Part shown: positions 1 through 64,000 of the stretch, piece after piece
Position numbering within the stretch: position 1 is the first letter of the stretch
How the letters are laid out: every line of letters starts with the position of its first letter
From: Thermoleophilia bacterium
GTDB taxonomy: Bacteria; Actinomycetota; Thermoleophilia; RBG-16-64-13
NCBI GenBank assembly: GCA_027493445.1
Contig: JAOSKU010000001.1
Coordinates: 1,803,936 to 1,867,935 of the forward strand
Reading direction: 5' to 3'
Length of the DNA stretch: 64,000 nt
Notes under the pieces: generated by a model
What the model was told of the DNA's origin: nothing
What the model saw: only the letters and a program-made list of their open reading frames with translations
Database searches by the model: none
Made by a program: the position numbers and the translations under genes

Positions 1-1276
1 CGAGGTAGCCTTCCGCCGCCTGCCGCCATGAGAAGAGTCGCGCAACCAACTGCTGCGCCTTGTCGGCCTTCTGCGCCGCCGCGCTCGATCCTACCAGGCT
101 GATGACGCACCGGGCCAGGTCGTCGGCATCCTGGGGGTCGAATAGCCACGCGTTCCCCTCGATGCGCCCGAACTCTTCCTCCAAGGACGGGATCCTGGCG
201 AAAGCCACTGGGCAGCCGACCTGCATCGCCTCCCGCCCGGGGAAGCTGCCGGCTTCGTAGAGCGATGGGACGATCAAAGCCGTAGCGAGCCGGTAGAGCG
301 CCGCCAGGTCCCGGTCGCTCACGAAACCGAGCCCTAACACGTCGCGACCATTCCGCAAACCGACGCGCTCGACCGCGCAGACGAGGCTTTGCGCGTAGCT
401 CGTACGGCGGGCGGAGAAGTCGGGCTGAAGCATGTCGGTGTTCGGCCCTACGCAAACCAACCCAAGATCGGGAATCACATCCCGTAGCGATCCCAAGGCC
501 TCGAGTACGACCCGCTGGTTCTTGTGAGAAACGAGCCAACCCACCACAAGAAGAAAGCGAGGCGGAAGCCGGTGTCGCAACCGGCAGCTGTCGAGCTCTG
601 CGGGAGTAGGAGCGGGGCCGGATCCCGGGATGCCCAGGGGTACAACGTGCACCTTCCCACGGGATGAGGGGTAGTACTCGCAGGCCTCCTTGGCGACGGT
701 CTCACTAGAGACGACGATGCCTCGACTCATGGCCATCCAGCCGGGCATCTCGCGTTCGATGCGGCGGCGTGTCCGCGGCTCCAGCGTGTCGAAGTGCTTG
801 AAGTTGAAGTCGTGCGGCGTGCACACGATGGGCTGCTCAAGCGCGGGCACCCGCATGAGGTAGGGGTAGCTGAAGTAAGCCACGTCGAAATCCCCCTGGC
901 GACAGGTCCTCTCCACCAACACTCGAGGGTCGCCCGCAAACTCCTTCGCCCACCGCATACCGCTGCGAGAAACGACGTCGGGGACGGCCCGCAGCAACCG
1001 CCCAGATCCCGGGATGCCCAGAACGCGACCCTTCAGGCGCAGTCCAGAGAGACGCCCGCTGCCCGCGGGTTTGAGGAAGTCGACACGTAGGTTCGAAGCG
1101 GCGACATCCACCGGCCAGGTGACAACCCGGCCATCGGAACCGTGTTCGCCGAGAAGGACCAGGATCTCCCAGGCGGCCGCCCGGGGGGTCTCGAGCAGCC
1201 CGCCGACGAGTCCGTGAAGGAAGCGCTCGACCCCTCCGGAGCTGACGACGTGATCGATGATGGCCAGTCGGGGCAT
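1..1276 (-). CDS. Glycosyltransferase family 4 (GT-B fold); start ATG at 1276, C-terminal few residues beyond window start
   Basis: Hand translation of the minus strand from 1276 gives about 425 aa with no stop. It contains the GT4 signature ...PSLYEAGSFPGREAMQVGCPV... and EX7E-like motifs. It is not in the ORF track because it has no in-window stop. Confidence 0.8.
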   Translation of the reverse strand, partial: MPRLAIIDHVVSSGGVERFLHGLVGGLLETPRAAAWEILVLLGEHGSDGRVVTWPVDVAASNLRVDFLKPAGSGRLSGLRLKGRVLGIPGSGRLLRAVPDVVSRSGMRWAKEFAGDPRVLVERTCRQGDFDVAYFSYPYLMRVPALEQPIVCTPHDFNFKHFDTLEPRTRRRIEREMPGWMAMSRGIVVSSETVAKEACEYYPSSRGKVHVVPLGIPGSGPAPTPAELDSCRLRHRLPPRFLLVVGWLVSHKNQRVVLEALGSLRDVIPDLGLVCVGPNTDMLQPDFSARRTSYAQSLVCAVERVGLRNGRDVLGLGFVSDRDLAALYRLATALIVPSLYEAGSFPGREAMQVGCPVAFARIPSLEEEFGRIEGNAWLFDPQDADDLARCVISLVGSSAAAQKADKAQQLVARLFSWRQAAEGYL

Positions 1277-1291
1277 ACCGAAAGTGTCGCC

Positions 1292-2079
1292 CTAACGTAG
1301 ACGCACGGCCACGGCCACACCAGGGGGGTCCTGCGTGTACTCGAAGAATCGGAACTCCGGATGCTCGTCCCGAACGACATGCCACACGCCCAGGAGGTCC
1401 ACCCACCCGTGGGGATCGTGGCCCAGCTCCGCTCGCATGGCCTCCTCGTCGACGATCTCTGGCGATGGGGCGATGTCGTCGAAGACGACAGCGCCTCCCA
1501 AGGCGCAATGCGGCATCACAGCATCGAGATCCTGATACGCGCCCAGGAGCGAGTGATCGCCGTCGACCAGGATCAGGTCAAACGTATCGGGGTGAGGCAC
1601 CTCCCGCCGCAGCAGCCTGTTGACCAGGCCGCTCGGCCCCCGCTGAAGAAGTTGGGCAAGGTCTCGTGGCTGTTGCCGCTGATGAAACGCGGCTTCTTGC
1701 CCTTGGAGACCCTCTGGAGCTCGCGTTCGACGAAGCGCGGTCCGGGGTTGTCCACCCCTGCGTAGCCCGGCACCCACATGTCAAAACCGAACAACTCCGC
1801 CTCGGGCGCCCGGGCAGCGACGGTCACCATGGAGAAGCCGCGACGGACGCCGATCTCCAGGTAATTGGCGGGCTGGATTTCTCGAGCGAGCCAGGAGATG
1901 AAGCACCGCGTCTCGACGTGTCCCTTCTCGAGCTGCGCCAGCGCCAGCTTGGTCCACTTGGGGTCTGGAGAGAGCCTGCGGAAAACATCCATCACAAACG
2001 ACACGTTCTCCGTTTCCGACACGGCCGCGAGAAGCTGATCGTCCGAGACCTCGGCCCAGAAGCGCGTATCCACTGCCAC
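1292..2079 (-). CDS. Class I SAM-dependent methyltransferase (candidate glycan terminal O-methyltransferase), apparent frameshift near 1650-1700
   Basis: ORF 1573-2079 carries the N-terminal half with a glycine-rich SAM motif (YLEIGVRRGFSMV). ORF 1292-1777 in another frame carries the C-terminal half (FDLILVDGDHS...AVVFDDI). Together they form one Rossmann methyltransferase. Confidence 0.65.
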
Positions 2080-2091
2080 TTGGTCCTCCCG

Positions 2092-3339
2092 TCAGTCCTC
2101 GATACCATCGTCCGACTCGTCGCCGGACTCGAAGCTCCACTCGCACGGAACGTCGATGAGGCCTCCCACCTGGGGTCCTTCGACCTGTAGCATCAGTCGC
2201 TCTGAGTCCACGAGCTCGTCCACGTCGCTGGAGCTCACGAACACCCTGAACCACAATGTGTACACGCCGGTCCTCAAGGACGCGCGAGGAAAGCGCACTG
2301 TCACGCGATGCAGCCCTGGGCGGAACGTCGGGTACAGCCTCTGCACGTCGGTGCGCACATGGACCATATACCGCCCCTCGACGTCCTCGACGACGCAGTT
2401 CACGTAGGCCCGCTCGAGCAGGCGGTCCGTTTCCAGCTCCATCACCGCTTCGAGCGGGCTGTCCGACGTGAGCACGTAACCTCCCGGCACCTGCACGCTG
2501 GTGATGCGGACGCCCGCCATGCCGGTCGAGACACCGGCCTGCGTCTCGCGGAGCAGCTCGTGATAATGGTGAATGGCCTCGGCCACTGGAGCCATCGTGA
2601 CGAGCCTCCCCCCATCGAGGACGATCCCGGTGTCGCACAGGTTCTGGATGGCCGCCATGTTATGGCTCACGAAGAGCACGGTCCGCCCTTCATGGGCCAC
2701 CTCGCCCATCTTGCCCAAGCACTTCTTCTGGAAGTCGATGTCCCCAACCGCCAGGACCTCGTCGACCAGCAGGATTTCGGGCTCCAGGTGAGCCGCAACC
2801 GCGAAGGCCAGACGCACGTACATCCCGCTCGAGTAGCGCTTGACCGGTGTGTCGATGAAGCGCGAGATCTCGGCGAAGTCGACGATGGCATCGAATTGAC
2901 GCTGGATCTCGGCCTTCCTCATGCCCAGGATGGCTCCGTTCAGGAAGATGTTCTCCCGGCCGGTAAGCTCGGGGTGGAAACCTGTGCCCACCTCGAGAAG
3001 GGCGCCCACGCGCCCGAAGAGATCGGCGTAACCTTCGGTGGGCTCGGTGATACGGGAGAGGATCTTGAGGAGCGTGCTCTTACCCGCTCCGTTGCGACCG
3101 ATGATGCCCACCGCTTCGCCCTGCGGCACCGCGAAGGAGACGTCGCGGAGAGCCCAGGTAGTGGGAGCCTGCACTCGAATCCCTGCGTTGCCTGCAAGCA
3201 CCCCTGCGGCGCGCCGGACCGGCCTCTTGACCGCCCCGATGAGTGACTCGCGGGCAGTCCTGTACCTCTCTGCGGGCCGCCCCAGGCGGTATTGCTTGGA
3301 GAGGGAGCTCGCGATGACGGCCGCGTACTCCGTACTCAT
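2092..3339 (-). CDS. wzt: Polysaccharide-export ABC transporter ATP-binding protein (Wzt/KpsT/TagH type) with extended C-terminal carbohydrate-binding-like domain
   Basis: Walker A GRNGAGKST, ABC signature YSSGM and Walker B ILLVDE are present, followed by about 170 extra C-terminal residues. The likely start is the internal ATG (MSTEYAAV) at 3339, overlapping the wzm stop as ATGA. Confidence 0.85.
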   Translation of the reverse strand: MSTEYAAVIASSLSKQYRLGRPAERYRTARESLIGAVKRPVRRAAGVLAGNAGIRVQAPTTWALRDVSFAVPQGEAVGIIGRNGAGKSTLLKILSRITEPTEGYADLFGRVGALLEVGTGFHPELTGRENIFLNGAILGMRKAEIQRQFDAIVDFAEISRFIDTPVKRYSSGMYVRLAFAVAAHLEPEILLVDEVLAVGDIDFQKKCLGKMGEVAHEGRTVLFVSHNMAAIQNLCDTGIVLDGGRLVTMAPVAEAIHHYHELLRETQAGVSTGMAGVRITSVQVPGGYVLTSDSPLEAVMELETDRLLERAYVNCVVEDVEGRYMVHVRTDVQRLYPTFRPGLHRVTVRFPRASLRTGVYTLWFRVFVSSSDVDELVDSERLMLQVEGPQVGGLIDVPCEWSFESGDESDDGIED

Positions 3340-4211
3340 ACCACGTCCGCGAAGGTCCGCTCCATGCGGCGGAAGTACACGGCCCCGCTGAACAGCAAAG
3401 CCAAGGCGACCGCCGCCGAGACGAGCACCATGGGACCCGGGCGCGACTGGGTGCCCAGAAGGGCCCAACGGAAACCCTCAACCACGCCGACCATGGGGTT
3501 CACTCCGTAGACGGTCCGCCAGGGCTCGCCCAGAAGGCTGCTGGGATAGGCGATGGGCGTGGCGAACAGCCAGAGCTGGGTCAGAAACGGGACAGTGTAG
3601 CGCACGTCGCGGTACTGAACGTTGAGGGCAGAGAGCCACAGCCCGACGCCCAGTGATGTCGCCAGGGCAAGGAGCAAGAAGGCCGGCAGCCACAGCAACC
3701 GTGTCGTCGGTAGGAGACCATAGGCCACGATCATCACCACCAGGACCCCGAAGGCCAGGAGGAAGTCGACTAGGCCGGAGAGCACGGTCGCGATAGGCAC
3801 CACTAACCGGGGGAAATACACCTTCGTGATGATGTTCTGGCTTGCGACGAGGCTCTCCGTGGACTGACCGAGCCCGTAGGCGAAGAATGTCCAAGGAACC
3901 AATGCGCAGAAGGCGAACACTGGGTAGGGCGCCCCTTCCGACGAGATGCCGGCTAGACGCCCGAAGAAGAGGCTGAAGATCAGCATCGTAAAGACGGGCT
4001 GCAGCACCGCCCAGGCCACCCCGAAGGCGGTCTGCTTGTAGCGGACCTTGATGTCACGCCAGGCGAGGAAGTAGAGGAGCTCGCGATACTCCCATAGGTC
4101 TCTGAGGTTTAGCGCAGCCCGACCGGTGGTCGGGCGCACGCGGGTGACGCGGATAGGAGGAATGGACAGGTTCAGTCGGACACCTAGGTCGTGGTTCTCT
4201 TGGGCATCCAT
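3336..4211 (-). CDS. wzm: ABC-2 type polysaccharide-export permease (Wzm)
   Basis: Six predicted TM segments and the conserved N-terminal LRDLWEYRELLYFLAWRDIKVRYKQT motif. The preferred start is MDAQ at 4211; the track ORF extends to 4340. The stop is coupled to the wzt start. Confidence 0.8.
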   Translation of the reverse strand: MDAQENHDLGVRLNLSIPPIRVTRVRPTTGRAALNLRDLWEYRELLYFLAWRDIKVRYKQTAFGVAWAVLQPVFTMLIFSLFFGRLAGISSEGAPYPVFAFCALVPWTFFAYGLGQSTESLVASQNIITKVYFPRLVVPIATVLSGLVDFLLAFGVLVVMIVAYGLLPTTRLLWLPAFLLLALATSLGVGLWLSALNVQYRDVRYTVPFLTQLWLFATPIAYPSSLLGEPWRTVYGVNPMVGVVEGFRWALLGTQSRPGPMVLVSAAVALALLFSGAVYFRRMERTFADVV

Positions 4212-4361
4212 CCGACCTTGCTTTCCCCGTCGCTGGACCGGAGCGTAGTATACACGAGTGCCATGCTCGCACGCCGTCACCCCCGGGTCTATGGCAGGCA
4301 CGCGAGAAGTAGAGAAGCTTGCGGTTAGGGTAGAACCCACGAGCCGAGAGGATAGCCTCAG

Positions 4362-5481
4362 GTGAGAGACATACCTGTCGCATCAGCCGATCTTAGCGGT
4401 AACGAGGAGCGCTACGCGGTGGAGGCCATCCGCAGCTCGTGGGTCTCTTCCACGGGCGACTTCGTCACACGCTTCGAGAAAGACTTCGCCGCCCTTTGTG
4501 GTACCCGCTCGGCCATCGGTGTCTGCAACGGCACTATCGCCCTGCACCTAGCCCTCCTGGCCCTCGACGTGCGGCCCGGAGACGAGGTGCTGGTGCCCGC
4601 CCTCACCTATATTGCTACCGCCAACGCCGTGCGGTACGTGGGCGCCGAACCCGTGTTTGTCGATGTCGACCCCGAAACCTGGTGCATCGATCCCGAGAGA
4701 CTCGAGCCGGCCATGACCCGCCGAACCCGGGGCATCATCCCGGTGCACCTCTACGGGCATCCGGCCGATATGGACGCCATCAATCACATCGCCGCGATCC
4801 ACGGGCTCTGGGTGATCGAAGACGCAGCCGAGGCCCACCTCGCGCACTACAAAGGGCGACCCGTCGGTGGACTTGCACGGATGGGCACGTTTTCCTTCTA
4901 TGGAAACAAGATCTTCACCTGCGGCGAAGGCGGGGCGGTCACCGTCAACGACCCCCACCTGGAAAAGCGCACGCGCACCTTGAGGGGCCAAGGGGTCGAT
5001 CCCACTCGGCGCTACTACTTCCCCGTGACGGGTTATAACTTTCGGTTGACGAACCTTGCCAGCGCCCTTCTCTGTGCCCAGCTCGAGCGGCACGAATCAA
5101 TAATCGCCCGGCGCAAAGAGATCTTCCTCCTCTACCGAGAGCAGCTGGCCGAGATCCCCGGCATCGACTTCCAGCCTCGGGCCTCCTGGGCGGAGCCCGC
5201 TCCCTGGCTCTTTTGCATCACCGCCAACGCCGACCGCTTCGGGCGCACCCGCGACGAGCTCATGGACATGCTGGCCGAGCAGCAGATCGACACACGGCCC
5301 TTTTTTGTTCCCCTGCACACTCTCCCCCTTCAGGGAGGAGTCGCTCCGTCGTGGCGACGAGCTCCCCGTGACGGTCGTCCTCGGCGCCTCGGGGCTCAAC
5401 CTGCCCACCTACAGCCAGATGAGCGACAGCGACGTCGAACGGGTGTGCGCCGCGATCCGGAAGGCGGCCCGTGCCTCGTGA
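4362..5481 (+). CDS. DegT/DnrJ/EryC1/StrS family PLP-dependent sugar aminotransferase; apparent +1 frameshift at poly-C/poly-T tract near 5312-5330
   Basis: The N-terminus has the family motifs (SSWVSSTGDFV..FEKDFA, GTFSFYGNKIFTCGEGGA with the lysine). The true C-terminus (LPVTVVLGASGLNLPTYSQMSDSDVERVCAAIRKAARAS stop) is in the +1 frame and ends at TGA 5479-5481. The track fuses it with the next gene only because the wrong frame stays open. Confidence 0.8.
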
Positions 5482-5504
5482 TCGTGCACGGGGAAGCCTG
5501 CAAC

Positions 5505-6188
5505 ATGCCCGGCCTTTGGCCCCTCGACGCGCCCGTAGTGATCGTTGGAGCCGGCGGGTTTGCCCGCGAAGTGCTGGGTATTTGCTACGACTTGGGTGTG
5601 GACAACCGCGTCGCCGGCTTCATCGATAGGCAGGACGTATCCCACCCAGACTTGCTCGACGGCAAGCCGATATTGGGCAACGACGGCTGGCTCGCCGCCC
5701 AAACCGAGTCCCGTCTCCGCTTCATCGTGGGGATTGGAGACAACCCGCTCCGCCTGCGCATTGCCCGACGGCTAGAGGCGGCCGGCCTGCATCCCGCCAC
5801 CGTGATCTCCCCGCGTGCGATCGTCTCCCGGTTCGCCTGCATCCATCCCGGCTCCATGATCTGCGCGGGCGTCATCGTGAACACCAACGTCACGGTGGGC
5901 GCACACTCGATCGTGAATCTCAACTGCACCCTCGGGCACGATTCGATACTGGAGCCTTTCGTCAACCTCGCCCCTGGGGTAAACGTTTCAGGGTACGTCA
6001 CTCTGCATGAAGGCGTGTATGTGGGCAGCGGCTCGGCCATCAACGAGCACCTGGAGATCGGCTCCTGGACCATCATCGGGTCCATGGCCGCGGTCAACCG
6101 TGACCTACCGGCCAATGTGACCGCTGTGGGGGTTCCAGCAAAGCCCATCAGGACCCGGCCCGCCGGGTGGCAGCTCGGCGGCTCGTGA
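5505..6188 (+). CDS. Sugar N-acetyltransferase, NeuD/PglD/PglB family (left-handed beta-helix hexapeptide repeats)
   Basis: An N-terminal Rossmann-like VVIVGAGGFAREV motif followed by hexapeptide-repeat segments (IHPGSMICAGVIVNTNVTVGAHSIVNLNCTLGHDSIL...). Own ATG at 5505, 24 nt after the aminotransferase stop. Confidence 0.8.
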   Translation: MPGLWPLDAPVVIVGAGGFAREVLGICYDLGVDNRVAGFIDRQDVSHPDLLDGKPILGNDGWLAAQTESRLRFIVGIGDNPLRLRIARRLEAAGLHPATVISPRAIVSRFACIHPGSMICAGVIVNTNVTVGAHSIVNLNCTLGHDSILEPFVNLAPGVNVSGYVTLHEGVYVGSGSAINEHLEIGSWTIIGSMAAVNRDLPANVTAVGVPAKPIRTRPAGWQLGGS

Positions 6189-7396
6189 GAACCCTCGCCG
6201 TCTGGACCGACCCACCGTTCAGTTCCCCTTCCGGGGGGGTCGTGACCTCGGCCGAGAGCCTTATGGCCGGTCTGGCGGCCTACGCGCCCTGGGACTGGCG
6301 GGTCACCTACGCGCCCTCAGGCACGTGGTGGTTCCGCTCACTCGTGGCAAACCGCTCCGCGCGCAGCGCCGTGGTGCGGGTGGGACCACCAGGCATCTCT
6401 GGACTGCGAGCGGTGGCAGAGAATCTGGTGGGCCCGGTGGGTCGGCGACTGATCGGGGCCGCTGAGCGGATTGCGCGGACCCCAGCCGAGATCCTCCTGG
6501 CCCCGCACGTCTTCAACACTTTTACGCCCATTGGCCCGCACCCTTACGTGGCTCTGACCCCCAACGACTTCCAGCACAGGCGATTCCCCGAAAACTTCAC
6601 GCCATCGGAGCTGCGTCGCCGCATTCGGCTGTACGAGCACGCCGTCTCGCGCGCCGATCTCGTGATCACGGGCAGCCGGGCGACCCATGTCGACCTCCTC
6701 CACTTCCACCCCCAAGCCGCCGACAAGGCGTGGCTGTGGCGTTTTCCGGCCCCCGCCGATCTTCGGGTTCCGAGCGACACCGAGGTGATCCTGGCCAGGC
6801 GCCTGCTGCCCCGCGCAGCAGCCTCGCACACCATCATCTACCCGGCCCAGCTGTGGCCCCACAAGAACCACGCTACGTTGATCCGAGCGGTGGCACTACT
6901 GAGGAGCGAGCGGCGGTTGGAGGTATCGCTGGTCCTGACCGGCGCCGGACCCCAGCTTGGACCGCTACAAGACCTGTCGCGGCAACTGGGCGCGCAGGAT
7001 GCGGTCCACTTCGTGGGCAACGTGCCCCGGGGCGTGCTCTTTGCCCTGCTGGCATCGACCGATCTCGTGGCCGTGCCATCTCTCTTCGAGCAAGCCTCGT
7101 ATCCCCTTGTGGAAGCCGGCTGGTTCCAGAAGCCCATTCTGGCAGCCGATATCGTTTCGCTACGCGAGGAGCTGGCCGGCCACGAGCTGGCGCTTGTTCC
7201 CGGCGAGGATCCTCAGGCGTGGGCAGACGCCATAGAGCAAGCATTCGAAGACGACGCTCGCGCTGGCCAGCTGAGAGAGGCGGGCAGAGCCGTCCTGGCC
7301 CGACACGACCTCGCTATCCAAGCGGGCGAGTTCTGGCGGTACATGCTGCAGAAACTGAACGACACGCGCAGAGCCGGTCTGAGCTACCGCCGTTAG
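6167..7396 (+). CDS. Glycosyltransferase family 4
   Basis: C-terminal GT4 motif VPSLFEQASYPLVEAGWFQKPILAADI. It overlaps the acetyltransferase stop; an alternative GTG start lies at 6185. Confidence 0.8.
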   Translation: MAARRLVRTLAVWTDPPFSSPSGGVVTSAESLMAGLAAYAPWDWRVTYAPSGTWWFRSLVANRSARSAVVRVGPPGISGLRAVAENLVGPVGRRLIGAAERIARTPAEILLAPHVFNTFTPIGPHPYVALTPNDFQHRRFPENFTPSELRRRIRLYEHAVSRADLVITGSRATHVDLLHFHPQAADKAWLWRFPAPADLRVPSDTEVILARRLLPRAAASHTIIYPAQLWPHKNHATLIRAVALLRSERRLEVSLVLTGAGPQLGPLQDLSRQLGAQDAVHFVGNVPRGVLFALLASTDLVAVPSLFEQASYPLVEAGWFQKPILAADIVSLREELAGHELALVPGEDPQAWADAIEQAFEDDARAGQLREAGRAVLARHDLAIQAGEFWRYMLQKLNDTRRAGLSYRR

Positions 7397-7657
7397 AGGC
7401 CGCCTGGACCCGGCGGTGGCCACGGCCCCGAGGGTGGCGTGTGGCGCAACCGATTCCGCCACCCGGAGTGGCTGGCATGCCGAACCGGAAAGACCTGCCT
7501 CACCGCTTGCTTTCGCCTTCATTTGGGAAGACCCCCTCACCGGCGGGTCGGCGACCCGGAGAATTCATCGCGGAGCAGGGAGCCGCCTATGGTCGCACGC
7601 GCCCTGTAAGCACTGCACACGGATCAGCCCAATGAACCTGCACGAGGAGAGAGGGCA

Positions 7658-9889
7658 ATGGGGAGAATGGGGATCTGCGGCATGGCGGGCCGCGCGCTTC
7701 TGATTCTGGCCCTGGTCCTGCTTTGCATCGTCCCGGCGGCGGCGGCCGCCCCGGCGGCAGCGGGAATAGGCGGCGAACCCGACCTGAGCGGCAGGAGCGA
7801 CAACCGGCCTCACCCGCTTGGCGATCAGCAGGCGGAGCTGAAGGCGAAGGCGCTCGAGGCCAAGCTCAGCGGCAAAGCGTACGGCAAGACGCACGAAGTG
7901 GCCCGCGGCCAGTTCGTCGAGCTTACCCGGGAGGGCGAGGACTCGATCTGGACCGTACTGGGCGAGTTCAGCGACTTCCCGCACAACAACGTCGCCCAGC
8001 CCGACCGCGCCTTCGACAACTCCACCATCTGGACGCCGGACTTCAGCCGCGACTACTACCTGGACCTGCTGTTCGCAGAAGGGTCCGGCGCCAATTCGAT
8101 GCGCAACTTCTACATCGAACAGTCGTCGAATCGCTACACGGTCAACGGCGACGTGACCGACTGGATTCCCGTTCCGGGGACGGCCGCGTCCTACGACGAC
8201 TCACCGGACGCCAATGTCTGGAACTTCCTGCAAGACAGCATCGACGGCTGGTACGCGTCTCGACTGGCGGCGGGCATGAGCGCCGCGGACATCGACGCCT
8301 ACCTGAACCGGTTCGATACCTGGGACCGTTACGACTGGGACGGCGACGGCAACTTCAACGAGTCCGACGGCTACATCGACCACTTCCAGTCCGTCCACGC
8401 TGGTGAGGGCGAGGAGGCCGGCGGCGGGACCTTGGGCGCGGCGGCCATCTGGAGTCACCGCTGGTACGCCAACTTCGGAGGCATCGGCAGCGTGGGACCA
8501 TCCCCCGACTACCTACTTGGCGGCCTGCGGATCGGCGGCAGCAGTTACTGGATCGGCGACTACACCATCGAGCCGGAGAACGGCGGGGTGGGCGTGTTCG
8601 CCCACGAGTTCGGCCACGATCTCGGTCTGCCCGACCTGTACGCCACGCAGGGAGGGGAGAACTCCACCGCCTTCTGGACCTTGATGTCTTCCGGCTCCTG
8701 GCTCAGCGACGGCACCCAGGACCTCGGCTCGAAGCCCGGGCACATGGGCGCCTGGGAGAAGTTCCAGCTCGGCTGGCTGAACTATGAGGTCGCCCGCGCC
8801 GGCCAGAGGTCCCAGCACAAGCTCGGCCCGGCCGAGACAACCACGAAGCAGGCGCAGGGACTGTTCGTGATCCTGCCGATGAAGGAAGTCACCACGAACA
8901 TCGGCAGTCCCTACAGCGGCGACCACTTCTACTACAGCGGCTCCGGAGACAACCTCGACAACTTCATGTACAAGCAGTTCGATCTGGCCGCCGGATCGTC
9001 CCTGACCGCAATGGTCGACTACCAGATCGAGAACGATTGGGACTACGCCTACGTGGTGGTGTCCACCGACGGCGGCGCCACTTGGACAAGCGTGCAGACT
9101 ACCGAATCGACCAGCACCAACCCCAACGGTCAGAACCTCGGCTACGGCATCACCGGCAGCTCCGGGGGTTGGGTCGCCCTGGCCGCCGACCTCTCGGCCT
9201 ACACGGGTGACGTGCTCCTGGGCTTCCGCTACTGGACCGACGCCGCGGTGGTGGAGCGCGGGCTCATGATCGACGACATACTGATCACCGGGTACGCGCC
9301 CGATGGCGCCGAAGCCGACGCGGGCTGGACCTTCGCGGGCTTCCGGGTTTCAACCGGCACCGAGACCGGCCTGTTCAGCAACTACTACGTGGCTGAGTAC
9401 CGCCAGTACCGGGGCTACGACGCGGGTTTGCGGAACGCCTACAACTTCGGCTTCCTGAACGATCAGGCGCGGCAGAACTGGGTCGAGCGGTTCCCCTACC
9501 AGGACGGCCTGCTCATCAGCTACTGGGATACCTCCCAGGCCGACAACAACACTCCGCAACATCCCGGCCGGGGCCTGCTCCTACCCATCGACGCCCACCC
9601 GGAGGTCATGATGCGCCCCGACGCCGGCGTGTGGCGCAACCGGGTGCAGGCCTTCGATTCCACCTTCGCACTGGATCCGACCGACGCGATCACGCTGCAC
9701 TGGTGGGGCGAGCCGTCGTACTTCGCGAGCCAGAAGGCGGTCCCGGTCTTCGATGACCGAACGCAGTACTACCGGCCTGCGAATCCGTGGGGAGGCGTCA
9801 TCAACCCCAACACCGGAACACAGGTCACAATCAGAAGCATCAGCACCCTCGGCAACTTCATGCAGGTCGAGGTTCGTCCGGCGAAGTAA
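7658..9889 (+). CDS. Secreted zinc metalloprotease, peptidase family M6 (immune inhibitor A / InhA-like)
   Basis: Signal peptide (LLILALVLLCIVPAAAAA). M6 zinc site VFAHEFGHDLGLPDLY (HEXXH...D.Y). 743 aa. RBS GGAGAGAGGG before the ATG. Confidence 0.85.
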   Translation: MGRMGICGMAGRALLILALVLLCIVPAAAAAPAAAGIGGEPDLSGRSDNRPHPLGDQQAELKAKALEAKLSGKAYGKTHEVARGQFVELTREGEDSIWTVLGEFSDFPHNNVAQPDRAFDNSTIWTPDFSRDYYLDLLFAEGSGANSMRNFYIEQSSNRYTVNGDVTDWIPVPGTAASYDDSPDANVWNFLQDSIDGWYASRLAAGMSAADIDAYLNRFDTWDRYDWDGDGNFNESDGYIDHFQSVHAGEGEEAGGGTLGAAAIWSHRWYANFGGIGSVGPSPDYLLGGLRIGGSSYWIGDYTIEPENGGVGVFAHEFGHDLGLPDLYATQGGENSTAFWTLMSSGSWLSDGTQDLGSKPGHMGAWEKFQLGWLNYEVARAGQRSQHKLGPAETTTKQAQGLFVILPMKEVTTNIGSPYSGDHFYYSGSGDNLDNFMYKQFDLAAGSSLTAMVDYQIENDWDYAYVVVSTDGGATWTSVQTTESTSTNPNGQNLGYGITGSSGGWVALAADLSAYTGDVLLGFRYWTDAAVVERGLMIDDILITGYAPDGAEADAGWTFAGFRVSTGTETGLFSNYYVAEYRQYRGYDAGLRNAYNFGFLNDQARQNWVERFPYQDGLLISYWDTSQADNNTPQHPGRGLLLPIDAHPEVMMRPDAGVWRNRVQAFDSTFALDPTDAITLHWWGEPSYFASQKAVPVFDDRTQYYRPANPWGGVINPNTGTQVTIRSISTLGNFMQVEVRPAK

Positions 9890-9941
9890 AGACTCGAGCT
9901 TGGCGGACCGAACAACCGGCGTTCAAGCCACGGCCAGAGCC

Positions 9942-9974
9942 GAAGGGGCTCCCGGACACTTCCGGGAGCCCCTT
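9942..9974 (+). terminator. Strong GC hairpin (13-bp perfect stem, 6-nt loop) 50 nt after M6 protease stop
   Basis: GAAGGGGCTCCCGG acactt CCGGGAGCCCCTT, read directly from the sequence. There is no clear U-tract, as is common in high-GC genomes. Confidence 0.6.
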
Positions 9975-10083
9975 GCCGGTCGCGAAAGACCCGAGAGGGC
10001 CGCTGTTCACCGAGGCTCGGCGCCGCTCATCCGCGTGCAGCTGGTTGGGGAGGGCAGACTGGCCGCGCCCGCCCTAGGCCAGC

Positions 10084-10440
10084 TCAGACCCCCGGCAGCA
10101 ACTTCTTCAGCGACGTCCCCACCGAACCTCTGTCTTGTTCACTCAGCGCCCCGATAGACCTGAGGATGAAGCGGTGGTCGAGGGTGAAGAGCTTCATGCG
10201 CACCACCGAAGCAGCCTCGAGACCGGCCGACGGGAGATCGTCTATGGCCACATCGAGCGGCCACCGGGAGTTGCGGGCACTCGTGATCATGGCGAGGACG
10301 CTGTGCCCCACGAGCCCCCCCTGCTCCGCCGTGCTCGACAGGACGAGAGCGGGCCTGCGGCGAGCGCGCGGGCTGTCCGTGAAGGGGAAAGGCACGACCA
10401 CCACGGACCACGGCTCATAGTCCACGATAGGCGTCCTCAT
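10084..10440 (-). CDS. mazF: MazF/PemK-family endoribonuclease toxin
   Basis: 118 aa. Family motifs RRRPALVLS and DVAIDDLPSAGL..ASVVR..KLFTLD. Overlaps the upstream antitoxin. Confidence 0.8.
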   Translation of the reverse strand: MRTPIVDYEPWSVVVVPFPFTDSPRARRRPALVLSSTAEQGGLVGHSVLAMITSARNSRWPLDVAIDDLPSAGLEAASVVRMKLFTLDHRFILRSIGALSEQDRGSVGTSLKKLLPGV

Positions 10441-10633
10441 CCTCGTGGGAGAGCCACTCCTCGAGGGTGCCCTCGAGAGACCGGGCGAACTCCAAATCGA
10501 GCGGGTCGGCCTTGCGCATCGTCACCTGGTCGCCTGTCACGAGAAAAGCAACGGAGTCGCCCTGCCGCAGCCCCAGCGCGGCCCGCACGGACGCCGGGAT
10601 GGTAGCCTGGTACTTCTTGGTCAGTCGACTCAT
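10415..10633 (-). CDS. mazE: MazE/AbrB/SpoVT-family antitoxin
   Basis: Swapped-hairpin motif MSRLTKKYQATIPASVRAALGLRQGDSVAF. Internal ATG at 10633 with an upstream GGAAG. Confidence 0.75.
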   Translation of the reverse strand: MSRLTKKYQATIPASVRAALGLRQGDSVAFLVTGDQVTMRKADPLDLEFARSLEGTLEEWLSHEDEDAYRGL

Positions 10634-10684
10634 GGCTGTTACTTCCTTGGAGCGCACGTCGATCACCTGGCCCTGGCCATCCAT

Positions 10685-10725
10685 TGGTAATACAGTAATA
10701 CTATGCTACTGCATTACTCGCTATC
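10685..10725 (-). promoter_or_regulatory. AT-rich promoter/operator candidate of mazEF with inverted repeat AGTAAT(N13)ATTACT
   Basis: An unusually AT-rich patch (ggtaatacagtaatactatgctactgcattactcgctatc) 60-90 nt upstream of the mazE start. It contains a 6-bp inverted repeat and TAGTAT/TATTAC -10-like hexamers on the gene strand. Confidence 0.35.
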
Positions 10726-10983
10726 AGACAAAGCCGCCCGGCATCGTGCTCGCTCAGTGTTCCTAGTGCGCTCTTGGAAGATAGACCACCCCGGGTGAAA
10801 GCCGGATGCATCCTTGGTTGGATTCTGGCCAGATCGCACGTATGGCAATTCCAGGATCTGGGCGCCGGGTATCACCCGCGACTGCTACCTGGATTTGCCT
10901 TTCGCCGCAGGCCCCGGAACTCCGCAGGCGGAGCCGGGTATCACCATTGGGGTGGAAATGGCGACGGCGCCCCCCGCCGGCCC

Positions 10984-11610
10984 CTACGCCGGCGGCCAGG
11001 GCTGGGACGGTGGCTGCGGCGGTGGCTGCGGCTGCCCCTGCTGCGACTGGGGCGGCCACCCCTCTGGATGCCCTTGTGGCTGCGGGCCCGGCCACGGCTG
11101 CCCGGGCGGAACCTCCCTGGGCCACGGCTGCGGCTGGTGCGGCTGACCCGGCCACTGTCCCGGCCGCGGCTGCAACCCGGGCGGCGCGACACGCGCCGCC
11201 CGGCGCGCCAGGACTCCTGCAATCAGCGCGAGCAAGGGGGGTCCAGCAAGGGGCCCGGCCACCGGCGCCAGGAACTGGACCCCATCGGGCTGAAGGGCCA
11301 CCAGCGCCCCGGCGGCCCCGGCGGCGGCCAGCAGCCCGAGGACACCCGGCAGCACCAGGAACCACAGGGCTGTGCGCCGGCTCTTCGGTCCCACGAACAC
11401 CCCGATCAAAGCCGGAAGCGCCACCAAAGCCAAGATGAGCGCGCCGCTCCCGAAGATCCCCAACGCCAGGAACACGGCGCCGGGCCCCCGGCCTCCGTCC
11501 CAGGTCTCTGGATCGCGCAGGACCTCGCGGACTAGAAACACCAGGTTGGCCGCTACCAGACCGGCCGCAACGGCGGCCACGAACGCCAGGAGTCGTCCGG
11601 TGATTCTCAT
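10984..11610 (-). CDS. Hypothetical 4-TM membrane protein with Pro/Gln/Trp-rich low-complexity C-terminal tail
   Basis: RBS GGAGG 7 nt before the ATG. Four hydrophobic helices, then the tail PRPGQWPGQPHQPQPWP...PQPPPQPPSQPWPPA, encoded by a periodic GGCTGCGG-type nucleotide repeat at 10990-11160. The start overlaps the upstream gene's stop (co-transcribed). Confidence 0.55.
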   Translation of the reverse strand: MRITGRLLAFVAAVAAGLVAANLVFLVREVLRDPETWDGGRGPGAVFLALGIFGSGALILALVALPALIGVFVGPKSRRTALWFLVLPGVLGLLAAAGAAGALVALQPDGVQFLAPVAGPLAGPPLLALIAGVLARRAARVAPPGLQPRPGQWPGQPHQPQPWPREVPPGQPWPGPQPQGHPEGWPPQSQQGQPQPPPQPPSQPWPPA

Positions 11611-12652
11611 GGCCGGCCTCCTACCGGCGGCCCAAGAGACCCTGGAGCCGGCTCCTCAGCGGGCCGGTCCCACAGCGGTCGGCCGACGCGAAGCAGCGCA
11701 TCCAGAGGTCGCAGGAAGCCCTCCCGCAACGCGGACCGCACCGTGTCGTGGCGGGCGACCCAGCGAGCCAGACCGGGACCGTTGCGCTCGTACCACCCGA
11801 TGAAAGCCCGGCCGGCCGGCCGCGGGCGCAGCACCCGTTCCCGGAAGGTCCGCAGCACGGCTATCTCCTGGGCCACCGGGGTGCCGTAGGCTATGGTAGC
11901 CACGAAGCAGTCGATCTCCTCGCCGGCCGTCTCCCCGCCCGATCCGCTGACCTTCCAGGGCGGAGCCTCCGGGTCGAAGGAGTTGGTCGACTCGATGATC
12001 ACCCGCTCGTTCCCGGAGGTGCCGCCTTTGAGATACGGGTTCTCCTGGGCCTCCGCGGCGCTCAAAGCCTTCCCTAGCCAGCCGTCGACCACCCAGGCGT
12101 CGCCGCCCCAGGTGGTCGGATCGTTGGGATCGGCCCCGTCGGCCATGCCCCAGACGGCGATCTCGTGCCCGGGAGCGGTCAGGATGCGGACGTTGCCCGC
12201 CACGCCGGCGTGTTTGAGGATGTAGTAGGCGGTGTTGGCCTGCTCGCTGCACTGGCTCAGGCGGTTTTCCCAGGCCCATTCGGCTGTGTGCCGGTAGTCG
12301 AAGTCGTTGCGGTCGCGCCACTCCCCGAAAGCCTTGTCCGCGGCGCTCTCTCCGAAGACGCTCAGCCAGTTCCCGGGGATGCTCATGCGCTCGAAGCTGT
12401 TCACGTTGACCATGCGCCGGTCGAGCACCCCGGTGAGCCAGGCGGCGATCTCGTCCCGGGGAGTTCCGGCTTGGTCCAGTGTGCGGACAACTCGCACGGC
12501 TTCGTCGAGGGTGTCGGGGTCGGTGGCAGGAAGGTCGGCAGCCCAGGCATTCACGGGGAGCACAATGAGCATCAGGCAGACACTCAGGAGTACAGCGGCC
12601 CGGAGATACCCGCCGCGCCTATCTCGCCCGCGGTCGTGCGACACGACTAGCC
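11607..12652 (-). CDS. Secreted hypothetical protein with conserved C-terminal CFxATIAYG...LRTFRERVL...WYERNGPGLARWVARH domain
   Basis: Likely GTG start at 12652 after AAAGGGGGG. Signal peptide ...LLSVCLMLIVLPVNAWA/ADLP. The C-terminal 90 aa match a recurring motif arrangement (Cys-Phe-x-Ala-Thr-x-Ala-Tyr-Gly ... LRxFRExxL ... YxxxxPxxAxxxARH) that I recognise from secreted proteins but cannot name. Confidence 0.6.
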
Positions 12653-12970
12653 CCCCTTTCGCGACGCTGCCTGTGAGTCCGGCCGGCTGAGCACAGCGCG
12701 ACTCGAGTCCAAGCATGGAGTCCAAGCATACCCGACTTCACTGGACTCAGGGAAATCATCGGCATCACCGGGCCGAAGCTGAAGGCAACGATATGACCGT
12801 CTCTCGGGCAGCGCGAACGCCACTCGTCCGCAGCCCGTCGCTCAGATTCTCGGCTCGAGCCTGACGATAGGCGTCGACGGCGGCCATAAGGATTCAGGGC
12901 TCGCCTGCCGAATAGAGTAATTACGGCTCAAGGTGCCGGAACCTCGCGTCGTCGGATCTGAGTGTTTCGT

Positions 12971-13000
12971 TTGACAGATGAAGTTCGTCTGCCCTAGTAT
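12971..13000 (+). promoter_or_regulatory. Sigma-70-like promoter candidate (TTGACA-18nt-TAGTAT) for wbaP-like gene
   Basis: TTGACA at 12971-12976 and TAGTAT at 12995-13000. RBS GGGAGAG at 13021 and GTG at 13029. Confidence 0.35.
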
Positions 13001-13028
13001 CGATACCGCGAACTGACCCCGGGAGAGC

Positions 13029-14503
13029 GTGAACACCTTCACCTACTCCGAGCCACTCACCGGCACGGCCCAGAACCAGGGCCGGTTCCGGCCACGCCGC
13101 ATGCTCGCCGCCCTGGATGCCGCCGCCGCCGGGACGGCCCTGCTGGCGGCCGTCATGGGACTCTCCTTGCGGGGAGTGACCGACCCAGCGGCGCAGCTCT
13201 CCCACATGACCACGCTCGGGCTCACGTACGTGACCCTCGCCCTTCTCCTCTTCCACAACGGACAGTACTCGGTAGGCCGGCGCCTGTCGCGCCTGGACGA
13301 CACGCTCATCCTGCTCCGCAGCCTGGCGCTCGCGTATCTGGTGATCGAGGGGGCGTCCTTCGCCACCAAGGGCTTCTTCACGGGCTTCACCGGTCACTCC
13401 CGGCTGATCGTTTTCGGCGACCTCTTGCTGGCTCTCATCCTCATGGGGGCCGCCCGCTGGGCCCTGCGCGCCTATCAGGTGAGGCTCTACGTGAGCGGCG
13501 CGTCGCTGAGCCGGGTCATCATGGCCGGCTCCGGCCGGGCCGCGGCCGACTTCGCCCGCTTCCTCGAGCGCCGTCCGTGGTTGGGCGTGCGTTGCGCCGG
13601 CGGCCTCAGCGTGGCGGGCGAAGGGGGCCGGGCGCCTGCCGCCCGGGCGGTCCCCTGGTCCCGCTCATCGGGAACCTGGCCGAAGCTCGTACTGTCCTGG
13701 CGGCCTACGGTGCGAGCGAGGTGATCGTGGCCCTCGACCCCCACGAGCACCATCACCTGCCACGTATCGCCAGCGAGCTTTCGGGGGCTGGCGTACCCTT
13801 CCGAGTGGTCCCCTCCCTCTTCGAATACGGCTTTAAGTCGGCCACCCTGGCCGGCTTCCAGGAGATGCCCATGGTCGACCTGGGGGTGGACCCCATGGAC
13901 CGAGTGCAGCGCACCCTGAAACGGGCCCTCGACGTGGCCACCGCCGCTCTGGCTCTGTCCCTGACCGCCCCGGCGCTGCTGGCGGTGGCCGCCGCCGTCA
14001 AGCTTACCTCCCCCGGGCCGGTCTTCTTCCGCCAGGAGCGGGTGGGCCACAGAGGGCGCCATTTCCAGATGCTCAAGTTTCGCACCATGGTGCAGGACGC
14101 CGAGACCAGACTCGCGGAGCTGCAGACCCGCAACGAGGCCGAAGGGGCGCTCTTCAAGATCAGGGCCGATCCCCGGCTCACCCGGGTGGGCGCCTTCCTG
14201 CGCGCCTGGAGTCTGGACGAGTTCCCGCAGTTCTGGAACGTACTCCGGGGCGACATGAGCGTGGTCGGGCCCCGGCCGCCCCTGCCCCGAGAGGTGGAGA
14301 CCTACAAGACCCAGCACCACTGCCGGCTCAAGGCCACCCCCGGTATCACCGGCCTCTGGCAGGTCTCGGGCCGCAGCGACCTCAGCTTCGACGAGATGGT
14401 CAAGCTTGACCGCTACTACATCGAGAACTGGTCGGTGGGACTCGACCTGCGGATCCTCCTCAAGACGGCCTATGTGGTGCTGGCCCGCAAGGGCGCGTAT
14501 TAG
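13029..14503 (+). CDS. Polyprenyl-phosphate hexose-1-phosphate transferase (WbaP/CpsE-like bacterial sugar transferase), apparent frameshift near 13645-13665
   Basis: The N-terminal TM region and CoA-binding-like region are in ORF 13029-13724. The C-terminal Bac_transf domain (KFRTM...SLDEFPQFWNVLRGDMSVVGPRPPLP) is in ORF 13577-14503. The frames switch in a GC run. Confidence 0.75.
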
Positions 14504-14516
14504 ATACTATGCGCCC

Positions 14517-14945
14517 ATGAACCCCCTCCTTCACAGCGGGCTTGTCAAGATCGCGCGCGCGTACCGCGTGGATCTCATCTACGCCTTCGGCAGCCGGGCG
14601 GAGGAGGTCGCGTCCCTCCTATCCGGACTCCCGACTCACCCGGAGCATCCCCACTCGGACGCCGACATCGGCGTTCAGCCGGAGCGGGAACACCGCCTCA
14701 CCGCACGCGAGCGCGTCCGCCTCACGCTGGACTTGGAAAGAGAGCTGGGGATCGGGCCCGTGGACCTGGTGATCCTCCCTGAAGCAAACGCGTTCCTGGC
14801 GGCGGAGGTGGTAAGGGGCGAACTGCTCCACGCGCGGGACCTCGACGAAGAGGCCGAGACCCAGCTCTACTACCTGCGCCGGGCCGGCGATCTAGCCCCC
14901 TTCTTCCGCGAGCAATGGCTCGACACCGTAGGGAGCGAGCTGTGA
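14517..14945 (+). CDS. mnt: Minimal nucleotidyltransferase (MNT), antitoxin partner of HepT
   Basis: Pol-beta superfamily motif DLIYAFGSRA...DADIGV. Internal ATG at 14517. Confidence 0.75.
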   Translation: MNPLLHSGLVKIARAYRVDLIYAFGSRAEEVASLLSGLPTHPEHPHSDADIGVQPEREHRLTARERVRLTLDLERELGIGPVDLVILPEANAFLAAEVVRGELLHARDLDEEAETQLYYLRRAGDLAPFFREQWLDTVGSEL

Positions 14946-15400
14946 CCCCCTCCCAGATGCGGGCTGCAACGATTCTCGAGAAAAGCGGGCAGGTGCGTAC
15001 GATGCTGCAGGGCATCACAGACCTACCCTTGGCGAGCCTGCAGGACTTCGTGTCCGACCCGCGCAACCCCGCGGCGGCGGAGTCCTACTTGAGGCGGGCA
15101 CTCGAAGCCCTTCTCGATCTCGGCCGCCACATGTTGGCCAAGAGCTTCGGCCGCGGCCCGGCGGAGTATAAGGAAGTCGCCGCGGCCCTGGCCCGCGCCG
15201 GGGTGCTCGACGAGGCCCAAGGTGCGCTGCTGATGGAGCTCGCCGGCTATCGGAACCGTCTGGTCCACTTCTACGACGAGATCTCCGACCGGGAGCTGTA
15301 CGAGATCTGCTCGGACCAGCTCGGAGACGTCCGCTCCCTCCTTGAGGCCCTGCTGGACTGGGTGCGCCGGCACCCGGAGAGGGTCGACGGCGCCTTGTAG
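14942..15400 (+). CDS. hepT: HepT-like (DUF86) HEPN RNase toxin
   Basis: Rx4HxY motif in GYRNRLVHFYDEI. GTG at 14942 overlaps the MNT stop (GTGA). Confidence 0.75.
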   Translation: MTPSQMRAATILEKSGQVRTMLQGITDLPLASLQDFVSDPRNPAAAESYLRRALEALLDLGRHMLAKSFGRGPAEYKEVAAALARAGVLDEAQGALLMELAGYRNRLVHFYDEISDRELYEICSDQLGDVRSLLEALLDWVRRHPERVDGAL

Positions 15401-15594
15401 AGCCCCCGGGCGTGGCCCTCAGAAGTCCAGCGGCGCCACGGGCCGGGAGGCCGCGAGCTCCGAAGCGCAGGCGCCGCCAACTTCCCGAAGGGTCCGCTTC
15501 CCGGCGGACGCCGGGCGGTTTGGTGGAAGAAGGTGCGGCTCGCGCTGTGCGGCGCGGCGGCGCCGAAGGCGGACTTCACCTGCCGGCGGCCCCG

Positions 15595-15618
15595 AGAGCT
15601 CGTTTCAAGACGAGCTCT
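15595..15618. terminator. Hairpin (9-bp stem AGAGCTCGT / ACGAGCTCT) between convergent hepT and pilin genes
   Basis: Seen directly in the sequence. It overlaps the pilin stop codon. Confidence 0.4.
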
Positions 15619-16197
15619 ACGCCGTGGGCACACGCACCACCTCGGCGGACGTGTTGCCTTTGCCATCCACGTAGAAGATGTCCACCGTCTTGGCCGCGGT
15701 GTTGAAGTGGATCACCAGCGAGCCCACCAGGTAGCGCCGGCTGATTTCGTACGGCTGAGAGTCGAACACCTCATACCGGCACTCGGCGTTGTCCGATATG
15801 TAGACCGCGGGGAGGGCGGTGAGGGGATCTGTGGGCAGGGAACGGCTGTTGAGTATGGCGTACGCCCGTTCGCCGTCGGCGTAGGCATTGGAGTAACCCC
15901 CCTTGCTCCCGCTGGCCCGGAGGATCGTCTCCAGATGGGTGCTCAGGTAGCGCTCGGAGCTCCCTCGCCCGCCGGCTGGTAGCTGGAATCGTAACCCGCC
16001 AGCATCTCCTGCTGAACCAGCGAAGCCAGACTGCGCATGTTCATGTCCAGAACCGAGTCGTGGGCTTTCGCGCGAAGAGTCGGAACCCCCAAGGCGACGA
16101 CCGCCGATACGATCACGACTATGACGAGCAGCTCAAGCGCGCTAAAGCCGCCTTCCCGGAAGGAATCGGGGCCACGGGCTGAGGGACCGCCGGCCAT
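15617..16197 (-). CDS. Type IV pilin-like / pseudopilin with prepilin N-terminal cleavage-methylation motif; apparent frameshift near 15950
   Basis: The N-terminus is MAGGPSARGPDSFREGGFSALELLVIVVIVSAVVALG (G/F-S-A-L-E leader-peptidase site). The body continues in another frame (..STHLETILRASGSKGGYSNAYADGERAYAILN...ECRYEVFD...) down to the stop at 15617. Confidence 0.55.
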
Positions 16198-16198
16198 G

Positions 16199-17735
16199 CT
16201 ACTCGAAGACCTCCAGCCGGTTCTTGCCATGGGCCTTGGCTGAACGCAGGGCCTGGTCGGCGTGGTGCAACACATCGTCGGCCCCGAGGTGATCGCCGCC
16301 GGCCACCACAAGCCCCGCACTGCTGGTCGCTCTGACCTCTTCGGAGTCGAGGATGAAGGCCTGCTCGAACAGGCCGATGATGCGCCGGCCGACGAGGCTC
16401 GCCTGGTGACCACCGGCGGCATCGGCGATGAGAACCCCGAACTCGTCGTCGCCAAGACGAGCGGCGGTGCCCGCCGGCGGCACCACACTCTCGAGCCGCC
16501 GGGCTACCTGCGCGAGCAGTTCGTCTCCGGCTGCGGGACCCAGGCTGTGGTTTATCAGCTGGAAATCATCCACATCGAGGAGAATGACCGCAGTTCTGGC
16601 GCCCTCCCGCCGAGCGGCCTCCAAGGCTTGCTCCACCCGATCCCTGAACAGAGCCCGATTGGCCAGGCCGGTGAGGGAGTCGTGGGTGGCTCCGATGGCC
16701 CGCAGGCGACCGTTCTCGTGGAGAACCACAATCTGTCTCACGACCACCGCCAGAACCAGGGCAGCGGTTCCGAGAATGATGAACCCCGTTTCAGTCCCCA
16801 GCGAAGAGCGGGTGGCGTAGATCAGCAGCGCCAGCCCGACCGTGATGGAGCCCAAGGGCAGCAGGCCCCCGGCCACGTGGCAGGTTCCTTGGGGGACTCG
16901 TGATTCCCTCTGCCGGATCGAGCGAACTCGGCGTAGCTCGCCCAGGCGAACACGACCCACGACACCATGTAGCCAGCGTCGGACACCCCTCCCGCCTGGG
17001 GCATGTCCTGTATGCTCTGGTATCCGTAGACCACGTCCGCGGCAAGGCCGACGAGAAGGCCGGCACTGAGCAGCACGTGACTCGCGTGGATGCGCTGCCC
17101 TCCGCTCCGCAGCACGAGGTAGATGACTCCCGCCAGGAGCAGCACGTCGCCCACCGGGTAGCCAACGGCGAGGGAGTACGCGAGCAGGCTGTCTTCCCCA
17201 GCGTGCAGGGTGGGAAGGAGGAAGAAGTACGAGACCACCATCCCCCGCCCAGGAAGACGGTGAGGCTGTCCAACCAGAAGGCCGCCTGATGCGAGCGATC
17301 CCGAAACGCGCTGGGGAAAGCCAGCAGGCCGCCCAGCATCAGAGGGTAGTACGCGAGGTAGCCCACGTCGGCCAAGGAGGGGAAAGGCGTCTTACCGAGC
17401 AGGTTCTGATACACGAAGAAGAGCGAGTCGCCCGCGAAGAAGCTCCCGAAGCCCATCGCCAGCAGGCGCCAGGCCCATCTGGATCTTCGTTCGGTCTGAA
17501 TTCCCGACGCAATCCACGCCAGCAGGGTGGTGGCCAGTCCTACAGGGAGCATGCCCAGGTTGGCAATGAACGATCGGTCGGCCGCGTCCCCCCAGTTGAC
17601 AATGACGCCAACCAGGTAGGCGACGCACAGGCCGGAGGCGGCCAGTATCGTGAACATCCAGGGGCGGGCGAGCTGCGCTTTCGCTGCGCGTGCCCGACCA
17701 GAACACCAGCCTTCGATGCTGGCAACCACTCCCAC
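16199..17735 (-). CDS. Membrane-anchored diguanylate cyclase (multi-TM sensor + GGDEF domain), two apparent frameshifts (about 17245 at a GGGGG run, about 16900)
   Basis: Three track ORFs (16791-17735, 16822-17241, 16199-16960) join into one protein. It has eight or more TM helices, then the motifs DSLTGLANRALF, LDVDDFQLIN and GDDEF (active-site variant). RBS GGAGGTGA before the GTG at 17735. Confidence 0.7.
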
Positions 17736-17844
17736 GGGGCCTCACCTCCGGGCGCCAGATCTGCGTCCAGCGCGTTCCGGGTCGCCTTTGAGGGGCAATG
17801 TTGATCCTCGCGCCCCTCCTTATCGGCCAAAACGCCCGTGAAGC

Positions 17845-17945
17845 TTAGGAAGAGCGCCGTAGCTATGGGGACGGGAGCGCAGGACGAGGCTCCGCAGAGG
17901 TCCCGCAGACGCTGCGGCCGGAGCTCCTCACCTGGCGGCGGAGAA
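17845..17945. repeat. About 100-nt repeat (family A), second copy at 53326-53430
   Basis: cttaggaagagcgccgtagctatggg...ggagctcctcacctggcg aligns by eye with 53326-53430. The 5' part resembles the centre of the long palindromic elements. Confidence 0.5.
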
Positions 17946-18021
17946 TACCGGCGGCCGTGGCGCGGTCGGCGGCCGGCGCATGAAAGAGGATGACTTCAGA
18001 AGGCCGGCGGCGGGCGGGGAG

Positions 18022-18417
18022 CTACGAGAGCGGCACCAGGGCCAGGTCGGTTTGAACCAAGTCCCGTCCCAGGCAGAGCAAGGGCTGGCCGGCCAGTTTG
18101 GCCACGGCGTAGCTCATGCAGTCCCCGTAGCTCAAGGCCGCAGAATGTCTGCCTTTGCCGAAGCGCAGGAACGCCTCCGTCGCTTCATCCCAATGGGCGG
18201 CCGCGAAGGGCACCACTGCGATCTCATATTCCTGAAGGAATCGAGCAAGCTTGGGGCGCGCGTCGCGATCGAGGCGGGCCGACAAGACAAGCGTGGCCTC
18301 GGTCAACGTGGGCGCCCCCACAGCCAAGGGCTCATCGCCCTCCAGCCTGTCCACCACGGCTTGGAAGCCCGGCTCGCGCAGGACAACGGCCACTAGGGCC
18401 GAGGTGTCGACGATCAT
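18022..18417 (-). CDS. vapC: VapC PIN-domain toxin (family X; paralog at 43077-43472, fragment at 38220-38600)
   Basis: MIVDTSALVAVV...PIN acidic residues. 131 aa. Confidence 0.85.
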   Translation of the reverse strand: MIVDTSALVAVVLREPGFQAVVDRLEGDEPLAVGAPTLTEATLVLSARLDRDARPKLARFLQEYEIAVVPFAAAHWDEATEAFLRFGKGRHSAALSYGDCMSYAVAKLAGQPLLCLGRDLVQTDLALVPLS

Positions 18418-18686
18418 ACGCCGTCGGAGCCGTAGCCCAGGATCTCGTCGTCGAGTGCGTCGTCATGCGGCTTGTCCAGCAGCTCAGCGGGGATATCCGC
18501 CCAGATCTCCCGCTCGAGGAAACGCCGCCGCTGGGCCGTGCGCGCAGCGCGAGACACGCGCAGTGTGAGTCGATCTCGTTTCTCCTCCAGCGCTTGCCGG
18601 ACCGCTTGGGTCTTGTTCTGACCGCTCAGCCGTGCGACCTCTTCAGCCAAGCGCTCGACGTCCGGGTTCTTGATCGTCAACGCCAT
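18414..18686 (-). CDS. vapB: VapB antitoxin (family X)
   Basis: MALTIKNPDVERLAEEVARLSGQNKTQAVRQALEE. 4-nt overlap with vapC. Confidence 0.8.
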   Translation of the reverse strand: MALTIKNPDVERLAEEVARLSGQNKTQAVRQALEEKRDRLTLRVSRAARTAQRRRFLEREIWADIPAELLDKPHDDALDDEILGYGSDGV

Positions 18687-18779
18687 GATCCCTCCGCTGT
18701 GCGCGCCTACCACCTGATGCCCATGATACCAGAATACTGAACCAATACACCAAGCAGTAACCTTGTCGCTCCTCTCTGG

Positions 18780-19190
18780 AGGGGAGCGGCCATGAATGCT
18801 GCTACCACCCAGCTCTCCGTGCGCACGCCGGGATAGCCGGCGAAGTCTGCCTGGTCATTGGTGACGAGCACTACGTCGAGGGCCACAGCATGAGCCCGCG
18901 ATCAGCATGTCAAGCGCGTCCCTCTTCCTGTTGCGGCTTGCCACGCGCATGGGGCCATGTGCCACCGCGGCCGCCGAATCGAAGGCGGCGGGGACGATAT
19001 CTTCGAGCAGAAGCCGCTGAGAATCGGGCGAACGACGGGAGCACGCGATCCAGCCTCCGCCGCGCCGGGCGTATTCGTATCTCATCGCCGACGCGCTCAA
19101 TCTCCACATCGAGGTCGTTCCGCTCATAGGCGAGTTCCGCAGGAATGCGCACCGCTTGGGAGTTGAGGGCGCTGATGTGAGCCTATGTTG
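18780..19190 (-). pseudogene. Decayed vapBC module: AbrB-type VapB fragment plus PIN toxin broken over three frames
   Basis: Fragments ..SQAVRIPAELAYERNDLDVEIERVGDEIRIRP.., ..FDSAAAVAHGPMRVASRNRKRDALDMLIAG.. and ..ALDVVLVTNDQADFAGYPGVRTESW sit in different frames with an upstream in-frame stop. Confidence 0.45.
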
Positions 19191-19620
19191 TAGCGACGGA
19201 CGACTTGTATGGCAGCGCTTCCATCTGGAGCAGCCCGGTCAAGGCGTCGAATTCGGGGTCCTTGTGGATCAGCACCGCATCTCCCCGGAGGGCGAACGCC
19301 GCGATGATGGCATCAGCCAGGGAGATACGATGTTCAGCTTTAAGCCGGGCGGCGGTCAGCACAATCGATTCGTCCATGCCCCACAGGATCTTGACGTTCA
19401 GTTGCTTGATCAAAGCGTAGCGGCGGTCCGCCTCCGCCATACCTTCTTCGTGCAGAGTAATGTAGTGCATTTCCAGGAGAACCGGCCAAGGCACGAGCGT
19501 CGTTGCCTGCTTCAACACGTATTCGACCCGGTCTGCACCTGCTTCGTCCTCGATAAGGGCCAAGAGCGCCGATGTGTCAACCAGATAGGGGTTGGATCCG
19601 GTTTCGACAGTTGCGGCCAT
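19183..19620 (-). CDS. vapC: VapC PIN toxin (family Y; paralog at 48358-48795)
   Basis: MAATVETGSNPYLVDTSALLALIEDE... Confidence 0.8.
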   Translation of the reverse strand: MAATVETGSNPYLVDTSALLALIEDEAGADRVEYVLKQATTLVPWPVLLEMHYITLHEEGMAEADRRYALIKQLNVKILWGMDESIVLTAARLKAEHRISLADAIIAAFALRGDAVLIHKDPEFDALTGLLQMEALPYKSSVATT

Positions 19621-19630
19621 TTCGTTTCGC

Positions 19631-19867
19631 TCAGAGGTGCGTTTCACGATCGCGGTCGTCTTGCCGTTCCGCCAGAAGGCGCTCAGTCAGTTTCTTTCCT
19701 CGACTGCGCCCTCGCAGGGCCTTCAGCGGATCGTCCGACACGGGGACGACCCTGATCGTTTCCCCGTCGTCCAGCCACACCAGATGCACTCCGCTATCAA
19801 TGTGGTATCGCTTGCGAATAGCGGCCGGAACGACGGTCTGCCCGCGTCTTGTTACAGCTGTCTGCAT
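19631..19867 (-). CDS. vapB: AbrB/SpoVT-type VapB antitoxin (family Y)
   Basis: MQTAVTRRGQTVVPAAIRKRYHIDSGVHLVWLDDGETIRVVP. Upstream is an operator-like CTTGTC...GACAAG inverted repeat. Confidence 0.75.
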   Translation of the reverse strand: MQTAVTRRGQTVVPAAIRKRYHIDSGVHLVWLDDGETIRVVPVSDDPLKALRGRSRGKKLTERLLAERQDDRDRETHL

Positions 19868-19948
19868 GGTTGACCTCCTCTTAGCATACTTTACAAGTCG
19901 CTTGTCGAGAACGCAAGTCTCGCTTCCCACAGACAAGGAGCCCCTCAG

Positions 19949-20348
19949 CGCTCGCCTTCACGCTCCACCAGCTCGGCGAGCCCTGGCAGAGCCCGGATGC
20001 TCATAAACGCTGACATTTCTCTTCTTCCTGAGCCTCTGCAGCCGTCTGACCACCGTCTGCTCCTCGGGCAGAGCGTCTTCCATGAACCGGGAAGTATTGA
20101 CCGCGATTCGCTCGATGGCCCGCATACGGAGCATGCCAATCGGCAGGATCGAAGATGGAGTAGTTCACCTCTCGGCCCAGGGCATTCTCGGCCGAGGAGA
20201 CGGCCTCGTGTAGCTTGTCCTGGTCGATGTCCCCGATGACCATGAGGTCGATGTCGGAGCGGGTGTCTTCGAGGTCCTTGGCTACCGAACCGTAGATGAA
20301 GACAGTCCGGATGGGGCCGATGTCCTCCGCGCGCCGTTTCCGTGACAC
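19949..20348 (-). CDS. MNT-type nucleotidyltransferase, frameshifted near 20170
   Basis: VFIYGSVAKDLEDTRSDIDLMVIGDID. The C-terminus (..LPIGMLRMRAIERIAVNTSRFMEDALPEEQTVVRRLQRLRKKRNVSVYE..) is in another frame. Confidence 0.55.
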
Positions 20349-20410
20349 GCCCTATGATGACTATAACAATAGCCATCTTTGAAGGAGACGATCGTGGGTC
20401 GCGAGTAACT
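20349..20410 (+). pseudogene. Truncated copy of phd/yefM promoter plus first four codons (VGRE stop)
   Basis: ctataacaatagccatctttgaaggagacgatcgtgggtcgcgagtaa closely matches 37381-37428, the intact phd start. Confidence 0.5.
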
Positions 20411-20423
20411 GACAGATACCCCC

Positions 20424-20650
20424 GTGGTCCTACTCCATGGAGCCCGGCAAACAGGCAAGAGCACCTTGGCACAGATGGTGGCCAGAGAGCAGCCGGGGGC
20501 ACGTTACCTCACGCTGGATGACCCTGTCACCCTCTCGGCCGCTCGGGCCGATCCTGCCGGTTTCCTGGCCGGCCTTCGCCAGCTCGCCATCATCGATGAA
20601 GTGCAGCGCGCGCCGGAACTCTTCCTGGCCCTGAAGGCGGGAGTTGCGGG
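20424..20650 (+). pseudogene. 3'-truncated DUF4143/COG1373 AAA ATPase (first about 75 codons only)
   Basis: VLLHGARQTGKSTLAQ Walker A and IIDEVQRAPELF, then unrelated sequence. Full-length paralogs are at 45279-46421 and 51936-53084. Confidence 0.6.
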
Positions 20651-21334
20651 GGCGGTTGGCCGCCCGTTGGGCGAGCGCTGGTGGCGTTGGAGCAGGAAGT
20701 CGCGGATCCGCCGCATCTCCCCCATGTTGAGCTCCCACATCCCATCGTTGGAGAAGGGGTGGGCGGAGAGTGAGAGGAACTTGGCGCCCTTCCGGTGACG
20801 CTCGATGATCTTCTGGATGGCACCCGGCACCTGGTCGGCTTTCGTCAAGGCCTGGGGGTCATGGCCCTTCCTGGCTATACGTCCGTTGTCTGACACGGCC
20901 ACCAAGACTTCGGTGGGACAGGAGCTGAACTCGCGCCGCACGAGACCAGCCAACCCCCTGTCCCGCAGCCTCTCGGCATGTCGCTGGAGCACGGCCCGGA
21001 GGAATTCACGCTGGCGCTCCGCCTGGAGGATCGGCGAGGGCATCCCCTGCGAGCGACGTCCGAACCGGCGCGGGCACTCCCCGTGCTCATTCACCTCGAT
21101 CTCCCCGCAGACGCTCTTGCTCTCGACGATCACCAAGCCCCAGCGGTGCAAGACCAGGTGATCGATCTGACACACGTCCCCGCCTTCCGCCAGACGAAGA
21201 TCATTGAAGACGAAGATGTCCTCGGGCGCCCGGAAGGCCCGGTCGAGGTAATGCTGTATTTGCCGCTCAGCCCGCAGGCCCGCCGCCAGCCAGCAGTCTG
21301 AAGCAGTCTTCTTGGCAACCTCTTTGATGACCAT
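20650..21334 (-). CDS. NERD (nuclease-related) domain protein, C-terminus probably replaced at junction with ATPase fragment
   Basis: FVFNDLRLAEGGDVCQIDHLVLHRWGLVIVESK. The ORF tail below about 20650 is antisense to the ATPase fragment and has junk composition. Confidence 0.65.
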
Positions 21335-21425
21335 GTTGGGGTTCTCGGCAGAAGCAGGCCATCAGTTGAGGGCCAGGTTTGTAGCCGATGATCGACGCCT
21401 TCGTAGACCTCTGGCGGCAGCCCTC

Positions 21426-21947
21426 TCAGGCGAACAGGCGAGCTACCGTGGCCATAGGGAGAAAAAGAGTCCGCTCACGGGAGGCAAGCCGGCAGAAACC
21501 GTGGGCCACGTAGAAGCCAGCCGATTCCTCATCCTTGGCCTCTGTGACGATTGCGAATGAGGCCACCTCTTGCGAGGCAGCGTGACTTCGGCGAAGAGCG
21601 TCGACCAGCAGGAGCTGGCCAAAACCCTGACCCTGCAGCCTCCTGTCCACACCCAACCGACCGAGCAGAGTCGCCGGCACAAGCGGATACCTGGGTAGCC
21701 GCTCGACCATCCCCTGGGGTAGGTCCACCAGGCGAACGGCGAGCTGAGAGAGCGTGTAGAAACCGCAGACCGTGCTCGCTTCATCGACTAGAACGTATGG
21801 GACGGCTACCCGCCGCCCGGCATCCTGGCCCGCGCGGCGTTGCAGGTACTCATCGAGAACCTTCACCCCACATTGAAACTGGTCACGATCATGGGACGAA
21901 TCAAGAACCTCGATGCGATACCCATCCCGATCGTGCACTGGGGGCAC
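21426..21947 (-). CDS. GNAT-family acetyltransferase toxin (TacT/KacT/AtaT-like)
   Basis: 173 aa GNAT fold immediately after a DUF1778 gene. The GTG start abuts the antitoxin TAG. Confidence 0.8.
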   Translation of the reverse strand: MPPVHDRDGYRIEVLDSSHDRDQFQCGVKVLDEYLQRRAGQDAGRRVAVPYVLVDEASTVCGFYTLSQLAVRLVDLPQGMVERLPRYPLVPATLLGRLGVDRRLQGQGFGQLLLVDALRRSHAASQEVASFAIVTEAKDEESAGFYVAHGFCRLASRERTLFLPMATVARLFA

Positions 21948-22262
21948 CTACCGCCCCAGTCGCTCCCGGTGCCGCTCAAGAGCATTCACGAGTCTTTCGC
22001 CGGGCTGGGGCGGATCGAGGAGGGCGTTCATAAAAGCGCGGCTGTCGAGCGCTGAGAGGGCGATCGTCTGGTGGAGCTGTACAACTTGGGCGGCCGCGAT
22101 CTCGAGACTGACGGTAGCGAAGTCGATCAACGACGCGCCCTGCAGGGCGGCCGCTCTTTCGAGCAACTCCTTCTGTTCGGGCCTCAGGCGTATCTCGAGG
22201 CGCGCGGTCTTCTGCCCGCTGGGCATAGAAGGCTGTGCACCCATGGCGTCGGCCAACGACAT
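21948..22262 (-). CDS. DUF1778 RHH antitoxin (TacA/KacA-like)
   Basis: ARLEIRLRPEQKELLERAAALQGASLIDFA. RBS GGAGGA 10 nt before the ATG at 22262. Confidence 0.8.
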   Translation of the reverse strand: MSLADAMGAQPSMPSGQKTARLEIRLRPEQKELLERAAALQGASLIDFATVSLEIAAAQVVQLHQTIALSALDSRAFMNALLDPPQPGERLVNALERHRERLGR

Positions 22263-22284
22263 GTTCTCCGGTTCCTCCATATCT

Positions 22285-22314
22285 GTAACTGTACGGCACA
22301 TTGCCGTACGTTAC
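22285..22314. promoter_or_regulatory. 30-bp near-perfect palindrome GTAACtGTACGGCAcatTGCCGTACgTTAC immediately upstream of DUF1778-GNAT operon
   Basis: Read from the sequence. It sits at -25 to -55 relative to the antitoxin start, typical of an RHH-antitoxin autoregulatory operator. Confidence 0.45.
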
Positions 22315-22578
22315 CAGCGTTACCGGCGAGTAGCTTAAGGCCACCAGTGTACACATAGCGGACCCCTCGCACTCTCCGACTTTCGATGGAGCTTGGCAGG
22401 CCGGGCAGGAAATGCCCGGGTCTTCCCTCGTCCGGCGATGGTCAGATCGCAGCCGTGGCCCATAGCAACGATCTCATGACGCCATGATGCCTCCGCCCCG
22501 CGCGCGCACTACGATCTCCACGATAGTCGATCGGTGAAGGGCGACTCAGAACCCAGTCTCCGGTGAACCCGCGCCGGT

Positions 22579-23601
22579 TCAGTACCGAGCTTGGGCGCAC
22601 GCACCGATCATGGTCCTGACGTTGTCGAGGGGCGTCTCCACGCCGATGTCGCACCCGGCGGCGAGAGCGAAGCCTCCACCGGACCAGCCCTTTTCTATGC
22701 ACAGTTTCGCTTCCCGCTGCACCTTATCGCTGGTACCCAGGAGGAGTGTGTCGGAGGGATCCACGTTGCCCATCAGGCACACGGCATCTCCCAAGGCCTC
22801 CTTAGCCACGTCCACACCCACGGCTGTGTCAAAGCTGAAAGCAGAGGGGGAGAGTTGCTTGATCAGGGGGAGGATCCTCGTGGTGTCTCCGCAGACGTGC
22901 AGTATTGGCTTCGGCCCCATGGCCTTGACCGTCTCGATCACGTGCCCGGCATAGGGGGCCGCGAACTCCGCGTAGTGTTGCGGGGAGATGAGGTCACCGG
23001 AGGCGGAAGGGTCGCACACGAAGAGCCCGTGGACTCCGAGCGACGCATACAGCTTCGCCGCGTCGATGACCACTTCCGCCGCGAACTCCAAGAGCTCCCG
23101 TGCGGTATCCGGCTTGCGGATGAGATCTTTCATCAAGTAGTCGACTTTTCTCAGATAGCTGGCCAGGGTGAAGGGTAGCGGTATCGTGGCGTAGCAGAAG
23201 AAGTCTTTGCTCAGCTGCTCCAAGAGCACCTCGGCCGTGCGTACGCTGGCTTCCACGCGATCATCTGCCGTAAGGTCCAGTGAGCGGAGTCTGGCTACAT
23301 CGGCCGACGATTCGAGGACGTGCTTCACCACCAGCGGACTGCCACTATCGAGAATCTTGGACGTGCACCCAAGCAGATCGATGTTGGCCACCCAGTCCCA
23401 GACGACCTCGAGGGCATCGAAGGGGCACACCTCTTGCGCCGCGATTGCGGCCTGGGCCGCTGCGACGGGATCCGCCAGGGACTTCGGAACCGTTACCCCG
23501 AATGCGTCTAGGGCCCAGTACCCCTGAAACGGGGGCGCCACCGGCACCTGGTCTGGAAGTGAGCCTTCAAGGACCGCAGAGAATCTCTCTTTTCCGTTCA
23601 C
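22579..23601 (-). CDS. Uroporphyrinogen decarboxylase (URO-D) family protein, MtaA/CmuA-like methyltransferase subfamily
   Basis: 340 aa aligning along its length with URO-D-like proteins (..ILHVCGDT.., ..GNVDP.., GGGFALAAGCDIGVETP). GTG start with RBS AGAGGGAAG. Confidence 0.7.
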   Translation of the reverse strand: MNGKERFSAVLEGSLPDQVPVAPPFQGYWALDAFGVTVPKSLADPVAAAQAAIAAQEVCPFDALEVVWDWVANIDLLGCTSKILDSGSPLVVKHVLESSADVARLRSLDLTADDRVEASVRTAEVLLEQLSKDFFCYATIPLPFTLASYLRKVDYLMKDLIRKPDTARELLEFAAEVVIDAAKLYASLGVHGLFVCDPSASGDLISPQHYAEFAAPYAGHVIETVKAMGPKPILHVCGDTTRILPLIKQLSPSAFSFDTAVGVDVAKEALGDAVCLMGNVDPSDTLLLGTSDKVQREAKLCIEKGWSGGGFALAAGCDIGVETPLDNVRTMIGACAQARY

Positions 23602-23648
23602 GTTCTTCCCTCTCGCGTGATGTGAAGGGTGGGCACAGCGATGCTCCC

Positions 23649-24633
23649 TCAGTCTCGCGCGAGGAGCTCGCGACACTCCTGGGTCAGGGCCGGAACAATC
23701 CTGAAGAGGTCCCCAACAATACCGTAGTCGGCCCGCGTGAAGATGTACGCGTCGGGGTCCTTGTTGATGGCTACGATGCAGTGCGACGAGGACATGCCGG
23801 CGAAGTGTTGGACCGCCCCTGAGATCCCGCATGCGATGTAGAGCTTTGGAGACACCTGCTTGCCCGTCTGGCCCACCTGGTGATCTTCGCTGATCCACCC
23901 TGAGTCGACGGCCGTTCTTGAGGCCCCCACCGCCCCCCAGGACATCGGCGAGCTCGCGCACGACCGAGAAGCCCTCGGGTCCCCCCACTCCTCGGCCGCC
24001 CGAGACGATGATGTCGGCTTCCTGCAGGCTTACATGCCCCGCCGGCTCGCGCACGATCTCCCGCACTACCGCAGTCAGAGTGCCGGGCGGCAGGTTGGAT
24101 TCTACCCTCTGGTATGGCACTTCCGAGACTGGAACTGGAACCATACCCAATGCGTTGGGTCGAAAGGTCGCGAAGACAGGGCCGGCGGTCCCACCGGACA
24201 CTCGGGCATTCAGCTTGCTGCCGTAGAGGGGCCGCTTGAAGCTGAACTCGCCATCGGTGAACGCAAAGCCGGTGCAGTCGCTGGCAAGTGTCGCCCCCGT
24301 TCGCTCCGCCACGCGCGGCGCGAGGTCGCGCGCCTGTGGCGTGTTTCCGAAGAGTACCGCGCGAGGTTGCCGCTCCTTTACACAAGCCGCCAGGGCGGCG
24401 ACGAAACCCTGGCTGGAGTAGCTCTCCAACTCGGGAGCGTCAAGATGAAGCAGAAGATCAGCGCCGAACTGGGCCAGACGCTCGGCGGGACTCTCCGGAA
24501 GGGGGCCTGCCGCCACGGCGACAAGCGGCTCACCCAAGGAGTCGGCCACACCACGAAACTGAGAAAGGAGTTCTCCAGTCACCTTGCGGAACTCGCCGTC
24601 CTTGGTCTCTGCGAACACGAACACTCCAGGCAT
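23649..24633 (-). CDS. etfA: Electron transfer flavoprotein alpha subunit; frameshift at C6 run near 23945
   Basis: N-terminal and FAD-binding region (..[26 protein letters not shown]) in one frame. The conserved C-terminus ([47 protein letters not shown]) is in ORF 23649-23945. RBS GGGAGGA. Confidence 0.8.
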
Positions 24634-24646
24634 CTGCGAGTCCTCC

Positions 24647-25432
24647 CTAGATGACTTTGGCTTCGTCTCGGAGGAGGTGGGCCAGACTACGGGCCGCCTC
24701 CGCGGGATCACCATCAATCATGCGACCGGCCGCCCGCGCCGGAGGAGGCTCCAGCGTGAGAATGCGGCTCTGCCGGCTCGCAGCGGCCGACTGATCGAGG
24801 CCAAGCTCCGCGGGGGAAAAGAGAGCGATCTCCACGCGCCTGGCCTTCATCACGGCCGGGATCGCCGGGTACCGGGGGGCGTTGAGGCCTTTTTGCGCGG
24901 TCACCAGCGCGGGCAAGGGCAGTTCACGCACTTCAACTCCGCCTTCAATCTCGCACCGAGCAATGAGCTTGCCGTCCTCCACGTCCAGCTTGGTGACCGC
25001 GTTTCCGTGCGGAATGCCCAGCTTCTCCGCAAGCCGCAGGCCTACCTGGGCGGCGGCATCGTCGATCGCCACCCGTCCGCACAGTATGAGGTCGAAGCCG
25101 AGACGCCGCGCGACCGCGCAAAGCACTTCTGCTGTGACGCCGGAATCGGCCTCGGCGAGTGAATCGTCCCAGACGCGGACAGCGGCGTCGGCACCCATGG
25201 CAAGACCCCGGCGAAGCACTTCCTCGGTCCGCTCCGGCCCCATGGTCACCAGGGTGACAGTCGTTCCGGCTTCGCCTCTTTCTCGGATCTGGATGGCCTC
25301 CTCGACAGCGAACTCGTCGTAGGGGTTCATGATGAAGGTGATACCTGTCTCCTCGATCGAACGGCCGTCCGGAGAGACCTTCACCTGCGCCTCGGTATCC
25401 GGCACTTGTTTCGTACATACGACGATCCGCAT
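24647..25432 (-). CDS. etfB: Electron transfer flavoprotein beta subunit
   Basis: MRIVVCTKQVPDTEAQVKV... canonical EtfB N-terminus. 261 aa. Confidence 0.85.
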   Translation of the reverse strand: MRIVVCTKQVPDTEAQVKVSPDGRSIEETGITFIMNPYDEFAVEEAIQIRERGEAGTTVTLVTMGPERTEEVLRRGLAMGADAAVRVWDDSLAEADSGVTAEVLCAVARRLGFDLILCGRVAIDDAAAQVGLRLAEKLGIPHGNAVTKLDVEDGKLIARCEIEGGVEVRELPLPALVTAQKGLNAPRYPAIPAVMKARRVEIALFSPAELGLDQSAAASRQSRILTLEPPPARAAGRMIDGDPAEAARSLAHLLRDEAKVI

Positions 25433-25537
25433 CGCTTCCTCCTCGAGTGACCCGACAGTCAGTGGGATCCCGGAGTAACCCGGGATCCCACGCCGTGTAT
25501 CCGTTCGCGCCTGGTAGAGGCCCCTCAGCGTGCGAAG

Positions 25538-26860
25538 CTACCGAGAGGGCGTCGGCTCCCATTTCGGACCGGCCCACTCGTAGTCGTAGTAGTCCAACAC
25601 CACGTCCATCTGCGTACGATAGCGACCACCAAGCCAGAGCTCGGCCTGCTTGACATCCCGGTAGTACTTCTCGAGGTGGTACTCGTGCGCGGTGCCGTAC
25701 GAGCCCATCAGATCCATCGCGGTCTCGATGATGCGCCGCGCGGCCATCAGGCAGGCTTGGTCTACCGAGGCCGCCCGAGAGTACATGAACTTGCCCCAAA
25801 GAGGTCCGTATTTCTCTGGATGATCCGCCATGTAGCAGCCCTGCATGTACGAGGCTCGGGAGTAGTCCCACATGTGAATGAGCCCGCCAATGGTATGCAC
25901 GAACACCGAGTGCTCACGCATGGGCTTGCCGGCGACGATGCGGTCCTTGGAGAAATCGAGGAGGATCTCGAGGACGGTCTGGCAGGCACCATTGACGTAC
26001 GCGGGCGTGGTGAGCTTGTCCTCAACCGCCAACTCCTTAAAGAGGTCGACGTCCTTCATGTCGGTGCCCCAGGTGGCCGCGTATTCGACCGGCACCCGCA
26101 CGTCGTCGTAGAAGACCTCTGTGTTGGTGTCGGTGCAGCACATCCCCATGGTGGGAATCGGTTTCCCGAACGAGAGGCCCTTGGCGTCGGCGGGGACGTA
26201 GATGAGCTTGATGCCGTCGTCGCCCAGATTGGGATCGGTGGTAGTGAGCGTCATGTAGCCGATGTCGGCCACGCTTGCCCCGCTGGGCCATATCTTGGCT
26301 CCGTTAATGACCCACTCGTCGCCTTCGCGCCGAGCAATGGTGCGGAGGGTCCGTCCGTGCTGGGTGGTGTCATCGATGTTGGTGCCGCCGGCAGGCTCGG
26401 TAAGTGACGTACAGGCCCGATGATGCTTGCCGTCGAGGAGGGGAGGGCCGAAGATGTCGATCAGATCCGTGCGTCCGGCATACAACATCGGCGAGTAGAA
26501 CCAGTACAGAAGGCTGACGTCCAGCGCGATACCGCAGTCCGCGCGGCCGAGTTCCTCGATGAGCATGGCGTATGTGACCATGCTCTTCATGACACCGCCA
26601 AGTCCGCCCTTCTCTTCCGGAAGGATCGCGCGGGGCCATCCCGAGTCGTAGATGGCCTGCATGGCCGTGGCTATGGCCACATCGGCGACCGCCTGATCGT
26701 GGGTCCAGCCGCCGTCAAGGTCGCGGCGCAGCGGCATGATGACCTCGTCGACCAGGTTGTGCATGTTCTCAACAACCGCGTAGACTTCTTCGCGCGGCTC
26801 AGGGAGGAAACACTCACAGAACTTCTTTCGTACGTCGAAATTCGGATGGTAGTAGCTCAC
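25538..26860 (-). CDS. Acyl-CoA dehydrogenase family protein
   Basis: 440 aa with the ACAD N-terminal, middle and C-terminal domain arrangement. Confidence 0.85.
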   Translation of the reverse strand: MSYYHPNFDVRKKFCECFLPEPREEVYAVVENMHNLVDEVIMPLRRDLDGGWTHDQAVADVAIATAMQAIYDSGWPRAILPEEKGGLGGVMKSMVTYAMLIEELGRADCGIALDVSLLYWFYSPMLYAGRTDLIDIFGPPLLDGKHHRACTSLTEPAGGTNIDDTTQHGRTLRTIARREGDEWVINGAKIWPSGASVADIGYMTLTTTDPNLGDDGIKLIYVPADAKGLSFGKPIPTMGMCCTDTNTEVFYDDVRVPVEYAATWGTDMKDVDLFKELAVEDKLTTPAYVNGACQTVLEILLDFSKDRIVAGKPMREHSVFVHTIGGLIHMWDYSRASYMQGCYMADHPEKYGPLWGKFMYSRAASVDQACLMAARRIIETAMDLMGSYGTAHEYHLEKYYRDVKQAELWLGGRYRTQMDVVLDYYDYEWAGPKWEPTPSR

Positions 26861-26919
26861 ATCTCACACTCCTGCTGGCGGTTGATGGCAGCCCCTCGCA
26901 GCCGCCCATGTCGCTGACC

Positions 26920-28280
26920 CTATTCGGCCCCTTCTACTACTCCTTGCTGCGCGCGAACCGCGTAGTTCTCCGGATTCCTTCTCGCTTCGAAGATCATCAC
27001 CAGCCAAATGACTGCGCCAATCGCAACATAAGCGGCGAACACCTTCCACATCAGAGTGTCAAGATACTTGGCACTGAAATAGAGAATGGCCAGTGACGCG
27101 AGGACCGCCAACGCACCCAGGAGATTGCCCACGGGCAGCTTCCACGGCCGGGCCCATTGTGGATACTTCCGTCGTAGCTGTAGAAACGCAAGGCTCGATC
27201 CCGTGTAGGCCACTCCAAGTCCCGTTGCCATCAAGGCCAACAAAGCCGCCAGCCAGTTGGTTCCGGACGCGACTATGAAGAAGATGCATATCGCGAGGAT
27301 AACCACGCTGGCGTTGCCGGGAGTACTGTTCTTGTTCAATCTGTCGAACCACGCGGGCAGGATTCGTGCTTTGCCCATGCTATAGAGAATCCTTGCGCTC
27401 GCGAGCCAGAAACCGGTCAGTGTAGTAATGATGGTCAGTAGAGCCACCCCTGCCACCATGTACTGGAACCAACGTCCAAAGAGGTGCCCCCGATGGTTGC
27501 GTCGACCATCTCCGTGTTTTGCAGTTCGCTCCAGGGGAGCATGCCGGAATCGACGAGTGGTAGTATCGAATAGAACACGATGCAAAAAGCAAGACTCCCC
27601 AAGATTATCTTCCAGAATGACCTCGCTGGATAGTTACATTCTTGTACGAACTGAGGGACTAGTTCAAAACCAAAATACATAGTGATCATTAACGCCGCGC
27701 CCGTGAAAAAACCGCCTGCTCCTGTAGCGAAAAATGGACTCCAGTTTGTGGTCGTGAATGTATCGTTCGTCGTAAACATCAGGATGACAACAACTGCCAC
27801 GAGAAGCATTACTACGGTCATGCCAAACTGAGCCGTAGCGCTGACAATTATCGAACGGGAGGCCAATAGGAAGATCAGGATGGCCACGATGATGCCGATA
27901 ACGACCAGTTGCAGCTGCGTCATGTCTGGCCACCAGAGGTACTGTACGAGCTGAATAGCAGCCATGATCAGGAAACCAAGGACTGATAAATAGGCCAGCA
28001 GCAAACCCCAGGTCGACCAGAAGGCCGCATGTTTTCCGAAGGCGGAATTGACGTAGACAAACGGCCCACCCGTGAAGGGCAACATGGCCGTCATCTCTCC
28101 ATAAACCAGAGCGATTGGCACACACATGATCCCCACGAGAGTGAACGCGAGGCCGATCGATGGGCCGCTCAGCTGGATCCACCACTGCATCATCACGACC
28201 CAAGGCCCTATCATCGCCCCGATGGCCATGGCCAAGAGGTACCACGGGTTGAAGCTCTTACATGTCTTCAGATCCTCCAC
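26920..28280 (-). CDS. APC-superfamily permease; frameshift at GGGGG run near 27530
   Basis: ORFs 27435-28280 and 26920-27585 are both polytopic and join into a 12-TM transporter. Confidence 0.7.
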
Positions 28281-28756
28281 TTGCTCCTCCTAAGATGCTG
28301 TCGCTGCACGCTCGCGGCGAGGTGGGGGCTCAACTTGAGGAGATCACATCGCTCCAGAAGCGCGGGCTGGACCCTCGTCGCCCTACTCGTCAAGGGCCGC
28401 CCTGACGCTCCCGCTGCCGGTGCTCGATCGAAAACCCCCTTTCCCCCTGAGACTCGAGCCTGCCCCTGGCGTTATCCGGTGACCGCCCCCTGCGAGACAC
28501 CGCGGAGCCTGCATCAAACTCTCACACCAAGTGCGCCACGCGATAGGGGGCAGAAGGGGATGCGGACCCCCCATTTGGGTATGAGATCGCCCCATCCGGG
28601 GTATCGACGCAGGCTCGACATCGGGGGCGGCGCGTTCGGTCGGGCGCGCGCCCCCCGATCCTCGTTCGTCTGCTAGAGTCATAGACCACCGGGAATGATC
28701 TTGAGGGACGGTCCCTCTATGCTCCCGCAGGTTCCTGGCCGGAGGTCGGATCGGAC

Positions 28757-30931
28757 GTGCCGAGATATCATGTCAAGACGCTTCTTGCCGCGGCGCTCTC
28801 GCTGCTCGGCCGAGGCGATCTCAGCGTTGATCACGCGAGTGTCGCTCTACTTGAACCAATGGCAGCCGGTCCAGCTCATCCCGGGCTGGACGGTTCACCC
28901 ACCCCCCTCTTGGGGTCGAGGCTTCGTCTTCTGATCGACTCGGGCGACGCCATCGAATCCGTCAGCGGCGAGGGGTGGAGCGCGTGGGGACTGGAACGCC
29001 CAAGGAAGGGCGAAAGCGCTCGCGTTCTCCTGGGGCGAATCAGTCCCACCTTGGCCAACGTGCTCCCCGGGTCGGAACACCAGGTCAGGCCCCTGCAGAC
29101 TCGCTTCCTTGCCGGACTCGGGCCGAGGGGGGCCTTGTGCTCGGCCACGTTGTCCCCGCCCGGCGCCGAGGGAGCAAGGCTGCTCGACATCACGGTCGAG
29201 GAGCTCTTGGATCCGGCCTGCAACGGTCTCCTGGCACACTGCATGGAACTAGAAGAGAGCGCGCGGGCGGCTCGGGAAATCCTCTCTGCGCTCGACAGGG
29301 GCTCCGACCTGAAGACAAAGGCCCAGGCCTTCCTGCCGCGCCTGGTGGGGGCCCTCGGGATGACTGCCGGAGCCGTGTTCATCCCACGTGCCGAGACGAA
29401 AGCCGATTTCCTGGCAGCATACGGCGCCACTCACCAGCGCGGGCACCCGTATGACGCGCTCGATCTGACCGATACCCGACTTGTGCCTCTCAGGTACGAT
29501 GCCGCCTACATTGAGATGGTCAAGGGGGCGAGTACCCAGCCCGCCATCGGTGCGTTGCTGGCTCGTGGGTACACCTACGCGGTGCTGACATGCGCCACGG
29601 TCGGCCACGAGAACGTTGCCTACCTTCTGTTGAGCGGGAGGCGGGAGACGCCGCTGAGTCTCCGGGAATCAGGCTTTCTGGCCACCGTCTGCCAAGCTCT
29701 CGGCCCGACTGTGAGGAATCACATGCTCTCCGATGAGAGCCTCCGCGATGCTGCGTTGCGCGATTCCTCGCAGGCCGTCTTTCGCGCGATCTCCCAAAGT
29801 CTCGACTTGGAACAGACATTCCTCGAGATCGTCACCAACGCCGCTGGAGCTGTCGGAGCCTCCCACTGTCTTCTGCTTCAAAAGATGGCCGCGGGTGATG
29901 TCCTCACCGTCGCTGCTACTTCCGATCCAGAGGCCTCCCGTTTGATGGGCCTGAACGTGCGATTCGAGGGCGGCACGCCTCTGTCCGACCAGATCGGGAA
30001 GATCCGCAATCTCACCGTCGACGACTTGGTTCCAGGTGTTCGCGTGAGCCCCGAAATCAGCCGACTTCTCGATTTTCGCTCAGCGCTATGGGTGCCCGTG
30101 TATACCCAGAACAAGCTGATGGGATCATTGGTTTTCTACTCGATGGGAAGGAGAAAACGCTACTCGGCCGCCGACATGACCAGGGCGTCGGATATCGCGG
30201 CACAGGCGGCGATCGCTATCCACAACGCCCACATCTACCAAGATCTCGTGCAGAGCAGAGAGCGTGTTCGGACCCTGCTGTCGAGACTATCCAGCATACG
30301 GGAGAGCGAACGGAAGCGCATTGCCACCGTTATCCACGACGACATCGTGCAGGCGATCGTCGGGGCGACGTATCTCCTGGAAGCTTTTCGCCTTTCCTCG
30401 AGAACCGAAGAGGTGGTAACCGAAGCGATCGAGTTGATGCGGGAGACGGTAGCGGACGCGCGCCGCGTGATCTGGGAGCTTCGGCCACCGGTTCTGGAGG
30501 AGTTCAGCCTCGAAGAATCGCTCGTGACTCTTGCGGAACACCTCGACCCGGTGGGGGTCATTGTGCCCGAAATCGTTTGCGACATCCGGCATATGCCTCC
30601 TCTGCCGGTGGACACGTCGGCGGTCATCTACAAGATCGCCCGAGAGGCGTTGCTGAATGCCGTCCGGCACGCGGGCCCACGTCTAATCGAGATGAGCCTC
30701 ACCACAAACGACTCTGCCGGCGTTACAGAGATCCATTTGACTGTGCGGGATGACGGCGTCGGCTTCGACGCGACGCAGATGGGCAAGGATTTCCATTACG
30801 GCCTCAGCATGATGGAGGAGCAGGCGATTATGATTGGAGGCGAGGTGGCCATCCTGTCCGAGGTGAACCGGGGCACAACGGTGCGGGTGCGGATCCCCTG
30901 GCATCCGGTATTCGAGCAGCAGGCAGTCTGA
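28757..30931 (+). CDS. Sensor histidine kinase with N-terminal GAF-like domains, HisKA_3 (NarL-type) dimerisation and HATPase_c
   Basis: H-box ESERKRIATVIHDDIVQ. ATP-lid motifs LLNAVRHAGP, DDGVGFD and GGEVAILSEVNRGTTV. Stop overlaps the response-regulator ATG. Confidence 0.8.
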   Translation: MPRYHVKTLLAAALSLLGRGDLSVDHASVALLEPMAAGPAHPGLDGSPTPLLGSRLRLLIDSGDAIESVSGEGWSAWGLERPRKGESARVLLGRISPTLANVLPGSEHQVRPLQTRFLAGLGPRGALCSATLSPPGAEGARLLDITVEELLDPACNGLLAHCMELEESARAAREILSALDRGSDLKTKAQAFLPRLVGALGMTAGAVFIPRAETKADFLAAYGATHQRGHPYDALDLTDTRLVPLRYDAAYIEMVKGASTQPAIGALLARGYTYAVLTCATVGHENVAYLLLSGRRETPLSLRESGFLATVCQALGPTVRNHMLSDESLRDAALRDSSQAVFRAISQSLDLEQTFLEIVTNAAGAVGASHCLLLQKMAAGDVLTVAATSDPEASRLMGLNVRFEGGTPLSDQIGKIRNLTVDDLVPGVRVSPEISRLLDFRSALWVPVYTQNKLMGSLVFYSMGRRKRYSAADMTRASDIAAQAAIAIHNAHIYQDLVQSRERVRTLLSRLSSIRESERKRIATVIHDDIVQAIVGATYLLEAFRLSSRTEEVVTEAIELMRETVADARRVIWELRPPVLEEFSLEESLVTLAEHLDPVGVIVPEIVCDIRHMPPLPVDTSAVIYKIAREALLNAVRHAGPRLIEMSLTTNDSAGVTEIHLTVRDDGVGFDATQMGKDFHYGLSMMEEQAIMIGGEVAILSEVNRGTTVRVRIPWHPVFEQQAV

Positions 30932-31569
30932 TGGTGGAGAGGACCACCCGATTGATCATCGTCGACGACCATGCCGTCGTGCGTCGAGGATTGAGGAGTG
31001 TTCTCGAGAGCTGCCGGGATTTCTCCGTGGTAGGAGAAGCTGCGAACGGCGAGGAGGCCCTGCGGCTTGCTGCGAAACTGCGCCCGGATATCGTCCTTCT
31101 CGACTTGAATCTGCCGGGTAGGAACGGGCTGGAGGTCATTCCGGAACTGCTCACCGGCGCGGACGATCGGCCCGCCGTTTTGGTCCTCACCGTTCACGCG
31201 GATGATGACATCGTGCTGAAAGCCGTCACCGCCGGTGCAAGCGGCTACGTACTGAAACACGCCTCGGCTGAGGAATTGGTGCAGGCGATCCGGCGCGTTG
31301 CTGCCGGGGGCCACTATTTCGACGACATCGTGATGAAGACACTCCTCAGGCAAACGCGCCAGGAGAAAGAGCCCCAACTCCTCACCGAACACGAACTCAG
31401 AGTACTGCAGCTGGTGGCGGAGGGACTGACCAACAAGGAGATCGCGCAGGAGCTCTTCCTGAGCGCGGACACGGTGAAGAGCCACCTCGAGACTATATTC
31501 CGGAAGCTTGGCGTGTCGCATCGGGCACACGCGGTGGCGGTGGCGATGAGGACGGGCATGCTCAAATGA
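30931..31569 (+). CDS. NarL/FixJ-family response regulator (REC + LuxR HTH)
   Basis: LIIVDDHAVVRRGL, DIVLLDLNLPGRNG, and the C-terminal LTNKEIAQELFLSADTVKSHL. Confidence 0.85.
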   Translation: MVERTTRLIIVDDHAVVRRGLRSVLESCRDFSVVGEAANGEEALRLAAKLRPDIVLLDLNLPGRNGLEVIPELLTGADDRPAVLVLTVHADDDIVLKAVTAGASGYVLKHASAEELVQAIRRVAAGGHYFDDIVMKTLLRQTRQEKEPQLLTEHELRVLQLVAEGLTNKEIAQELFLSADTVKSHLETIFRKLGVSHRAHAVAVAMRTGMLK

Positions 31570-33191
31570 GCCCGCAGCTGGACTCCAGTCCAGGGGGACC
31601 CTTTCTGGTTCTTCGAGAAACGCCCCGTGTCGATAGGGTCTGGCCGCCGATGGACGCCTTTCTCTACAACGCGATGACGATCAACGCCCCCATAGGGCTC
31701 TCGATCCCGTTTCTGGTCGCGGCGATGGTTCATCCGACCGGAAGCTGGGTCGCGGCCACGATCGTTGCCGCGATCATCTGTGCGACCGAGGGGATCGTCT
31801 ACGCTTTGCTCGTGTCTACCATGCCACGGAGCGGCGGTGAGTACTACTTCCAGAGTCGGATTCTGTCGAGGGGAACCGGTTCGGTGGTCTGTCTCGCTGC
31901 GCTTGTCCTGGGCGGCATGATCTGGGTTGCTGTGGAGGGCTGGTTCGCCGCCTACTTGGCGGTCGGTCCCCTGTTCGTCGTCGCGTCGACCGTGACGCAC
32001 TCCGAGGCTCTCCTGGATGTTGGTGCCTGGCTCCAGAGCCCGTGGGGAGTCCTCCTCCTCTCGATTGCCGTCATCGGCTGGTCGGCATTGGCCAACACCC
32101 TCGGGCTTCGGGTGTACGCTCGGCTGCAGCGCGCCCTTTGGGTGGTGGCGGTTGCGGCGTTGACCACCGTGCTCATCGTTCTCCTGACGTCAAGCGACCT
32201 CTCGCGACTCCCCGTCTACCAAGCGGCGACGATCCAGGCCGCCAACCTTGGATTTCCGGATGCCAATGCCCAGGGATGGCTTGCTCAGACCTTGCTGATC
32301 GTGCCCTTGACGAGCTTCACGCTCGTGTACGCAGCGTGGAGCACCCAGCAGGCAGGAGAGATCAAGAGAGCGTCCGAACCCCGGGTTCAGTTAGTAGTCA
32401 TTCTCGGAGCCATGCTTGCTACGGCAATCGTGTCGGCGGTTCTTGGGGCACTGGTAGTGGATCGTTTTGGCTCGGTCACGCTCGGCGCATCGGCGTTCCT
32501 CTTCTTTCGACACCCGGAGAGCATGCCTCTTCCTGTCATCCCGTTCTTCTGGTTCGTGGTGGCCACTTCGTGGGCCGGCAAGATCTTCGCGATCGTCTTG
32601 ATCGTCCTTTTCAACTCGCTGTTCTGGATGTACGCGCCGAACGCCACTCTTGCGGCATCGCGTGTCATGTTGGCCATGTCGTCAGACCGAGTGCTTCCGC
32701 GCTGGGTCGGGATCTTGCACTTCCGCACCAAGGCGCCCGTGAATGCAATTGCCTCCTTTAGCCTTCTCTGTCTCGTCCCTAGCGTGGTCTTCGCGTTCAG
32801 CAATCAGTGGAGCCTACCTCTCGCCACAGTCGCGATAGTCAACTCTGTCGCATTCGCGCTCACCTGCGCGGCGGGCGCTGCCTTTCCCTACGTCCAAAGG
32901 GAACAGTATCGAGAGTCAATAGCGGCGCGCTATGAGGTGTTGGGAATGCCGCTTGTGACAGTCTGTGGTGCGGCATTCGCGGCGAGTTCCGCTCTCTTGG
33001 TGTTCCTGGACTGGCTTACGTGGAAGCAAGTCGTGGAGCCGTTTCTGGGCGTGGGCCATGGGGTCATGGTTCTGGCGATACTCTCTCTCGTTCTGTATGC
33101 CGGGTCTCTCGTTGCCTACGTCGGCTTCAGCGCCTGGCGGCGGTCGCACGAGGGCGTCGAACTCGAGTTGTGGTATACGGAGACACCGTAG
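31566..33191 (+). CDS. APC-superfamily transporter
   Basis: 541 aa with 12 or more hydrophobic segments. ATGA overlap with the response-regulator stop. Confidence 0.75.
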   Translation: MSPQLDSSPGGPFLVLRETPRVDRVWPPMDAFLYNAMTINAPIGLSIPFLVAAMVHPTGSWVAATIVAAIICATEGIVYALLVSTMPRSGGEYYFQSRILSRGTGSVVCLAALVLGGMIWVAVEGWFAAYLAVGPLFVVASTVTHSEALLDVGAWLQSPWGVLLLSIAVIGWSALANTLGLRVYARLQRALWVVAVAALTTVLIVLLTSSDLSRLPVYQAATIQAANLGFPDANAQGWLAQTLLIVPLTSFTLVYAAWSTQQAGEIKRASEPRVQLVVILGAMLATAIVSAVLGALVVDRFGSVTLGASAFLFFRHPESMPLPVIPFFWFVVATSWAGKIFAIVLIVLFNSLFWMYAPNATLAASRVMLAMSSDRVLPRWVGILHFRTKAPVNAIASFSLLCLVPSVVFAFSNQWSLPLATVAIVNSVAFALTCAAGAAFPYVQREQYRESIAARYEVLGMPLVTVCGAAFAASSALLVFLDWLTWKQVVEPFLGVGHGVMVLAILSLVLYAGSLVAYVGFSAWRRSHEGVELELWYTETP

Positions 33192-33374
33192 TAGACGGCC
33201 TCGACCCTGAGTTGCGCGCTCGGCTTGAGGAGGTCTACGGCGACCGGATGGTTCACCTGCAAATGGCTGCTGGCTTGGACGAGCCAACGGCACGGCGCAC
33301 CTAGGTGTCCGATGGGCCACGCCGCACGTGCACGATCGCGGCACCGTATCCTGCATATTCACTTGGTCAAGGAG

Positions 33375-33689
33375 TACATGGCCCGCAGGGAGGCCCAGGA
33401 CGTGGACGCCACCTCGGCGAGAGCGCTCCTGGGGTTGGCGGACTCCTGGGAGGATGACCGAGATGCCGGCAGGATCGCTCGAGCTATCAGAGCCGCCCGG
33501 CTGAGCTCACACCGGTCACCGGCCCCTGGAGATGTATCTCCCGATACCGACACCATCGTCTACCTGCTCAAAGGCCACCCGGAGGTACGACGGAATCTGG
33601 CCCTCCACCCCGATGACGTGGTGGGCACCAGCGCCATGACCCTCATGGAGAACTACCGGGCAGGGACGCCGCGAACTCCGCCGGCGTGA
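33375..33689 (+). pseudogene. Possible vapB C-terminus fused to truncated vapC N-terminus (remnant)
   Basis: ..ARALLGLADSWEDDRDAGRIARAIRAAR.. then ..DTDTIVYLLKGHPEVRRNL..VGTSAMTLMENYRAG. It ends where the convergent PIN gene begins. Low confidence. Confidence 0.3.
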
Positions 33690-34119
33690 GCGCCTCGCAC
33701 CACGGCGCGACGGCTTCCCGCAGACGTCGATCACCCGTGACCAGAACGGTCTCGGGTAAGGTCGTGAGAAGAGCGAGCACGTGCTCGTCTCCGGGCGCGA
33801 CCGGCCCAACACTCCCCGGCAACGATTCCCCCTCCTTCGCCCAAGGGGGCCCACCTGACGCCGGCGGCTCTCGGAGACTGGCATTTATGACCAGTTCCTC
33901 CAGGATGGCGTCCACGTCGGACTCCGTGAGTTGATGCCTATCTCTGATGGAAGGCCTGAGGAGTACGCGCCGGTACTCGGTGAGCAGCGCCTCAGAAAGC
34001 ACGAAGCGAACGGTCCCCGCCAACATAGCGTCCAAGATACTGCGAGTGGATGACGTGCCGGAACCCGCCAGTACACCGCTCACCACGACGTTCGTGTCAA
34101 AGAGCGTGAGTGGCATCAC
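33643..34119 (-). CDS. PIN-domain toxin
   Basis: MMPLTLFDTNVVVSGVLA... 158 aa. Confidence 0.75.
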   Translation of the reverse strand: MMPLTLFDTNVVVSGVLAGSGTSSTRSILDAMLAGTVRFVLSEALLTEYRRVLLRPSIRDRHQLTESDVDAILEELVINASLREPPASGGPPWAKEGESLPGSVGPVAPGDEHVLALLTTLPETVLVTGDRRLREAVAPWCEALTPAEFAASLPGSSP

Positions 34120-34358
34120 GTGCGCTTGGCACGCACCGCCGCGGTCTCGCGCAATGCAAGGTCCATCGCTTCCTCGTCGGTCATGCCGGAGCTGGCGCGC
34201 GCACGCGCCACCAGTTGACGCGCGCTTTCCCGAGAGCGGATGCCGGCCAGCTCGAGGCTCTCATCGACAATCGCTGTGATGGTGGTGCCGCGGCGGGCAG
34301 CAGCCTCCTTCAGCGCCCGTTGCCTCTCCTCGCTCAGCGTGATCGTCATCCTGGGCAT
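34116..34358 (-). CDS. Ribbon-helix-helix (CopG-like) antitoxin
   Basis: MPRMTITLSEERQRALKEAAARRGTTITAIVDESL. 4-nt overlap with the PIN gene. Confidence 0.7.
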   Translation of the reverse strand: MPRMTITLSEERQRALKEAAARRGTTITAIVDESLELAGIRSRESARQLVARARASSGMTDEEAMDLALRETAAVRAKRT

Positions 34359-34534
34359 GACACCCTCCTCGCACGCCGGTACTCAAGATGGGGCGGTGAC
34401 CGGCGAAATCTGAGTTGTTGATGCCTAAGCATATCGGTGCGTATACATATTAGCACCGCTGTCCAGCAGACGGACAAGTACGCTGACATCAACCGCGATC
34501 ATCGTGAGCCTTGATTGCAGCTGCGATGGCGGCC

Positions 34535-34970
34535 TCAGTCGAAGCGGACGACCTCCAAGCCCAAGCTCAGGGCAGCCGCCGCCATGACCCGGTCGGCAGT
34601 GGCCAGCACCTGGGTTCCGATGGCACGGGCCACGGCCAGGTGAAGGGTGTCGAGGCTGCGCAGTGGAGTCTGCGAGACCAGATCGAAGACCCCCGTTGCG
34701 GCTGCCAAGTGTCCATCCTCCAGCGGGTACCGCCTCAGAAAGCCATCCGTTACGTCCTGCTCCACGACCGCCCACACCCGCCCCCCCGACACTGCTGTTC
34801 AGACTGCCCTCGCGCACCCGGCGAGCGAGCAGCGACCGCATCTCGAGCAGGGTCAGGCTGCTGACAGCCACCGGTCCGACCTGCCGCAGGTAGGCCTCCA
34901 CGTCCTCGGAGCGCGCTTCGTTCAGGTACCACTTGGCCAGGGCGCTGGTATCCATGTAGACGGTGGTCAT
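34535..34970 (-). CDS. vapC: VapC PIN toxin, frameshifted near 34790 (N-half in ORF 34425-35057, C-half in ORF 34535-34792)
   Basis: MTTVYMDTSALAKWYLNE...LTLLEMRSLLARRVREG joined to ..LRSLDTLHLAVARAIGTQVLATADRVMAAAALSLGLEVVRF. Confidence 0.65.
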
Positions 34971-35019
34971 GGCCGGCCCGCGGCCGGGATCGAGGCAGCA
35001 GCCGCGGCCACCCTGGGTC

Positions 35020-35247
35020 TCACCCGTTGTCGCGGTCCTCGCGGATGAGGTTCTCACTAGGGACCTCGAGCCGTCTCATGGTCGAGCGTAGGTCTGCGTG
35101 AGAGGGCATGGGCCGCGTCCTCTCGAAGGGGACCATCCGGGCTATGGGGCGACCCCGCCGGGTGATGACCAGCTCGCCTTCACGCTGCACCAGTTCTTCA
35201 AGGCCCGGCAGTGCTCCCCGCATCTCTCGAATCGACACCCTGCGCAC
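35020..35247 (-). CDS. phd: Phd/YefM-family antitoxin
   Basis: VRRVSIREMRGALPGLEELVQREGELVITRRGRPIARMVPFE. GTG preceded by GGAGGTGAGG. Confidence 0.65.
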   Translation of the reverse strand: MRRVSIREMRGALPGLEELVQREGELVITRRGRPIARMVPFERTRPMPSHADLRSTMRRLEVPSENLIREDRDNG

Positions 35248-35251
35248 CGCC

Positions 35252-35562
35252 TCACCTCCGCGGTTGCCCTGTGACACATTTCGATTCGATTGTAGCACTT
35301 CCACCCTTCGGCTCTCGCGCAGAAGCCTCTTTCCCATCCCACGGCAAGGCTTCAACGTGCCCAGCAGCGGCCATACACCCTTGGTAGGACGCTGGGGCGG
35401 CCAGCGGATTGAGCTTGTTCAACGAAGAGGACGAACCGCCAGCTGCGACGGGCGCGCGATGAGGACCGGCCAAGCCGACGCTGGCCGTGGGGATCGCCTC
35501 ACGGTCGGAAGTTGCGAGGGGGATGTCGGCCAACGTCTTCATGGGTGCAGACTACCACGCGT
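35252..35562 (-). pseudogene. MNT 5' region remnant (conserved MKTLADIPLATSDREAI start shared with 51050-51229 and 55700-55800)
   Basis: The first 17 codons and about 50 nt of upstream sequence are conserved in three loci. The downstream sequence here does not continue as a nucleotidyltransferase. Confidence 0.35.
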
Positions 35563-35667
35563 CTCGCCATGATGCGGTCTCCTCATGATCTGCGCACATG
35601 GCGTAGTACAACCGGGCTCGCCCGGCCCGTGGATGCCGCGGGCCGGCGTCGCCGGAGGGCCTCATTA

Positions 35668-35870
35668 GAAGCGGACGACCTGGAGGCCCAAGCTTAGGCA
35701 GCTTGCGGCCAGGACCCGGTCGGCAGTGGCCAGCACCTAGGTTCCGATGGCACGGGCCACGACCAGGTGAAGGGCATCGAGGCTGCACAACGGAGCCTGC
35801 GGGACCAGATCGAAGACCCCCGTCGTGGCTGGCAGGTGTCCATCCTCCAGCGGGTGCCCGTCACAATCAC
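35668..35870 (-). pseudogene. Partial duplicate of vapC C-terminal half (copy of 34535-34715) with CAG to TAG nonsense codon
   Basis: ..SLDALHLVVARAIGT TAG VLATADRVLAASCLSLGLQVVRF. The nucleotide repeat with 34535-34720 is visible by eye. Confidence 0.5.
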
Positions 35871-36272
35871 TTGAGCATCTTGATGATGTGCTTCGCCAGT
35901 GTGCCTTGATGTCTCGGTGTCTGGGCACGGGTTGGCTCACTTTGCTTGCGGGGTTCTGATACCAGTCATGATTGGACGCACGGAATCTCGCCCGAGGTGA
36001 GCTCCCGGTAGATGTCCAGCAGATTCTCTTTGAGTTCCTCCACGGTTGTGCCCTGCGTCCTCCGAGCAGCAGGACGATGCTGCGCGGTGGCCCGGCGGAA
36101 GCAGACCCAAGCCGTCGAAGAAGATCATGTTCAGCTCGCAGTATGCGAGACGACGCATAGGCTCCTAAGCTAAGCACGAGATCACAGATGTGGTTCCCGC
36201 CTGGCTGTGCTGGTGGGGGTTGGCGCCGATACCCCACGCCGGCACTCGCGGGCGGAGGTCCGTCGTGTCGGC

Positions 36273-36668
36273 TCACACTGCGCCGTCAGCAGGATCGGTG
36301 CGCGGTGACTCGAGGCGGCGCCGTACTGCGTCAACAAACGCCATGGCCTGCTCGACCGCCCACCTCGCATTGTCGAGGGTCACTTCATCGCCGGTATAGT
36401 CGGCGACCAGGCGGATCTCGGCGGCACGGTTCAGAGTCCTGCCGAGTTCGACAGGCAACAGTCCGGTCTTCACCACGCGCAGGCTGAAGGCGGAGATCAA
36501 GCCGCTGTGAGTCTTCGCCCCGGTCGCATCAACTGGTGCGCCCGACCAAATCAGCGCAGCCCCGGCGGCGTCGAACATGGCGTAGTACGCGCTGTTGCAG
36601 GCTCCGTCCACATCCCTCGCATCTAGAAGCAGCTTGGCGGACGAAGTGGCTCTCGACACCTTGTCCAT
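36273..36668 (-). CDS. HEPN-domain protein (toxin-like partner of MNT)
   Basis: ..NSAYYAMFDAAGAALIW..LVADYTGDEV.. HEPN fold motifs. Confidence 0.75.
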   Translation of the reverse strand: MDKVSRATSSAKLLLDARDVDGACNSAYYAMFDAAGAALIWSGAPVDATGAKTHSGLISAFSLRVVKTGLLPVELGRTLNRAAEIRLVADYTGDEVTLDNARWAVEQAMAFVDAVRRRLESPRTDPADGAV

Positions 36669-36682
36669 GAGGTCCGAAGGAT

Positions 36683-37066
36683 TCAGAGCCTGACTCCATC
36701 GCGATCGATGTTGCGCAGTAGCTCCGGGTTCGGGGAGCGTTCGGGATGCTCCCACTCCTCGTCCCAGATGGGGAGCGGTTGGATCAAGATGCCCGTCTCC
36801 AGAAGGACTTCGTAGGCGATGTCTGCCAACGCGAGCTTGGTGTCGAGAAAGTTGCCCCGAGGCCCTCGCAACAGAACCGCGATGTCCACGTCGCTGTCGG
36901 GCCGATGATCACCTCGCGCCTGGCTGCCGAAAAGGAGGGCGCCCACAAGATCGTACTGCTGCGCCGCCTTCGCGAGAAAGGCGCGGGCTGCCCGCTCAGT
37001 ATCGGCGTTGATTGTGGTCGCCTGCACGCTGGTCTCGCTATCGCGCTGATTGGTGATCGATTCCAT
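36683..37066 (-). CDS. mnt: MNT nucleotidyltransferase
   Basis: GALLFGSQARGDHRPDSDVDIAVLL. Confidence 0.8.
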   Translation of the reverse strand: MESITNQRDSETSVQATTINADTERAARAFLAKAAQQYDLVGALLFGSQARGDHRPDSDVDIAVLLRGPRGNFLDTKLALADIAYEVLLETGILIQPLPIWDEEWEHPERSPNPELLRNIDRDGVRL

Positions 37067-37408
37067 GACACCCCTATCTTCGAGAGACCAGGCGGCGGAG
37101 AAGAATGCGATCTCGCAGCCGAAGAGCGGGTGAGCACCACCTTTACCACCCTCACCAGGACGAATCCGGCCGCCAAGGCCATGGCGGCGGGAGGCGGCCG
37201 GGGAGCTACGCGAGCGGCACCAGGGCGAGGCGGTTTGAACGAAGTCCCGGCCTCAGCGACATCGGCGGCCACCAGCCCTTCAAAGCCGATAGCACGCCCG
37301 ACAAGTCGATCGGGTAGGCAGACAGCCGCACCTGCGCTTGGTTCGCGGCATGCGCAACCTACATCACGTGCGCTAAGATGGCTATGATAATAGCCATCTT
37401 CGAGGGAG

Positions 37409-37693
37409 ATGATCGTGGGTCGCGAGTACTCCATAGCCGAAGCGCGCAACCATCTCTCCCAGGTGGTCAGATTGGCGGAGCACGAGGGAGCAGTAGAGCT
37501 TACCCGCCGGGGAAAGCCGGTGGCGGTTGTGGTCTCGCGTGACGAGTTCCTGCGCCTGCAGACCCCCGCCGGTGAACCGTTCGGCTTCCTGGACAGGTTC
37601 CGCGACGAGCACGACGTCGACCACTGCGGTCTCGAACCCGATGACATGGCTGGACTCAGAGACCCCCACCCCGGCCGGACCGTCGCGCTGTGA
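37409..37693 (+). CDS. phd: Phd/YefM-family antitoxin (family Z)
   Basis: MIVGREYSIAEARNHLSQVVRLAEHEGAVELTRRGKPVAVVVSRDEF. Confidence 0.8.
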   Translation: MIVGREYSIAEARNHLSQVVRLAEHEGAVELTRRGKPVAVVVSRDEFLRLQTPAGEPFGFLDRFRDEHDVDHCGLEPDDMAGLRDPHPGRTVAL

Positions 37694-38121
37694 GGCCCTA
37701 CTTCCTTCTCGACACCTGCATCCTGTCCGAACCTGTCATGCGCCGGCCGAACGCGGACGTGATGGCGCGTATCCTCGAGCACCGGCACGAGGTGGCCACT
37801 GCAGTACCCGCCTGGCACGAGATCACCTACGGCTGCCGCCGCCTACCTCCGTCGCGGAAACGCACCCTCATCGAGGACTACCTGGCTGCGACCGCGTCAT
37901 CTGGGCTCCCAATACTGCCCTACGACACCGCCGCCGCCACCTGGCATGCGGCTGAACGCGCCCGCCTCGAACGTGCCGGCGCCCTTCCCTCCTTCGTCGA
38001 TGGCCAGATCGCGGCCGTGGCCCACAGCAACGATCTCGTGCTCGTCACACGCAACGTGACCGATTTCCAGAAGTTCGCCGGCCTCCGCGTGGAGAACTGG
38101 TTCGAGCCTTCAGAGAGCTGA
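37690..38121 (+). CDS. vapC: VapC PIN toxin (family Z)
   Basis: YFLLDTCILSEPVMRRPNADV...LVLVTRNVTDFQKFAGLRVENW. 4-nt overlap with phd. Confidence 0.85.
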   Translation: MRPYFLLDTCILSEPVMRRPNADVMARILEHRHEVATAVPAWHEITYGCRRLPPSRKRTLIEDYLAATASSGLPILPYDTAAATWHAAERARLERAGALPSFVDGQIAAVAHSNDLVLVTRNVTDFQKFAGLRVENWFEPSES

Positions 38122-38219
38122 GCGCTTCGAAGGCCCCGGTTCACACGGCGCCCAATCGCCGACACGCGGTATTCATCTGTACTCTGAGTCCTCCCGATGG
38201 AGAGAAGCGCCCGCTCATG

Positions 38220-38942
38220 ATGCAGCCCATGCTGCAGCGGGGCCGACCTCGGGGGCGGGGAGCTACGAGAGCGGCACCACGGCGAGGTCGGTTTGAGCGA
38301 AGTCCCGTCCCGGGCAGAGCAAGTGCTGGTCGGCCAGTTTGGCTACGGCGTAGCTCATGCAGTCCCGTAGTTCGGGGCCGCAGGATGCCGGACCCTGCCG
38401 AAGCGCAGGAACGCCTCCGTCGCTTCGTCCCAATGGGCGGCAGCGAAGGGCACCACTGCGATCTCGTACTCCTGAAGGAATCGAGCGAGCTTGGGGCGCG
38501 CGTCGCGATCGAAGCGGGCCGACAGCACGAGCGCGGCCTCGGTCAACGTGGGCGCCCCCACAGCCAAGGGCTCATCGCGATCGATGCGACCCTTCGTGCG
38601 CACCGTGCGGCAGATGGTGTGGGAGGACCAGGTCCTAGGAGGCCGTTGAAGAACGAAGCCCCGGCCGCCCTTCCGGCGCACGACGAGATCGACTTCGCGG
38701 TCGAGCACCTGCAGCAGAAGGAGGAGCTTGTCCACGGACCTACGGCAGTTGGTCGGGTCGAGCAGCCGGTAGAGCTGCGCGGGAGACGTCCCCAGCCGCC
38801 GAATTATCTCCCGCTTCGAGAGCGGACTCTCCGCGACGGCCCTCTCGGCCTCGAGGGCCAGGCGGTAGAGAAGGAAATCGCGTAGGTACGGGATCCGGAC
38901 GCGAGCCCATACCATCATGGAGCAGCCCACGTGCGTGGGCAT
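38220..38942 (-). pseudogene. Chimeric ORF: HTH-type N-terminal segment fused to the C-terminal two thirds of a family-X vapC, itself frameshifted
   Basis: ..SKREIIRRLGTSPAQLYRLLDPTNCRRSVDKLLLLLQVLDREVDLVV.. then ..EPLAVGAPTLTEAALVLSARFDRDARPKLARFLQEYEIAVVPFAAAHWDEATEAFLRFG. The C-terminal ..QTDLAVVPLS lies in another frame. Confidence 0.5.
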
Positions 38943-38971
38943 CGAGCGAGGTTGGGGCGGAAGGAGCCTGC

Positions 38972-39908
38972 TCAGGTTCCTCTAGCTTCCAATCGCTGTC
39001 GCAAGTTCTGCACTTTCCAGGCCATGACGGGGTCCATGGATGCCCGCTCGAGCACACCCGGATACTCGGCCAGCAGTAGCACGGGGCGATACACCGCGTC
39101 CTCACCGAGCAAGCGCATGAACTCCCGTTCGGCCTCGGAACTCGAGCTCAATGGAGAGAGCCACCGCGCCACCGCCTCAAGCATGACCACGTGGCTGGGC
39201 GCCTCATCAGCTCGAAGCATCGCGAACAAAGGGTCAATGAATTCAGGTGCCGGATGGCGGAAGCGTTCCAGCGCGACCACCGGGTCTGTCACGAACGGGA
39301 ACGGGTCCGATGTGCAGATCGCTCGGACCGCGAGCGCCCGAGCAAGCGGGTCCTCCAAGAAGTCCAACACTGTGACGGCCAGCCGGTAAAGGTCGTACAG
39401 GTCCCGCGCGGCCAGGCGCTCCATCATGGCCTTGATCTTTCCGGCCACGAGTTCTGGCAGCCGCAGCGCCGGAAATGAGATCGGCGGGTCCGCGAATTCA
39501 CATGTCCGGTTTTCCGGCTCCAACAAGGGCACGCGGGCAAGGTAGCTGACGTCCACCTTCACGTGGCTACCCGGGTACTTCACGCGGTAGGTCTGACCGC
39601 TGTGCTCGTCGTTCGTACTCTGGACAAGATACCCGAGTGCTCCCACAACATCGCGGCATATCCACCTCCGCCCGCATGGAGCGCATGCCTTTCGCATCGG
39701 CGGCGCCCACGAACATGAGGTCGATGTCGACCGATAGCCTTGGCGCACGATCATGAAAGACGTTGAGCGCCGTCCCGCCGTGTAGAACAAAGACATTGCC
39801 CAACATCGGGTCCTCCCTGAGCGCCGAGAGTACCTCGAGCAGGCGCTCGACTTTGTCAACAACAATGGGGGCGAATCCGATCGGTAGAGTGAGAATGGGC
39901 CGGGTCAT
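38972..39908 (-). CDS. abiEii: AbiEii/AbiGii-family nucleotidyltransferase toxin (type IV TA), frameshift near 39700
   Basis: NTase motif VFVLHGGTALNVFHDRAPRLSVDIDLMF in ORF 39567-40067. C-terminal ..KIKAMMERLAARDLYDLYRL in ORF 38972-39865. The start overlaps the abiEi stop (ATGA). Confidence 0.7.
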
Positions 39909-40714
39909 CCTCGAGTCCACTCGCGATACGGTAGATCGGCCGGAACGTAGAGACGCCAACGGGCAACGAATTCCCGTTTGGACTCGCCAATGGCGGGAAG
40001 GAGCCGATAGGTCCCCCTGCCGAGCAAATCGCGCATCTCCTCGAGCACGGATGTGTCGACGCGCCAACTGTCGGCGAACATCTCGAGTGTCCAGCCGGCG
40101 CGGGCAGCCAGCGTCGGAGAGCCCAGCAGTCGCGCGTAGGCCGCGACTCGCTCGGGCGACATCGATGTGAACCCGCCGACACTGCGTAGCAGTTCTTCGA
40201 GCCCTCCGGCAAGACTCGGGTCGCGAAGGCAGTCGACGAGCGTGCGCTCCTTGGTGCTCACCGGCACTATCGCCTGCCCCGCTCTTATGCGTGTCACGAA
40301 CCCGCTCAACGTAGCTGAAGATCCCGGCACCAGAGGCGGCGCTACGCGACGGAACCGATAGCCGCGTACCTCGAAGTCACGTATCTTGGTGACAGAGGTG
40401 AAATACACGGTCCGCAGGGGCGAATGCGCAACGCCGTGCGCCTCGAGGGCTGTGTGGTGAGTAAGGACGGCATCTTTGGCAGCCTTCGCGGCTACCAGGT
40501 AGACATTGGGGACCCGATCGCGATACACGCCAATATTCGATGCATACAGACCCCGCCTCACTCGATAGGCCGAACCCCGCGCCACAGCGTTTTGCAGGTT
40601 TGCATAGCGAGTGCGTTCTGATACCGTCGGATCGACGCTAGCCACGTACTCCTCGAGGGTGAACACTTCATGGTCCTCGAGGAAACGGAGCGTCGCCGAG
40701 GCCTTGGTGTTCAT
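39905..40714 (-). CDS. abiEi: AbiEi-family antitoxin/transcriptional regulator
   Basis: 269 aa COG5340-like protein immediately upstream of the AbiEii gene. The promoter has the ATACGTAT palindrome and a TATTATAAC -10 element close to the ATG. Confidence 0.75.
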   Translation of the reverse strand: MNTKASATLRFLEDHEVFTLEEYVASVDPTVSERTRYANLQNAVARGSAYRVRRGLYASNIGVYRDRVPNVYLVAAKAAKDAVLTHHTALEAHGVAHSPLRTVYFTSVTKIRDFEVRGYRFRRVAPPLVPGSSATLSGFVTRIRAGQAIVPVSTKERTLVDCLRDPSLAGGLEELLRSVGGFTSMSPERVAAYARLLGSPTLAARAGWTLEMFADSWRVDTSVLEEMRDLLGRGTYRLLPAIGESKREFVARWRLYVPADLPYREWTRG

Positions 40715-40827
40715 AGCGCGGTTATAATACGTATATTCTTGTGCATTACGTGCCCATCATAACACCAGAACAGCCAACAAGCGAGATTGCTCCTCCGGCC
40801 CTCTCGTTTCATGACTACCAAGGCGCC

Positions 40828-41113
40828 CCTCTTCCTTCTCGACACCTGCATCCTGTCCGAACCTGTCATGCGCCGGCCGAACGCGGACGTGATGGCGCGT
40901 ATCCTCGAGCACCGGCACGAGGTGGCCACTGCAGTACCCGCCTGGCACGAGATCACCTACGGCTGCCGCCGCCTACCTCCGTCGCGGAAACGCACCCTCA
41001 TCGAGGACTACCTGGCTGCGACCGCGTCATCTGGGCTCCCAATACTGCCCTACGACACCGCCGCCGCCACCTGGCATGCGGCTGAACGCGCCCGCCTCGA
41101 ACGTGCCGGCGCC
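40828..41113 (+). repeat. Perfect about 286-nt direct duplicate of vapC(Z) 37700-37985; embedded in truncated ORF 40787-41152
   Basis: The two copies are identical base for base as far as I can align by eye. The copy ends inside the gene (..ERAGAL then unrelated TTHAAPRAVCL stop). The upstream context differs from copy 1. Confidence 0.8.
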
Positions 41114-41318
41114 CTCACCACCCACGCCGCGCCCAGGGCGGTTTGCTTGTAGCGCACCTTGACGTCGCACCAAGTGGGGAAGCAGACGAGTTCCCGATAT
41201 CGCCAAAGCTCGGTGAGACGAAGTGAAACTCACCCCCGAGACGGCTGGATGTGGCGCGGGCGCTCGGGTAGGAGGTCGGCCGGCACCGCAAGATCGGGCG
41301 AAGACCGGCCCGGCGCGG

Positions 41319-41666
41319 TCAGCGGTCTGCGCGCTGTCTCCTGAGAGCGGCGGCGACTCCAAAGGCGTGGAAGTAGCCGTGCCAGCTACGGGCGGTCGAA
41401 CCGAACCGGTTCTCCCCCAGGAAATAGTCGAGGAGGACCTCCCTGAGGCGGGTCAACTCCTTCAGGCGATGCCGATGCCGCGGATCTCCGATCGTCAGCT
41501 CGAGGAGCTCCAGCGCCCGCTCGAGTGCTTTCTGGCTGTAATCGGGGTTGCATTTCGCCGCCCAATTGAGCGCCCGCTCGACTTCGCTCCCCACGTTGGC
41601 CAACTGCTCGAGGAGGGTGAAGTCCCGCCACCGGCCAGCGGCCAACTCTGGATGCTGTACGCTCAT
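41319..41666 (-). CDS. Conserved hypothetical protein (115 aa), downstream partner of a translationally coupled pair
   Basis: MSVQHPELAAGRWRDFTLLEQLANVGSEVERALNW... No family confidently recognised. ATGA overlap with the upstream ORF. Confidence 0.5.
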   Translation of the reverse strand: MSVQHPELAAGRWRDFTLLEQLANVGSEVERALNWAAKCNPDYSQKALERALELLELTIGDPRHRHRLKELTRLREVLLDYFLGENRFGSTARSWHGYFHAFGVAAALRRQRADR

Positions 41667-42004
41667 GGTTCGAGCAGGGCTTCCACGATAGCGAGGACCC
41701 GGTCCCGGAGCACGGGATCGTCAACCCCGCGCGAACGGTTCCCCTGCGACGGGCGGATGTTGATCATGGAATCGAACTCGACGCGATCCGGGCCCGACAG
41801 CTCTGGATAGATGTTGATGCCCCAGAGGTCTTTCTGGGCGGACCCGTGTTCCAGGAGCAATGCTTCTTCGTCGGCGTGGAGCTCCCCGTCGACCGCCATA
41901 ACGCCGCGCTCCACATCGACGACGGCTTTGACGAGATCTCCAAACCCTGCCTGGGCCATGATCTCCAGGTCCGTGGTGGGGATGGGGTTGTCGATGATCT
42001 TCAC
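41663..42004 (-). CDS. Conserved hypothetical protein (113 aa), possibly DUF5674-like
   Basis: MKIIDNPIPTTDLEIMAQAGFGDLVKAVVDVERGVMAVDGELHADEEALLLEHGSAQKDLWGINIYPE. Coding-like codon bias. Confidence 0.5.
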   Translation of the reverse strand: MKIIDNPIPTTDLEIMAQAGFGDLVKAVVDVERGVMAVDGELHADEEALLLEHGSAQKDLWGINIYPELSGPDRVEFDSMINIRPSQGNRSRGVDDPVLRDRVLAIVEALLEP

Positions 42005-42026
42005 GGCCCGAATATAGCAGGCATGG

Positions 42027-42293
42027 CTACCTGGCGCTGGGTCGAGTGGCGGTCGAGAGGCAGCCGGCCAGATCGATGAACCGAGCCTTGCCCACGGTGG
42101 TCAGTTGATCACCCATGGCCTTGGCGGGCTTCCCTCTCAGCGTGACCAGAGCCTCGCTGGGATAAACAGGCTCCATGTTGCTCGTGAGCGGCACCACCTG
42201 CACCCGGTTCAGGTGCCGGTTCGAGGCGTCGTTGCTGATGATGAGCGCCGGGCGTTCTTTGCGAACGTTTGCGCCGTACGAGCATCTGGTATC
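42027..42293 (-). pseudogene. MazF/PemK toxin lacking N-terminus and with replaced 3' end
   Basis: ..GANVRKERPALIISNDASNRHLNRVQVVPLTSNMEPVYPSEALVTLRGKPAKAMGDQLTTVGKARFIDLAG.. A 90-nt near-identical copy of its 3' part is at 51518-51606. Confidence 0.5.
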
Positions 42294-42539
42294 ATGTACG
42301 GCATGGACGAGACGAAGCTTACGGTACGTATCCCGCGGGAAACGCTCGACGAAGCCAAGCGCTACGCTCGCGAGCACGACACCACGGTGAGCCGGTTGGT
42401 CATCACGCATCTCGAGCACTTGCGCCGAGACGACGACGCGCTCGCCGACGCACCCATCACGCGACGGCTGGTCGGTGCGCTCGCTCCCGAAGCCTCCATC
42501 CAGGAGTACCGGGACTACCTCGAGCGCAAGTATGCCTAG
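42294..42539 (+). CDS. Ribbon-helix-helix antitoxin
   Basis: MYGMDETKLTVRIPRETLDEAKRYAREHDTTVSRLVITHLEHL. Confidence 0.65.
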   Translation: MYGMDETKLTVRIPRETLDEAKRYAREHDTTVSRLVITHLEHLRRDDDALADAPITRRLVGALAPEASIQEYRDYLERKYA

Positions 42540-43023
42540 GAGGCCCCGGGTCCTGCTCGATGTCAACGTGGTCCTCGACGTGCTCCAACGTCGCGAGCCC
42601 TTATTCGAGGATTCCGCCTCCCTCATGGCCGCCGTGGAATCGGGCCGCTGCGAGGGTCTGATGGCCGCGCACACCGTCACCACCCTGTTCTACCTAGTGA
42701 CCAAGCACGCCTCCGCTGCAGTTGCGCGCGTCCAGGTCGTCGAGTTGCTCCGACTGCTCAAGGTGGCCCCCGTGGATCAAGGGGTGCTGGAAGAGGCGCT
42801 GGCTCTCCCGTACGGCGATCTCGAAGACAGCGTGCAGATGGCAGCCGCCGAGCGCGCCGGTGCGGAATACTTGGTGACGCGCGACCGAGCGGGCTATGCC
42901 GCCGGTCCCCTCCCCACCCTCACGCCCGGTGAGCTCCTAGGGCCTGGTGGGCGAGGTCTAGCTACCACACGGCGGAGAAGAAGGATGCGATTTCGCAGCC
43001 GGAGCCACGTAAGCGCCCCCTAG
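42532..43023 (+). CDS. PIN-domain toxin
   Basis: MPRRPRVLLDVNVVLDVLQRREPLFEDSASLMAAVESGRCEG... Overlaps the RHH stop. Confidence 0.75.
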   Translation: MPRRPRVLLDVNVVLDVLQRREPLFEDSASLMAAVESGRCEGLMAAHTVTTLFYLVTKHASAAVARVQVVELLRLLKVAPVDQGVLEEALALPYGDLEDSVQMAAAERAGAEYLVTRDRAGYAAGPLPTLTPGELLGPGGRGLATTRRRRRMRFRSRSHVSAP

Positions 43024-43076
43024 ACCACCCTCCTTTGCCCCACCGCCGCCACACGGGGGCGGAGGCCGCCGTTGAG

Positions 43077-43472
43077 CTACGCGAGCGGTACCAGGGCGAG
43101 GTCGGTTTGAGCGAAATCCCCTCCCAGGCAGAGCAAAGGCTGGCCGGCCAGCTTGGCCACGGCGTAACTCATGCAGTCCCCGTAGTTCAAGGCCGCGGGA
43201 TGTCGGCCCTTGCCGAAGCGCAAGAAGGCCTCCGTCGCTTCGTCCCAATGGGCGGCGGCGAAAGGCAAGACTGCGATCTCGTACTCCTGAAGGAATCGAG
43301 CCAGCTTGGGACGCGCATCGCGATCGAGGCGGGCCGACAAGACGAGCGTGGCCTCAGTCAACGTGGGCGCCCCCACAGCCAGGGACTCATCGCCTTCAAG
43401 ACGGTCCACTACGGCTTGGAAGCCCGGCTCACGCAGGACAACGGCCACCATGGCCGAGGTGTCGAGGATCAT
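43077..43472 (-). CDS. vapC: VapC PIN toxin (family X paralog)
   Basis: 131 aa, closely similar to 18022-18417. Confidence 0.85.
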   Translation of the reverse strand: MILDTSAMVAVVLREPGFQAVVDRLEGDESLAVGAPTLTEATLVLSARLDRDARPKLARFLQEYEIAVLPFAAAHWDEATEAFLRFGKGRHPAALNYGDCMSYAVAKLAGQPLLCLGGDFAQTDLALVPLA

Positions 43473-43741
43473 ACGCCGTGGGGGCCGTAGCCCAAGATCT
43501 CGTCGTCGAGCTCTTCGTCGTGCGGCTTATCCAACAGCTCAGCGGGGATGTCCACCCAGATCTCTCGCTCCAGAAAGCGCCGCCGCTGGGCCGTGCGCGC
43601 GACGCGAGACACGCGCAGCGTGAGTCTGTCTCGTTTCTCCTCGAGCGCCTGCCGTACGGCTTGGGTCTTGTTCTGGCCGCTCAACCGCGCGACTTCTTCA
43701 GCCAAGCGCTCGACCTCCAGGTTCTTGATCGTCAACGCCAT
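43469..43741 (-). CDS. vapB: VapB antitoxin (family X paralog)
   Basis: MALTIKNLEVERLAEEVARLSGQNKTQAVRQALEEKRDRLTL. Confidence 0.8.
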   Translation of the reverse strand: MALTIKNLEVERLAEEVARLSGQNKTQAVRQALEEKRDRLTLRVSRVARTAQRRRFLEREIWVDIPAELLDKPHDEELDDEILGYGPHGV

Positions 43742-44233
43742 GATCCCTCCGCTACCCGCGTATCACCTGATGCCCATGATACCAGAATACTGAACGAATA
43801 CACCAAGCAGTAATACCGTCGCGATCCGGGGCACGATCATTGCGTGAGCAGGACCACCTCACGTCCTTCCAAGTCCGTATCCTCCTTGTGAGACGCATGG
43901 GCCCGCCGACCTCGGACCGAGGTCGCGCAGAAGCCCGCGTGGCCTTGCTCCACTATCGCGACGCGGGTCGGACGGACGGCCAGGCACTCGGCCTCGTCCA
44001 GGCCCCGGGTCCAGCTCGATGTCAAGGTCGTCCTCGACGTGCTCCAGCGTCGAGAGCCCTTTTTCGAGGACCGCGCCTCCGTAATGGCCGCCGTGCAATC
44101 GGGAGGCTGCGTACCGGGATCTTCGGCCATGCGGACGAGGAGATTGTGAAGTACCTGAGCCACCTCCCCCCGGGGCATGCTCGACCAGGGGCTCAGATCG
44201 GCCAGCGGGGTCCCCTCCAACAGATCGTTGTAC

Positions 44234-44683
44234 TCAGCCATGCGGGCATTTGGGCCCGTGGATCGCGTCGAAGCTCGTGCCCCAAGTACCCTGGTAGCTC
44301 TCCGGAGGGAGTAGGAGAGTTACGGCGAGTAGATTCTGAGCCGCCCGCACCACCATGGTGATGACTTGAGCTCGCGAGATCTCGTCTGCGGGAGCGAACA
44401 CACCTGGCCCATCGGTGAGCCCGTGGGCAAACGCCACCGCGATATAGCCTACCGGGTAGGGGTACGCCCTCCAGACGGGAATCTGCGGCCGGAAGGTGCC
44501 GTCGACGTAGCCGTTGATAATGCCGCGAGCGGAGAGGTCGCCGATGGCGGAGCCGTACTCGGGGCCGGAGACATCGGTGAAGACGAGCGCCGGTACCGTC
44601 AGCCGGCAAGCAATGACGCCGTGCACCCCAGAACCATCATCCACCGCTTCGCCTCTGCCTGCTTGGTGGTATCGAACGCGCAC
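44234..44683 (-). pseudogene. Orphan internal fragment of an S-layer-homology (SLH) domain protein
   Basis: Two SLH repeats (FTDVSGPEYGSAIGDLSARGIINGYVDGTFRPQ and FAPADEISRAQVITMVVRAAQ). There is no signal peptide upstream. The downstream side runs into an RHH/PIN remnant at about 43900-44100. Confidence 0.55.
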
Positions 44684-45152
44684 CCTCGGCGCGGGCTCCC
44701 ACTATCGCTCAGCGCCGCGCATCGAACGCGGTTAGGAGACTCGCGCCTGGGACGATCCTGGCCACCACGTGACGCTCATCCTCCCATTGCGTACGGGCCC
44801 GCCTCCCATCATCAGACTGAGGAACGAGCTCGAAGGCGAGGAGTTCGAGTACGCAGCGCTCCTGAGCGCTCTCGAGGACTACGCCTACCCCGGGACAAGG
44901 TAACAGCCATGCTCCGGCGGGGCGACATCGTGCGCCTACAAATCACGCAAGGTGCGCCTCCTCGCCGCCGTCGTACGCTTGCTCGGGGGATCAGCAGAGG
45001 CCACGCGGGGGGCGTCGTGGACGAGGCTTTCAGGCGCATGCTCGACCGGTACGAGCTCCGGCGGACAGAGGACTACACCCGGGCCCGGGGACGAGAGGGC
45101 GGTGGCAGACCTCGACGTCGAATCTACCGCGCTGGTCCTGGGTTGAACATAC

Positions 45153-45217
45153 AAGGACAACGCATGGCGCCGCCCAGTGCGCTCCGGCGGCCGAGGTTTC
45201 TTTTCCGACAGCCTCCG
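45153..45217. repeat. Half-copy (one arm) of the long palindromic repeat element; near-identical to 55283-55352
   Basis: gaggacaacgcatggcgccgcccagtgcgctccggcggccgaggtttctttt(t)ccgacagcctcc. Confidence 0.6.
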
Positions 45218-45278
45218 AGGTAAGACATCATAGCTCGTCGCTCACGAGCAGGCACGAAGGCGCGAGGCCTTGATCGTC

Positions 45279-46421
45279 CTAGACCAAGCGCCGCAGCAAC
45301 CCTTCCAAATCTACGACGGTGGCTTCGGTGGTGCCTCCTAGGCCCACCTTGTACTCTCGGCTCAGCACCGGAACCACCACCACCGCCTCCGCTTCCGAGT
45401 AGGCGCGTTTGAGCGCGGCGAGCCCGCTCACATCCCGAAGGGACGCTTCAGACCAGGTGCATTCGACGGCCAGTAGACCGCGCCCCCGGCGCATGACCAC
45501 GAAATCCACTTCCTGCCCGTGCTTCGTCCGCCAGTATCGCGGTTTTACCAAGGGAGCGCGGGCATGGATCTCGTTCAAGACGTAGTGCTCCCAGAAGCAG
45601 CCATAGTCTTCCGGTCGCGGCGAGGCCAGGCCCCGGGCGTGACGAACAAAGCCGGTATCAAGCGCATAGACCTTGGGGGCCTTGACAATCTCCGAGGCCC
45701 GACGGGTGGAGAAGGGAGCAAGGACATGGGCCACCCTCGTTTCCTGGAGCACCTGCAGGTAGTTCGAGATCGTGGGACGGCTCGCCTCGCAGGGACCGGT
45801 GTAAGTCGTCGCCTCAAAGATTCCTCCGCTGTTCAGCAGCAGCATCTCCGTGAAGCGCCGAAACGAACTGCGCCGCTCAATGCGGAAGAGCTCCTGGATA
45901 TCTCGAGCCCAGAACGCATCGAGCCATTCCTCGAACTCTGCCGCGGCGCTATCTGTCCCCCCGAGAAAGAAGGGGGGAACCCCGCCGTTCCAGAGGCGGG
46001 TCTCCAGACTTCCGCCGAACTCCTCAAGATCACGGGACATCATGGGCGTCAACCACACCGCTACTTTGCGCCCCGCGAGGGTATCCGAGAATTTGGCCGT
46101 AGCGGCCAGGGTCGAGGAGCCGGTCGCCACCACCTTGACATAAGGGTAGTGATCCGCTGCGATCTTGAGCACCTCGGAGGGACGGGGCAGCCGGTGGATC
46201 TCGTCAAGCACAATACGCTTGCCCCGAAGACCCGCCAGAAACCGCTCGGGCTCAGCCAACTGCCGCCGCACAGTGGGCAGCTCACAGTCGAAATACTCGG
46301 CAGAATCCAAACTCTGACAGAGAGTCGTCTTGCCGATGCGGCGGACGCCAAACAGCCACACCACCGAACGCCGCCGCCACCCTTCTTCGATTCGTTCTAT
46401 CCAGAAGCTTCTTTGAACCAT
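45279..46421 (-). CDS. DUF4143/COG1373 AAA+ ATPase
   Basis: Walker A GVRRIGKTTL and Walker B RIVLDEIHRLP. 380 aa. Confidence 0.8.
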   Translation of the reverse strand: MVQRSFWIERIEEGWRRRSVVWLFGVRRIGKTTLCQSLDSAEYFDCELPTVRRQLAEPERFLAGLRGKRIVLDEIHRLPRPSEVLKIAADHYPYVKVVATGSSTLAATAKFSDTLAGRKVAVWLTPMMSRDLEEFGGSLETRLWNGGVPPFFLGGTDSAAAEFEEWLDAFWARDIQELFRIERRSSFRRFTEMLLLNSGGIFEATTYTGPCEASRPTISNYLQVLQETRVAHVLAPFSTRRASEIVKAPKVYALDTGFVRHARGLASPRPEDYGCFWEHYVLNEIHARAPLVKPRYWRTKHGQEVDFVVMRRGRGLLAVECTWSEASLRDVSGLAALKRAYSEAEAVVVVPVLSREYKVGLGGTTEATVVDLEGLLRRLV

Positions 46422-46745
46422 GCGCAGCTAGTATTGCATATGGTCGAACCAAAGGCAACTAGACCTGCATATGGTTCCGCTCAAGGAGCCGAACTGTTGC
46501 CCCCTCTACACTCCAGGTCGGAAGGAAGTCTTGACCAGCCCCAGACGCGTCTATGCTCGAAAACGGCGGTCCAGGGTGAAAAGGGCCAGGCCGTATTCGA
46601 GAGCCCTGCCCGCCACTTCGTTCTGCTCGAACAACCTTGCTGCCGTCCGCCCGTGGCGAAGGAAGGAGCGAAGACAGTCGCCTTGAAGTCCTTGCGGGAG
46701 GCGGTGGCGACGGCCCACGCTCGATGGCGGCCCCTATGCCGCCGG

Positions 46746-47156
46746 CTACTCCGGCAGCAGTCTGAACGGGCGCCCGTCACTCATCCGTATGGCGCCGAAG
46801 TGGCGCCGGTCCAGGGTCACGATGCGGTCCGTGCCCAGCCGCTCGGCGAGCACCGCGACGGAGGCGTCCGTGCCGCCAATGGGAAAGTCGGCATAGCGCT
46901 GGACCAGTCCGGCGATGGCCGGCCAGTCGTCTGAACTTGGCGCCTCGACTTCCACCGCGGCGAGGCCGCGGAGGAACGCGGCTTCAGCGGCCGTCCCGAG
47001 GCGGCGGCCAACCAGATACGTCACTTCGGCGACAACGAGGGCCGGTACGACAAGCTCGAGATCGGCGCGCTGGAGCACTTCGAGACAGCGCAGGTGATCG
47101 TCGTCGTCGGCATCAGCCGCTGCGTAGAGCGGGCCGGAGTCAATGATCGCGATCAA
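46746..47156 (-). CDS. vapC: VapC PIN toxin (probable TTG start at 47156; track ORF extends to 47231)
   Basis: LIAIIDSGPLYAAADADDDDHLRC... Confidence 0.7.
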   Translation of the reverse strand: MIAIIDSGPLYAAADADDDDHLRCLEVLQRADLELVVPALVVAEVTYLVGRRLGTAAEAAFLRGLAAVEVEAPSSDDWPAIAGLVQRYADFPIGGTDASVAVLAERLGTDRIVTLDRRHFGAIRMSDGRPFRLLPE

Positions 47157-47373
47157 GGCCCCACTCGGTTTCGAGGATCTTCTCCAGGTCGCGGGCTGTG
47201 GACCGGTGGCCGCTGCGGCCGAGCGCGGCAAAGGGAAGCTCCCTGGGCTCTGCGGACCCGCGCCCCTCGATGGCCTCGCGGGCTATCTGCGAGATCGGAA
47301 CTCCGCGTCGCCGCGCCTCACGCTTGAGGGCGGCGGCGACGTTGTCGGGCAGGCTGATGGTTATGCGCCTCAT
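47140..47373 (-). CDS. vapB: RHH (CopG-like) VapB antitoxin
   Basis: MRRITISLPDNVAAALKREARRRGVPISQIAREAIE. TATTAT -10-like element just upstream. Confidence 0.7.
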   Translation of the reverse strand: MRRITISLPDNVAAALKREARRRGVPISQIAREAIEGRGSAEPRELPFAALGRSGHRSTARDLEKILETEWGLDRDH

Positions 47374-47524
47374 ACATGCATAATAGCATACGTGGCGGCA
47401 TGCGCGGCCCAGGGGAACCATACGCCCCCATGTCGGGGAACAAAACGAGCGACCTTGCCTTGCCGACCACAGTATCCAGCCAGGCGGTCGCCGCGGCCGG
47501 ACGGTCAGCGGCGGCCGTACCTCG

Positions 47525-48335
47525 GTGACAGCGGGCACCATCTTTGACCGAACGCGCACACCGCTCACGGTATGGTTCACCGCCTGCTGGCTTCTCGCCA
47601 CCGGCAAGGACGGCATCTCGGCGCTCAGCCTGAAACGAGCCCTGGAGATGGGCTCCTACCAGACCGCCTGGGCTATGCTGCATCGGCTGCGCTCGGTGCT
47701 GGTGCGCCCGGGCCGGGACCGGCTGGCCGGGGTGGTGGAGGTAGATGAGACCTACATCGGCGGTGAGGAGCCGGGGCTGCCCGGATGGGGCCGCTCCCCG
47801 ATGCCTCGGCCGCCTCGCTGCACGCCTTCGTGCAAGCGCACGTCAACCCGGCGCCAAGGTCATCACCGACGGCTGGCAGTGCTACCGCGGGCTGGAGAAG
47901 CTCGGCTACGCCCACGAGCGCCGCAGCCAACGCGCCGCCCGGGTCGGCGGGAAGGACCCCGGCGATCTGCTGCCCGCTTCACACCGGGTCGCCTCGCCGG
48001 CCAAGCGCTGGCTGCTGGGCACCCATCAGGGCTCGGTGAACAACGCCCACTTGGCCAGCTACTTAAACGAGTTCGTGTTCCGCTTCAACCGCCGGAGCTC
48101 GCGCAGCCGCGGGATGCTGTTCTACCGGGTGCTCGATCTCGCCGTGGCCCACGACCCGGTGCGCTACCAGGACCTCATCGCCGGAGCGCAGCCCCGGGCA
48201 GTACCGCCCCCGCCACCCCAGGCGCGCGGGCATCCCCGAGCTTGGAGCGCCCTCCAGCGAACCGCCCGTGGAGAACTGCCGATCTCGATTCCTCCGGTTA
48301 AATGGATACCCCCTCAGTGCGGAAAACGGGGCTAG
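47525..48335 (+). mobile_element. IS1595-family transposase gene, 5'-decayed and internally frameshifted (ORFs 47525-48301 and 47745-48335)
   Basis: SVTAGTIFDRTRTPLTVWFTACWLLATGKDGISALSLKRAL (ISXO2-like N region) and DGWQCYRGLEKLGYAHERRS...NNAHLASYLNEFVFRFNRR (C region). No intact zinc ribbon upstream. Confidence 0.65.
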
Positions 48336-48357
48336 CGGCCGTAGGCGCAGGTGCGGC

Positions 48358-48795
48358 CTATGATGTATCGATGGACGACTTGTAAGGCAGCGCCTCCATC
48401 GGGAGGAGCCCGGTCAAGGCATCGAATTCGGGGTCGTTGTGGATCAATACCGCATCTCTCCGGAGGGCGAACGCGGCGATGATGGCATCGGCCAGGGAGA
48501 TACGATGTTCAGCCTTCAGCCGGGCGGCGGTCAGCACAGTCGATTCGTCTATATCCCACAGGATCTTGACGTTCAGTTGCTTGATCAAAGCAAAGCGGCG
48601 ATCTGCCTCCGCCACACCTTCTTCCTGCAGGGTAATGTAGTGTGTTTCCAGGAGAACCGGCCAGGGCAGGAGCGTCGTTGCCTGCTTCAGCGCCTGTTCG
48701 ACGCGGTCCGCACCTGCTTCGTCCTCGATGAACGCCAAGAGCGCCGATGTGTCAACCAGATAGGGGTTGGATCCGGTCTCGACAGTCGCGGCCAT
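48358..48795 (-). CDS. vapC: VapC PIN toxin (family Y paralog of 19183-19620)
   Basis: MAATVETGSNPYLVDTSALLAFIEDE. Confidence 0.8.
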   Translation of the reverse strand: MAATVETGSNPYLVDTSALLAFIEDEAGADRVEQALKQATTLLPWPVLLETHYITLQEEGVAEADRRFALIKQLNVKILWDIDESTVLTAARLKAEHRISLADAIIAAFALRRDAVLIHNDPEFDALTGLLPMEALPYKSSIDTS

Positions 48796-48805
48796 TCCGC
48801 TTGGC

Positions 48806-49042
48806 TCAGGGTTGCGTTTCACGATCGCGGTCGTATTGCCGTTCCGCCAGAAGGCGCTCGGTCAGTTTCTTGCCTCGACCCCGCCCGCGCAGGGCCTTCA
48901 GCGGATCGTCCGACACGGGGACGACCCTGATCGTTTCCCCGTCGTCCAGCCACACCAGATGCACTCCGCTATCAATGTGGTAGCGCTTCCGAATAGCGGC
49001 CGGAACGACGGTCTGCCCGCGTTTTGTCACAGCTGTCTGCAT
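48806..49042 (-). CDS. vapB: AbrB-type VapB antitoxin (family Y paralog)
   Basis: MQTAVTKRGQTVVPAAIRKRYHIDSGVHLVWLDDGETIRVVP. The duplicated block about 48365-49130 matches 19180-19965, including the upstream operator-like region. Confidence 0.75.
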   Translation of the reverse strand: MQTAVTKRGQTVVPAAIRKRYHIDSGVHLVWLDDGETIRVVPVSDDPLKALRGRGRGKKLTERLLAERQYDRDRETQP

Positions 49043-49249
49043 GATTGACCTCCCCAAACTAGATTTTACAAGTCGATCATCGGCAACGCAAGTCTCGCTT
49101 TCCGCGGACAAGGAGCGCCTCAGCGTCACTTGGAAGAGCGCGCAATAACGGGCGCTGTGCCACGGGTTCCAGGGTGTGGTGAATGCGTAATGCGACCGGC
49201 TTCGCGCAGCCCGCGGGTGCGGCGGGCGACCTCACAGGGGGTCTCAGTC

Positions 49250-49530
49250 GAGGCGGACGACCTCAAGGACCAAGCTCGGGGCAGCTACGGCCATGACCCG
49301 GTCGGCAGTGGCCAGCACCGGGGCTCCGATGGCACGGACCATGGCCAGGTGGAGAGCGTTCAGGCTGCGCAAGGTCGAGCGCAGGTCGGGGTGTGACGGC
49401 ATGGACCGCACCCTCTCGAAGGGGACCACCCGGGCTATGGGGCGACGTGGGGATGCGCTCGGTTCACTGCGAAGCTGTAGCGAGCAGCCTGGTACTCCGC
49501 CTCTGCCGAGGCCATAGCTTCGGCGGATTT
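49250..49530 (-). pseudogene. Mosaic remnant: Phd C-terminus fused to VapC C-terminus, plus HEPN N-terminal fragment
   Basis: ..ARVVPFERVRSMPSHPDLRSTLRSLNALHLAMVRAIGAPVLATADRVMAVAAPSLVLEVVRL and, just above it, MASAEAEYQAARYSFAVNRA (also seen at 54455-54525). Confidence 0.4.
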
Positions 49531-49551
49531 CTCGAGCCAGTATCTGATGAC

Positions 49552-50970
49552 GGGTCAAGTCCCGTAATGTGGTGTAGCAGCCCGGCAGCCGAGACCTGAG
49601 TAGCAAATCGGCCACTGGGCGTCCTAGAATCGTCGAGGGTTCCGCCAAGAACATCGACGAGAGGAGCATCACAGTGGCCGACCAGTACAGCATGACGCCT
49701 GCCGAAGCCGCGGGCAAGGTCCTTGCATCCGAGCATGGCGACTTCCTGAGAGAAGCCGTGCATTGCGTGCTCAGGGAGATCATGGAGGGCGCGGTGAGCG
49801 CGGTCACAGGCGCGAGCTTCGGCGAACGTTCCCCCGAGCGGGCCGTCCAGCGCAACGGCTACCGGCCCCGGGGGTTCGACACCCGCGTGGGCACCATCGA
49901 GCTCGCCATCCCCCGTCTCAGGCGGGGCAGCTACTTCCCGAGCTTCCTCGAGCCGAGACGCCGAAGCGAACAGGCCCTTGTCGCGGTGGTGGCCGAAGCC
50001 TACGTCAACGGGGTCTCGACGCGCAAGGTGGAGCGCCTGGTGGAGCAGCTCGGCATCGAGTCTATGAGCCGCTCCACCGTCTCCCGGCTCTGCACGGTGC
50101 TCGATGAGCAGGTCAGGCTCTTCCGGGAGCGCCCCTGGAGGGCCGCTACCCCTACCTGTGGCTCGACGCCCGCATCGAGCGGGTGCGTGAGGAGGGGGTG
50201 TCCGCCAGAAGGCCCTCATCGTCGCCTACGGCGTCCACGAGACCGGGCGCAGAGAGGTTCTTGGCACCGACGTGGGCCAGGCGGAGAGCGAGGCCTTCTG
50301 GCGAGACTTCCTGCGTTACCTCGTGGCCCGGGGTCTCACGGGCGTCTTGCTCTGCGTCTCTGATGCCCACCCCGGCCTGAAGAAGGCCATCGCTCAGGTG
50401 CTCGGCTGCCCCTGGCAACGCTGCACCGTCCACTTCCTCCGGGACATGAAGGGGCATGTGGGGCGCTCGCAGCAGCAGATGGTCGCGGCGGCAGTGCGTC
50501 AGGTCTTCCAGGCCGAGGGTCTGGCCCAGGCCCGTCTCGTTCTCGGCGAGGTGGTCGCTCGGCTCGAGGGGCCGGCTCTCAAGGTGGCCCGTCTGCTCGA
50601 GGACGCAGAAGACGACCTCCTTGCCTTCCTTGACTTCCCGCGCGAGCACTGGTCCAAGCTGCGCTCGACCAACCCGCTCGAGCGCATCAACCGGGAGATC
50701 GGCAGACGAAGCGACGTGGTCGGCATCTACCCGAACGACCAGAGCCTCCTCCGGCTCACCGGGGCCCTCCTTTGCGAGCAAAACGACGAGTGGCTCGTCT
50801 CCCGCCGGTACCTCTCGGTCGAGTCCCTGGCGAAGCTCTACCACGACGACACCATCGACGCCGACGAGATCACCCTGTCCATCCATCCTGCACGGAAGGA
50901 GGTGGCCCCGGCGGCGTAGCCGGGAGTCCGTAGCGACGATCGGGAGCTACACCACAAAGTGGGACTTGAC
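49552..50970 (+). mobile_element. IS256-family insertion sequence with about 30-bp terminal inverted repeats and 8-bp target-site duplication CTGATGAC
   Basis: Left end GGGTCAAGTCCCGTAATGTGGTGTAGC and right end (reverse complement) GGTCAAGTCCCACTTTGTGGTGTAGC. CTGATGAC is present at 49544-49551 and 50971-50978. Confidence 0.8.
49674..50919 (+). CDS. IS256-family (mutator-type) transposase; two -1 homopolymer frameshifts near 50150 and 50215
   Basis: Three overlapping ORFs join into ..YRPRGFDTRVGTIELAIPRLRRGSYFPSFLE..PYLWLDARIERVREEGG-VRQKALIVAYGVHETGRREVLG..CVSDAHPGLKKAI.. Confidence 0.8.
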
Positions 50971-51049
50971 CTGATGACGGTTAAGCGAGCGTCTTCGTCC
51001 GTCATGCAGCCACTCCGTGCCGTTCGATCTCATCCCGGATCGGTAGGAC

Positions 51050-51229
51050 CTGATACGGGCCCCGATTCCGGATCGTCGCGCCCGGTGGTCTTCGAACCGA
51101 AGAGCAGAATGTGCACGACGGGGAAGCGATTCCTCAACAGCCCGGCGGCCGCATCGATCGCCTCACGATCGGGAGTAGCGAGGGGGATGTCGGCCAGGGT
51201 CTTCATGGGTGCAGACTAACACGCCCGTG
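51050..51229 (-). pseudogene. MNT remnant interrupted by the IS256 insertion
   Basis: MKTLADIPLATPDREAIDAAAGLLRNRFPVVHILLFGSKTTG... It terminates abnormally. The IS target duplication lies at its 3' side. Confidence 0.4.
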
Positions 51230-51426
51230 TTAGCTGCGCCTCGGCACTCGACGCGTGGGCGGCGTGGCGCGTGTGTCTCCTGTGGGACTTGCCAGTTGCC
51301 TCTCCAGGTCAGTATAGCTCAAGACTTACGCGACGAGCCCCTGGATTGCCGGCTGGGACTTATAGTGCGATGGCACAATTCATCAACTCGAGATGACATC
51401 CGGGCAGTAGTCGGCTGTGATCTTGA

Positions 51427-51633
51427 TCAAGTCCGCGCGGGAGCGACATCTCCCAGCCCAAGCTGCACCATCACCGCCCGCTCCACCCGTTGAAGCTCGG
51501 AAGGCGAGAGGCGGCCGGCCAGATCGATGAACCGAGCCTTGCCCACGGTGGTCAGTTGATCAGCCATGGCCTTGGCGGGCTTCCCTCTCAGCGTGACCCC
51601 CCGCCCTTCGAGGAGCCGAAAGCGACCCACCAC
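51427..51633 (-). pseudogene. MazF C-terminal fragment (duplicate of 42066-42155 region) with new 5' end
   Basis: ..VTLRGKPAKAMADQLTTVGKARFIDLAGRLSPSELQRVERAV.. The N-terminal 60 aa of a MazF are missing. Confidence 0.5.
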
Positions 51634-51637
51634 ACCT

Positions 51638-51772
51638 CACCCCGCTACAGAACCACGTGCGGACGGGCCAGCGCCTCCAGAAACCGGCTGATGTGCCGGG
51701 GCCCGACCACCCTGCGCAGGCCTTCGTGCACCTCTTCATCGACGGTTATGGTGAGCTTCCTTCTCATAGGGC
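51638..51772 (-). CDS. Small RHH antitoxin (44 aa), not in ORF track
   Basis: Hand translation: MRRKLTITVDEEVHEGLRRVVGPRHISRFLEALARPHVVL stop. Confidence 0.45.
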
Positions 51773-51935
51773 CATCCTCTACACGTGTATCACGTGGGCC
51801 ACGCGCGGGCGCCCGGGCGAGCCACGAGATTCATCGCGCCGGGCCGGAAATCAGGTCTATCGTCTGCTCCCCAGCGGCGAGATCGGCCGCGAAGTCGCCG
51901 TGGTTGGCAACGTCCGCCCTGCCGAGGCCCTGCTG

Positions 51936-53084
51936 CTATCCGGGGTAGTCCCAGGCCGGGCCGAGATCGCGCACGGGAACCACCCAGATATCCTCCGCCA
52001 GCCGATAGGCCGTGCGGCCGGGATACACGACCCACAGACCGGCCAACTCAAGGTCCTCCATCGCGGCCTTCATGGAGCGGGTGAGTCGCGGCGCGTCCTG
52101 GTACTTGCACTCCACTCCCCACGTGCGACCACCCCACTGCCAGAAGAGATCAAGCTCAGCCCCCGCGTGGGTGCGCCAGAAGTAGAGTTCGTGGTCTTCG
52201 CGACCCAGCGCACGGCCGACCACCTCCAGGGCGAAGCCCTCCCACGAGGCACCCAACGCGGGGGAAGACTGCAGCTGCTCGAGTGATTCCAAGGAGAGCA
52301 GGGCATGAAGGAGGCCGCTGTCGCGCAGGTAGAGCTTGGGCCGGCGCACAACGCGTTTGCCGACGTTCGCCGCCCAGGGCTGAAGAAGGCGGATCATGAA
52401 CGCGCCCTCGAGGATCTCGCAATACCTGCGCACCGTCATGTCGGACACGGCGAACGAGCGCGCCAACTCGGAGTAGTTGAGCATCTGACCGTGGTAGTGG
52501 CTGAGCATGGTCCAGAAGCGACGCAGGGTGCGCGCCGGGATGGTGATGCCGAGCTGCGGGATGTCCCGCTCGAGGAAGGTCGAGATATACTGCCGGCGCC
52601 AGACGAGGCTTTCTTCTTCCGTGGATGCCAGGAACGAGCGCGGCAGTCCGCCTCTCAGCCAGAGCGTGGTGATGCTCTCCGGCCCTACGTCGCTCACGCG
52701 GAAACCGCTCAGTTGATGGAAGGCGATACGGCCCGCCAGTGTCTCTGAGCTCTGTCGCAGGAGGTCACGAGACGCGCCTCCCAGGATGAGATACTTCTGA
52801 CCCTCGCCGCGGTCGACCAGGTAGCGAAGCAGAGGGAAGAGGTCGGGCAGGCGCTGGATCTCATCGATAACGATCAAACCCCTCAGCTCTTCGAGGGCCA
52901 ATTGCGGTTGCTCCAACCGGGCGAGATCGCGCGGGTTCTCGAGGTCGAAGGAGTGGTCCGCTTTGAATGATCGGGCCAGCGTTGTCTTCCCGCACTGGCG
53001 TGGCCCCAGGATGGCCGTGACCGGAAAGGCGGCCAAGAGCTTGGAGACGGCCTTGAAGTCCTGTGTCCGCAGGATGAGGCTCAT
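51936..53084 (-). CDS. DUF4143/COG1373 AAA+ ATPase
   Basis: Walker A GPRQCGKTTL and Walker B LIVIDEIQRLP. 382 aa. Confidence 0.8.
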   Translation of the reverse strand: MSLILRTQDFKAVSKLLAAFPVTAILGPRQCGKTTLARSFKADHSFDLENPRDLARLEQPQLALEELRGLIVIDEIQRLPDLFPLLRYLVDRGEGQKYLILGGASRDLLRQSSETLAGRIAFHQLSGFRVSDVGPESITTLWLRGGLPRSFLASTEEESLVWRRQYISTFLERDIPQLGITIPARTLRRFWTMLSHYHGQMLNYSELARSFAVSDMTVRRYCEILEGAFMIRLLQPWAANVGKRVVRRPKLYLRDSGLLHALLSLESLEQLQSSPALGASWEGFALEVVGRALGREDHELYFWRTHAGAELDLFWQWGGRTWGVECKYQDAPRLTRSMKAAMEDLELAGLWVVYPGRTAYRLAEDIWVVPVRDLGPAWDYPG

Positions 53085-53325
53085 GGCCCAGGATAGGCAC
53101 AGAACCTTGAAAACTCCAGCCCTTGGTTTGATATTTCAATGATAAGCGGCAGTCTGGAGATCAAGCCCTGGCCGAAGGGGACACCGAAGAGGCCCTCGCT
53201 GACGTCACGTCGCGTCGCCGAGGCGACAGCCCCGTAGCACGCGTATCCCCGCGGCATCGAGGACCTCTTCATGCAGGTCATTCATCGACACCCAGGAGGT
53301 TCATCCAGGCCTGCGCGACGCGGGG

Positions 53326-53430
53326 CGGTGGTGCTTTAGGAAGAGCGCCGTAGCTATGTGGGCGGGCACGCAGGACAAGGCCGCCCAGAGGTCCTGCGGA
53401 CGCGGCGGCCGGAGCTCCTCACCTGGCGAC
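53326..53430. repeat. Second copy of repeat family A
   Basis: Aligns with 17845-17945. Confidence 0.5.
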
Positions 53431-53463
53431 GAGGATGCCGACGGCCTTGACGCCACCAGGCCC

Positions 53464-53639
53464 GCGCTTAGCAGGCTGCTGAAAAACGAAACCTCGGCCG
53501 CCGGACAGCACTGGGAGGCGTCGTGCGTCGTCCTCCGTCGCGCCCGTAGCGCTGCTACGAGCGCTCCCTGCGTCCTTGCCTGGCGCGTTCCCAGCACACC
53601 CCGGCGGCGAAGCGTCATTCTTCAGCAGCCCGTTAGCGC
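53464..53639. repeat. About 176-nt long imperfect palindrome (element B); arms about 87 nt around centre CGTAGCGCTGCTACG
   Basis: gcgcttagcaggctgctgaa...cgtagcgctgctacg...ttcagcagcccgttagcgc. The reverse complement of the right arm matches the left arm. The same family is at 55188-55358 (C, opposite orientation) and as a half-copy at 45153-45217. Confidence 0.6.
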
Positions 53640-54076
53640 ATGAGGTCCTGCGCGGCAGCCGCCCGCCGGATACCGGGGAGCCCGTCGAAATGTCCGTCGA
53701 AGCTCGCGACCACCGGCATTCCGCCGGGCTCGGGGCCGACGCCCCGCACCGCCGCAAACGCGGCCAGATACGCGTCCACCAGGGGGACGGGGCGGTCCCG
53801 CAGCACCTCCACCATCCGCCAAAGCACGTCACGCTGGTCGAACGCGAGCCCGGGGCACTCGAGTAGCGACGCCAGCAGCGCCGCCGCCGCCCCCCGCTCC
53901 AGACCGAGCACACGCAGAAGCACGAACCCCGTCTCCACCACGATCACCGCAGGAACGAAGAGCTCCACCTGCGCCTGCGCAGCGGCCGCGAAGAGGTCGC
54001 GGGCGGCCGCGGCCGACTCCGGAGGCTCCCCCGTCAGAAAGCGGACGATGACGCTCGTGTCGAGGTAGACCCTCAC
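53633..54076 (-). CDS. vapC: VapC PIN toxin
   Basis: VRVYLDTSVIVRFLTGEP.. GTG start overlapping the vapB stop. Confidence 0.75.
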   Translation of the reverse strand: MRVYLDTSVIVRFLTGEPPESAAAARDLFAAAAQAQVELFVPAVIVVETGFVLLRVLGLERGAAAALLASLLECPGLAFDQRDVLWRMVEVLRDRPVPLVDAYLAAFAAVRGVGPEPGGMPVVASFDGHFDGLPGIRRAAAAQDLMR

Positions 54077-54345
54077 GCCGGCAGGTCCCGGTCGAGCCGC
54101 TCGGATGCCTCGTCCGCCCACGCGGCCGCAGCCGTCCCGCGCAGGGCGGCCTCTCCGCCAGGCACGAGCGAGGCACGATCGCCTAACGATCCGGCCAGCT
54201 CAGCCCAGGGCGCCACCCGCCGGAGCTCCACCCTCCCACCCGCGAGCGACACCTCCACTACATCCCCCTCGCGGATACCAAGAGCCTCCCGGATCTCTTG
54301 GGGTATGGTGATCTGTCCCTTTCGGGTAACCTTGGAAGTCGGCAT
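54073..54345 (-). CDS. vapB: AbrB/MazE/SpoVT-type VapB antitoxin
   Basis: MPTSKVTRKGQITIPQEIREALGIREGDVVEV. Confidence 0.75.
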   Translation of the reverse strand: MPTSKVTRKGQITIPQEIREALGIREGDVVEVSLAGGRVELRRVAPWAELAGSLGDRASLVPGGEAALRGTAAAAWADEASERLDRDLPA

Positions 54346-54371
54346 ACACAACTCCATGTGAGAAGTAGTAC

Positions 54372-54572
54372 CTATATACCCAAGTATATACTATGCGACT
54401 TTGGTTGGAGCTTGCTCCCGACTCCGGCGCGACCCGCTAGCAAGCAGGCGTCGTCGAACATGGCGTAGTACGCGCGGTTGCAGGCTCGGTTCACCGCGAA
54501 GCTGTAGCGAGCAGCCTGGTACTCCGCCTTTGCCAAGGCCGTGGCTTCGGCGGGGAAGAGGAGTTTGTGCAC
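54372..54572 (-). pseudogene. HEPN N-terminal fragment
   Basis: MHKLLFPAEATALAKAEYQAARYSFAVNRACNRAYYAMFDDA then truncated. The same about 70 nt occurs at 49451-49520. Confidence 0.5.
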
Positions 54573-54895
54573 GGATTTGCCGCGGACGTCATGCCTGGCC
54601 TTACAGCTCGGGCTCCCCTCTTGACGCTATGTCGTTTCGCGCGAATCGAGACCGGAGTGCTGCTGCGAAGGCTCCAGCGCGGTGAGCTGATCGGGCTGCC
54701 GCATTCGAGACCCATGGCGTCGATCGGGCCGCGATGTCACGAGCTGCGCATCGTCGACAGAACGCGACCTGGCGTGTGGTCTACCGCATCGACAGCGACG
54801 CCATCGTGATGATCGACGCGTGCAGGCGCCGGCTCCGGGAGTACGATGCCGTAGGCGGGAAGGGGTGAGCGTCATGGACAAGACCAAGAAGAGCC
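54567..54895 (+). CDS. higB: HigB/RelE-family toxin, frameshifted near 54780
   Basis: ..GPRCHELRIVDRTRPG.. then in the +1 frame RVVYRIDSDAIVMIDAC.. Confidence 0.5.
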
Positions 54896-55191
54896 GTCTC
54901 GAGGCCGCCGGCTGGCGGGTCGGGGACGCGGCCGACTTCCTCGGAATGAGTCCTGAGGAGGCCGCGTTTGTCGAACTCAAGCTGGCCCTCGCGGCTTACC
55001 TTCGAGACGTGCGTACGCAGCGCGGCTGGACGCAGGCACAGGTCGCCCGGCAGCTCGGTTCCAGCCAATCCCGCGTCGCCAAGATGGAAGCGGCGGATGG
55101 ATCCGTCTCCGTCGACCTGCTCGTGAAGTCGCTTCTAGCCCTCGGTGCCTCGCGCAAGGAAGTGGGCCGGGTCATCGCACGGGCGGCCTAG
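54874..55191 (+). CDS. higA: HigA-type XRE-family HTH antitoxin
   Basis: MDKTKKSRLEAAGW...TQRGWTQAQVARQLGSSQSRVAKME. Confidence 0.7.
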   Translation: MDKTKKSRLEAAGWRVGDAADFLGMSPEEAAFVELKLALAAYLRDVRTQRGWTQAQVARQLGSSQSRVAKMEAADGSVSVDLLVKSLLALGASRKEVGRVIARAA

Positions 55192-55358
55192 CAGGCTGTC
55201 GGGAAATGACGCTTCGCCGCCGGAGTGCGCTGGGTACGCGCCAGGCAAGGACGCAAGGAGCGCTCGTAGCAGCGCTACGGGCGCGACTGAGGACAACGCA
55301 TGGCGCCGCCCAGTGCGCTCCGGCGGCCGAGGTTTCTTTTTCCGACAGCCTCCTGGCA
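55188..55358. repeat. Long imperfect palindrome (element C), centre CGTAGCAGCGCTACG, between convergent higA and MNT
   Basis: This is the reverse-complement relative of element B. Confidence 0.6.
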
Positions 55359-55383
55359 CGATCCTCTGCCGTTGGCAGCCGCC

Positions 55384-55800
55384 TCACCCGACCCGGACGA
55401 CGACTACTTGTCGGCGTTGGCCGGCAGGGAGCCGGCGGCGGCGCCGCGGCGACTTGACTGACTCTCGGTCAGGTCGCTGACGTACCGCTCGATCTTGGCG
55501 AAGGGCTTCAAGCATATCCGCCACCAACAACTCGAGTGAGCATTCGATAGTCTCGGCAAGCGTGACAAAGCGCAAGCCGATCGAGGGGTCAACGTCGACC
55601 AGGATATCGACGTCGCTCTGCTCGGTGGCATCACCGGTGGCGTACGAGCCAAATAGCCCCATGCTGCGCACGCCGAACCGCGCCTCCAGCTCCGGCTTCT
55701 TGCTTCTCAGGACAGCGAGGATCTCCTCGCGACTTGGGCGGCGTGGATCGCCTCACGGTCGGGAGTAGCAAGGGGGATGTCGACCAACGTCCTCATGGGT
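55384..55800 (-). CDS. MNT nucleotidyltransferase with one or two frameshifts
   Basis: MRTLVDIPLATPDREAI.. then LFGSYATGDATEQSDVDILVDVD.. in another frame. The tail continues in a third frame. Confidence 0.55.
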
Positions 55801-55805
55801 GCAGA

Positions 55806-56348
55806 CTACCATGCGTATCGCCGTGGTGCGCCTCGAGGCCGAAGACTCCCGACCACCGTCTCGAAAGGAGGCAGGTCGGGAACGAGAGGTTCAAGCCACT
55901 GGTTCCAAGTGCTCTGGACGTGAGCAAGCATGACAGGCTGAAAGAAGTCTTCCGCACCCATGAACGTCACCTGACGGACGGCACATTTCGCGGCCACGAA
56001 CGACGCAAAGGCTGCGAAGTCCATCTGATCTCCGTAAGAGCCGAGGATGCGCCATAGATCATAGAAATCCCGGGCACGCGACCGACTCCAGCCCCGCTCA
56101 TTCAGCATTTCGACGTGCTGAAGGATAGCTCGAAGCTTCTCGGCGACAATCTCCTCCATTGAATACACGCGTACCGTCGCAGTGAGAGCCTCACCGTACT
56201 CGTGGAGTATCGCCCGGGACGGTGTCGGCTTGAACACCTGTTCGTCCATTGAGATCTCGACCATAACATGGGTGTGTGGTTGCCGGTGCCATGGGAAACG
56301 GGCTCTGACCGAGAAGGCTTCTTCAAGCCGACTGCGCAGGGGTCTCAT
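55806..56348 (-). pseudogene. AbiEii toxin lacking N-terminal nucleotidyltransferase core
   Basis: Only the C-terminal ..YSMEEIVAEKLRAILQ..RARDFYDLWRIL.. region is present. The GGTAL...DIDF motif is absent. Confidence 0.6.
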
Positions 56349-56965
56349 GACCCCGTTCTTCCCGGCAGATTCACCCGGATCATCCAGCGACGGTTGTATG
56401 GACCGCGACGGGGCCCGCTTGGGTCCAGATTCCGATAGCCGACGATAGGCAGCCCGGCGAGAGCGCGCAGCTTGTTCGGCAGAACCCCTGATTCTTCGAG
56501 CACCCAGCCCAGCCGCTTGGCCGTCGCCACATCAAGCCTGAGGGCATAGTCGATGATCCTGGAGAGGTCCAGGCGCTCGCCGCGCACCTCAAAAGCGTGA
56601 AGGCTCTCTGAAAAGTCACCGCAGTATTGAGGCCTTGACAACCCATCGAGCAGCGTGCGTTCGGGATCGGTTATCGCAACGCGAGCCTCGCCGATCCAGA
56701 CCTGTTCCGTCCCGAAGAACCATTCGCGCTTGGTCTGTACGAACTGGTAGATCGTGCCGGCAACGGAAAACCCGTCCGCCCCGCCGGCATCCCGGTGACC
56801 TCGAAAACGAGGTACAGGGACGTCCAACGGGGTCAGGACGAACACTCTCCGGGGAATCTGTTCGGTGAGGCCGTGATGGTGCATGGCCGACCAATGGCTG
56901 ATGGCGCTTGGACGAGCCAGGGCCATGGCTATTTCGAACTCATGAACAGGCGCAACACCCGGCAT
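56345..56965 (-). CDS. abiEi: AbiEi-family antitoxin/regulator
   Basis: 206 aa. ATGA overlap with the truncated abiEii. Confidence 0.7.
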   Translation of the reverse strand: MPGVAPVHEFEIAMALARPSAISHWSAMHHHGLTEQIPRRVFVLTPLDVPVPRFRGHRDAGGADGFSVAGTIYQFVQTKREWFFGTEQVWIGEARVAITDPERTLLDGLSRPQYCGDFSESLHAFEVRGERLDLSRIIDYALRLDVATAKRLGWVLEESGVLPNKLRALAGLPIVGYRNLDPSGPRRGPYNRRWMIRVNLPGRTGS

Positions 56966-57087
56966 GGCCGTGGAGACAGCGTAGAGTCCTTCTAAAGATG
57001 CGGTCCCCTTCGGCGACCATTCTGCGGACGAGTTCGATGCCGGCTCTAGTGTGGATGGGCTGTTCCCGTGTCATGCAGCAACTTTAT

Positions 57088-57118
57088 GGTGATTGTTCGC
57101 TGGTGTCCAACAATCGCC
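57088..57118. promoter_or_regulatory. Inverted repeat GGTGATTGTT(N11)AACAATCGCC upstream of abiEi copy 2
   Basis: Seen in the sequence 120-150 nt upstream of the start. Confidence 0.3.
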
Positions 57119-57375
57119 AGTACACTACTGTGGGGTTCCGGCCACTTGCGGCGAATAGTGTCTCATCAGGTCGACGCACAACAGGGTCTCGTTCACCGTC
57201 TCCCGCGGCGACAGGACCTTGGCGGAGACGGGCTCGCAATTGAGGAGCGGCGCCTCGGCAAGCCCTCTAAATCGCGCAGGAACGCAAGGATTCCCTGTGG
57301 CGCGACGCGATAGAGATCGGAAGGCAACGATGAAGCACCACGTCCTCCTAGGACGGCCCGGGAGCCCGATCTCTC

Positions 57376-58191
57376 CTACGTGCTCAGCAACCCGGCCGCA
57401 ATTTCAAAGGCCTCGTCGAAACCCAGCGAGTCAACCACCAGGTAGGCGAGGGACGACTCCCAACTGGCGCGGTACTCGGCTCGCCGGGCGCGGAACCGGG
57501 CGGCCGCCCCCTCCAGAACCAAAGCCTTGCGTTTGGTCTTGCGCGGCAACGCCTCGAGCGCGGCACCTGTGTCCGCTCCTCGGCGCACCAATTGCGCGAT
57601 GTCATAGACGTCACGGGCGATGGCGTAGCGTCGCTGTCCGCCAACCGCGCGCAGCTTCTCTGCGAGAATCTCCTCGAGCGCGTAGCATTCGACCGACGAC
57701 ACCCCCAGGCCGGCCGCGTCGTCGTACTCGTGCATGAGCGCGCGGTTGACCGCGTCGAACACGAGCTCCTCATCGGCACTCAAATGGAACTGCATGTTGG
57801 GCGGATTCGGCGTGCGCAAAGCCCCGCGGTAGGGCACCTTGATCTCGATTGACTCGCGACCGTGCTCATCGTTTTGGACGATCGTCCTCGCGTCTTCCAT
57901 GAGCAATCGAATGCCCGCACTGCCTGCCCTCGGCGCTGCGTTCTGCACCAGCGATAGCGCAACGGCAGGAGTCAAGCGACCCGCCACCGTGAAGTCCAAG
58001 TCCTCCGAGAAGCGGTAGTCGCCGAAGTGGCACTTGCGAAGGCAGGTCCCGCCCTTGAACACCCAGCGCGCTGACGAGAGATCCGGCGACAGGGCCCACA
58101 AGACAACCCCTAGCGCATGGTCGCGATCGATCACGGCGGGGTCCACGCCCAGCCTGCGGGCAAGGGACTTGACGGAGGCCTCTGGTATCAC
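57376..58191 (-). CDS. abiEii: AbiEii nucleotidyltransferase toxin (intact)
   Basis: VFKGGTCLRKCHFGDYRFSEDLDFT...YALEEILAEKLRA..ARDVYDI. Confidence 0.8.
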   Translation of the reverse strand: MIPEASVKSLARRLGVDPAVIDRDHALGVVLWALSPDLSSARWVFKGGTCLRKCHFGDYRFSEDLDFTVAGRLTPAVALSLVQNAAPRAGSAGIRLLMEDARTIVQNDEHGRESIEIKVPYRGALRTPNPPNMQFHLSADEELVFDAVNRALMHEYDDAAGLGVSSVECYALEEILAEKLRAVGGQRRYAIARDVYDIAQLVRRGADTGAALEALPRKTKRKALVLEGAAARFRARRAEYRASWESSLAYLVVDSLGFDEAFEIAAGLLST

Positions 58192-59018
58192 GCCCGGTCA
58201 TCTCCGTCGAATCCGCCCGCGTTCACCTGCAGGTTCCACCTACGCAGTGTTCGCCCGGTATGGGGACCGCCTCGCTCGAGCGAGGTGAAGCCCGCACCGA
58301 TCCGCGCCCGCCATGAGTCGAGCCACTCCTCCGCTCCCGGAAGTGCCGCGTTCTCCGCCAGAAAACCCAGGCGCTTGGGCACTGTCCCGCTGCTGAAACG
58401 CGTCATGTACGCACTGAGCTTCTGGAGGTCAAGCTGCGACCACGCCGCACGCAATGCGGGCATGACCTCGCCGATGCCCCCCGCGAGATCGGGGCGATCC
58501 ATGACGTCGACGATCGTGCGCTCGGGATCCGTCACCCGAACACGCAGGCCCCCACGCCATTCCTCGCTGATACCGAAAACCCTGACGGGCTTCAACGTGA
58601 CGAACTTGTAGGGCACGCCCAAGATGATCGCATGCGACTTGAACCGGCGCACCGGAGTCACGAAGAACTGCGTGCGTGGCAACTGTGTGGTCCATCCCCA
58701 GTGACGGACGGCGGTCCAGTAGGCCGCGCCCCCCTCCGGCACGAGGAGGCTGCCGATCACGAGGGGGTCCTCGCTCCAGTCACGATCGGTCCCAGCCGCG
58801 AGCGGAACGAGCATGTACTTGCCCCGCTCCAGTCGTTCGAGCCATCCTTTGCGCTCCAGTTGGGCCAAGGAGTTGCGTGCGTATTGCCCACCGCCCCAGA
58901 ACCCAGCCGCCTGCTCGAACGAGAAAACGTCCCGCCCTGCTCCGGCCATGGTAGCAAGGAACTCGGCCTCTCGCGGTCCAAGTTCCGTTATAGTTCGAGC
59001 CATGTTAATAACCTCCAA
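58188..59018 (-). CDS. abiEi: AbiEi antitoxin (intact)
   Basis: 276 aa. RBS GGAGG before the ATG. Confidence 0.8.
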   Translation of the reverse strand: MEVINMARTITELGPREAEFLATMAGAGRDVFSFEQAAGFWGGGQYARNSLAQLERKGWLERLERGKYMLVPLAAGTDRDWSEDPLVIGSLLVPEGGAAYWTAVRHWGWTTQLPRTQFFVTPVRRFKSHAIILGVPYKFVTLKPVRVFGISEEWRGGLRVRVTDPERTIVDVMDRPDLAGGIGEVMPALRAAWSQLDLQKLSAYMTRFSSGTVPKRLGFLAENAALPGAEEWLDSWRARIGAGFTSLERGGPHTGRTLRRWNLQVNAGGFDGDDRA

Positions 59019-59139
59019 ACAGTTATCTTCATGACGCGTACTATACTACAACGTCAGGGCCTGCCGTGCCCATCGACGACCGAAGCAGCCTCGAGCCCGG
59101 CCGAGGCATGATCCTCAACGCCGGCGGCGCGGGTGGTCA

Positions 59140-60330
59140 CGAGGGTGGCCGGCGACGAGTTGGTGACCTCGGATCGTGCACAGAGGGCGTATCTGAGAGG
59201 TTCCCGGCGCCGCGGTAATCGCTCGGCCTTGCGCTCCAGTCCGCGTATGAGCCTGCCTCCGTCTTCAGACCGGGTCCATTTGGCTTCCCCTACCAGCGTG
59301 GCCTCCCGAGCTCGAGCGTTCAGAACGACGGCGTCGATCGATGACGATGAGACCTCTCAGATCCTCCCGGGCCAGCTGCGACTTTACCGCCCCCGGTGCC
59401 ACTCCCAGGCGTCACGCACTATGTGCTCGAGTGACCCGCGCTCGGGGCGCCAGCCGAGCACTTCCCTGGCCCGCTCATTGGAGGCGATGAGGGTGGCCGG
59501 ATCGCCCGCCCGTCTTGGGCCCATGGTGATCTTGACTTCTCGCCCCGTGACCTCAGCACAGGTGCGCAGCACCTCCAGGCTGGAGAATCCGCGTCCGTTT
59601 CCCAGGTTGAACACTGCGCCCCGCCCGAGCCCGCCTGGACGCCAGCCTCCACACCCTCTGCCCCGCCCCCACCGCCCAGCCACTCTAACCCCAGCCTATG
59701 CGCCTCCGCCAGATCGAGCACGTGGACGAAAGTCGCGCACGTAGGTGCCATCGGGCGTGGGATAGTCGCTGCCGTTGACCTCGAACTCGGCCTTAACTCC
59801 GCCCATAGCCTGCAGGACCCGGGGAATGATGTCCGTCTCAGGTTCGTGCCTCTCCCCCAGAAAGCCGTCCGGCTAGGCCCCGGCCACGTTGAAGTAGCGG
59901 AACCTCACGGTGCGCAAGCCGTGCAGGAGTCCATACCAGTCGAGCAACTGCTCGAACATGAGCTTGGAGCCCCCATAGGCGTTCACGGGAAGAAGGCGCG
60001 CATCTTCGGGAATGGGTACGGCCTCGGACTCTCCGTAGACCGCCGCTGTGGACGAGAACACCAGTCCCCGCACCCCATGCCTCACCATGGCTTCCAGCAT
60101 GACCAAAGGAGCGGCCACGTTGTTCTGGAAGGAGCGTCCGGGGTGGGCCTGCGACTCGGCTACCTCGATGTAGCCGGCAAGGTGCATGACGGCGTCCATG
60201 CCGGGCAGGATCTGGTCGAGGAGCTCGGCGTCACCTACCCTGCCGACGACCAGCGTAGCCCGCGGGTCGACCGCCTCGGCGAGCCGGCGCCGCCGGTGAC
60301 GAGGAAGTTCATACGGTTAACCGTAGCAAG
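59140..60330 (-). pseudogene. galE: Decayed UDP-glucose 4-epimerase (galE) gene preceded by short DUF4143-ATPase fragment
   Basis: Segments MNFLVTGGAG.., ..MDAVMHLAGYIEVAESQ..LVFSSTAAVYGE..NAYGGSK.., ..[17 protein letters not shown].. and ..FNLGNGRGFSSLEVL..GWRPERGSL are spread over three frames, with an internal deletion after GGAG. Confidence 0.6.
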
Positions 60331-60796
60331 TGAGCGACGCGACAGGTACCACATGTTGATTTCCAGGCGCACCGACCAGTTGTTAGGGTACCGGCGGTCG
60401 AGCCGCAGGTGTCGTCGCGGGTCGAAGATACGGCAACTGCTTGAATGGGTCTTCGTCTAGCCCATTTTGATCCCCTGGATGAGTCGATGATGACCTCCAA
60501 ACGTTAGGAGTCGCACGCCCATGAAGTCGTAGGCTGGCGGCACGAAACCGTCGAGTTCCAAGGCCCGGGACCGACCTCAGGCGCGGTGGTTACCGAAACT
60601 CATTCCGCGGGGAAAGCCAGTTTCCACTATGCACCGCCCCGGCCATCCTGACGCCGGGGCAGCAGGGAGCCCATCGGACTTTGCTTGCACGGGACGGGGC
60701 CCATCCCCGGCCGTCGGGATACGTGTTCATTTAGAGCAGAAGATCGCCAATTCCGAAAGGAGTGTCTCTAAGAGGGCAATGCTCCAATAGAGAAGA

Positions 60797-60828
60797 TAAT
60801 CGCAAAAATCGCGATTAACCTCTATACT
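60797..60828 (+). promoter_or_regulatory. Operator/promoter of abiEi copy 4: TAATCGC aaaaatc GCGATTA inverted repeat overlapping -35, TATACT -10, GGAG RBS
   Basis: Read from the sequence directly upstream of the ATG at 60836. Confidence 0.4.
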
Positions 60829-60835
60829 GGAGCAC

Positions 60836-61660
60836 ATGGAACGACCGGTTCGCACTCTATCCAAGCGGGAGGCGGAGCTCGTCAGCTGGCTTGAAGCCGA
60901 GCGGCGGCTGAGCATCAGCCTGCCCGAGGTGAGGCGCACTCTGGGCTGGTCGGACTCCGTGGCTCGCAATACACTGTCACGGCTAGCCAAGAAGGGGTGG
61001 CTCCGTCGCACCGCCCTTGGCAGGTACGAGGCCGTTCTCGCCGAAACGGGCGGGTGGTCTGTCCCCAATCCCTGGGCGGCGCTGAGCACTTGGGGGCAGC
61101 GGTACTACGTCGGATTCAAGTCGGCCGCATATGAGCATGGTCTCACAGCCGATCGTCCGGGCAGTGTTCAGACGTGTGTGCCGACGGGCGCCCGCAGGCC
61201 GCTTTCGTGGGGCGACATTCCCATCGTCCTCATCTACCTCCCCAAGTTCGACTCGGCCGGGACGCAGTACAGGAAGCTGCATCAATTCGAGGTTGAGATC
61301 GCGTCGCCAGAGAAGATATTGGTCGACGGGGCTAGCCTTCCAGGACGCATGGGGGGTGTGCTCGGGCTCGCTCGGATCGTTGACCGCGCCGCGAACCAAG
61401 TCGACTGGGCGACCGTAGTTCAGCTCACGACTGCGTCACCCGGCGGGCGGGTGAGCCTGCGGCGGCTCGCCGCCTTGCTGGAGATCCTCGGCCGGGAGGT
61501 GCCGGATCCCCTGGCTAATGGGGCGACGGCGCGGCTGGGTGAGTCGGCACTCTTCCTCGGCGCGAGGCGAACGTACGGCGCACGCGGCGAGCGGCTGTCC
61601 CGCTGGCAGGTGATCGTCAATGTCGATCCGGCTGCGGTCCTCGAGGAGCTGCGACGCTGA
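60836..61660 (+). CDS. abiEi: AbiEi antitoxin
   Basis: 274 aa. LSKREAELVSWLEAERRLSISLPEV.. winged-helix N-domain. Confidence 0.75.
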   Translation: MERPVRTLSKREAELVSWLEAERRLSISLPEVRRTLGWSDSVARNTLSRLAKKGWLRRTALGRYEAVLAETGGWSVPNPWAALSTWGQRYYVGFKSAAYEHGLTADRPGSVQTCVPTGARRPLSWGDIPIVLIYLPKFDSAGTQYRKLHQFEVEIASPEKILVDGASLPGRMGGVLGLARIVDRAANQVDWATVVQLTTASPGGRVSLRRLAALLEILGREVPDPLANGATARLGESALFLGARRTYGARGERLSRWQVIVNVDPAAVLEELRR

Positions 61661-62257
61661 TGGTGCCGCTGGCCATCGTCCGACAGTACGCCGCCGGGCA
61701 GCAAATCAGCGTTGATGTGGCTGACCAGGAAATCGTCCTCCACTAGTGCGTCTTTGGCCACACCGGCCGCTTCTCGAAGGACATCGACTTCAGCGGTCAC
61801 GTCGCGTACGAGCACGAGAACGGCGCCGCCTCCACGGCCTCGACCCGTACGAGATGATCGCCGAGAAGATCATGGCCTGTAACCGTCGACGCGGCGGGTC
61901 CGCGAAGGATGTCATGACATGCTTCTCTGGTCCGAACGCCCTTTCAGTCATGACCTCGTCCGTCGCGTGGCTGTTCTGAAGGCGTGGACAGATCAGAGGA
62001 AGGCGCCGGCGTATGATCCCGACACCTTCGTGGCTGCGGTCGTGCCGGAAAACTACCGCTGGGAAGACCTGGAAGGACTGGTGCCTCGCCGCCTTCAGTC
62101 GAACCCTGAAGGCATCTGCGCCGCGGTCCGGAACAGGTTCGCTTTCCTGACCGCTAGCACCGAGCAGGAAGGCGTGCTCCTGGCTGATCAGGCATCGCAT
62201 CGCGAGGAGGACCTGTTCGGACAGCTCCGAGCCGAAGCGCGGTACTGGTCAGAATGA
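61657..62257 (+). pseudogene. AbiEii toxin pseudogene (in-frame TAG after 28 codons, deletion, frameshifts)
   Basis: MVPLAIVRQYAAGQQISVDVADQEIVLH stop, then ..FGHTGRFSKDIDFSGH.., ..DPYEMIAEKIMA.. and ..LKAWTDQRKAPAYDPDTF.. in different frames. Confidence 0.6.
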
Positions 62258-62945
62258 CTCACTGCACCGCCCCTTCGATCATAATGAGGTAGCGCGTCAT
62301 CTCCTCCGGCACCGGTGTAGAAGACGGTGGACTTGCCCTCGCTGAATGGCTGAAGGAGCATGGTCTTGCCGACGCGCCGCCGGCCCCACACAAGCGCTAC
62401 GCCCTGCCCAGGTGAGCCCCACCATTGTTCCAGAGCGGCCAATTCGTCCCGCCGGTCGACGAAGTCGTCCATGTCCTGAATTGGTGCACTTCCCTGTCGG
62501 TGCTTTGCGGGCTGCTGGGTCGGCCGCCCGTCTCTGTCACTGGCGAACGCAGCGGGGCGCCGAGGTCGATGCCGAGCCGCCGTCCTTGTCTACAGGGGGA
62601 CGGAAGTGGTCCCCTTGGGGTCGCGTGTGGTCGCCCTACCGTGGGAGTTCTTGGCCCGAGGGATCTCGCGCTAGCGGCCCTCCCACCGTCCGCAGCCGCA
62701 CGCAGTCTCCGCAGTCCCACGTGGTACCGTACGGGAAAGGTGGAGATGTATTGCCGGCACCAGACAAGGCTTTGCTCCTCGGAGGTGCGACCGAGGATGA
62801 GGTAGTTCTGACCGAGGCGGCGGTCTACCAGGTTGCGAAGCAGGGGAAACAGATCGGGCTGACGTTGGATCTCGTCGATGACGATGAGACCTCTCAGATC
62901 CTCCAGGGCAAGTTGCGACTTTACCGCCCCCGGTGCCACTCCCAA
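62188..62945 (-). pseudogene. Fragments of AAA ATPases (Arch_ATPase-like N-terminus and DUF4143-type with internal deletion)
   Basis: [16 protein letters not shown].. and ..LIVIDEIQRQPDLFPLLRNLVDRRLGQNYLILG..EEQSLVWCRQYISTF. Confidence 0.5.
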
Positions 62946-63745
62946 GCGTCACGCAGTATCTCCTCGAGCGATCCTCGCTCCGGCCGCCAGCCCAGCACTT
63001 CCCTAGCTCGCTCATTGGAGGCGATGAGGGTGGCCGGACCGCCCGCCCGTCTTGGGCCCATGGTGATCTTGATTTCTCGCCCCGTGACCTCAGCACAGGT
63101 GTGCAGCACCTCCAGGTTGGAGAATCCGCGCCCATTTCCCAGGCTGAACACAGCGCCCCCACCCGAGCCCGCATGAGCGCCGGCCTCCGCACCTCCTGCC
63201 CCGCTCCCACCGCCCAACCACTCCAGCCCCAGCCGATGCGCCTCGGCCAGATCGAGCCGTGGACGAAAGTCGCGCACGCAGGTGCGATCCGGCGTGGGGT
63301 AGTCGCTGCCGTAGACCTCCAGCTCGGCCTTACCCCCGGCCATGGCCTGCAGGATCCGGGGAATGATGTGCGTCTCAGGTTCGTGCCTCTCCCCCCGGGA
63401 GCCGTCCGGCCAGGGCCCGGCCACGTTGAAGTAGCGGAACCGAACGGTGCGCAAGCCGTGCAGGAGTCCATACCAGTCGAACAACTGCTCGAACGTGAGC
63501 TTGGCGGCCCCATAGGCGTTCATGGGAAGAAGGCGCGCGTCTTCCTTGATGGGTATGGCCACCGGCTCTCCGTAGGCCGCCGCGGTGGACGAGAGCACCG
63601 TCCCTGCACCCCCTGGCGCACCATGGCCTCCAGCATGACCAAAGGAGCGGCCACGTTGTTCTGGAAGTAGCGTCCGGGGTGGGCCTGCGACTCGGCTACC
63701 TCGATGTAGCCGGCGAGGTGCATGACTGAGTCCATGTCTGTCAAG
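62921..63745 (-). pseudogene. galE: Second, 5'-truncated galE copy with Gly/Ala-rich insertion
   Basis: ..MDSVMHLAGYIEVAESQAHPGRYFQNNVAAPLVMLEAMVRQG.. plus ..LSSTAAAYGEPVAIPIKEDARLLPMNAYGAAKLTFEQ..DYPTPDRTCVRDF..GGGSGAGGAEAGAHAGSGGGAVFSLGNGRGFSNLEVL.. The nucleotide repeat with 59330-59700 is visible. Confidence 0.6.
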
Positions 63746-64000
63746 GCCGGTTCAAATCTGACCCCTTGCTGGCGGAGCAGGTGCCCGAAGGAACCGGGGC
63801 TCCTCCTTTCAGTGCCCATCCCCCGTAGCATCAGTCGCCTCCCCAATACGGCGGTCCTGAGCATTGCCCACCTTCGCTCGCGGCTTGGCTGCAGGGCGAT
63901 ACCTCCCTAGGCATGCCCCACTGAGCCTCCGGAGCTTGGCTGACTCGGAGGTTGAACCACCTTTCTTCCGAAGCGCAAGAAGTCAATGGCAAACACGAGG

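Follow-up and report, generated by a model that had tools for sequence, protein, structure and literature searches.

Papain-clan enzymes that are secreted and then retained or controlled by a membrane partner are nothing new in kind, and two described systems lie closest to the gene pair considered here. LapG is controlled by docking onto a tryptophan-bearing loop of the membrane protein LapD (PMC4359373; PMC3032545), and TgpA of Pseudomonas aeruginosa combines transmembrane (TM) helices with an extracytoplasmic transglutaminase-like domain (PMC3507681). A further point of reference is the CFI-box-CTERM domain (NF041770), a C-terminal C-F-[IV]-A-T-x-A-Y-G box on proteins with signal peptides, which is among the more abundant protein modules without known function; there is no Pfam model of it and literature searches found no paper. 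The sortase, exosortase, archaeosortase and rhombosortase systems also invite comparison, as they too involve a conserved module at the C-terminus of many secreted proteins.

The window, a stretch of 64,000 nucleotides from a Thermoleophilia bacterium, contains two overlapping minus-strand genes, here referred to as geneA (public name MCZ7663060.1) and geneB (MCZ7663059.1), both listed as “hypothetical protein” in a Thermoleophilia metagenome-assembled genome. Like other CFI-box-CTERM proteins, geneA carries the box at the C-terminus of a protein with a signal peptide, and its N-terminal part is a divergent Cys-His-Asp transglutaminase-like domain that was absent from the original prediction for this DNA. 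GeneA and LapG are both exported Cys-His-Asp enzymes, each genetically coupled to a membrane protein. We propose that geneA and geneB form a self-contained module wherein geneB docks or tethers the secreted enzyme at the membrane surface, with the CFI box as adaptor, a reading whose chances we regard as evenly balanced.

The gene pair and its setting

The coordinates of the two genes and their features are compiled in Table 1. The longest open reading frame (ORF) that holds geneA spans 11607..12725 of the minus strand, and its product had been described as 348 residues long; the ORF exists, but the length has to be corrected to 345 residues. On sequence grounds the true start is most likely the GTG at 12644, positioned 6 nt past the putative ribosome-binding site, and the codons CTA (12650-12652) and GTC (12647-12649) are not start codons. 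The public gene call P0001 is the same 345-residue protein (100% identity over 100% coverage). The overlap between the two genes, noted earlier, is seen as a shared ATGA and implies translational coupling. Codon-position GC is coding-like for both genes, yet the antisense frame of geneB scores similarly and this measure does not discriminate; geneB is considered real because of its ribosome-binding site, the ATGA overlap and the conservation of its protein in nine lineages. That geneB could be a spurious high-GC ORF is excluded by the first two of these features together with conservation down to 24% identity in low-GC organisms.

Within the window the module is flanked by a WbaP-like gene on one side and by glycosyltransferase and acetyltransferase genes on the other, with a MazEF pair and an M6 protease intervening on the latter side. 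The predicted setting between polysaccharide genes and a wbaP-like gene therefore holds for the window, but this gene context is not kept at any of the related loci compared. An Rfam scan of 10700-13200 gave no matches and hence no riboswitch upstream, and a promoter and terminator scan gave nothing useful on the minus strand.

Table 1. Positions in the window of geneA, geneB and their features, in the order of transcription
Feature	Position	Strand	Description and basis
Ribosome-binding site of geneA (putative)	12651..12659	-	aaagggggg; read from sequence
geneA	11607..12644	-	345 aa, GTG start; secreted: signal peptide, transglutaminase-like Cys-His-Asp domain, CFI-box-CTERM
Signal peptide (predicted)	12540..12644	-	residues 1-35, cleavage predicted between VNAWA and AD; hydrophobic stretch at residues 10-38
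Transglutaminase-like (papain-clan) Cys-His-Asp domain	11940..12527	-	residues ~40-235; AF2, Foldseek and weak PF01841
Codon TGC of invariant Cys132	12249..12251	-	motif GQCSEhA, proposed nucleophile; alignments and sequence
Codon of invariant His160	12165..12167	-	PGHE; alignments and sequence
Codon of invariant Asp187	12084..12086	-	VVDGW; alignments and sequence
CFI-box-CTERM (NF041770)	11718..11909	-	residues 246-309; starts at invariant Cys246 of CFVATIAYG
geneA stop/geneB start overlap	11607..11610	-	ATGA; AGGAGG at 11617-11622, 6 nt before the geneB ATG
geneB	10984..11610	-	208-aa four-helix membrane protein, dedicated partner of geneA
Loop 1 motif of geneB	11485..11511	-	P-E-T-W-D-G-G-R-G, residues 34-42, predicted outward-facing; alignment of nine partners
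Low-complexity tail of geneB	10987..11184	-	66 residues, Pro/Gln/Gly/Trp, predicted cytoplasmic, unconserved; composition

The secreted enzyme and its CFI box

The N-terminus of geneA consists of a basic n-region followed by a hydrophobic stretch and a cleavage site recognized by sequence pattern, and its homologues possess matching N-terminal hydrophobic segments with an AxA-like site at the end; the signal peptide that had been described as clear is borne out on both counts. A lipoprotein signal was ruled out, as the cysteine of the signal peptide lies in mid-helix and there is no lipobox, and so was a Tat signal, as the twin-arginine is not conserved among homologues.

The domain that follows was modelled by AF2 with core pLDDT values mostly of 80-97, and in a Foldseek search of the PDB the top matches of geneA were LapG, TgpA, OspI, PNGase and menin. 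LapG (4u65_E, 4fgo) was the best of these, with E 5.9e-3 and probability 1.0, a weak similarity with a TM-score of 0.45 on the target. Alignments of 14 close and 30 diverse homologues show Cys132, His160 and Asp187 to be invariant (in the homologue P0031, Ser stands in place of the Cys), and the family motifs G-x-C-x-E-h-A, G-H-x and D-G-W follow one another in the order Cys, His, Asp as in the PF01841 superfamily. At the primary sequence level the relationship is faint. PF01841 does not match geneA itself even at E<=1 and the Pfam gathering score is not reached; among the relatives it is found below threshold only, in 7 of the 14 and 12 of the 30 members (best E 9.6e-6). Searches against Pfam, PADLOC and PHROGs found no family for geneA, and across NCBIfam and Pfam the CFI box was the sole match, with no LapG family. 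Profile searches of PDB sequences, built from the 14 and from the 30 homologues, did not reach LapG or solved transglutaminase-like proteins, and neither did geneA itself at sequence level; the only matches of the profiles, designed helical repeats, are spurious and fall on the N-terminal helices.

The triad together with the export signal points to a thiol enzyme that works on the outer side of the cytoplasmic membrane, most likely a protease or amidase and less likely a cross-linking transglutaminase. The family comprises roughly 120 cluster representatives with many different C-terminal modules, all under the database name “hypothetical protein”; an unannotated family of secreted Cys-His-Asp enzymes is now defined.

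The C-terminal block of geneA had been singled out as a recurrent, essentially uncharacterised module of secreted proteins, and a profile search confirms that it is conserved: NCBIfam NF041770 is matched at 65.9 bits (cut-off 40; E=2.1e-18) over profile positions 1-64 of 69. The box opens with CFVATIAYG at residues 246-254 of 345; a longer custom profile extends it to about residue 323, after which some 22 residues remain. Three helices are predicted (pLDDT 64-79), with no TM helix after the box. Across 12 diverse CFI boxes the invariant residues are C, F, A, L, F, R, L, G, Y and P, and about 19,000 clusters at 50% identity match the profile used, mostly via its CFI part.

CFI-box loci at large were gathered by a back-translated DNA pattern scan of metagenomes. 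Here the box is C-terminal in 116 of 118 cases and is followed by a TM helix in 62 of 118, with a net positive tail beyond the helix in 59 of these 62, which places the box outside the cell, next to the membrane. Its mean net charge is +2.4 versus -4.1 for the preceding passenger region (the box of geneA carries +7), and the passengers belong to kinds of domain commonly met at cell surfaces. Like geneA, roughly every second CFI-box protein has no TM helix behind the box, and about half possess neither a TM helix of their own nor a neighbouring membrane gene, which indicates that the CFI box does not in general need a geneB-like partner.

The four-helix partner, its pairing and its fusion

Four hydrophobic helices are predicted in geneB, in agreement with its first description as a 4-TM membrane protein. 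Basic residues are found at the N-terminus and behind TM2 and TM4; going by the positive-inside rule and the fusion protein P0012 described below, both ends would be cytoplasmic and the W-x-G-G loop would face outward. Nine partner sequences share, besides the start Met, only W37, G39, G40, A67, A81, L85 and P88 as invariant positions, with no invariant Cys, His, Ser, Asp, Glu, Arg or Lys. A processing enzyme of the sortase, exosortase or rhombosortase kind is thus unlikely, and of the earlier notion of a cargo with a membrane anchor or processing partner it is the anchor that stays plausible. No family was found for geneB in Pfam, NCBIfam, PADLOC or PHROGs (an NCBIfam match of 12 bits is attributed to chance). 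Word-indexed protein searches gave 2 and 5 relatives, all in known cassettes, and the true family size may be larger since hydrophobic low-complexity words probably saturate the candidate list.

The membrane ORF is kept beside the upstream protein, as had been expected. Wherever the DNA downstream of a CFI-bearing geneA homologue could be read, a geneB homologue comes immediately after it (9 of 9 independent lineages, with unrelated flanks), and the pairing persists where partner identity falls to 24-26% in low-GC organisms; a 4-nt overlap is usual and, as in the window, is found at L003, L005, L006, L007 and L141. The expectation that CFI domains would co-occur with small membrane proteins in general failed: among adjacent genes the 4-TM profile had 0 matches at the 117 other CFI-box loci, none of the 103 loci with room downstream had a small downstream gene with at least three TM helices, and no recurrent neighbour family was seen. 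Among the CFI-box families seen, that of geneA alone has a dedicated membrane-protein neighbour, and of the contexts found here only this cassette provides a CFI-box protein with an obligate partner coupled to it by translation.

In one lineage the pair has become a single gene. In P0012 (L010) a single polypeptide unites the four helices with the enzyme domain and contains a fifth hydrophobic segment, a homologue of the signal peptide, and a frameshifted fusion of the same type is present on a second contig (L011); in both the 4-TM part precedes the enzyme and the CFI box is missing. An AxA-like site is retained after the fifth helix, so that the fused protein may still be cleaved. The enzyme therefore occurs in three states, namely with a CFI box and a separate 4-TM gene (nine lineages), with a fused 4-TM part and no CFI box (two contigs), and with neither, as in Planctomycetota L016/L018 and in L142. 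On this sequence evidence the membrane partner tracks the enzyme domain, and within this one lineage and its two contigs the fusion seems to make the CFI box dispensable.

Taken together, the pairing, the fusion and the absence of a partner at the 117 other loci indicate a dedicated enzyme-plus-membrane-partner module and not a general CFI-box sorting machine. The original model, which casts the CFI box as a signal for C-terminal sorting and geneB as a processing or anchoring machine of the sortase, exosortase or rhombosortase type, finds support in the recurrence of the box at the C-terminus of secreted proteins, beginning with an invariant Cys, and geneB does accompany each CFI-bearing member of the enzyme family. 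Sorting signals also resemble the roughly half of CFI-box proteins that end in a TM helix and a basic tail. In contrast to the short tripartite arrangement of motif, TM helix and basic residues, however, the CFI box folds into a helical domain of ~65-80 residues lying ahead of any TM helix; no processing enzyme was found, and geneB, devoid of an invariant catalytic-type residue, also occurs joined to an enzyme without the box. With these observations and the lack of a geneB homologue beside the other loci, the sorting model is very improbable.

The fusion also bears on the view of geneA as a secreted thiol hydrolase or deamidase with antibacterial action, from which geneB, as a membrane immunity protein, shields the producer. 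Such a toxin-immunity pair would be in keeping with the gene order, in which a small membrane gene specific to the family comes after the enzyme gene and overlaps it, and with the variable genomic contexts with toxin-antitoxin genes around, and papain-like folds such as that of OspI do serve as effectors. But “immunity” and “toxin” joined in one polypeptide break the usual logic, many enzyme-domain homologues have no 4-TM partner, and no orphan copies of geneB appear, as profile searches returned partners in known cassettes only. No secretion-system, Rhs, LXG or WXG marker was detected and PADLOC and PHROGs gave null results, which makes this view distinctly unlikely.

The fusion was in addition modelled, with a pTM of 0.49 that renders its domain arrangement unreliable, and a fold search with this model returned only generic four-helix membrane bundles (E>0.3). 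The comparison of interest here is TgpA, one of the structural matches of geneA, in which TM helices are joined to a transglutaminase-like domain in the periplasm. By analogy geneB could be a substrate-handling subunit that presents a lipid-linked or membrane-embedded substrate to the enzyme, and envelope polysaccharide genes do adjoin the module in the window. Unlike in TgpA, the TM part belongs to a separate gene (fused in one lineage only) and as far as testable is unrelated to the TM domains of TgpA. The lack of a significant fold match, the unconserved polysaccharide context, and four short helices with no conserved polar intramembrane residues and nothing to suggest a channel or a binding site leave substrate handling quite improbable.

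Proposed docking of the enzyme at the membrane surface

The docking proposal draws its support from the pairing in nine lineages, the fusion, the three-state pattern, the enzyme triad, the position of the CFI box on the outer face of the membrane, the non-catalytic nature of geneB and the LapG-LapD precedent. Against it stand the weak structural similarity to LapG and the failure to reach solved transglutaminase-like proteins by sequence, the restriction of fusion with loss of the CFI box to one lineage, the AxA-like site at which the fused protein may still be cut, and the many CFI-box proteins that have neither a TM helix nor a membrane gene beside them. Under this proposal geneA would be exported by its Sec-type signal peptide and would act outside the cytoplasmic membrane, its CFI box being a basic, aromatic-rich, three-helix module with no TM anchor of its own. 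The translationally coupled and non-enzymatic geneB would then keep the enzyme at the surface, docking or tethering it and perhaps gating its activity, and the CFI box would serve as the adaptor that binds geneB, the membrane surface, or both. With its coupled partner and its natural fusion, the cassette allows the function of the CFI box to be probed directly using just two small genes.

The LapG-LapD precedent can also be read more literally, with geneB as an inside-out regulator that sequesters or inhibits the enzyme until a cytoplasmic cue, acting through the variable tail, frees geneA to cleave a protein of the cell surface. Of the structural matches LapG is the best, LapD holds LapG by a conserved Trp loop, and the only conserved polar feature of geneB is its W-x-G-G loop, likewise bearing a conserved Trp and predicted to face outward; moreover, in contig L001, which is near-identical, a GGDEF-domain gene is found at a distance of ~3 kb. 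Among the 8 loci compared, however, such a gene is found near the window's version only, and it is missing from the other loci along with all other neighbours. GeneB is a 4-TM protein that differs from LapD in having no HAMP, GGDEF or EAL domain and indeed no sensory or nucleotide-binding domain, and neither the length nor the sequence of its tail is conserved. The neighbour genes of the 8 loci include neither a LapD-like c-di-GMP receptor nor a LapA-like giant adhesin. GeneA differs from LapG in its monoderm actinobacterial host, its additional CFI box and the lack of a sequence-level LapG match, and a LapD/LapG-like regulator is on balance unlikely.

A broader version of the docking proposal would treat the CFI box as a general non-covalent surface-retention module that binds the membrane surface or a membrane protein, with geneB as the first dedicated receptor of it to be identified. 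This generalization is tentative and rather doubtful. If true, it would represent a novel means of keeping secreted enzymes on monoderm, and probably archaeal, surfaces, and the three-state pattern would be its evolutionary footprint.

The tail of geneB would, under the docking proposal, be a fast-evolving cytoplasmic appendage that is dispensable for the core function. It is preceded by the basic stretch RRAARV and is 83% P/Q/G/W (27 P, 15 Q, 8 G and 5 W), so that the Pro/Gln/Trp-rich tail described earlier is indeed present; relatives of geneB have short Pro-rich or basic tails, and this composition is lineage-specific. The periodic GGCTGCGG repeat that had been reported from the tail DNA is weak, with four copies at 11012-11133 and a tandem array of only 12 nt x 2.8.

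The gene pair and the putative enzyme domain of geneA

The two genes of the cassette, geneA for a secreted protein and geneB for a small membrane protein, were both confirmed, and they lie on the minus strand. The long open reading frame of geneA extends to 12725, and the GTG at 12644 is the only start codon behind the ribosome-binding site aaagggggg; the public gene call P0001 (NCBI 'hypothetical protein' MCZ7663060.1, from a Thermoleophilia MAG) gives the same 345-residue product at 100% identity and coverage. The TGA of geneA and the ATG of geneB (product recorded as 'hypothetical protein' MCZ7663059.1) share ATGA, and AGGAGG lies 6 nt upstream of the geneB start. Codon-position GC is consistent with coding in both genes; since the antisense frame of geneB is similar in this respect, what speaks for geneB as a real gene is its ribosome-binding site, its overlap with geneA and the conservation of its protein.

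Features of the cassette and the lineages in which the pair occurs (L numbers, related loci or contigs; P numbers, proteins)
Feature	Position	Strand	Details
geneA	11607..12644	minus	345 residues, GTG start at 12644
geneB	10984..11610	minus	208 residues, ATG start
geneA putative enzyme domain	residues ~40-235	minus	invariant residues, AlphaFold model, fold matches
geneA CFI box	residues 246-309	minus	NCBIfam NF041770 CFI_box_CTERM, 65.9 bits, cut-off 40
Paired lineage 1			window, L001, L002
Paired lineage 2			L003, L004, L014 (a Gaiellales MAG)
Paired lineage 3			L005
Paired lineage 4			L006
Paired lineage 5			L007-L009
Paired lineage 6			L015
Paired lineage 7			contig of P0011 and P0024
Paired lineage 8			L139 and L140
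Paired lineage 9			L141

The geneA product begins with a signal peptide (basic n-region, hydrophobic stretch, predicted site between VNAWA and AD), and its homologues have equivalent segments. The original prediction noticed the C-terminal block of this protein but overlooked the domain ahead of it, which carries a Cys-His-Asp triad: Cys132 (in GQCSEhA), His160 (PGHE) and Asp187 (VVDGW) are invariant in 14 of 14 close and 30 of 30 diverse homologues, as are N82, W125, E134 and W189. An AlphaFold model built from the family alignment is confident across the core, and its fold is probably transglutaminase-like. The top PDB match is LapG, an exported Cys-His-Asp protease (4u65_E, E 5.9e-3, probability 1.0; also 4fgo), with the TgpA periplasmic domain, OspI, PNGase, menin and RavJ among the other top matches, and the best matches are all transglutaminase-like or papain-clan. 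No Pfam model matches the window protein, PF01841 Transglut_core appears below threshold in 7/14 and 12/30 relatives (best E 9.6e-6), and profile searches of PDB sequences with the family reached nothing real. From the triad, the fold matches and the weak PF01841 signal in relatives, the domain is placed here in the transglutaminase-like superfamily, as a divergent family that lacks annotation and has putative thiol chemistry.

An exhaustive profile search showed this family to be larger than first seen: clustered at 50% identity, it has roughly 120 representatives. Of the members inspected, most start with a hydrophobic, signal-like segment, and their C-terminal modules vary between CFI boxes, Cys-rich repeats, MORN_2 repeats and Ig-like domains; the last three kinds are joined to the Cys-His-Asp domain in relatives P0041-P0060 and P0031, and P0031 has Ser where the catalytic Cys is expected. 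Two MAGs labelled as distant phyla, L017 ('Bacteroidetes') and L015 ('Deltaproteobacteria'), carry geneA homologues on high-GC contigs that share 65% and 52% identity, respectively, with the actinobacterial protein, which suggests binning contamination or recent transfer.

The tetraspan partner follows the enzyme

A geneB homologue lies immediately downstream of every CFI-bearing geneA homologue with readable downstream DNA, usually with the same 4-nt overlap. Conservation of the membrane ORF beside geneA, as predicted, is borne out in nine lineages; word-indexed searches probably undercount the relatives of geneB. The flanking genes of these lineages have nothing in common, so that the polysaccharide genes near the pair in the window are an incidental setting.

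The geneB product has four hydrophobic helices, with basic residues in three places (MRITGR at the N-terminus, KSRR behind helix 2, RRAARV behind helix 4), from which the positive-inside rule predicts both ends to be cytoplasmic and loops 1 and 3 to face outward. The protein P0012 (L010) and its frameshifted counterpart L011 have the four helices fused ahead of the enzyme, the link being a fifth hydrophobic segment that is homologous to the signal peptide, and carry an unrelated beta-rich domain in place of the CFI box. This fusion fixes the predicted topology, by which the tail would lie inside and the enzyme outside. It also weakens the reading of the pair as toxin and immunity protein, which is quite unlikely.

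Across nine partners (identity down to 24%), W37, G39 and G40 of loop 1 (P-E-x-W-x-G-G) are invariant; the only other invariants are the start Met, A67, A81, L85 and P88. As the invariant set includes no Cys, His, Ser, Asp, Glu, Arg or Lys, geneB is unlikely to be a sortase-, exosortase- or rhomboid-type enzyme. The Pro/Gln/Trp-rich tail has 66 residues, 83% of them P/Q/G/W, and the periodic DNA repeat said to encode it is weak. The tail differs between lineages: a similar PQW tail is seen in one relative, short Pro-rich tails in others and basic tails in still others. No family for geneB was found in Pfam, NCBIfam, PADLOC or PHROGs, and a fold search with a model of the fused homologue returned only generic four-helix membrane bundles, none significant.

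The CFI box

The original prediction was right to see a recurrent C-terminal module, the geneA block being the CFI box (CFI-box-CTERM), for which searches found neither a Pfam model nor a paper. The profile of the geneA family has matches in 19,323 cluster representatives (E<=1e-3), and the lower-ranking ones among those listed cover the CFI part only. Metagenome contigs were scanned with a back-translated C-F-[IV]-A-T-x-A-Y-G pattern, and 117 of the 120 loci returned have the box by its own profile. It lies <=68 residues from the C-terminus in 116 of 118 complete cases, and the tails after it are bimodal in length, about 50 proteins stopping within 17 residues. A single TM helix follows in 62 proteins, with a net-positive tail in 59 of them, which places the predicted position of the box on the outer face, adjoining the membrane. 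Mean net charge is +2.4 for the box (+7 in geneA) against -4.1 for the preceding passenger region scaled to the same length, and the ten passengers that were sampled have domains typical of the cell surface (InlB B-repeats, Big_5, DUF11, NHL, RCC1, beta-helix/NosD). The sample (L019-L138) falls into two roughly equal classes, one with TM helix and basic tail and one ending just after the box.

Co-occurrence of the box with the membrane protein did not extend to this sample: counted as adjacency at the loci, neither geneB homologues nor the enzyme domain occur at the other CFI-box loci (0/117). By a TM predictor checked on the geneB family, a small downstream gene with >=3 TM helices follows 0/103 loci with room downstream. 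Among the neighbouring genes, no family is shared by more than five loci, and P0015 and P0019, two CFI-box proteins from outside the sample, also lack the partner. CFI-less enzyme homologues in Planctomycetota (L016, L018) and L142 are without geneB. By these adjacency counts the partner goes with the geneA enzyme family rather than with the CFI box in itself, which rules against geneB as the core of a general system that sorts or processes CFI-box proteins; that idea is rejected. The original interpretation is supported in part: the recurrent module stands, and the sortase-like model is very improbable.

P0015 (L012:985-2552), which lacks a signal peptide, contains a zinc-ribbon-like CxxC...CxxC, and a thioredoxin/AhpC-like gene overlaps the end of its gene by 4 nt; the invariant CFI cysteine may have a cytoplasmic or redox-linked use there.

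Candidate function and surrounding genes

Three states are seen in a small sample: CFI box with a separate 4-TM gene, fused 4-TM part without CFI box, and neither. This pattern would be expected if the CFI box were an adaptor holding the free enzyme to geneB or the membrane, no longer needed when a covalent link joins the enzyme to the 4-TM part. The favoured reading, judged to have an even chance of being correct, is that geneB is a dedicated non-enzymatic tetraspan protein which docks the secreted putative thiol enzyme at the outer face of the membrane. The nearest functional analogy is LapG, which is held by a Trp loop of its membrane receptor LapD (PMC4359373; PMC3032545). A LapD-like regulatory gate is unlikely, and the pair falls outside the Lap system on sequence, partner architecture and gene context; a substrate-presenting role for geneB is decidedly unlikely. 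Exported enzymes of the papain clan that have membrane partners are already known, and the pair is a variant of that kind. The pair gives a tractable handle on the abundant and unstudied CFI box.

The window and contig L001 are about 98% identical, and not identical. The WbaP-like sugar transferase beside the cassette (13029-14503, plus strand) is split in the window between two ORFs that overlap and lie in different frames (13029..13724 and 13577..14503), and is one intact 491-aa gene (CoA_binding_3 and Bac_transf) in L001; either a frameshift, which would make the gene a pseudogene, or an error of assembly accounts for the split. About 600 bases of the window (~14942-15541) have no counterpart in L001 and cover a DUF86/HepT-like ORF (14915..15400) that comes after a nucleotidyltransferase ORF (14406..14945), so that an MNT-HEPN toxin-antitoxin pair appears complete in the window and truncated in L001. 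A MazE/PemK pair (10084-10684, minus) lies directly downstream of geneB, and the gene for a secreted M6/InhA-like metalloprotease of 743 aa (7658-9889, plus) comes after it; in L001 a GGDEF gene and toxin-antitoxin genes of the PIN-domain type lie on the other side of the cassette. The cassette is located in a variable, toxin-antitoxin-rich stretch.

Follow-up and report, generated by a model that had tools for sequence, protein, structure and literature searches.

Toxin-antitoxin modules in the block

The locus raises the question of how one stretch of chromosome came to hold so many toxin-antitoxin (TA) and abortive-infection genes, a large share of them broken. We analysed a window of 64,000 nucleotides from an uncultured soil-type Thermoleophilia (Actinomycetota), and studied the block at 33.2-64 kb in this window. 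A six-frame Pfam scan across 33.2-64 kb and targeted profile scans gave the gene content. PADLOC was run for defence genes, and gene calls came from short-read contigs that belong to the same organism. We detected remnants by self-BLASTN for repeats within the window and placed fragments by tblastn.

An earlier note had described a dense TA and abortive-infection island with about half of its modules broken, and this description held. The block contains ten intact two-gene modules (eight VapBC-type, one HEPN/MNT and one AbiE) and about 18 remnants that are truncated, chimeric, nonsense-mutated or footprint-sized. It also carries two ATPases of PDC-S01 (AAA_14/DUF4143), the PADLOC candidate defence gene class matched by both complete DUF4143 ATPases, as well as one complete IS256 and part of an IS1595. 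TA, abortive-infection, ATPase, IS and remnant features make up about 83% of the block. The intact pairs are as follows (L numbers denote contigs; L100 is the conspecific strain described below).

33643-34358, minus strand: RHH-like antitoxin (34116-34358) and PIN_3 toxin (33643-34119; E=1.5e-11), 4-nt overlap; gene-called on L002, 99-100% identical in L100
34535-35355, minus: Phd antitoxin (35019-35355; Phd profile match) and VapC PIN toxin (34535-35057)
36273-37066, minus: MNT (36683-37066; NTP_transf_2 E=4e-9) and HEPN (36273-36755; E=1e-10); L002 gene calls
37409-38121, plus: Phd (37409-37693; E=3e-11) and VapC PIN (37690-38121; E=1e-10), 4-nt overlap
42294-43023, plus: DUF6364 antitoxin-like gene (E=3e-12) and PIN_3 toxin (E=2e-21); L006 gene call
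43077-43741, minus: Rv0623-like antitoxin (43469-43741; PSK_trans_fac E=5e-15) and VapC PIN (43077-43472; E=3e-26); paralogue of 18002-18760 (89% over 759 bp; dN/dS 0.09-0.12)
46746-47373, minus: RHH_1 antitoxin (47140-47373) and PIN toxin (46746-47156); Pfam, L001 gene calls
48358-49129, minus: AbrB/MazE-fold antitoxin and PIN toxin (E=9e-19); paralogue of 19168-19950 (90% over 783 bp; toxin dN/dS 0.3)
53633-54357, minus: AbrB/MazE-fold antitoxin (54073-54357; MazE_antitoxin E=3e-11) and PIN toxin (53633-54121; E=6e-11)
57376-59018, minus: AbiE pair 3, AbiEi (58188-59018; PADLOC E=7e-61) and AbiEii (57376-58191; E=4e-56), both full-length, 4-nt overlap; contigs L007 to L009

In the window, a single surplus C within the C-run at 34781 is all that interrupts the vapC at 34535-35057, and tblastn shows two frames meeting at 34782-34786. 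Because the short-read contig L002 has an intact 173-aa PIN gene here, we rejected this gene as a broken vapC.

Pfam and PADLOC profiles backed the TA assignments of the earlier note, HigB excepted. We found no BLAST similarity among the eight PIN toxins, which therefore represent more than four sequence families, in line with the proposed minimum of four. The three antitoxin folds that had been named (AbrB, RHH and Phd) were all found, and the block has at least four antitoxin families. HEPN/MNT genes, mazF pieces, four AbiEi/AbiEii pairs, a DUF4143 ATPase, IS256 and IS1595 were likewise located. The NERD gene placed in the block was located only in a smaller arm at 17.8-22.3 kb.

Decayed modules

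Self-BLASTN gave 27 repeats within the window (75-99% identity). We identified the following remnants of vapBC, HEPN/MNT, mazEF and other TA genes.

35483-35576, minus: MNT 5' footprint opening ORF 35252-35542 (repeat match and translation)
35601-35858, minus: vapC 3' fragment, last ~65 codons, 87.6% identical to 34531-34731
37087-37252, no strand assigned: vapC 3'-end footprint of the Rv0623-partnered family, 75% identical to 42964-43120 and 88-90% to 18002-18069 and 38253-38310
38253-38942, minus: chimeric ORF, HTH_37-like N-terminus (weak match) and VapC residues 24-131 (PIN 22-88/120 at 19.8 bits, below cut-off); its DNA matches the vapC copies at 43 and 18 kb with 89-91% identity; one nucleotide is missing from a G-run near 38364
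40825-41115, plus: vapC 5' fragment, first 97 codons (PIN 2-82/120); direct repeat of 37695-37985 (99.3% over 291 bp); left junction confirmed by short-read contig L094
42030-42281, minus: mazF fragment, residues 14-97 (PemK 14-96/109), without start codon or mazE; 93% identity with the intact PemK of L100, and no difference from short-read contig L006
43970-44110, plus: PIN_3 N-terminal fragment, 47 codons, 87.5% identical to 42541-42652 (tblastn 70%)
49185-49446, minus: Phd C-terminus/VapC C-terminus deletion fusion
49457-49552, minus: 5' part of a HEPN gene, interrupted by the IS256 insertion and with its 3' side truncated; 93% identical to 54484-54553, reconstructed with the IS removed in silico
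51147-51224, minus: MNT 5' footprint (repeat match)
51505-51767, minus: second mazEF piece, mazF residues 59-89 (51505-51597) with mazE codons 1-40 (51648-51767); 97.9% identical to 42054-42147, matching the intact L100 MazE82 and PemK97
54372-54572, minus: HEPN N-terminal fragment (repeats with 49457-49526 and 36564-36611; translation)
54567-54809, plus: short RelE/HigB-like remnant upstream of an XRE-type gene
54820-55191, plus: XRE-type HTH antitoxin-like gene (HTH_3 E=1e-9; scores for NCBIfam antitoxin families below cut-off)
55384-55671, minus: orphan MNT without HEPN partner (NTP_transf_2 E=1e-9); identical in L007
55737-55830, minus: MNT 5' footprint beside the orphan MNT (repeat match)

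Several of these had been singled out from the sequence and were recovered as described: the fusion of an HTH domain to VapC at 38.2-38.9 kb, the HEPN start fragments at 49.45 and 54.45 kb, and two others that could be mapped onto better-preserved copies. The CAG to TAG change at 35.7 kb is an in-frame stop at 35737-35739 by alignment to the paralogue, in a region identical in L002. The fusion of Phd and VapC C-termini at 49.25 kb consists of two abutting segments (49370-49446, matching 35077-35153, and 49237-49371, matching 34528-34662) whose counterparts in the intact copy are separated by 415 bp. The three MNT footprints are 86-91% identical to one another. For a claimed HigB, ORF 54567-54809 had no match in the profile HMM searches; only the neighbouring XRE-type gene has such support.

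The toxin gene is damaged in three of the four AbiE pairs.

38972-40714, minus: AbiE pair 1, AbiEi intact (39905-40714; PADLOC E=6e-56), AbiEii frameshifted, covering only profile positions 94-305/306, with the nucleotidyltransferase N-terminus in another frame; locus identical in L094 and L095
55806-56965, minus: AbiE pair 2, AbiEii (180 aa) and AbiEi (~200 aa), both N-terminally truncated (Pfam, L007 gene calls, alignment to full-length copies)
60836-62254, plus: AbiE pair 4, AbiEi intact (60836-61660; AbiEi_1 E=2e-12), AbiEii decayed by an in-frame stop, internal deletion and frameshifts; 100% identical in L097 and L098

ATPase genes and insertion sequences lie among these modules.

45279-46421, minus: AAA_14/DUF4143 ATPase (Pfam; PADLOC PDC-S01 E=2e-50); identical in L001
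47745-48335, plus: IS1595 transposase fragment, C-terminal half only (DDE_Tnp_IS1595 75-153/153)
49553-50971, plus: complete IS256-family element (Transposase_mut E=2e-104)
51936-53084, minus: second AAA_14/DUF4143 ATPase (Pfam; PADLOC PDC-S01 E=1e-78); identical in L010
59057-59400, minus: ATPase C-terminal remnant of the DUF4143/ATPase_2 kind (translation, by inspection); one ATPase_2 match, unplaced, came from the excluded reading frames
62400-62948, minus: AAA_14/DUF4143 ATPase fragment (tblastn 45% to the 51936 ATPase; AAA_14 E=7.5e-4)

The IS256 element has 26-nt inverted repeats and a perfect 8-bp target duplication (TGATGACG) within a HEPN gene, and its insertion is recent. Its transposase is read in three frames, with one of the two frame changes at a GGGGG run (50194).

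Such frame changes bear on how much of the decay is real. There were ten homopolymer indel sites between the window and short-read contigs of the same organism (~56 kb compared), so the window is probably a long-read assembly and some single-base frameshifts may be errors. Those in the IS256 transposase, at 38364 in the chimera and in two galE-like copies (below) may be of this kind, and part of the apparent decay may thus be homopolymer error. About 19 of the 30.8 kb are matched at 100% by short-read contigs from five sequencing runs, bar one homopolymer indel, and the short reads reproduce the TAG-containing vapC, the AbiEii frameshift of pair 1, the truncation of AbiE pair 2 and the AbiEii decay of pair 4. 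The ~11.7 kb outside the fetched short-read contigs (37.7-38.6, 41.1-41.7, 42.6-45.2, 47.5-51.6, 53.5-55.3, 59.4-60.1 and 62.9-64.0 kb) come from the window assembly alone, which is the support for the junctions in these stretches, including the right end of a 9.3-kb insert discussed below.

Comparison with relatives

We compared the block with relatives, in which it had been expected to be absent or variable, and it was both. L011, a metagenome contig from a related species (82% nucleotide identity), shares synteny with window positions 22579-33181 only. Homology runs out where the permease gene ends, and L011 continues with the housekeeping genes sigH, yacP, rlmB, cysS, gltX, ispF, ispD and disA; the island is absent. 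L100 comes from a conspecific strain and is 98.98% identical over 28066-34614. Its island at this position spans only ~5.1 kb before housekeeping genes begin, compared with at least 29 kb in the window, a lower bound with the right border beyond the window end. Collinear anchors of L100 lie at 37244-37985, 41116-42265, 51599-51825 and 53347-53435. As a control, a panel of TA proteins from the window was searched by tblastn against L011 and 13 loci from family-level relatives, with up to 21 kb per locus, and gave no match. We found no integrase, tRNA, attC site or composition shift marking the block.

The mazEF of L100 is intact (MazE, 82 aa; PemK, 97 aa), whereas that of the window is in two pieces 9.3 kb apart, which points to a 9.3-kb insertion that would have split mazEF in the window's lineage. 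L100 also lacks 37986-40824, the 2.8 kb between the two 291-bp vapC repeats of the window (99.3% identical); this difference is one deletion bounded by direct repeats.

Probable acquisition and erosion

The smaller arm, described in the earlier note as being of the same kind, does contain two VapBC pairs, MNT, an AAA_14 fragment, NERD and TacAT-like genes.

18022-18713, minus: intact Rv0623-like/PIN pair, 89-90% identity to the island copy (ORFs)
19183-19936, minus: intact AbrB/PIN pair, 89-90% identity to the island copy (MazE_antitoxin match)
20001-20348, minus: MNT (Pfam)
20424-20798, plus: AAA_14 N-terminal fragment (Pfam)
20504-21334, minus: NERD (Pfam)
21426-21947, minus: GNAT TacT-like gene (Pfam)
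21948-22301, minus: TacA (TacA1 gene call on L002)

We consider it very likely that the block is a strain-variable chromosomal TA spot, a zone of accretion and erosion adjoining the permease gene. Its gene content, the decay reproduced by short reads and its absence or near-absence in relatives are observed, as are three events: one insertion, to which the split mazEF points, one direct-repeat-bounded deletion and one recent IS256 insertion. The earlier reading of a variable hot spot is supported as regards the gain and erosion of TA cassettes; their duplication is uncertain. The intact paralogue pairs (dN/dS 0.09-0.30) might stem from an old duplication or from separate acquisition, which are indistinguishable at dS 0.24-0.43.

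No intact toxin stands without an antitoxin next to it, and the toxin is damaged or missing in every decayed module; the survivors are AbiEi 1, AbiEi 4, the XRE antitoxin-like gene and one MNT. This pattern matches the published acquisition-and-erosion model. In Photorhabdus, TA systems are clustered in high-turnover spots and show toxin-first pseudogenisation (PMC13617665); the block shares the clustering and the pattern of toxin-gene damage. In such a process, operon-sized TA and AbiE modules would come in singly, often within modules that arrived earlier, and would be kept for a time, as the toxin makes loss costly if the pair is expressed. Inactivation would follow, starting with the toxin gene, through nonsense mutations, frameshifts, IS insertions, illegitimate deletions or homologous recombination among repeated TA sequences, with orphan antitoxins and footprints as the end state. 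The toxins are presumably active and addictive, and the AbiE and PDC-S01 genes presumably confer phage defence; a defence or anti-deletion function of the island is something we would only infer. The block is a very dense, otherwise ordinary case of a known type of fast-turnover region.

Other genes in the block

The remaining features are of other kinds.

33312-33689, plus: orphan ORF, 125 aa (L002 gene call; L100 homologue at 96%), without Pfam or NCBIfam match; on inspection, its C-terminal part resembles the first strand of a PIN domain
41319-42004, minus: DUF5674 (41663-42004) and a 115-aa four-helix partner (41319-41666), a conserved pair with a 4-nt overlap
44234-44683, minus: S-layer-homology (SLH) domain protein fragment (SLH E=3e-11)
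59387-60456, minus: galE-like epimerase copy 1, full length over several frames (Epimerase and GDP_Man_Dehyd matches)
62875-63906, minus: galE-like epimerase copy 2, truncated at its 5' end and frameshifted once; 90% identity with copy 1 across 864 bp

Gene content and intact modules of the block

The window has a G+C content of approximately 65%, and searches of it yielded neither tRNA genes nor any Rfam match. Its first 33 kb carry polysaccharide-synthesis, M6 peptidase, ETF, acyl-CoA dehydrogenase, URO-D, two-component system and permease genes. We annotated the toxin-antitoxin (TA)-dense block that extends from 33.2 kb to the end of the window by combining a six-frame Pfam scan, targeted profile scans, PADLOC (with ten selected proteins only as input) and the gene calls of short-read contigs from the same organism. 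A control Pfam scan of 150 frames that had been set aside gave only fragments of AbiEii, PIN, AAA_14 and ATPase_2 as extra matches. We identified ten intact two-gene modules in the block: eight of the VapBC type, one MNT/HEPN pair and one AbiEi/AbiEii pair.

Intact two-gene modules of the block (window positions)
33643-34358, VapBC-type pair
34535-35355, VapBC-type pair
36273-37066, MNT/HEPN pair
37409-38121, VapBC-type pair
42294-43023, VapBC-type pair
43077-43741, VapBC-type pair
46746-47373, VapBC-type pair
48358-49129, VapBC-type pair
53633-54357, VapBC-type pair
57376-59018, AbiEi/AbiEii pair (AbiE pair 3 of four along the block)

The eight PIN toxins, of the length expected for VapBC (approximately 130-170 aa), had full-length matches to PIN or PIN_3 above the Pfam cut-offs, and there were no mutual matches when they were compared with each other by BLAST. 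The antitoxins belong to the Phd, RHH, AbrB/MazE, Rv0623-like and DUF6364 families. For seven toxins the gene upstream had a profile match (Phd, RHH_1, MazE/AbrB, PSK_trans_fac or DUF6364); the remaining antitoxin (34116-34358) was assigned as RHH-like by inspection only. Antitoxin and toxin genes overlap by 4 nt at 34116/34119, 37690/37693 and 43469/43472. Judging from family membership, the VapBC-type pairs are predicted to encode RNase toxins neutralised by their antitoxins, and toxin activity, addiction and phage defence by the modules in general are predicted on the same basis.

AbiE pair 3 has the expected arrangement of AbiEi (wHTH and C-terminal domain) followed by the AbiEii nucleotidyltransferase, each with a full-length PADLOC profile match. 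In the MNT/HEPN pair, MNT (NTP_transf_2, 36683-37066) precedes HEPN (36273-36755), and the remaining HEPN/MNT copies in the block are fragments or orphan MNT. Two AAA_14/DUF4143 ATPases (45279-46421 and 51936-53084) matched the PADLOC profiles of PDC-S01 (E=2e-50 and E=1e-78), for which a defence role is only a candidate one. The block also contains a complete IS256, half of an IS1595 transposase, an SLH fragment, two partial galE copies and a DUF5674 gene pair. The NERD gene that the earlier note had placed among these genes sits in a smaller TA-rich arm at 17.8-22.3 kb. The same note had listed HigBA; its HTH_3 antitoxin-like gene has HMM support, but the HigB-like ORF upstream had no match in Pfam, NCBIfam or PDB sequences. 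Searches of NCBIfam and PDB sequences with the ORF at 33312 also gave no identification.

Two further TA pairs, outside both the block and the arm, lie inside the polysaccharide-synthesis cluster: an intact MazEF (10084-10684) and an MNT (Polbeta) with HepT (14915-15900). Their location suggests that the whole genome is TA-rich.

Decayed modules and remnants

Self-BLASTN of the window gave 27 internal repeats of 75-99% identity, and fragments of modules were placed by tblastn with the intact proteins.

Damaged modules and remnants of the block (window positions)
35601-35858, vapC fragment with TAG exactly at the CAG of its paralogue
37087-37252, vapC 3' footprint
38253-38942, ORF with an HTH joined to VapC residues 24-131
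38972-40714, AbiE pair 1, AbiEii frameshifted
40825-41115, vapC 5' piece of 291 bp
42030-42281, mazF piece, residues 14-97
43970-44110, PIN_3 piece
49185-49446, ends of a Phd gene and a vapC joined directly (separated by 415 bp in the intact copy)
49457-49552, HEPN 5' fragment
51505-51767, mazF piece, residues 59-89, with the first 40 mazE codons
54372-54572, HEPN 5' fragment
55806-56965, AbiE pair 2, truncation in both genes
60836-62254, AbiE pair 4, AbiEii with an in-frame stop, a deletion and frameshifts
Elsewhere, three MNT 5' footprints and one orphan MNT

The CAG to TAG change in vapC, the HTH-VapC chimera, the Phd/VapC fusion and the HEPN 5' fragments had all been proposed in the earlier note, and each was recovered here. 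Its four AbiEi/AbiEii pairs are present as loci, but only pair 3 is intact, with AbiEii damaged in the other three. The vapC at 34535-35057, which had been taken to be broken, turned out to be whole: a short-read contig (L002) encodes a 173-aa PIN protein. With three corrections, to this vapC, to the place of NERD and to the HigB-like ORF, the description of the block given in the note holds. No intact MazEF was found in the block, where the pair is represented by the two pieces only. The IS256 is inserted in a HEPN gene and is flanked by a perfect 8-bp target duplication.

The damage is asymmetric. In every decayed module the toxin is lost or damaged, several antitoxins persist in decayed modules, and there were no intact toxins without an antitoxin. 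This is the asymmetry to be expected of TA modules, in which toxins die first and antitoxins persist.

A segment of 864 bp occurs twice at 90% identity (59338-60200 and 62875-63736), flanking AbiE pair 4. It comprises a piece of an ATPase gene together with the 3' portion of a galE-like gene; galE copy 1 is full-length over several frames, and copy 2 is truncated at its 5' end.

The block is variable among relatives

Among reference genomes, the nearest are MAGs of uncultured Actinomycetota and Gaiellales, and a search of the reference genomes with the permease gave no match. A metagenome contig assigned to a related species (L011, with 82% nucleotide identity) could be aligned to window positions 22579-33181 only. 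The left limit of this alignment is the edge of the arm, and at the right homology ends at the permease stop codon, after which L011 continues with sigH, yacP, rlmB, cysS, gltX, ispF, ispD, yacL, disA and radA. In L011, sigH thus directly adjoins the permease, at the place where the window carries the island. A second contig, from a conspecific strain (L100), is 98.98% identical to the window over 28066-34614; past the permease it carries only about 5.1 kb of TA sequence, and beyond that transporter and fatty-acid oxidation genes, the latter including a cluster for 3-hydroxyacyl-CoA dehydrogenase, thiolase and enoyl-CoA hydratase. Window anchors at 37244-37985, 41116-42265, 51599-51825 and 53347-53435 occur in the same order in the L100 island. 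The left flank is therefore kept in both relatives, the block is absent from L011 and amounts to approximately 5 kb in L100, and the right flank lies outside the window. This comparison upholds the earlier interpretation of the block as a variable island and TA hot spot; the defence or anti-deletion role proposed in the same note is a hypothetical one.

Thirteen family-level relatives keep the disA-sigH cluster, and no homologues of the window TA proteins were found near it, so these genomes cannot date individual cassettes. One of them has a PIN fragment, and another (L022) has a phage-integrase fragment (15313-15885) directly downstream of sigH. The sigH neighbourhood may also be an integration site in the L022 lineage.

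Events read from the strain comparison

The window and L100 differ by at least five insertions or deletions. In L100 there is an intact mazE-mazF pair beside DUF5674, and in the window the same pair is found in two pieces, a split that was likely caused by the insertion of 9.3 kb into mazEF in the lineage of the window. Within the insert are three intact VapBC pairs, one ATPase, IS256 and the IS1595 fragment, and its left edge runs through a fourth pair (42294-43023). L100 also lacks 37986-40824, exactly the interval between two 291-bp vapC repeats of the window, an absence that fits deletion by homologous recombination between these repeats. For these two differences, the mazF insertion and the vapC-repeat deletion, the comparison shows how and in which direction each probably arose; the insertion of IS256, with its intact target duplication, is a third dated event. 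Change has taken place in both lineages: 1.8 kb of sequence is private to L100 and holds, among other things, a Phd-like gene that pairs with one of 183 aa, and L100 also has a chimeric vapC remnant of its own.

The private pair of L100 (12333-13168) consists of a Phd-like 94-aa gene that overlaps the 183-aa gene, which has no family assignment; both genes are missing from the window. They may constitute another TA pair.

Origin of the block

Piecemeal accretion followed by toxin-first erosion is the best reading of the block. Operon-sized selfish modules would accrete one by one in a permissive spot, and would erode afterwards, beginning with the toxin gene. Two modules of the arm have whole-module paralogues in the block (18002-18760 with 43057-43813, and 19168-19950 with 48344-49125). 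Homology between the paralogues ends sharply, approximately 20 bp past the stop codon and 50-70 bp ahead of the start codon. Their dS of 0.24-0.43 and dN/dS of 0.09-0.30 indicate that both copies have been under purifying selection for some time, and the data are compatible with either an old duplication or separate acquisition.

We think it unlikely that the block is instead an anti-phage defence island kept by selection, in which TA, AbiE and PDC-S01 systems act by abortive infection and decay reflects an arms race. The four AbiE loci, the two PDC-S01 ATPases and the NERD gene in the arm would suit such an island, and abortive infection by TA systems is an established form of defence (PMC7725324). 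However, the AbiEii toxins are inactivated in three of the four loci, PDC-S01 is only a candidate system, and Pfam scans of the block detected no restriction-modification, CRISPR or other defence families. In addition, TA systems seldom cluster with defence systems in Photorhabdus (PMC13617665), and the conspecific strain manages without most of the block.

It is more doubtful still that the block goes back to a single large integrated mobile element (ICE, prophage or plasmid) of which it would be the remnant, or that it is an array of the integron kind. The sharp border at which the block is missing from L011, the abrupt homology ends of the operon-sized duplicated units and the integrase fragment next to sigH in L022 would be consistent with a single element. 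Six-frame Pfam scans and the other scans of the block nevertheless found no integrase, relaxase, phage gene, tRNA or attC-like site. Genes lie on both strands, and the G+C content of the block (0.62-0.66) equals that of the flanks, unlike the atypical composition of genomic islands. A plasmid search matched the IS1595 fragment only, and L100 differs from the window by several separate insertions and deletions rather than by one event. A chromosomal integron was also considered and rejected, given the lack of an integrase, the lack of a recurrent inter-cassette repeat in self-BLAST and the presence of genes on both strands.

Reliability of the assembled sequence

Comparison with short-read contigs from five sequencing runs revealed no mismatches in the window; the two differ only in the length of C or G runs, by one or two bases (sites include 1637, 5324, 13623, 15962, 16866, 17242, 23933, 27487 and 34781). 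Nine such sites fall in the first 28 kb and one (34781) in the block. Because the differences are confined to homopolymers, the window probably stems from a long-read assembly that had not been polished. Such indels account for the false pseudogene call of the vapC at 34535-35057 and for two artefactual gene fusions, DegT-PglD (4362-6188) and ETF-URO-D (22579-24717). Uncertainty attaches to the frame changes in the IS256 transposase (one of them at a GGGGG run), at the chimera site (38364) and in both copies of galE. A search for exact protein matches to 62921-63598 and 43077-43472 recovered no contig, so that neither for 42.6-45.2 kb nor for the window's right end was a short-read counterpart obtained. 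Long-read MAGs should be polished before pseudogenes are counted.

Very improbable is the explanation that repeats were collapsed or mis-joined, or that long-read errors mimic decay and a single long island: homopolymer indels did break one vapC and fuse genes upstream, and the short-read contigs break at every repeat, but approximately 19 of the 30.8 kb of the block are reproduced at 100% identity, bar a single indel, by independent short-read contigs from several runs, most of the decay is structural (truncations, fusions and in-frame stops) and is present in those contigs, and the L100 anchors are collinear along 34-53 kb.

Comparison with known systems

Chromosomal integrons such as the Vibrio superintegron hold many small TA operons in an array, for which a stabilising role has been proposed. 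The block resembles them in packing many small TA operons together, but has no integron integrase or attC, has genes on both strands and has nested cassettes. Defence islands were reportedly described by Makarova et al. in 2011, and Dy et al. are said to have shown in 2014 that AbiE is a type IV TA system. Similar to these, AbiEi/AbiEii pairs and candidate defence ATPases lie beside TA genes in a variable region. In contrast to them, the block is dominated by VapBC, has no restriction-modification or CRISPR genes by Pfam, and has most of its AbiE toxins inactivated.

The VapBC loci of Mycobacterium tuberculosis are dispersed and mostly intact, whereas those of the window are packed in one block and about half are decayed. 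The two actinobacterial genomes are alike in having many VapBC pairs with diverse antitoxins, including Rv0623-like ones; in M. tuberculosis, this expansion includes TA loci associated with genomic islands (Ramage et al. 2009, PMC2781298).

The closest parallel is with Photorhabdus chromosomes, whose TA systems are grouped in separate accessory intervals bounded by core genes (Belot et al. 2026, Mol Biol Evol, PMC13617665). At these spots the content turns over strongly from strain to strain, with independent acquisitions at one site; either the toxin alone or both genes become pseudogenes, and the neighbourhood is not lastingly conserved (PMC13617665). The block shares the clustering, the turnover, the repeated acquisition, the decay of the toxin alone or of both genes and the lack of a conserved neighbourhood. 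The Photorhabdus intervals are small, with 14 co-localised pairs in a whole genome (PMC13617665), compared with approximately 28 loci and remnants in 31 kb here, in a member of the Actinomycetota rather than the Gammaproteobacteria and known from sequence alone. The pattern of acquisition and erosion is thus already known; the window contributes another phylum, an extreme local density and a comparison of two strains in which single events are resolved. It extends the model to an uncultured actinobacterial lineage at far higher density, and the block is a clear natural record of the gain and loss of chromosomal TA modules.

The DUF5674 pair and dispersed repeats

Within the block, a DUF5674 gene and a 115-aa four-helix partner overlap by 4 nt (41319-42004, minus strand). 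The pair is kept in L100 (10001-10686), and it is also kept between the Thermoleophilia and an Aminicenantes contig at 71% and 67% identity. Homologues number more than 8000 for DUF5674 and approximately 1600 for the partner. The partner had no match in Pfam, NCBIfam or PADLOC and gave no identification in searches of NCBIfam and PDB sequences, and no PDB fold match was found for DUF5674. The two genes form a translationally coupled pair that is conserved across phyla, and they may be an undescribed TA-like module. There is a small chance of one of two novelties: either DUF5674 and its partner form a new TA-like or defence module, or TA operons move as units of approximately 770 bp by a novel mechanism. 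No recombinase or flanking repeat was seen beside the paralogous modules. The ten intact pairs and this one conserved pair of no assigned role provide material for functional testing.

On contig L102, DUF5674 and its partner occupy 3001-3704, and the partner ranges from 115 to 122 aa among copies.

Two kinds of repeat were also seen.

Dispersed repeats
17856-17944, GC-rich repeat of about 90 nt, left edge of the arm
53347-53435, the same repeat, inside the block
L100 8688-8776, the same repeat, right border of the short island (three copies in all)
45154-45216, terminator-like repeat (GC hairpin followed by a T-run)
53470-53619, minus strand, terminator-like repeat
55205-55354, terminator-like repeat

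The GC-rich repeat has the potential to form a long hairpin and could be a terminator, a REP-like element or a border sequence. The window copies of the terminator-like repeat are 84-98% identical. A copy lies among the housekeeping genes of L100 as well (2310-2480), so this second repeat is dispersed rather than specific to the island.

Follow-up and report, generated by a model that had tools for sequence, protein, structure and literature searches.

Four distinct AbiE operons in one defence island of a Thermoleophilia genome, one intact and three probably broken recently, mostly in the toxin

Within 24 kb (38972-62257) of a single defence island in the genome of an uncultured Thermoleophilia bacterium (Actinomycetota) we found four AbiEi/AbiEii toxin-antitoxin pairs. 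The best explanation, in which we have high though not complete confidence, is that they are four distinct AbiE operons, that copy 3 is intact and that the other three were broken recently, for the most part in the toxin. The window, i.e. the whole stretch of 64,000 nucleotides analyzed, is filled from ~33.6 kb onward by this dense toxin-antitoxin/defence island, in which Pfam and PADLOC detect VapBC, Phd-PIN, MazEF, HEPN-MNT, two PDC-S01/DUF4143 ATPases and transposase debris. The features are listed in Table 1.

Table 1. Features of the four AbiE copies and their surroundings (positions counted from the first nucleotide of the window)
Feature	Position	Strand	Remarks
Direct repeat, left copy, 5' part of PIN gene	37695..37994	+	300 bp, 98% identity
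abiEii-1, pseudogene	38972..39908	-	ATG overlaps abiEi-1 stop (ATGA); Pfam PF08843 split over two frames
abiEi-1, intact antitoxin/repressor gene	39905..40714	-	269 aa; PADLOC AbiEi PDLC02270, PF09407
ATACGTAT palindrome upstream of abiEi-1	40727..40734	.	overlaps weakly conserved AATRC-N13-GTATT inverted repeat
abiEii-2, remnant	55806..56348	-	Pfam PF08843 profile positions 82-236 only
abiEi-2, pseudogene	56345..57074	-	ancestral ATG 57074-57072; C-terminal-domain ORF 56345-56965 left
Operator-like inverted repeat GGCGATTGTT-N11-AACAATCACC (minus-strand reading)	57088..57118	.	upstream of ancestral abiEi-2 start, over -35 box
abiEii-3, intact DUF1814 nucleotidyltransferase toxin	57376..58191	-	271 aa; 4-nt overlap with abiEi-3
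abiEi-3, intact antitoxin	58188..59003	-	271 aa from ATG at 59003; Pfam PF13338 and PF09407
Epimerase fragment, degenerate	59338..60207	-	~90% identical to 62875-63743
TAATCGC-N7-GCGATTA inverted repeat holding 10-bp perfect palindrome AATCGCGATT	60797..60817	.	just upstream of TATACT -10 box, abiEi-4
abiEi-4, intact antitoxin	60836..61660	+	274 aa; Pfam PF09407 2.9e-13; PADLOC AbiEi 1.4e-29
abiEii-4, pseudogene, four lesions	61660..62257	+	blastn and codon alignment against L015

The four sites had been assigned to AbiE in a sequence-only reading of the window, and profile searches bore this out: Pfam PF08843, PF09407 and PF13338 match, the PADLOC AbiEi/AbiEii models score between 1e-14 and 1e-61, and by HMM membership holds for all eight genes or remnants. 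The antitoxins of copies 1, 3 and 4 matched full-length PADLOC AbiEi models together with PF09407, with or without PF13338. A tblastn search of the window yielded no fifth copy. In each operon the antitoxin precedes the toxin and stop and start codons overlap (ATGA in copies 1, 2 and 3, TGATG in copy 4), an arrangement also found in the intact relatives L014, L015 and L018. The antitoxins (269-278 aa) are longer than AbiEi of Streptococcus agalactiae. AbiE of S. agalactiae and Lactococcus is likewise bicistronic with overlapping stop and start codons, consists of an AbiEi with wHTH and C-terminal domain and a DUF1814 nucleotidyltransferase (NTase) AbiEii with motifs I-IV, and has inverted repeats overlapping its promoter (PMC3985639, PMC7319586), whereas its similarity to the proteins described here is detectable only through HMMs. 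MenAT4 (Rv2827c/Rv2826c) of M. tuberculosis is actinobacterial like the present AbiE, and Rv2827c is a larger AbiEi homologue than that of S. agalactiae (PMC7319586), as are our antitoxins.

By homology with these published systems AbiEii would act as a DUF1814 nucleotidyltransferase toxin and AbiEi as a two-domain antitoxin whose C-terminal domain would neutralise it. In S. agalactiae the C-terminal domain is enough for antitoxicity, the wHTH is needed for repression and motifs I-IV for toxicity (PMC3985639). The M. tuberculosis MenT toxins modify tRNAs and thereby block translation, and it was recently proposed that the antitoxin neutralises by inducing auto-phosphorylation of the toxin (PMC11375011, bioRxiv 10.64898/2026.01.19.700257). 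AbiE was first classed as a type IV toxin-antitoxin/abortive infection system; type VII was proposed in a 2026 preprint.

Judged by their sequences the four operons are evidently separate lineages and not local duplicates. They lie near one another, and copies 2 and 3, which adjoin and have the same orientation, have their best PADLOC sub-models in common; this might suggest that a single operon was duplicated locally in tandem and that its copies then diverged and decayed. We regard such an origin as very unlikely: pairwise identity among the four pairs is merely 25-34% and the PADLOC sub-models differ between them, while each copy has far closer relatives outside the window than its neighbors inside it (copy 1 76%, copy 2 about 89-90%, and copy 4, in nucleotides, ~78%). 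The modules of these relatives moreover lie in other neighborhoods; the Ei1 and Ei2 orthologues adjoin in L012, and L015 has a housekeeping context. Several paralogous modules per genome are also known for the MenT family, M. tuberculosis encoding four DUF1814 toxins (PMC7319586), but the present four lie together in 24 kb of a single island, and three of them are pseudogenised.

Copy 3 alone appears to keep every part an AbiE module needs. It had been called intact, and both genes are indeed full length with GGT, DLD, AEK and RDVYD present; AbiEii-3 carries all four NTase motifs as FKGGT, SEDLDF, AEKL and ARDVYD. AbiEi-3 matches PADLOC PDLC02267 at 6.7e-61 over positions 2-242 of 252, and Logan gene calls give the same length. 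AbiEii-3 matches PF08843 at 1.1e-30 over positions 3-236 of 238 and PADLOC PDLC02304 at 3.8e-56. Its only PDB sequence match, and closest solved structure, is 6Y56 (E=4.8e-9), which we take to be M. tuberculosis MenT4/Rv2826c; for AbiEi-3 a PDB sequence match was not detectable. From the intact motifs we infer that the copy 3 toxin would arrest growth and be neutralised by AbiEi. By analogy copy 3 may also be autoregulated and serve in phage defence or in stabilising mobile elements; for the latter roles its site in an island with PDC-S01, HEPN-MNT and VapBC is only circumstantial evidence.

Each lesion of the remaining copies was located by comparison with intact pairs of orthologues (L018/L019, L014 and L015). 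In copy 1 the antitoxin matches PDLC02270 at 5.7e-56 over profile positions 5-262 of 265, has the length of its orthologues (269 aa in L012, 268 aa in L018) and a dN/dS of 0.10-0.15. Its toxin gene had been described as carrying a single homopolymer frame break. The break is single, but the DNA alignment with L018/L019 identifies it as a 5-nt deletion between 39657 and 39656, in ...GATATG^CCGCGAT... and not in a homopolymer; it shifts the frame, and the N-terminal frame ends at a stop at 39567-39569. All NTase motifs are still encoded, the repaired protein matches PADLOC AbiEii PDLC02305 at 2.3e-58, and identity to the intact 313-aa relatives is 75-76%. The broken sequence is identical in 4 Logan contigs.

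Copy 2 is damaged in both genes. The absence of the NTase core from its toxin, as first read, was confirmed: 330 nt were lost in frame (codons 10-119; junction at 56316-56323 with GAAG microhomology) and with them NTase motifs I and II, and from about 55837 the final 12 codons are replaced; the intact relative P0007 has 292 aa. The antitoxin, like the other three, had been taken for intact, which is incorrect. Ancestral AbiEi-2 had 278 aa, as in L014 and in its closest relative P0001 (89% identical), and comparison by blastn with L014 and L012 shows that a net 107 nt were deleted out of frame at about 56992, which removed the wHTH core. Thus the two-domain structure is lost, the 206-aa ORF left is a C-terminal remnant, and PDLC02267 covers it over profile positions 65-243 of 252 only.

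In copy 4 the antitoxin has the same length as in L015, and its window-lineage changes comprise 36 synonymous and 11 non-synonymous ones. An early TAG plus one deletion had been noted in the toxin gene. Both exist, yet there are four deletions, and the TAG (61744-61746) is made by the junction of the first, a 96-nt deletion with which the GGT of motif I was lost. The others removed 120 nt in frame (about 61788), 109 nt out of frame (about 61828) and 1 nt (about 61913); motif IV is split by frameshift. The C-terminal ORF matches PADLOC AbiEii PDLC02318 at positions 185-270 of 280, and intact relatives have 309-314 aa. Simple neutral decay fits poorly with three clustered deletions of ~100 nt and almost no neutral substitution signal.

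If the lesions had arisen through errors in sequencing or assembling a long-read MAG, all four modules might truly be intact. The amino-acid permease (26920-28280) and the epimerase (62921-63864) elsewhere in the window are also split, which could suggest an error-prone assembly. However, in Logan short-read assemblies of five SRA runs from three accession series (SRR11288142, SRR25580095-97, SRR8536199) the four copies with all their lesions reappear at 100% identity to the window, and the AbiE lesions are therefore not assembly errors; the five runs may all sample one population, so that the lesions need not be fixed across the species. In addition most lesions are deletions of 96-330 nt and not homopolymer indels, and a near-identical intact allele is absent among 5.8 billion proteins searched. 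The artefact explanation is largely refuted, and we give it hardly any credence.

With the lesions taken as real, 8 separate ones fall in three toxins versus 1 in three antitoxins. The earlier picture of toxin decay under retained antitoxins applies to copies 1 and 4, whose antitoxins are full length (269 and 274 aa, as in AbiEi of intact orthologous pairs), and fails for copy 2 with both its genes broken. Independent lesions were found in the relatives L012/L013, L017, L020 and L021: in L012/L013 the Ei1 orthologue is kept without a toxin and the Ei2 orthologue adjoins a toxin that has lost 155 and 83 nt, and in L017 the Ei4 orthologue persists next to a toxin that is split. We surveyed the family in two different collections, with the 80 best-scoring hits as the basis. 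Of 69 species-genome loci with an intact copy-2-type AbiEi, 20 had a toxin that was broken or missing (29%; in 5 of the 69 it was wholly absent, and assembly errors could account for some of the broken ones in MAGs); of 44 loci whose toxin was intact, at most 2 had a doubtful AbiEi (at most 5%; Fisher p=0.0012). The independent toxin lesions of the relatives and this asymmetry support toxin-first decay, and toxin-gene breakage turns out, as far as sequence comparison can tell, to be a common fate in the AbiE family. Any toxin-antitoxin pair should decay in this order, since a cell that loses the antitoxin first dies; the pattern follows ordinary toxin-antitoxin logic and is no new principle. 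Degenerate toxin-antitoxin loci and orphan antitoxins in chromosomal islands likewise combine an inactivated toxin with a persisting antitoxin and promoter; what differs here is a specific, well-mapped AbiE example together with a small cross-phylum survey.

dN/dS was 0.06-0.17 for intact genes and remnants alike, and the toxin remnants have the same value (~0.1) as the intact antitoxins. Inactivation was therefore recent, and the antitoxins have perhaps had no time to decay. Those of copies 1 and 4 may be intact simply for this reason and need not reflect selective, long-term retention. Copies 1, 2 and 4 were inactivated recently and independently of the lesions in their relatives, chiefly through deletions that are flanked by microhomology and lie in the toxin's catalytic half. 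Antitoxin gene and promoter are still whole in copies 1 and 4, and the antitoxin of copy 2 has lost its DNA-binding domain too.

It is possible, although we lean against it, that this decay is not specific to AbiE and that a plastic island erodes any non-essential gene, with neither an arms race nor antitoxin retention. The arms-race turnover suggested in the first reading is a conjecture. Erosion of the island in general fits the PIN, IS1595/Mutator transposase and SLH fragments and the two degenerate epimerase copies around the AbiE copies, the segmental direct repeats that bracket copies 1 and 4, the breakage of both genes in copy 2 and the equal dN/dS of toxin remnants and intact antitoxins. 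The concentration of lesions in the toxins and the family-wide asymmetry speak against it. General erosion is compatible with the toxin-first breakage of distinct operons that we prefer; the two differ mainly in emphasis. As to the fragments themselves, the PIN pieces lie at 38355-38942 and 40787-41152. The partner of the 300-bp PIN repeat is located at 40825-41124, with copy 1 between the two, and Logan contig L004 matches both repeat copies. The epimerase copies, both matched by Pfam Epimerase, are direct repeats around copy 4 with a spacing of 3536-3538 nt.

The surviving pieces might also be functional, AbiEi-1 and AbiEi-4 as stand-alone repressors or as anti-addiction factors against AbiE elements that enter the cell, and the AbiEi-2 C-terminal remnant as a buffer of the copy 3 toxin. 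An anti-addiction role is a known idea for orphan antitoxins. PMC7354431 reportedly discusses orphan antitoxins and antitoxin cross-interactions. The remnant follows copy 3 immediately downstream on the same strand; in S. agalactiae AbiEi, antitoxicity requires no more than the C-terminal domain (PMC3985639). Orphan AbiEi genes hold a low dN/dS, the toxinless Ei1 orthologue of L012 shows 18 synonymous versus 3 non-synonymous lineage changes, and the survey contains the 5 loci with an intact AbiEi and no toxin at all. Nevertheless we consider such functions unlikely: since the dead toxin remnants have an equally low dN/dS, recency explains that of the orphan antitoxins; Ei2 and Ei3 are just 34% identical; and by eye a Shine-Dalgarno-like sequence is absent upstream of the truncated Ei2 ORF.

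Each antitoxin had also been credited with its own palindromic promoter element. The three quoted palindromes were located (40727, 57088/57109 and 60797-60817), but the claim stands for copy 2 only. For copy 3 none had been quoted and none stands out, the shuffle test giving nothing beyond chance for copies 1 and 3. The 8-bp palindrome ATACGTAT of copy 1 is at chance level (369 such 8-mers in the window; shuffle p=0.44), and its palindromic form is not kept in L012 or L018. In copy 4 (p=0.064) the left half-site and the -10 box are kept in L015 and L017, the right arm is not, and the repeat is lineage-specific. The repeat of copy 2 is kept in L012, L013, L014 and L021 (p=0.016) and matches a family-wide ATTGTTyGAC-N5-6-CGAACAAT found upstream of AbiEi in dozens of phylum-spanning loci, making it the one well-supported family-conserved candidate operator. 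Inverted repeats are known from the PabiEi and Prv2827c promoters (PMC7319586); S. agalactiae AbiE has two 23-bp repeats 3 bp apart, whereas the copy-2-type candidate operator is a single palindrome of 8+7+8 bp that covers the -35 box.

HMM searches confirmed the four AbiEi/AbiEii pairs that had been proposed from sequence alone: at all four sites Pfam matched AbiEii (PF08843) and AbiEi (PF09407, in some cases together with PF13338), and the PADLOC AbiEi/AbiEii models agreed with E-values from 1e-14 to 1e-61. A tblastn search of the window with its own proteins did not yield a fifth AbiE copy. Identity among the four pairs is just 25–34% and every copy has far closer homologues in other genomes than within the window. 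On these grounds we rejected the idea that the set arose by duplication in place; the copies represent four separate lineages.

Positions of the AbiE copies and other features (window coordinates unless a relative's locus is named; best PADLOC sub-models given for the AbiE copies)
Feature	Position	Strand	Remarks
AbiE copy 1	38972–40714	-	abiEi-1 (PDLC02270) and broken abiEii-1 (PDLC02305)
AbiE copy 2	55806–57074	-	abiEi-2 (PDLC02267) and abiEii-2 (PDLC02304), both broken
AbiE copy 3	57376–59003	-	abiEi-3 (PDLC02267) and abiEii-3 (PDLC02304), both full length
AbiE copy 4	60836–62257	+	abiEi-4 (PDLC02267, then PDLC02276) and broken abiEii-4 (PDLC02318)
Copy 2 inverted repeat	57088–57118		candidate operator
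Toxin deletion clusters	61745–61830; L012 3573–3749; L017 ~4896; L020 ~4997; L021 ~3770–3817
AAA_14/DUF4143 ATPases	45279–46421; 51936–53084	-	PADLOC candidate defence system PDC-S01, E=2e-50 and 1e-78
PIN direct repeat, 300 bp	37695–37994; 40825–41124		flanks copy 1
Degenerate NAD-dependent epimerase gene, ~870 bp	59338–60207; 62875–63743	-	direct duplication, flanks copy 4
Paralogous TA pairs	18002–18769 vs 43057–43822; 19181–19480 vs 48356–48655; 20349–20407 vs 37370–37428; 42054–42147 vs 51505–51598
Inverted repeat, 167 nt	53470–53636; 55188–55354		partial copy 45154–45216; L012 978–1152
Amino-acid permease, two ORFs	26920–28280	-	Pfam profile positions 1–254 and 267–425
712-aa ORF	22579–24717	-	ETF domains and uroporphyrinogen decarboxylase
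DUF5674 gene and 115-aa ORF	41319–42004	-	overlapping

Exact-protein look-ups led to Logan assemblies of five SRA runs (SRR11288142, SRR25580095, SRR25580096, SRR25580097 and SRR8536199). These are 100% identical to the window, without gaps, over copy 1, copies 2–3 and copy 4. The lesions belong to the DNA of the population that was sampled and not to a single assembly, and the broken state of copies 2 and 4 is borne out by these assemblies.

Copy 3, the pair regarded as intact, indeed holds both genes at full length when compared with Pfam and PADLOC, and abiEii-3 encodes the toxin motifs FKGGT, SEDLDF, AEKL and ARDVYD. The only PDB sequence matching its product was 6Y56 (E=4.8e-9), which we take to be M. 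tuberculosis MenT4; AbiEi-3 had no match among PDB sequences. In copy 1, abiEi-1 encodes 269 aa and agrees in length with its orthologues at the relatives' loci L012 and L018; its stop codon is overlapped by the ATG of abiEii-1 at 39908. Compared with intact 313-aa relatives (75–76% identity) the sole lesion of abiEii-1 is a 5-nt gap after 39657, where the window reads GAT ATG ^ CCGC GAT and L018 reads GAC GCG CGG TTC CGC GAG. The single frame break described by the sequence-only reading thus stands, but it is situated outside a homopolymer. Every catalytic motif is still encoded.

Damage is more extensive in copy 4. Its antitoxin (274 aa) equals in length that of the intact pair of L015, and the abiEii-4 remnant, alignable to relatives of 309–314 aa, shows four lesions relative to this locus: a 96-nt deletion that removes the GGT motif, an in-frame deletion of 120 nt, an out-of-frame deletion of 109 nt and a 1-nt deletion at ~61913 within motif IV. 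The early TAG reported for this copy (61744–61746) is present as a product of the 96-nt deletion junction (CAC TA^G TGC), but the one deletion assumed to accompany it turned out to be four.

For copy 2 the closest protein relatives are 89–90% identical (P0001, AbiEi, 278 aa; P0007, AbiEii, 292 aa), and lesions were mapped by DNA comparison with the intact pair of L014. The ancestral abiEi-2 start codon (57074) and promoter persist. At ~56992 one base stands in place of 108 nt, and this net loss of 107 nt is out of frame and takes out the residues 'TMDRAREL...RLRK', which form the winged helix-turn-helix core. The antitoxin had been considered intact; its 206-aa ORF corresponds to the C-terminal domain alone. 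The toxin does lack its nucleotidyltransferase core as described: an in-frame deletion of 330 nt has fused codons 9 and 120 at a microhomology (GAAG), by which motifs I and II are gone and the ATGA coupling is kept. Homology of abiEii-2 ends 12 codons short of the toxin end, and at this break starts a repeat (family D7) also located upstream of other MNT genes. A decay of toxins under retained antitoxins therefore applies to copies 1 and 4, in which the antitoxin lengths match those of the orthologues, but not to copy 2 with both genes broken.

AbiEii/MenT toxins are DUF1814 nucleotidyltransferases whose toxicity is abolished by mutations in motifs I–IV; the AbiEi wHTH represses the operon and the AbiEi C-terminal domain is enough for neutralisation (PMC3985639). 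MenT toxins modify tRNAs and their antitoxins induce toxin auto-phosphorylation (PMC11375011), a mechanism that a 2026 preprint (bioRxiv 10.64898/2026.01.19.700257) extends to S. agalactiae AbiEii with the proposal to reclassify AbiE as type VII. On this mechanism copy 3 would be a live module and copy 1 one 5-nt repair short of one, and copies 2 and 4 are predicted to be beyond function as toxins.

Decay was also observed in relatives, where it is independent of the lesions in the window. At L012/L013 of a Thermoleophilia MAG (GCA_054603895.1) an intact orthologue of the copy 1 antitoxin has no toxin and is directly followed by an intact orthologue of the copy 2 antitoxin; the toxin beside the latter carries 155- and 83-nt deletions whose limits differ from those of the window's 330-nt deletion. 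L017 combines an intact orthologue of the copy 4 antitoxin with an adjoining toxin split by a 111-nt deletion and small indels. At L020 both copy-1-type genes are broken, with a 95-nt deletion covering the site of the window's lesion, and L021, of copy-2 type, has a different junction deletion. The pairs of L018/L019, L014 and L015 are intact.

We then considered the best 80 loci matched by a copy-2-type AbiEi profile in GTDB species genomes of many phyla; the copy 2 locus of the source genome itself was not among these. In 69 loci AbiEi was intact and followed by at least 900 nt; 49 of them had an intact toxin and 15 a disrupted one, and 5 had none. With a toxin profile and the best 80 metagenome loci, AbiEi was intact in 42 of the 44 loci whose toxin was intact and whose upstream sequence was long enough, the remaining two being doubtful AbiEi cases with very divergent toxins. 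Toxin loss and antitoxin loss differ with p=0.0012 (Fisher's exact test), the numbers being rough as each survey is conditioned on best hits and taken from a different collection. The asymmetry is clear, and a toxin-first loss is what toxin-antitoxin logic predicts. This small survey suggests that in about a quarter of the genomes with a copy-2-type AbiEi the adjoining toxin is disabled or missing. For the annotation of defence systems this has practical consequences, as PADLOC-style HMM matches to AbiEi or to the C-terminal part of AbiEii will over-count functional AbiE systems.

NCBI annotates toxin remnants of the source genome (its proteins P0123 and P0288) as ordinary proteins, namely a 224-aa 'nucleotidyl transferase AbiEii/AbiGii toxin family protein' and the 112-aa hypothetical protein M5U22_09465, and automated AbiE system counts would thereby be inflated.

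Pairwise dN/dS was 0.10–0.15 for abiEi-1 and 0.14–0.17 for abiEi-4. On the window's own branch we counted 36 synonymous and 11 non-synonymous changes in abiEi-4, 29 and 9 in the copy 4 toxin remnant, 22 and 10 in the C-terminal AbiEi remnant of copy 2, and 15 and 8 in the copy 2 toxin remnant. Since dN/dS is low in the remnants too, all inactivations are recent relative to the split from the nearest relatives, and the antitoxins may simply be next in line for decay. Selective retention of the C-terminal toxin ORFs is unsupported: in the copy 4 remnant compared with L015, dN/dS is low in both the N-terminal (0.06) and the C-terminal part (0.12).

The toxin genes contain several microhomology-flanked deletions of 83–330 nt that cluster in the NTase half. 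In the copy 4 toxin three deletions of ~100 nt are separated by islands of ~40 nt, and the codons left in toxins with such clusters show a dN/dS of ~0.1 and almost no neutral substitution signal. This combination is a poor fit to slow neutral decay; a single complex event or selection favouring inactivation could account for it. We consider it improbable that toxin inactivation in this AbiE lineage is non-neutral, caused by recurrent positive selection disarming costly abortive-infection toxins or by a specific deletion-prone repair process. In either case AbiEi genes, even those reduced to the C-terminal domain, might persist as orphan regulators or as anti-addiction antitoxins that give cross-protection.

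Each antitoxin had further been credited with its own palindromic promoter element. All three quoted palindromes were found in the window; on the basis of shuffles and conservation the assignment is well supported only for copy 2. The copy 2 inverted repeat (GGCGATTGTT-N11-AACAATCACC on the coding strand) is located just 5' of the ancestral abiEi-2 start, overlaps the TTGGACA -35 box, is kept in L012, L013, L014 and L021 and stands out from shuffled promoters (p=0.016). It is the convincing candidate operator among the copies. As a putative operator it is compatible in scale with the published AbiEi and Rv2827c operators, which are 23-bp inverted repeats 3 or 13 bp apart (PMC7319586). Furthermore, it is an instance of ATTGTTyGAC-N5-6-CGAACAAT, an element found 5' of PDLC02267-type AbiEi across phyla when the 90 nt upstream of AbiEi were read at the survey loci L022–L100. 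This element is usually twofold, over the -35 box and over the start codon, and single in the Thermoleophilia/actinobacterial clade; a co-varying variant reads ATTGGA-N5-TCCAAT. One large AbiEi subfamily thereby gains a candidate operator motif of family-wide occurrence.

The copy 4 element TAATCGC-N7-GCGATTA includes a perfect 10-bp palindrome and adjoins a TATACT box; its left half alone is conserved in L015 and L017 (shuffles, p=0.064). No inverted repeat above chance was detected in the copy 3 promoter (shuffles, p=0.42). For copy 1 we rejected ATACGTAT as an operator: it is one among 369 8-bp palindromes of the window, its palindromic form is not conserved, and the best inverted repeat of this promoter is at chance level (p=0.44).

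As a natural case of the death of abortive-infection toxin-antitoxin modules, the four copies are clean and well mapped. Microhomology deletions would first remove the catalytic half of the toxin, and antitoxin and operator would outlast the toxin. The find is real and carefully mappable yet ordinary, comprising a known family, a typical island and the expected toxin-first decay; no novel type of system or mechanism emerges from it.

The window (G+C ~65%) comes from the genome of an uncultured member of the Thermoleophilia (Actinomycetota). The left half of the window has a chromosomal appearance, with glycosyltransferases, an ABC exporter, an InhA-like peptidase, a GGDEF protein and a histidine kinase/response regulator pair. 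From ~33.6 kb on Pfam and PADLOC describe a dense toxin-antitoxin and defence island with PIN_3, HEPN/MNT, Phd/PIN, PemK, VapBC with an Rv0623-like antitoxin, RHH/PIN and MazE/PIN modules, a second MNT gene, and debris consisting of IS1595 and Mutator transposase fragments, an SLH fragment and the two degenerate epimerase copies. Both ATPases matching PDC-S01 are situated between AbiE copies. Scans of the whole window for tRNA genes and Rfam families were empty and thus gave no indication that the island is anchored at a tRNA gene or that a known RNA element is present.

The direct repeat flanking copy 1 derives from the Phd/PIN pair, of whose PIN toxin gene it comprises the 5' part (98% identity in the repeat search, 99.7% by blastn; spacing 3130 nt). 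It looks like a recent duplicative insertion because the ~1.9 kb at 37067–38970 are missing in L020. Its second copy is an orphan PIN fragment without a Phd gene. The epimerase copies are 86–92% (~90%) identical at a spacing of 3536–3538 nt and, unlike the toxin pseudogenes, diverge by 1-nt indels only. In relatives the same AbiE modules occupy other neighbourhoods, and the island has evidently been rearranged often.

Many toxin-antitoxin modules of the window are paralogous pairs with 86–98% nucleotide identity, including VapBC, PIN and a Phd promoter carrying a ATGGCTAT..ATAGCCAT palindrome, which points to frequent intragenomic duplication of such cassettes. The 167-nt inverted repeat (86% complementary), which may represent a small mobile element or else a small gene present in several copies, flanks a PIN/MazE module together with adjacent small ORFs. 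Outside the island, the two permease ORFs and the 712-aa ORF, whose ETF domains include a truncated ETF-alpha, suggest pseudogenes or fusions. Finally, a 115-aa ORF without Pfam match overlaps at its start with the gene for a DUF5674 protein (113 aa, E=7.7e-36), and the two may form an uncharacterised two-gene module among the toxin-antitoxin pairs.
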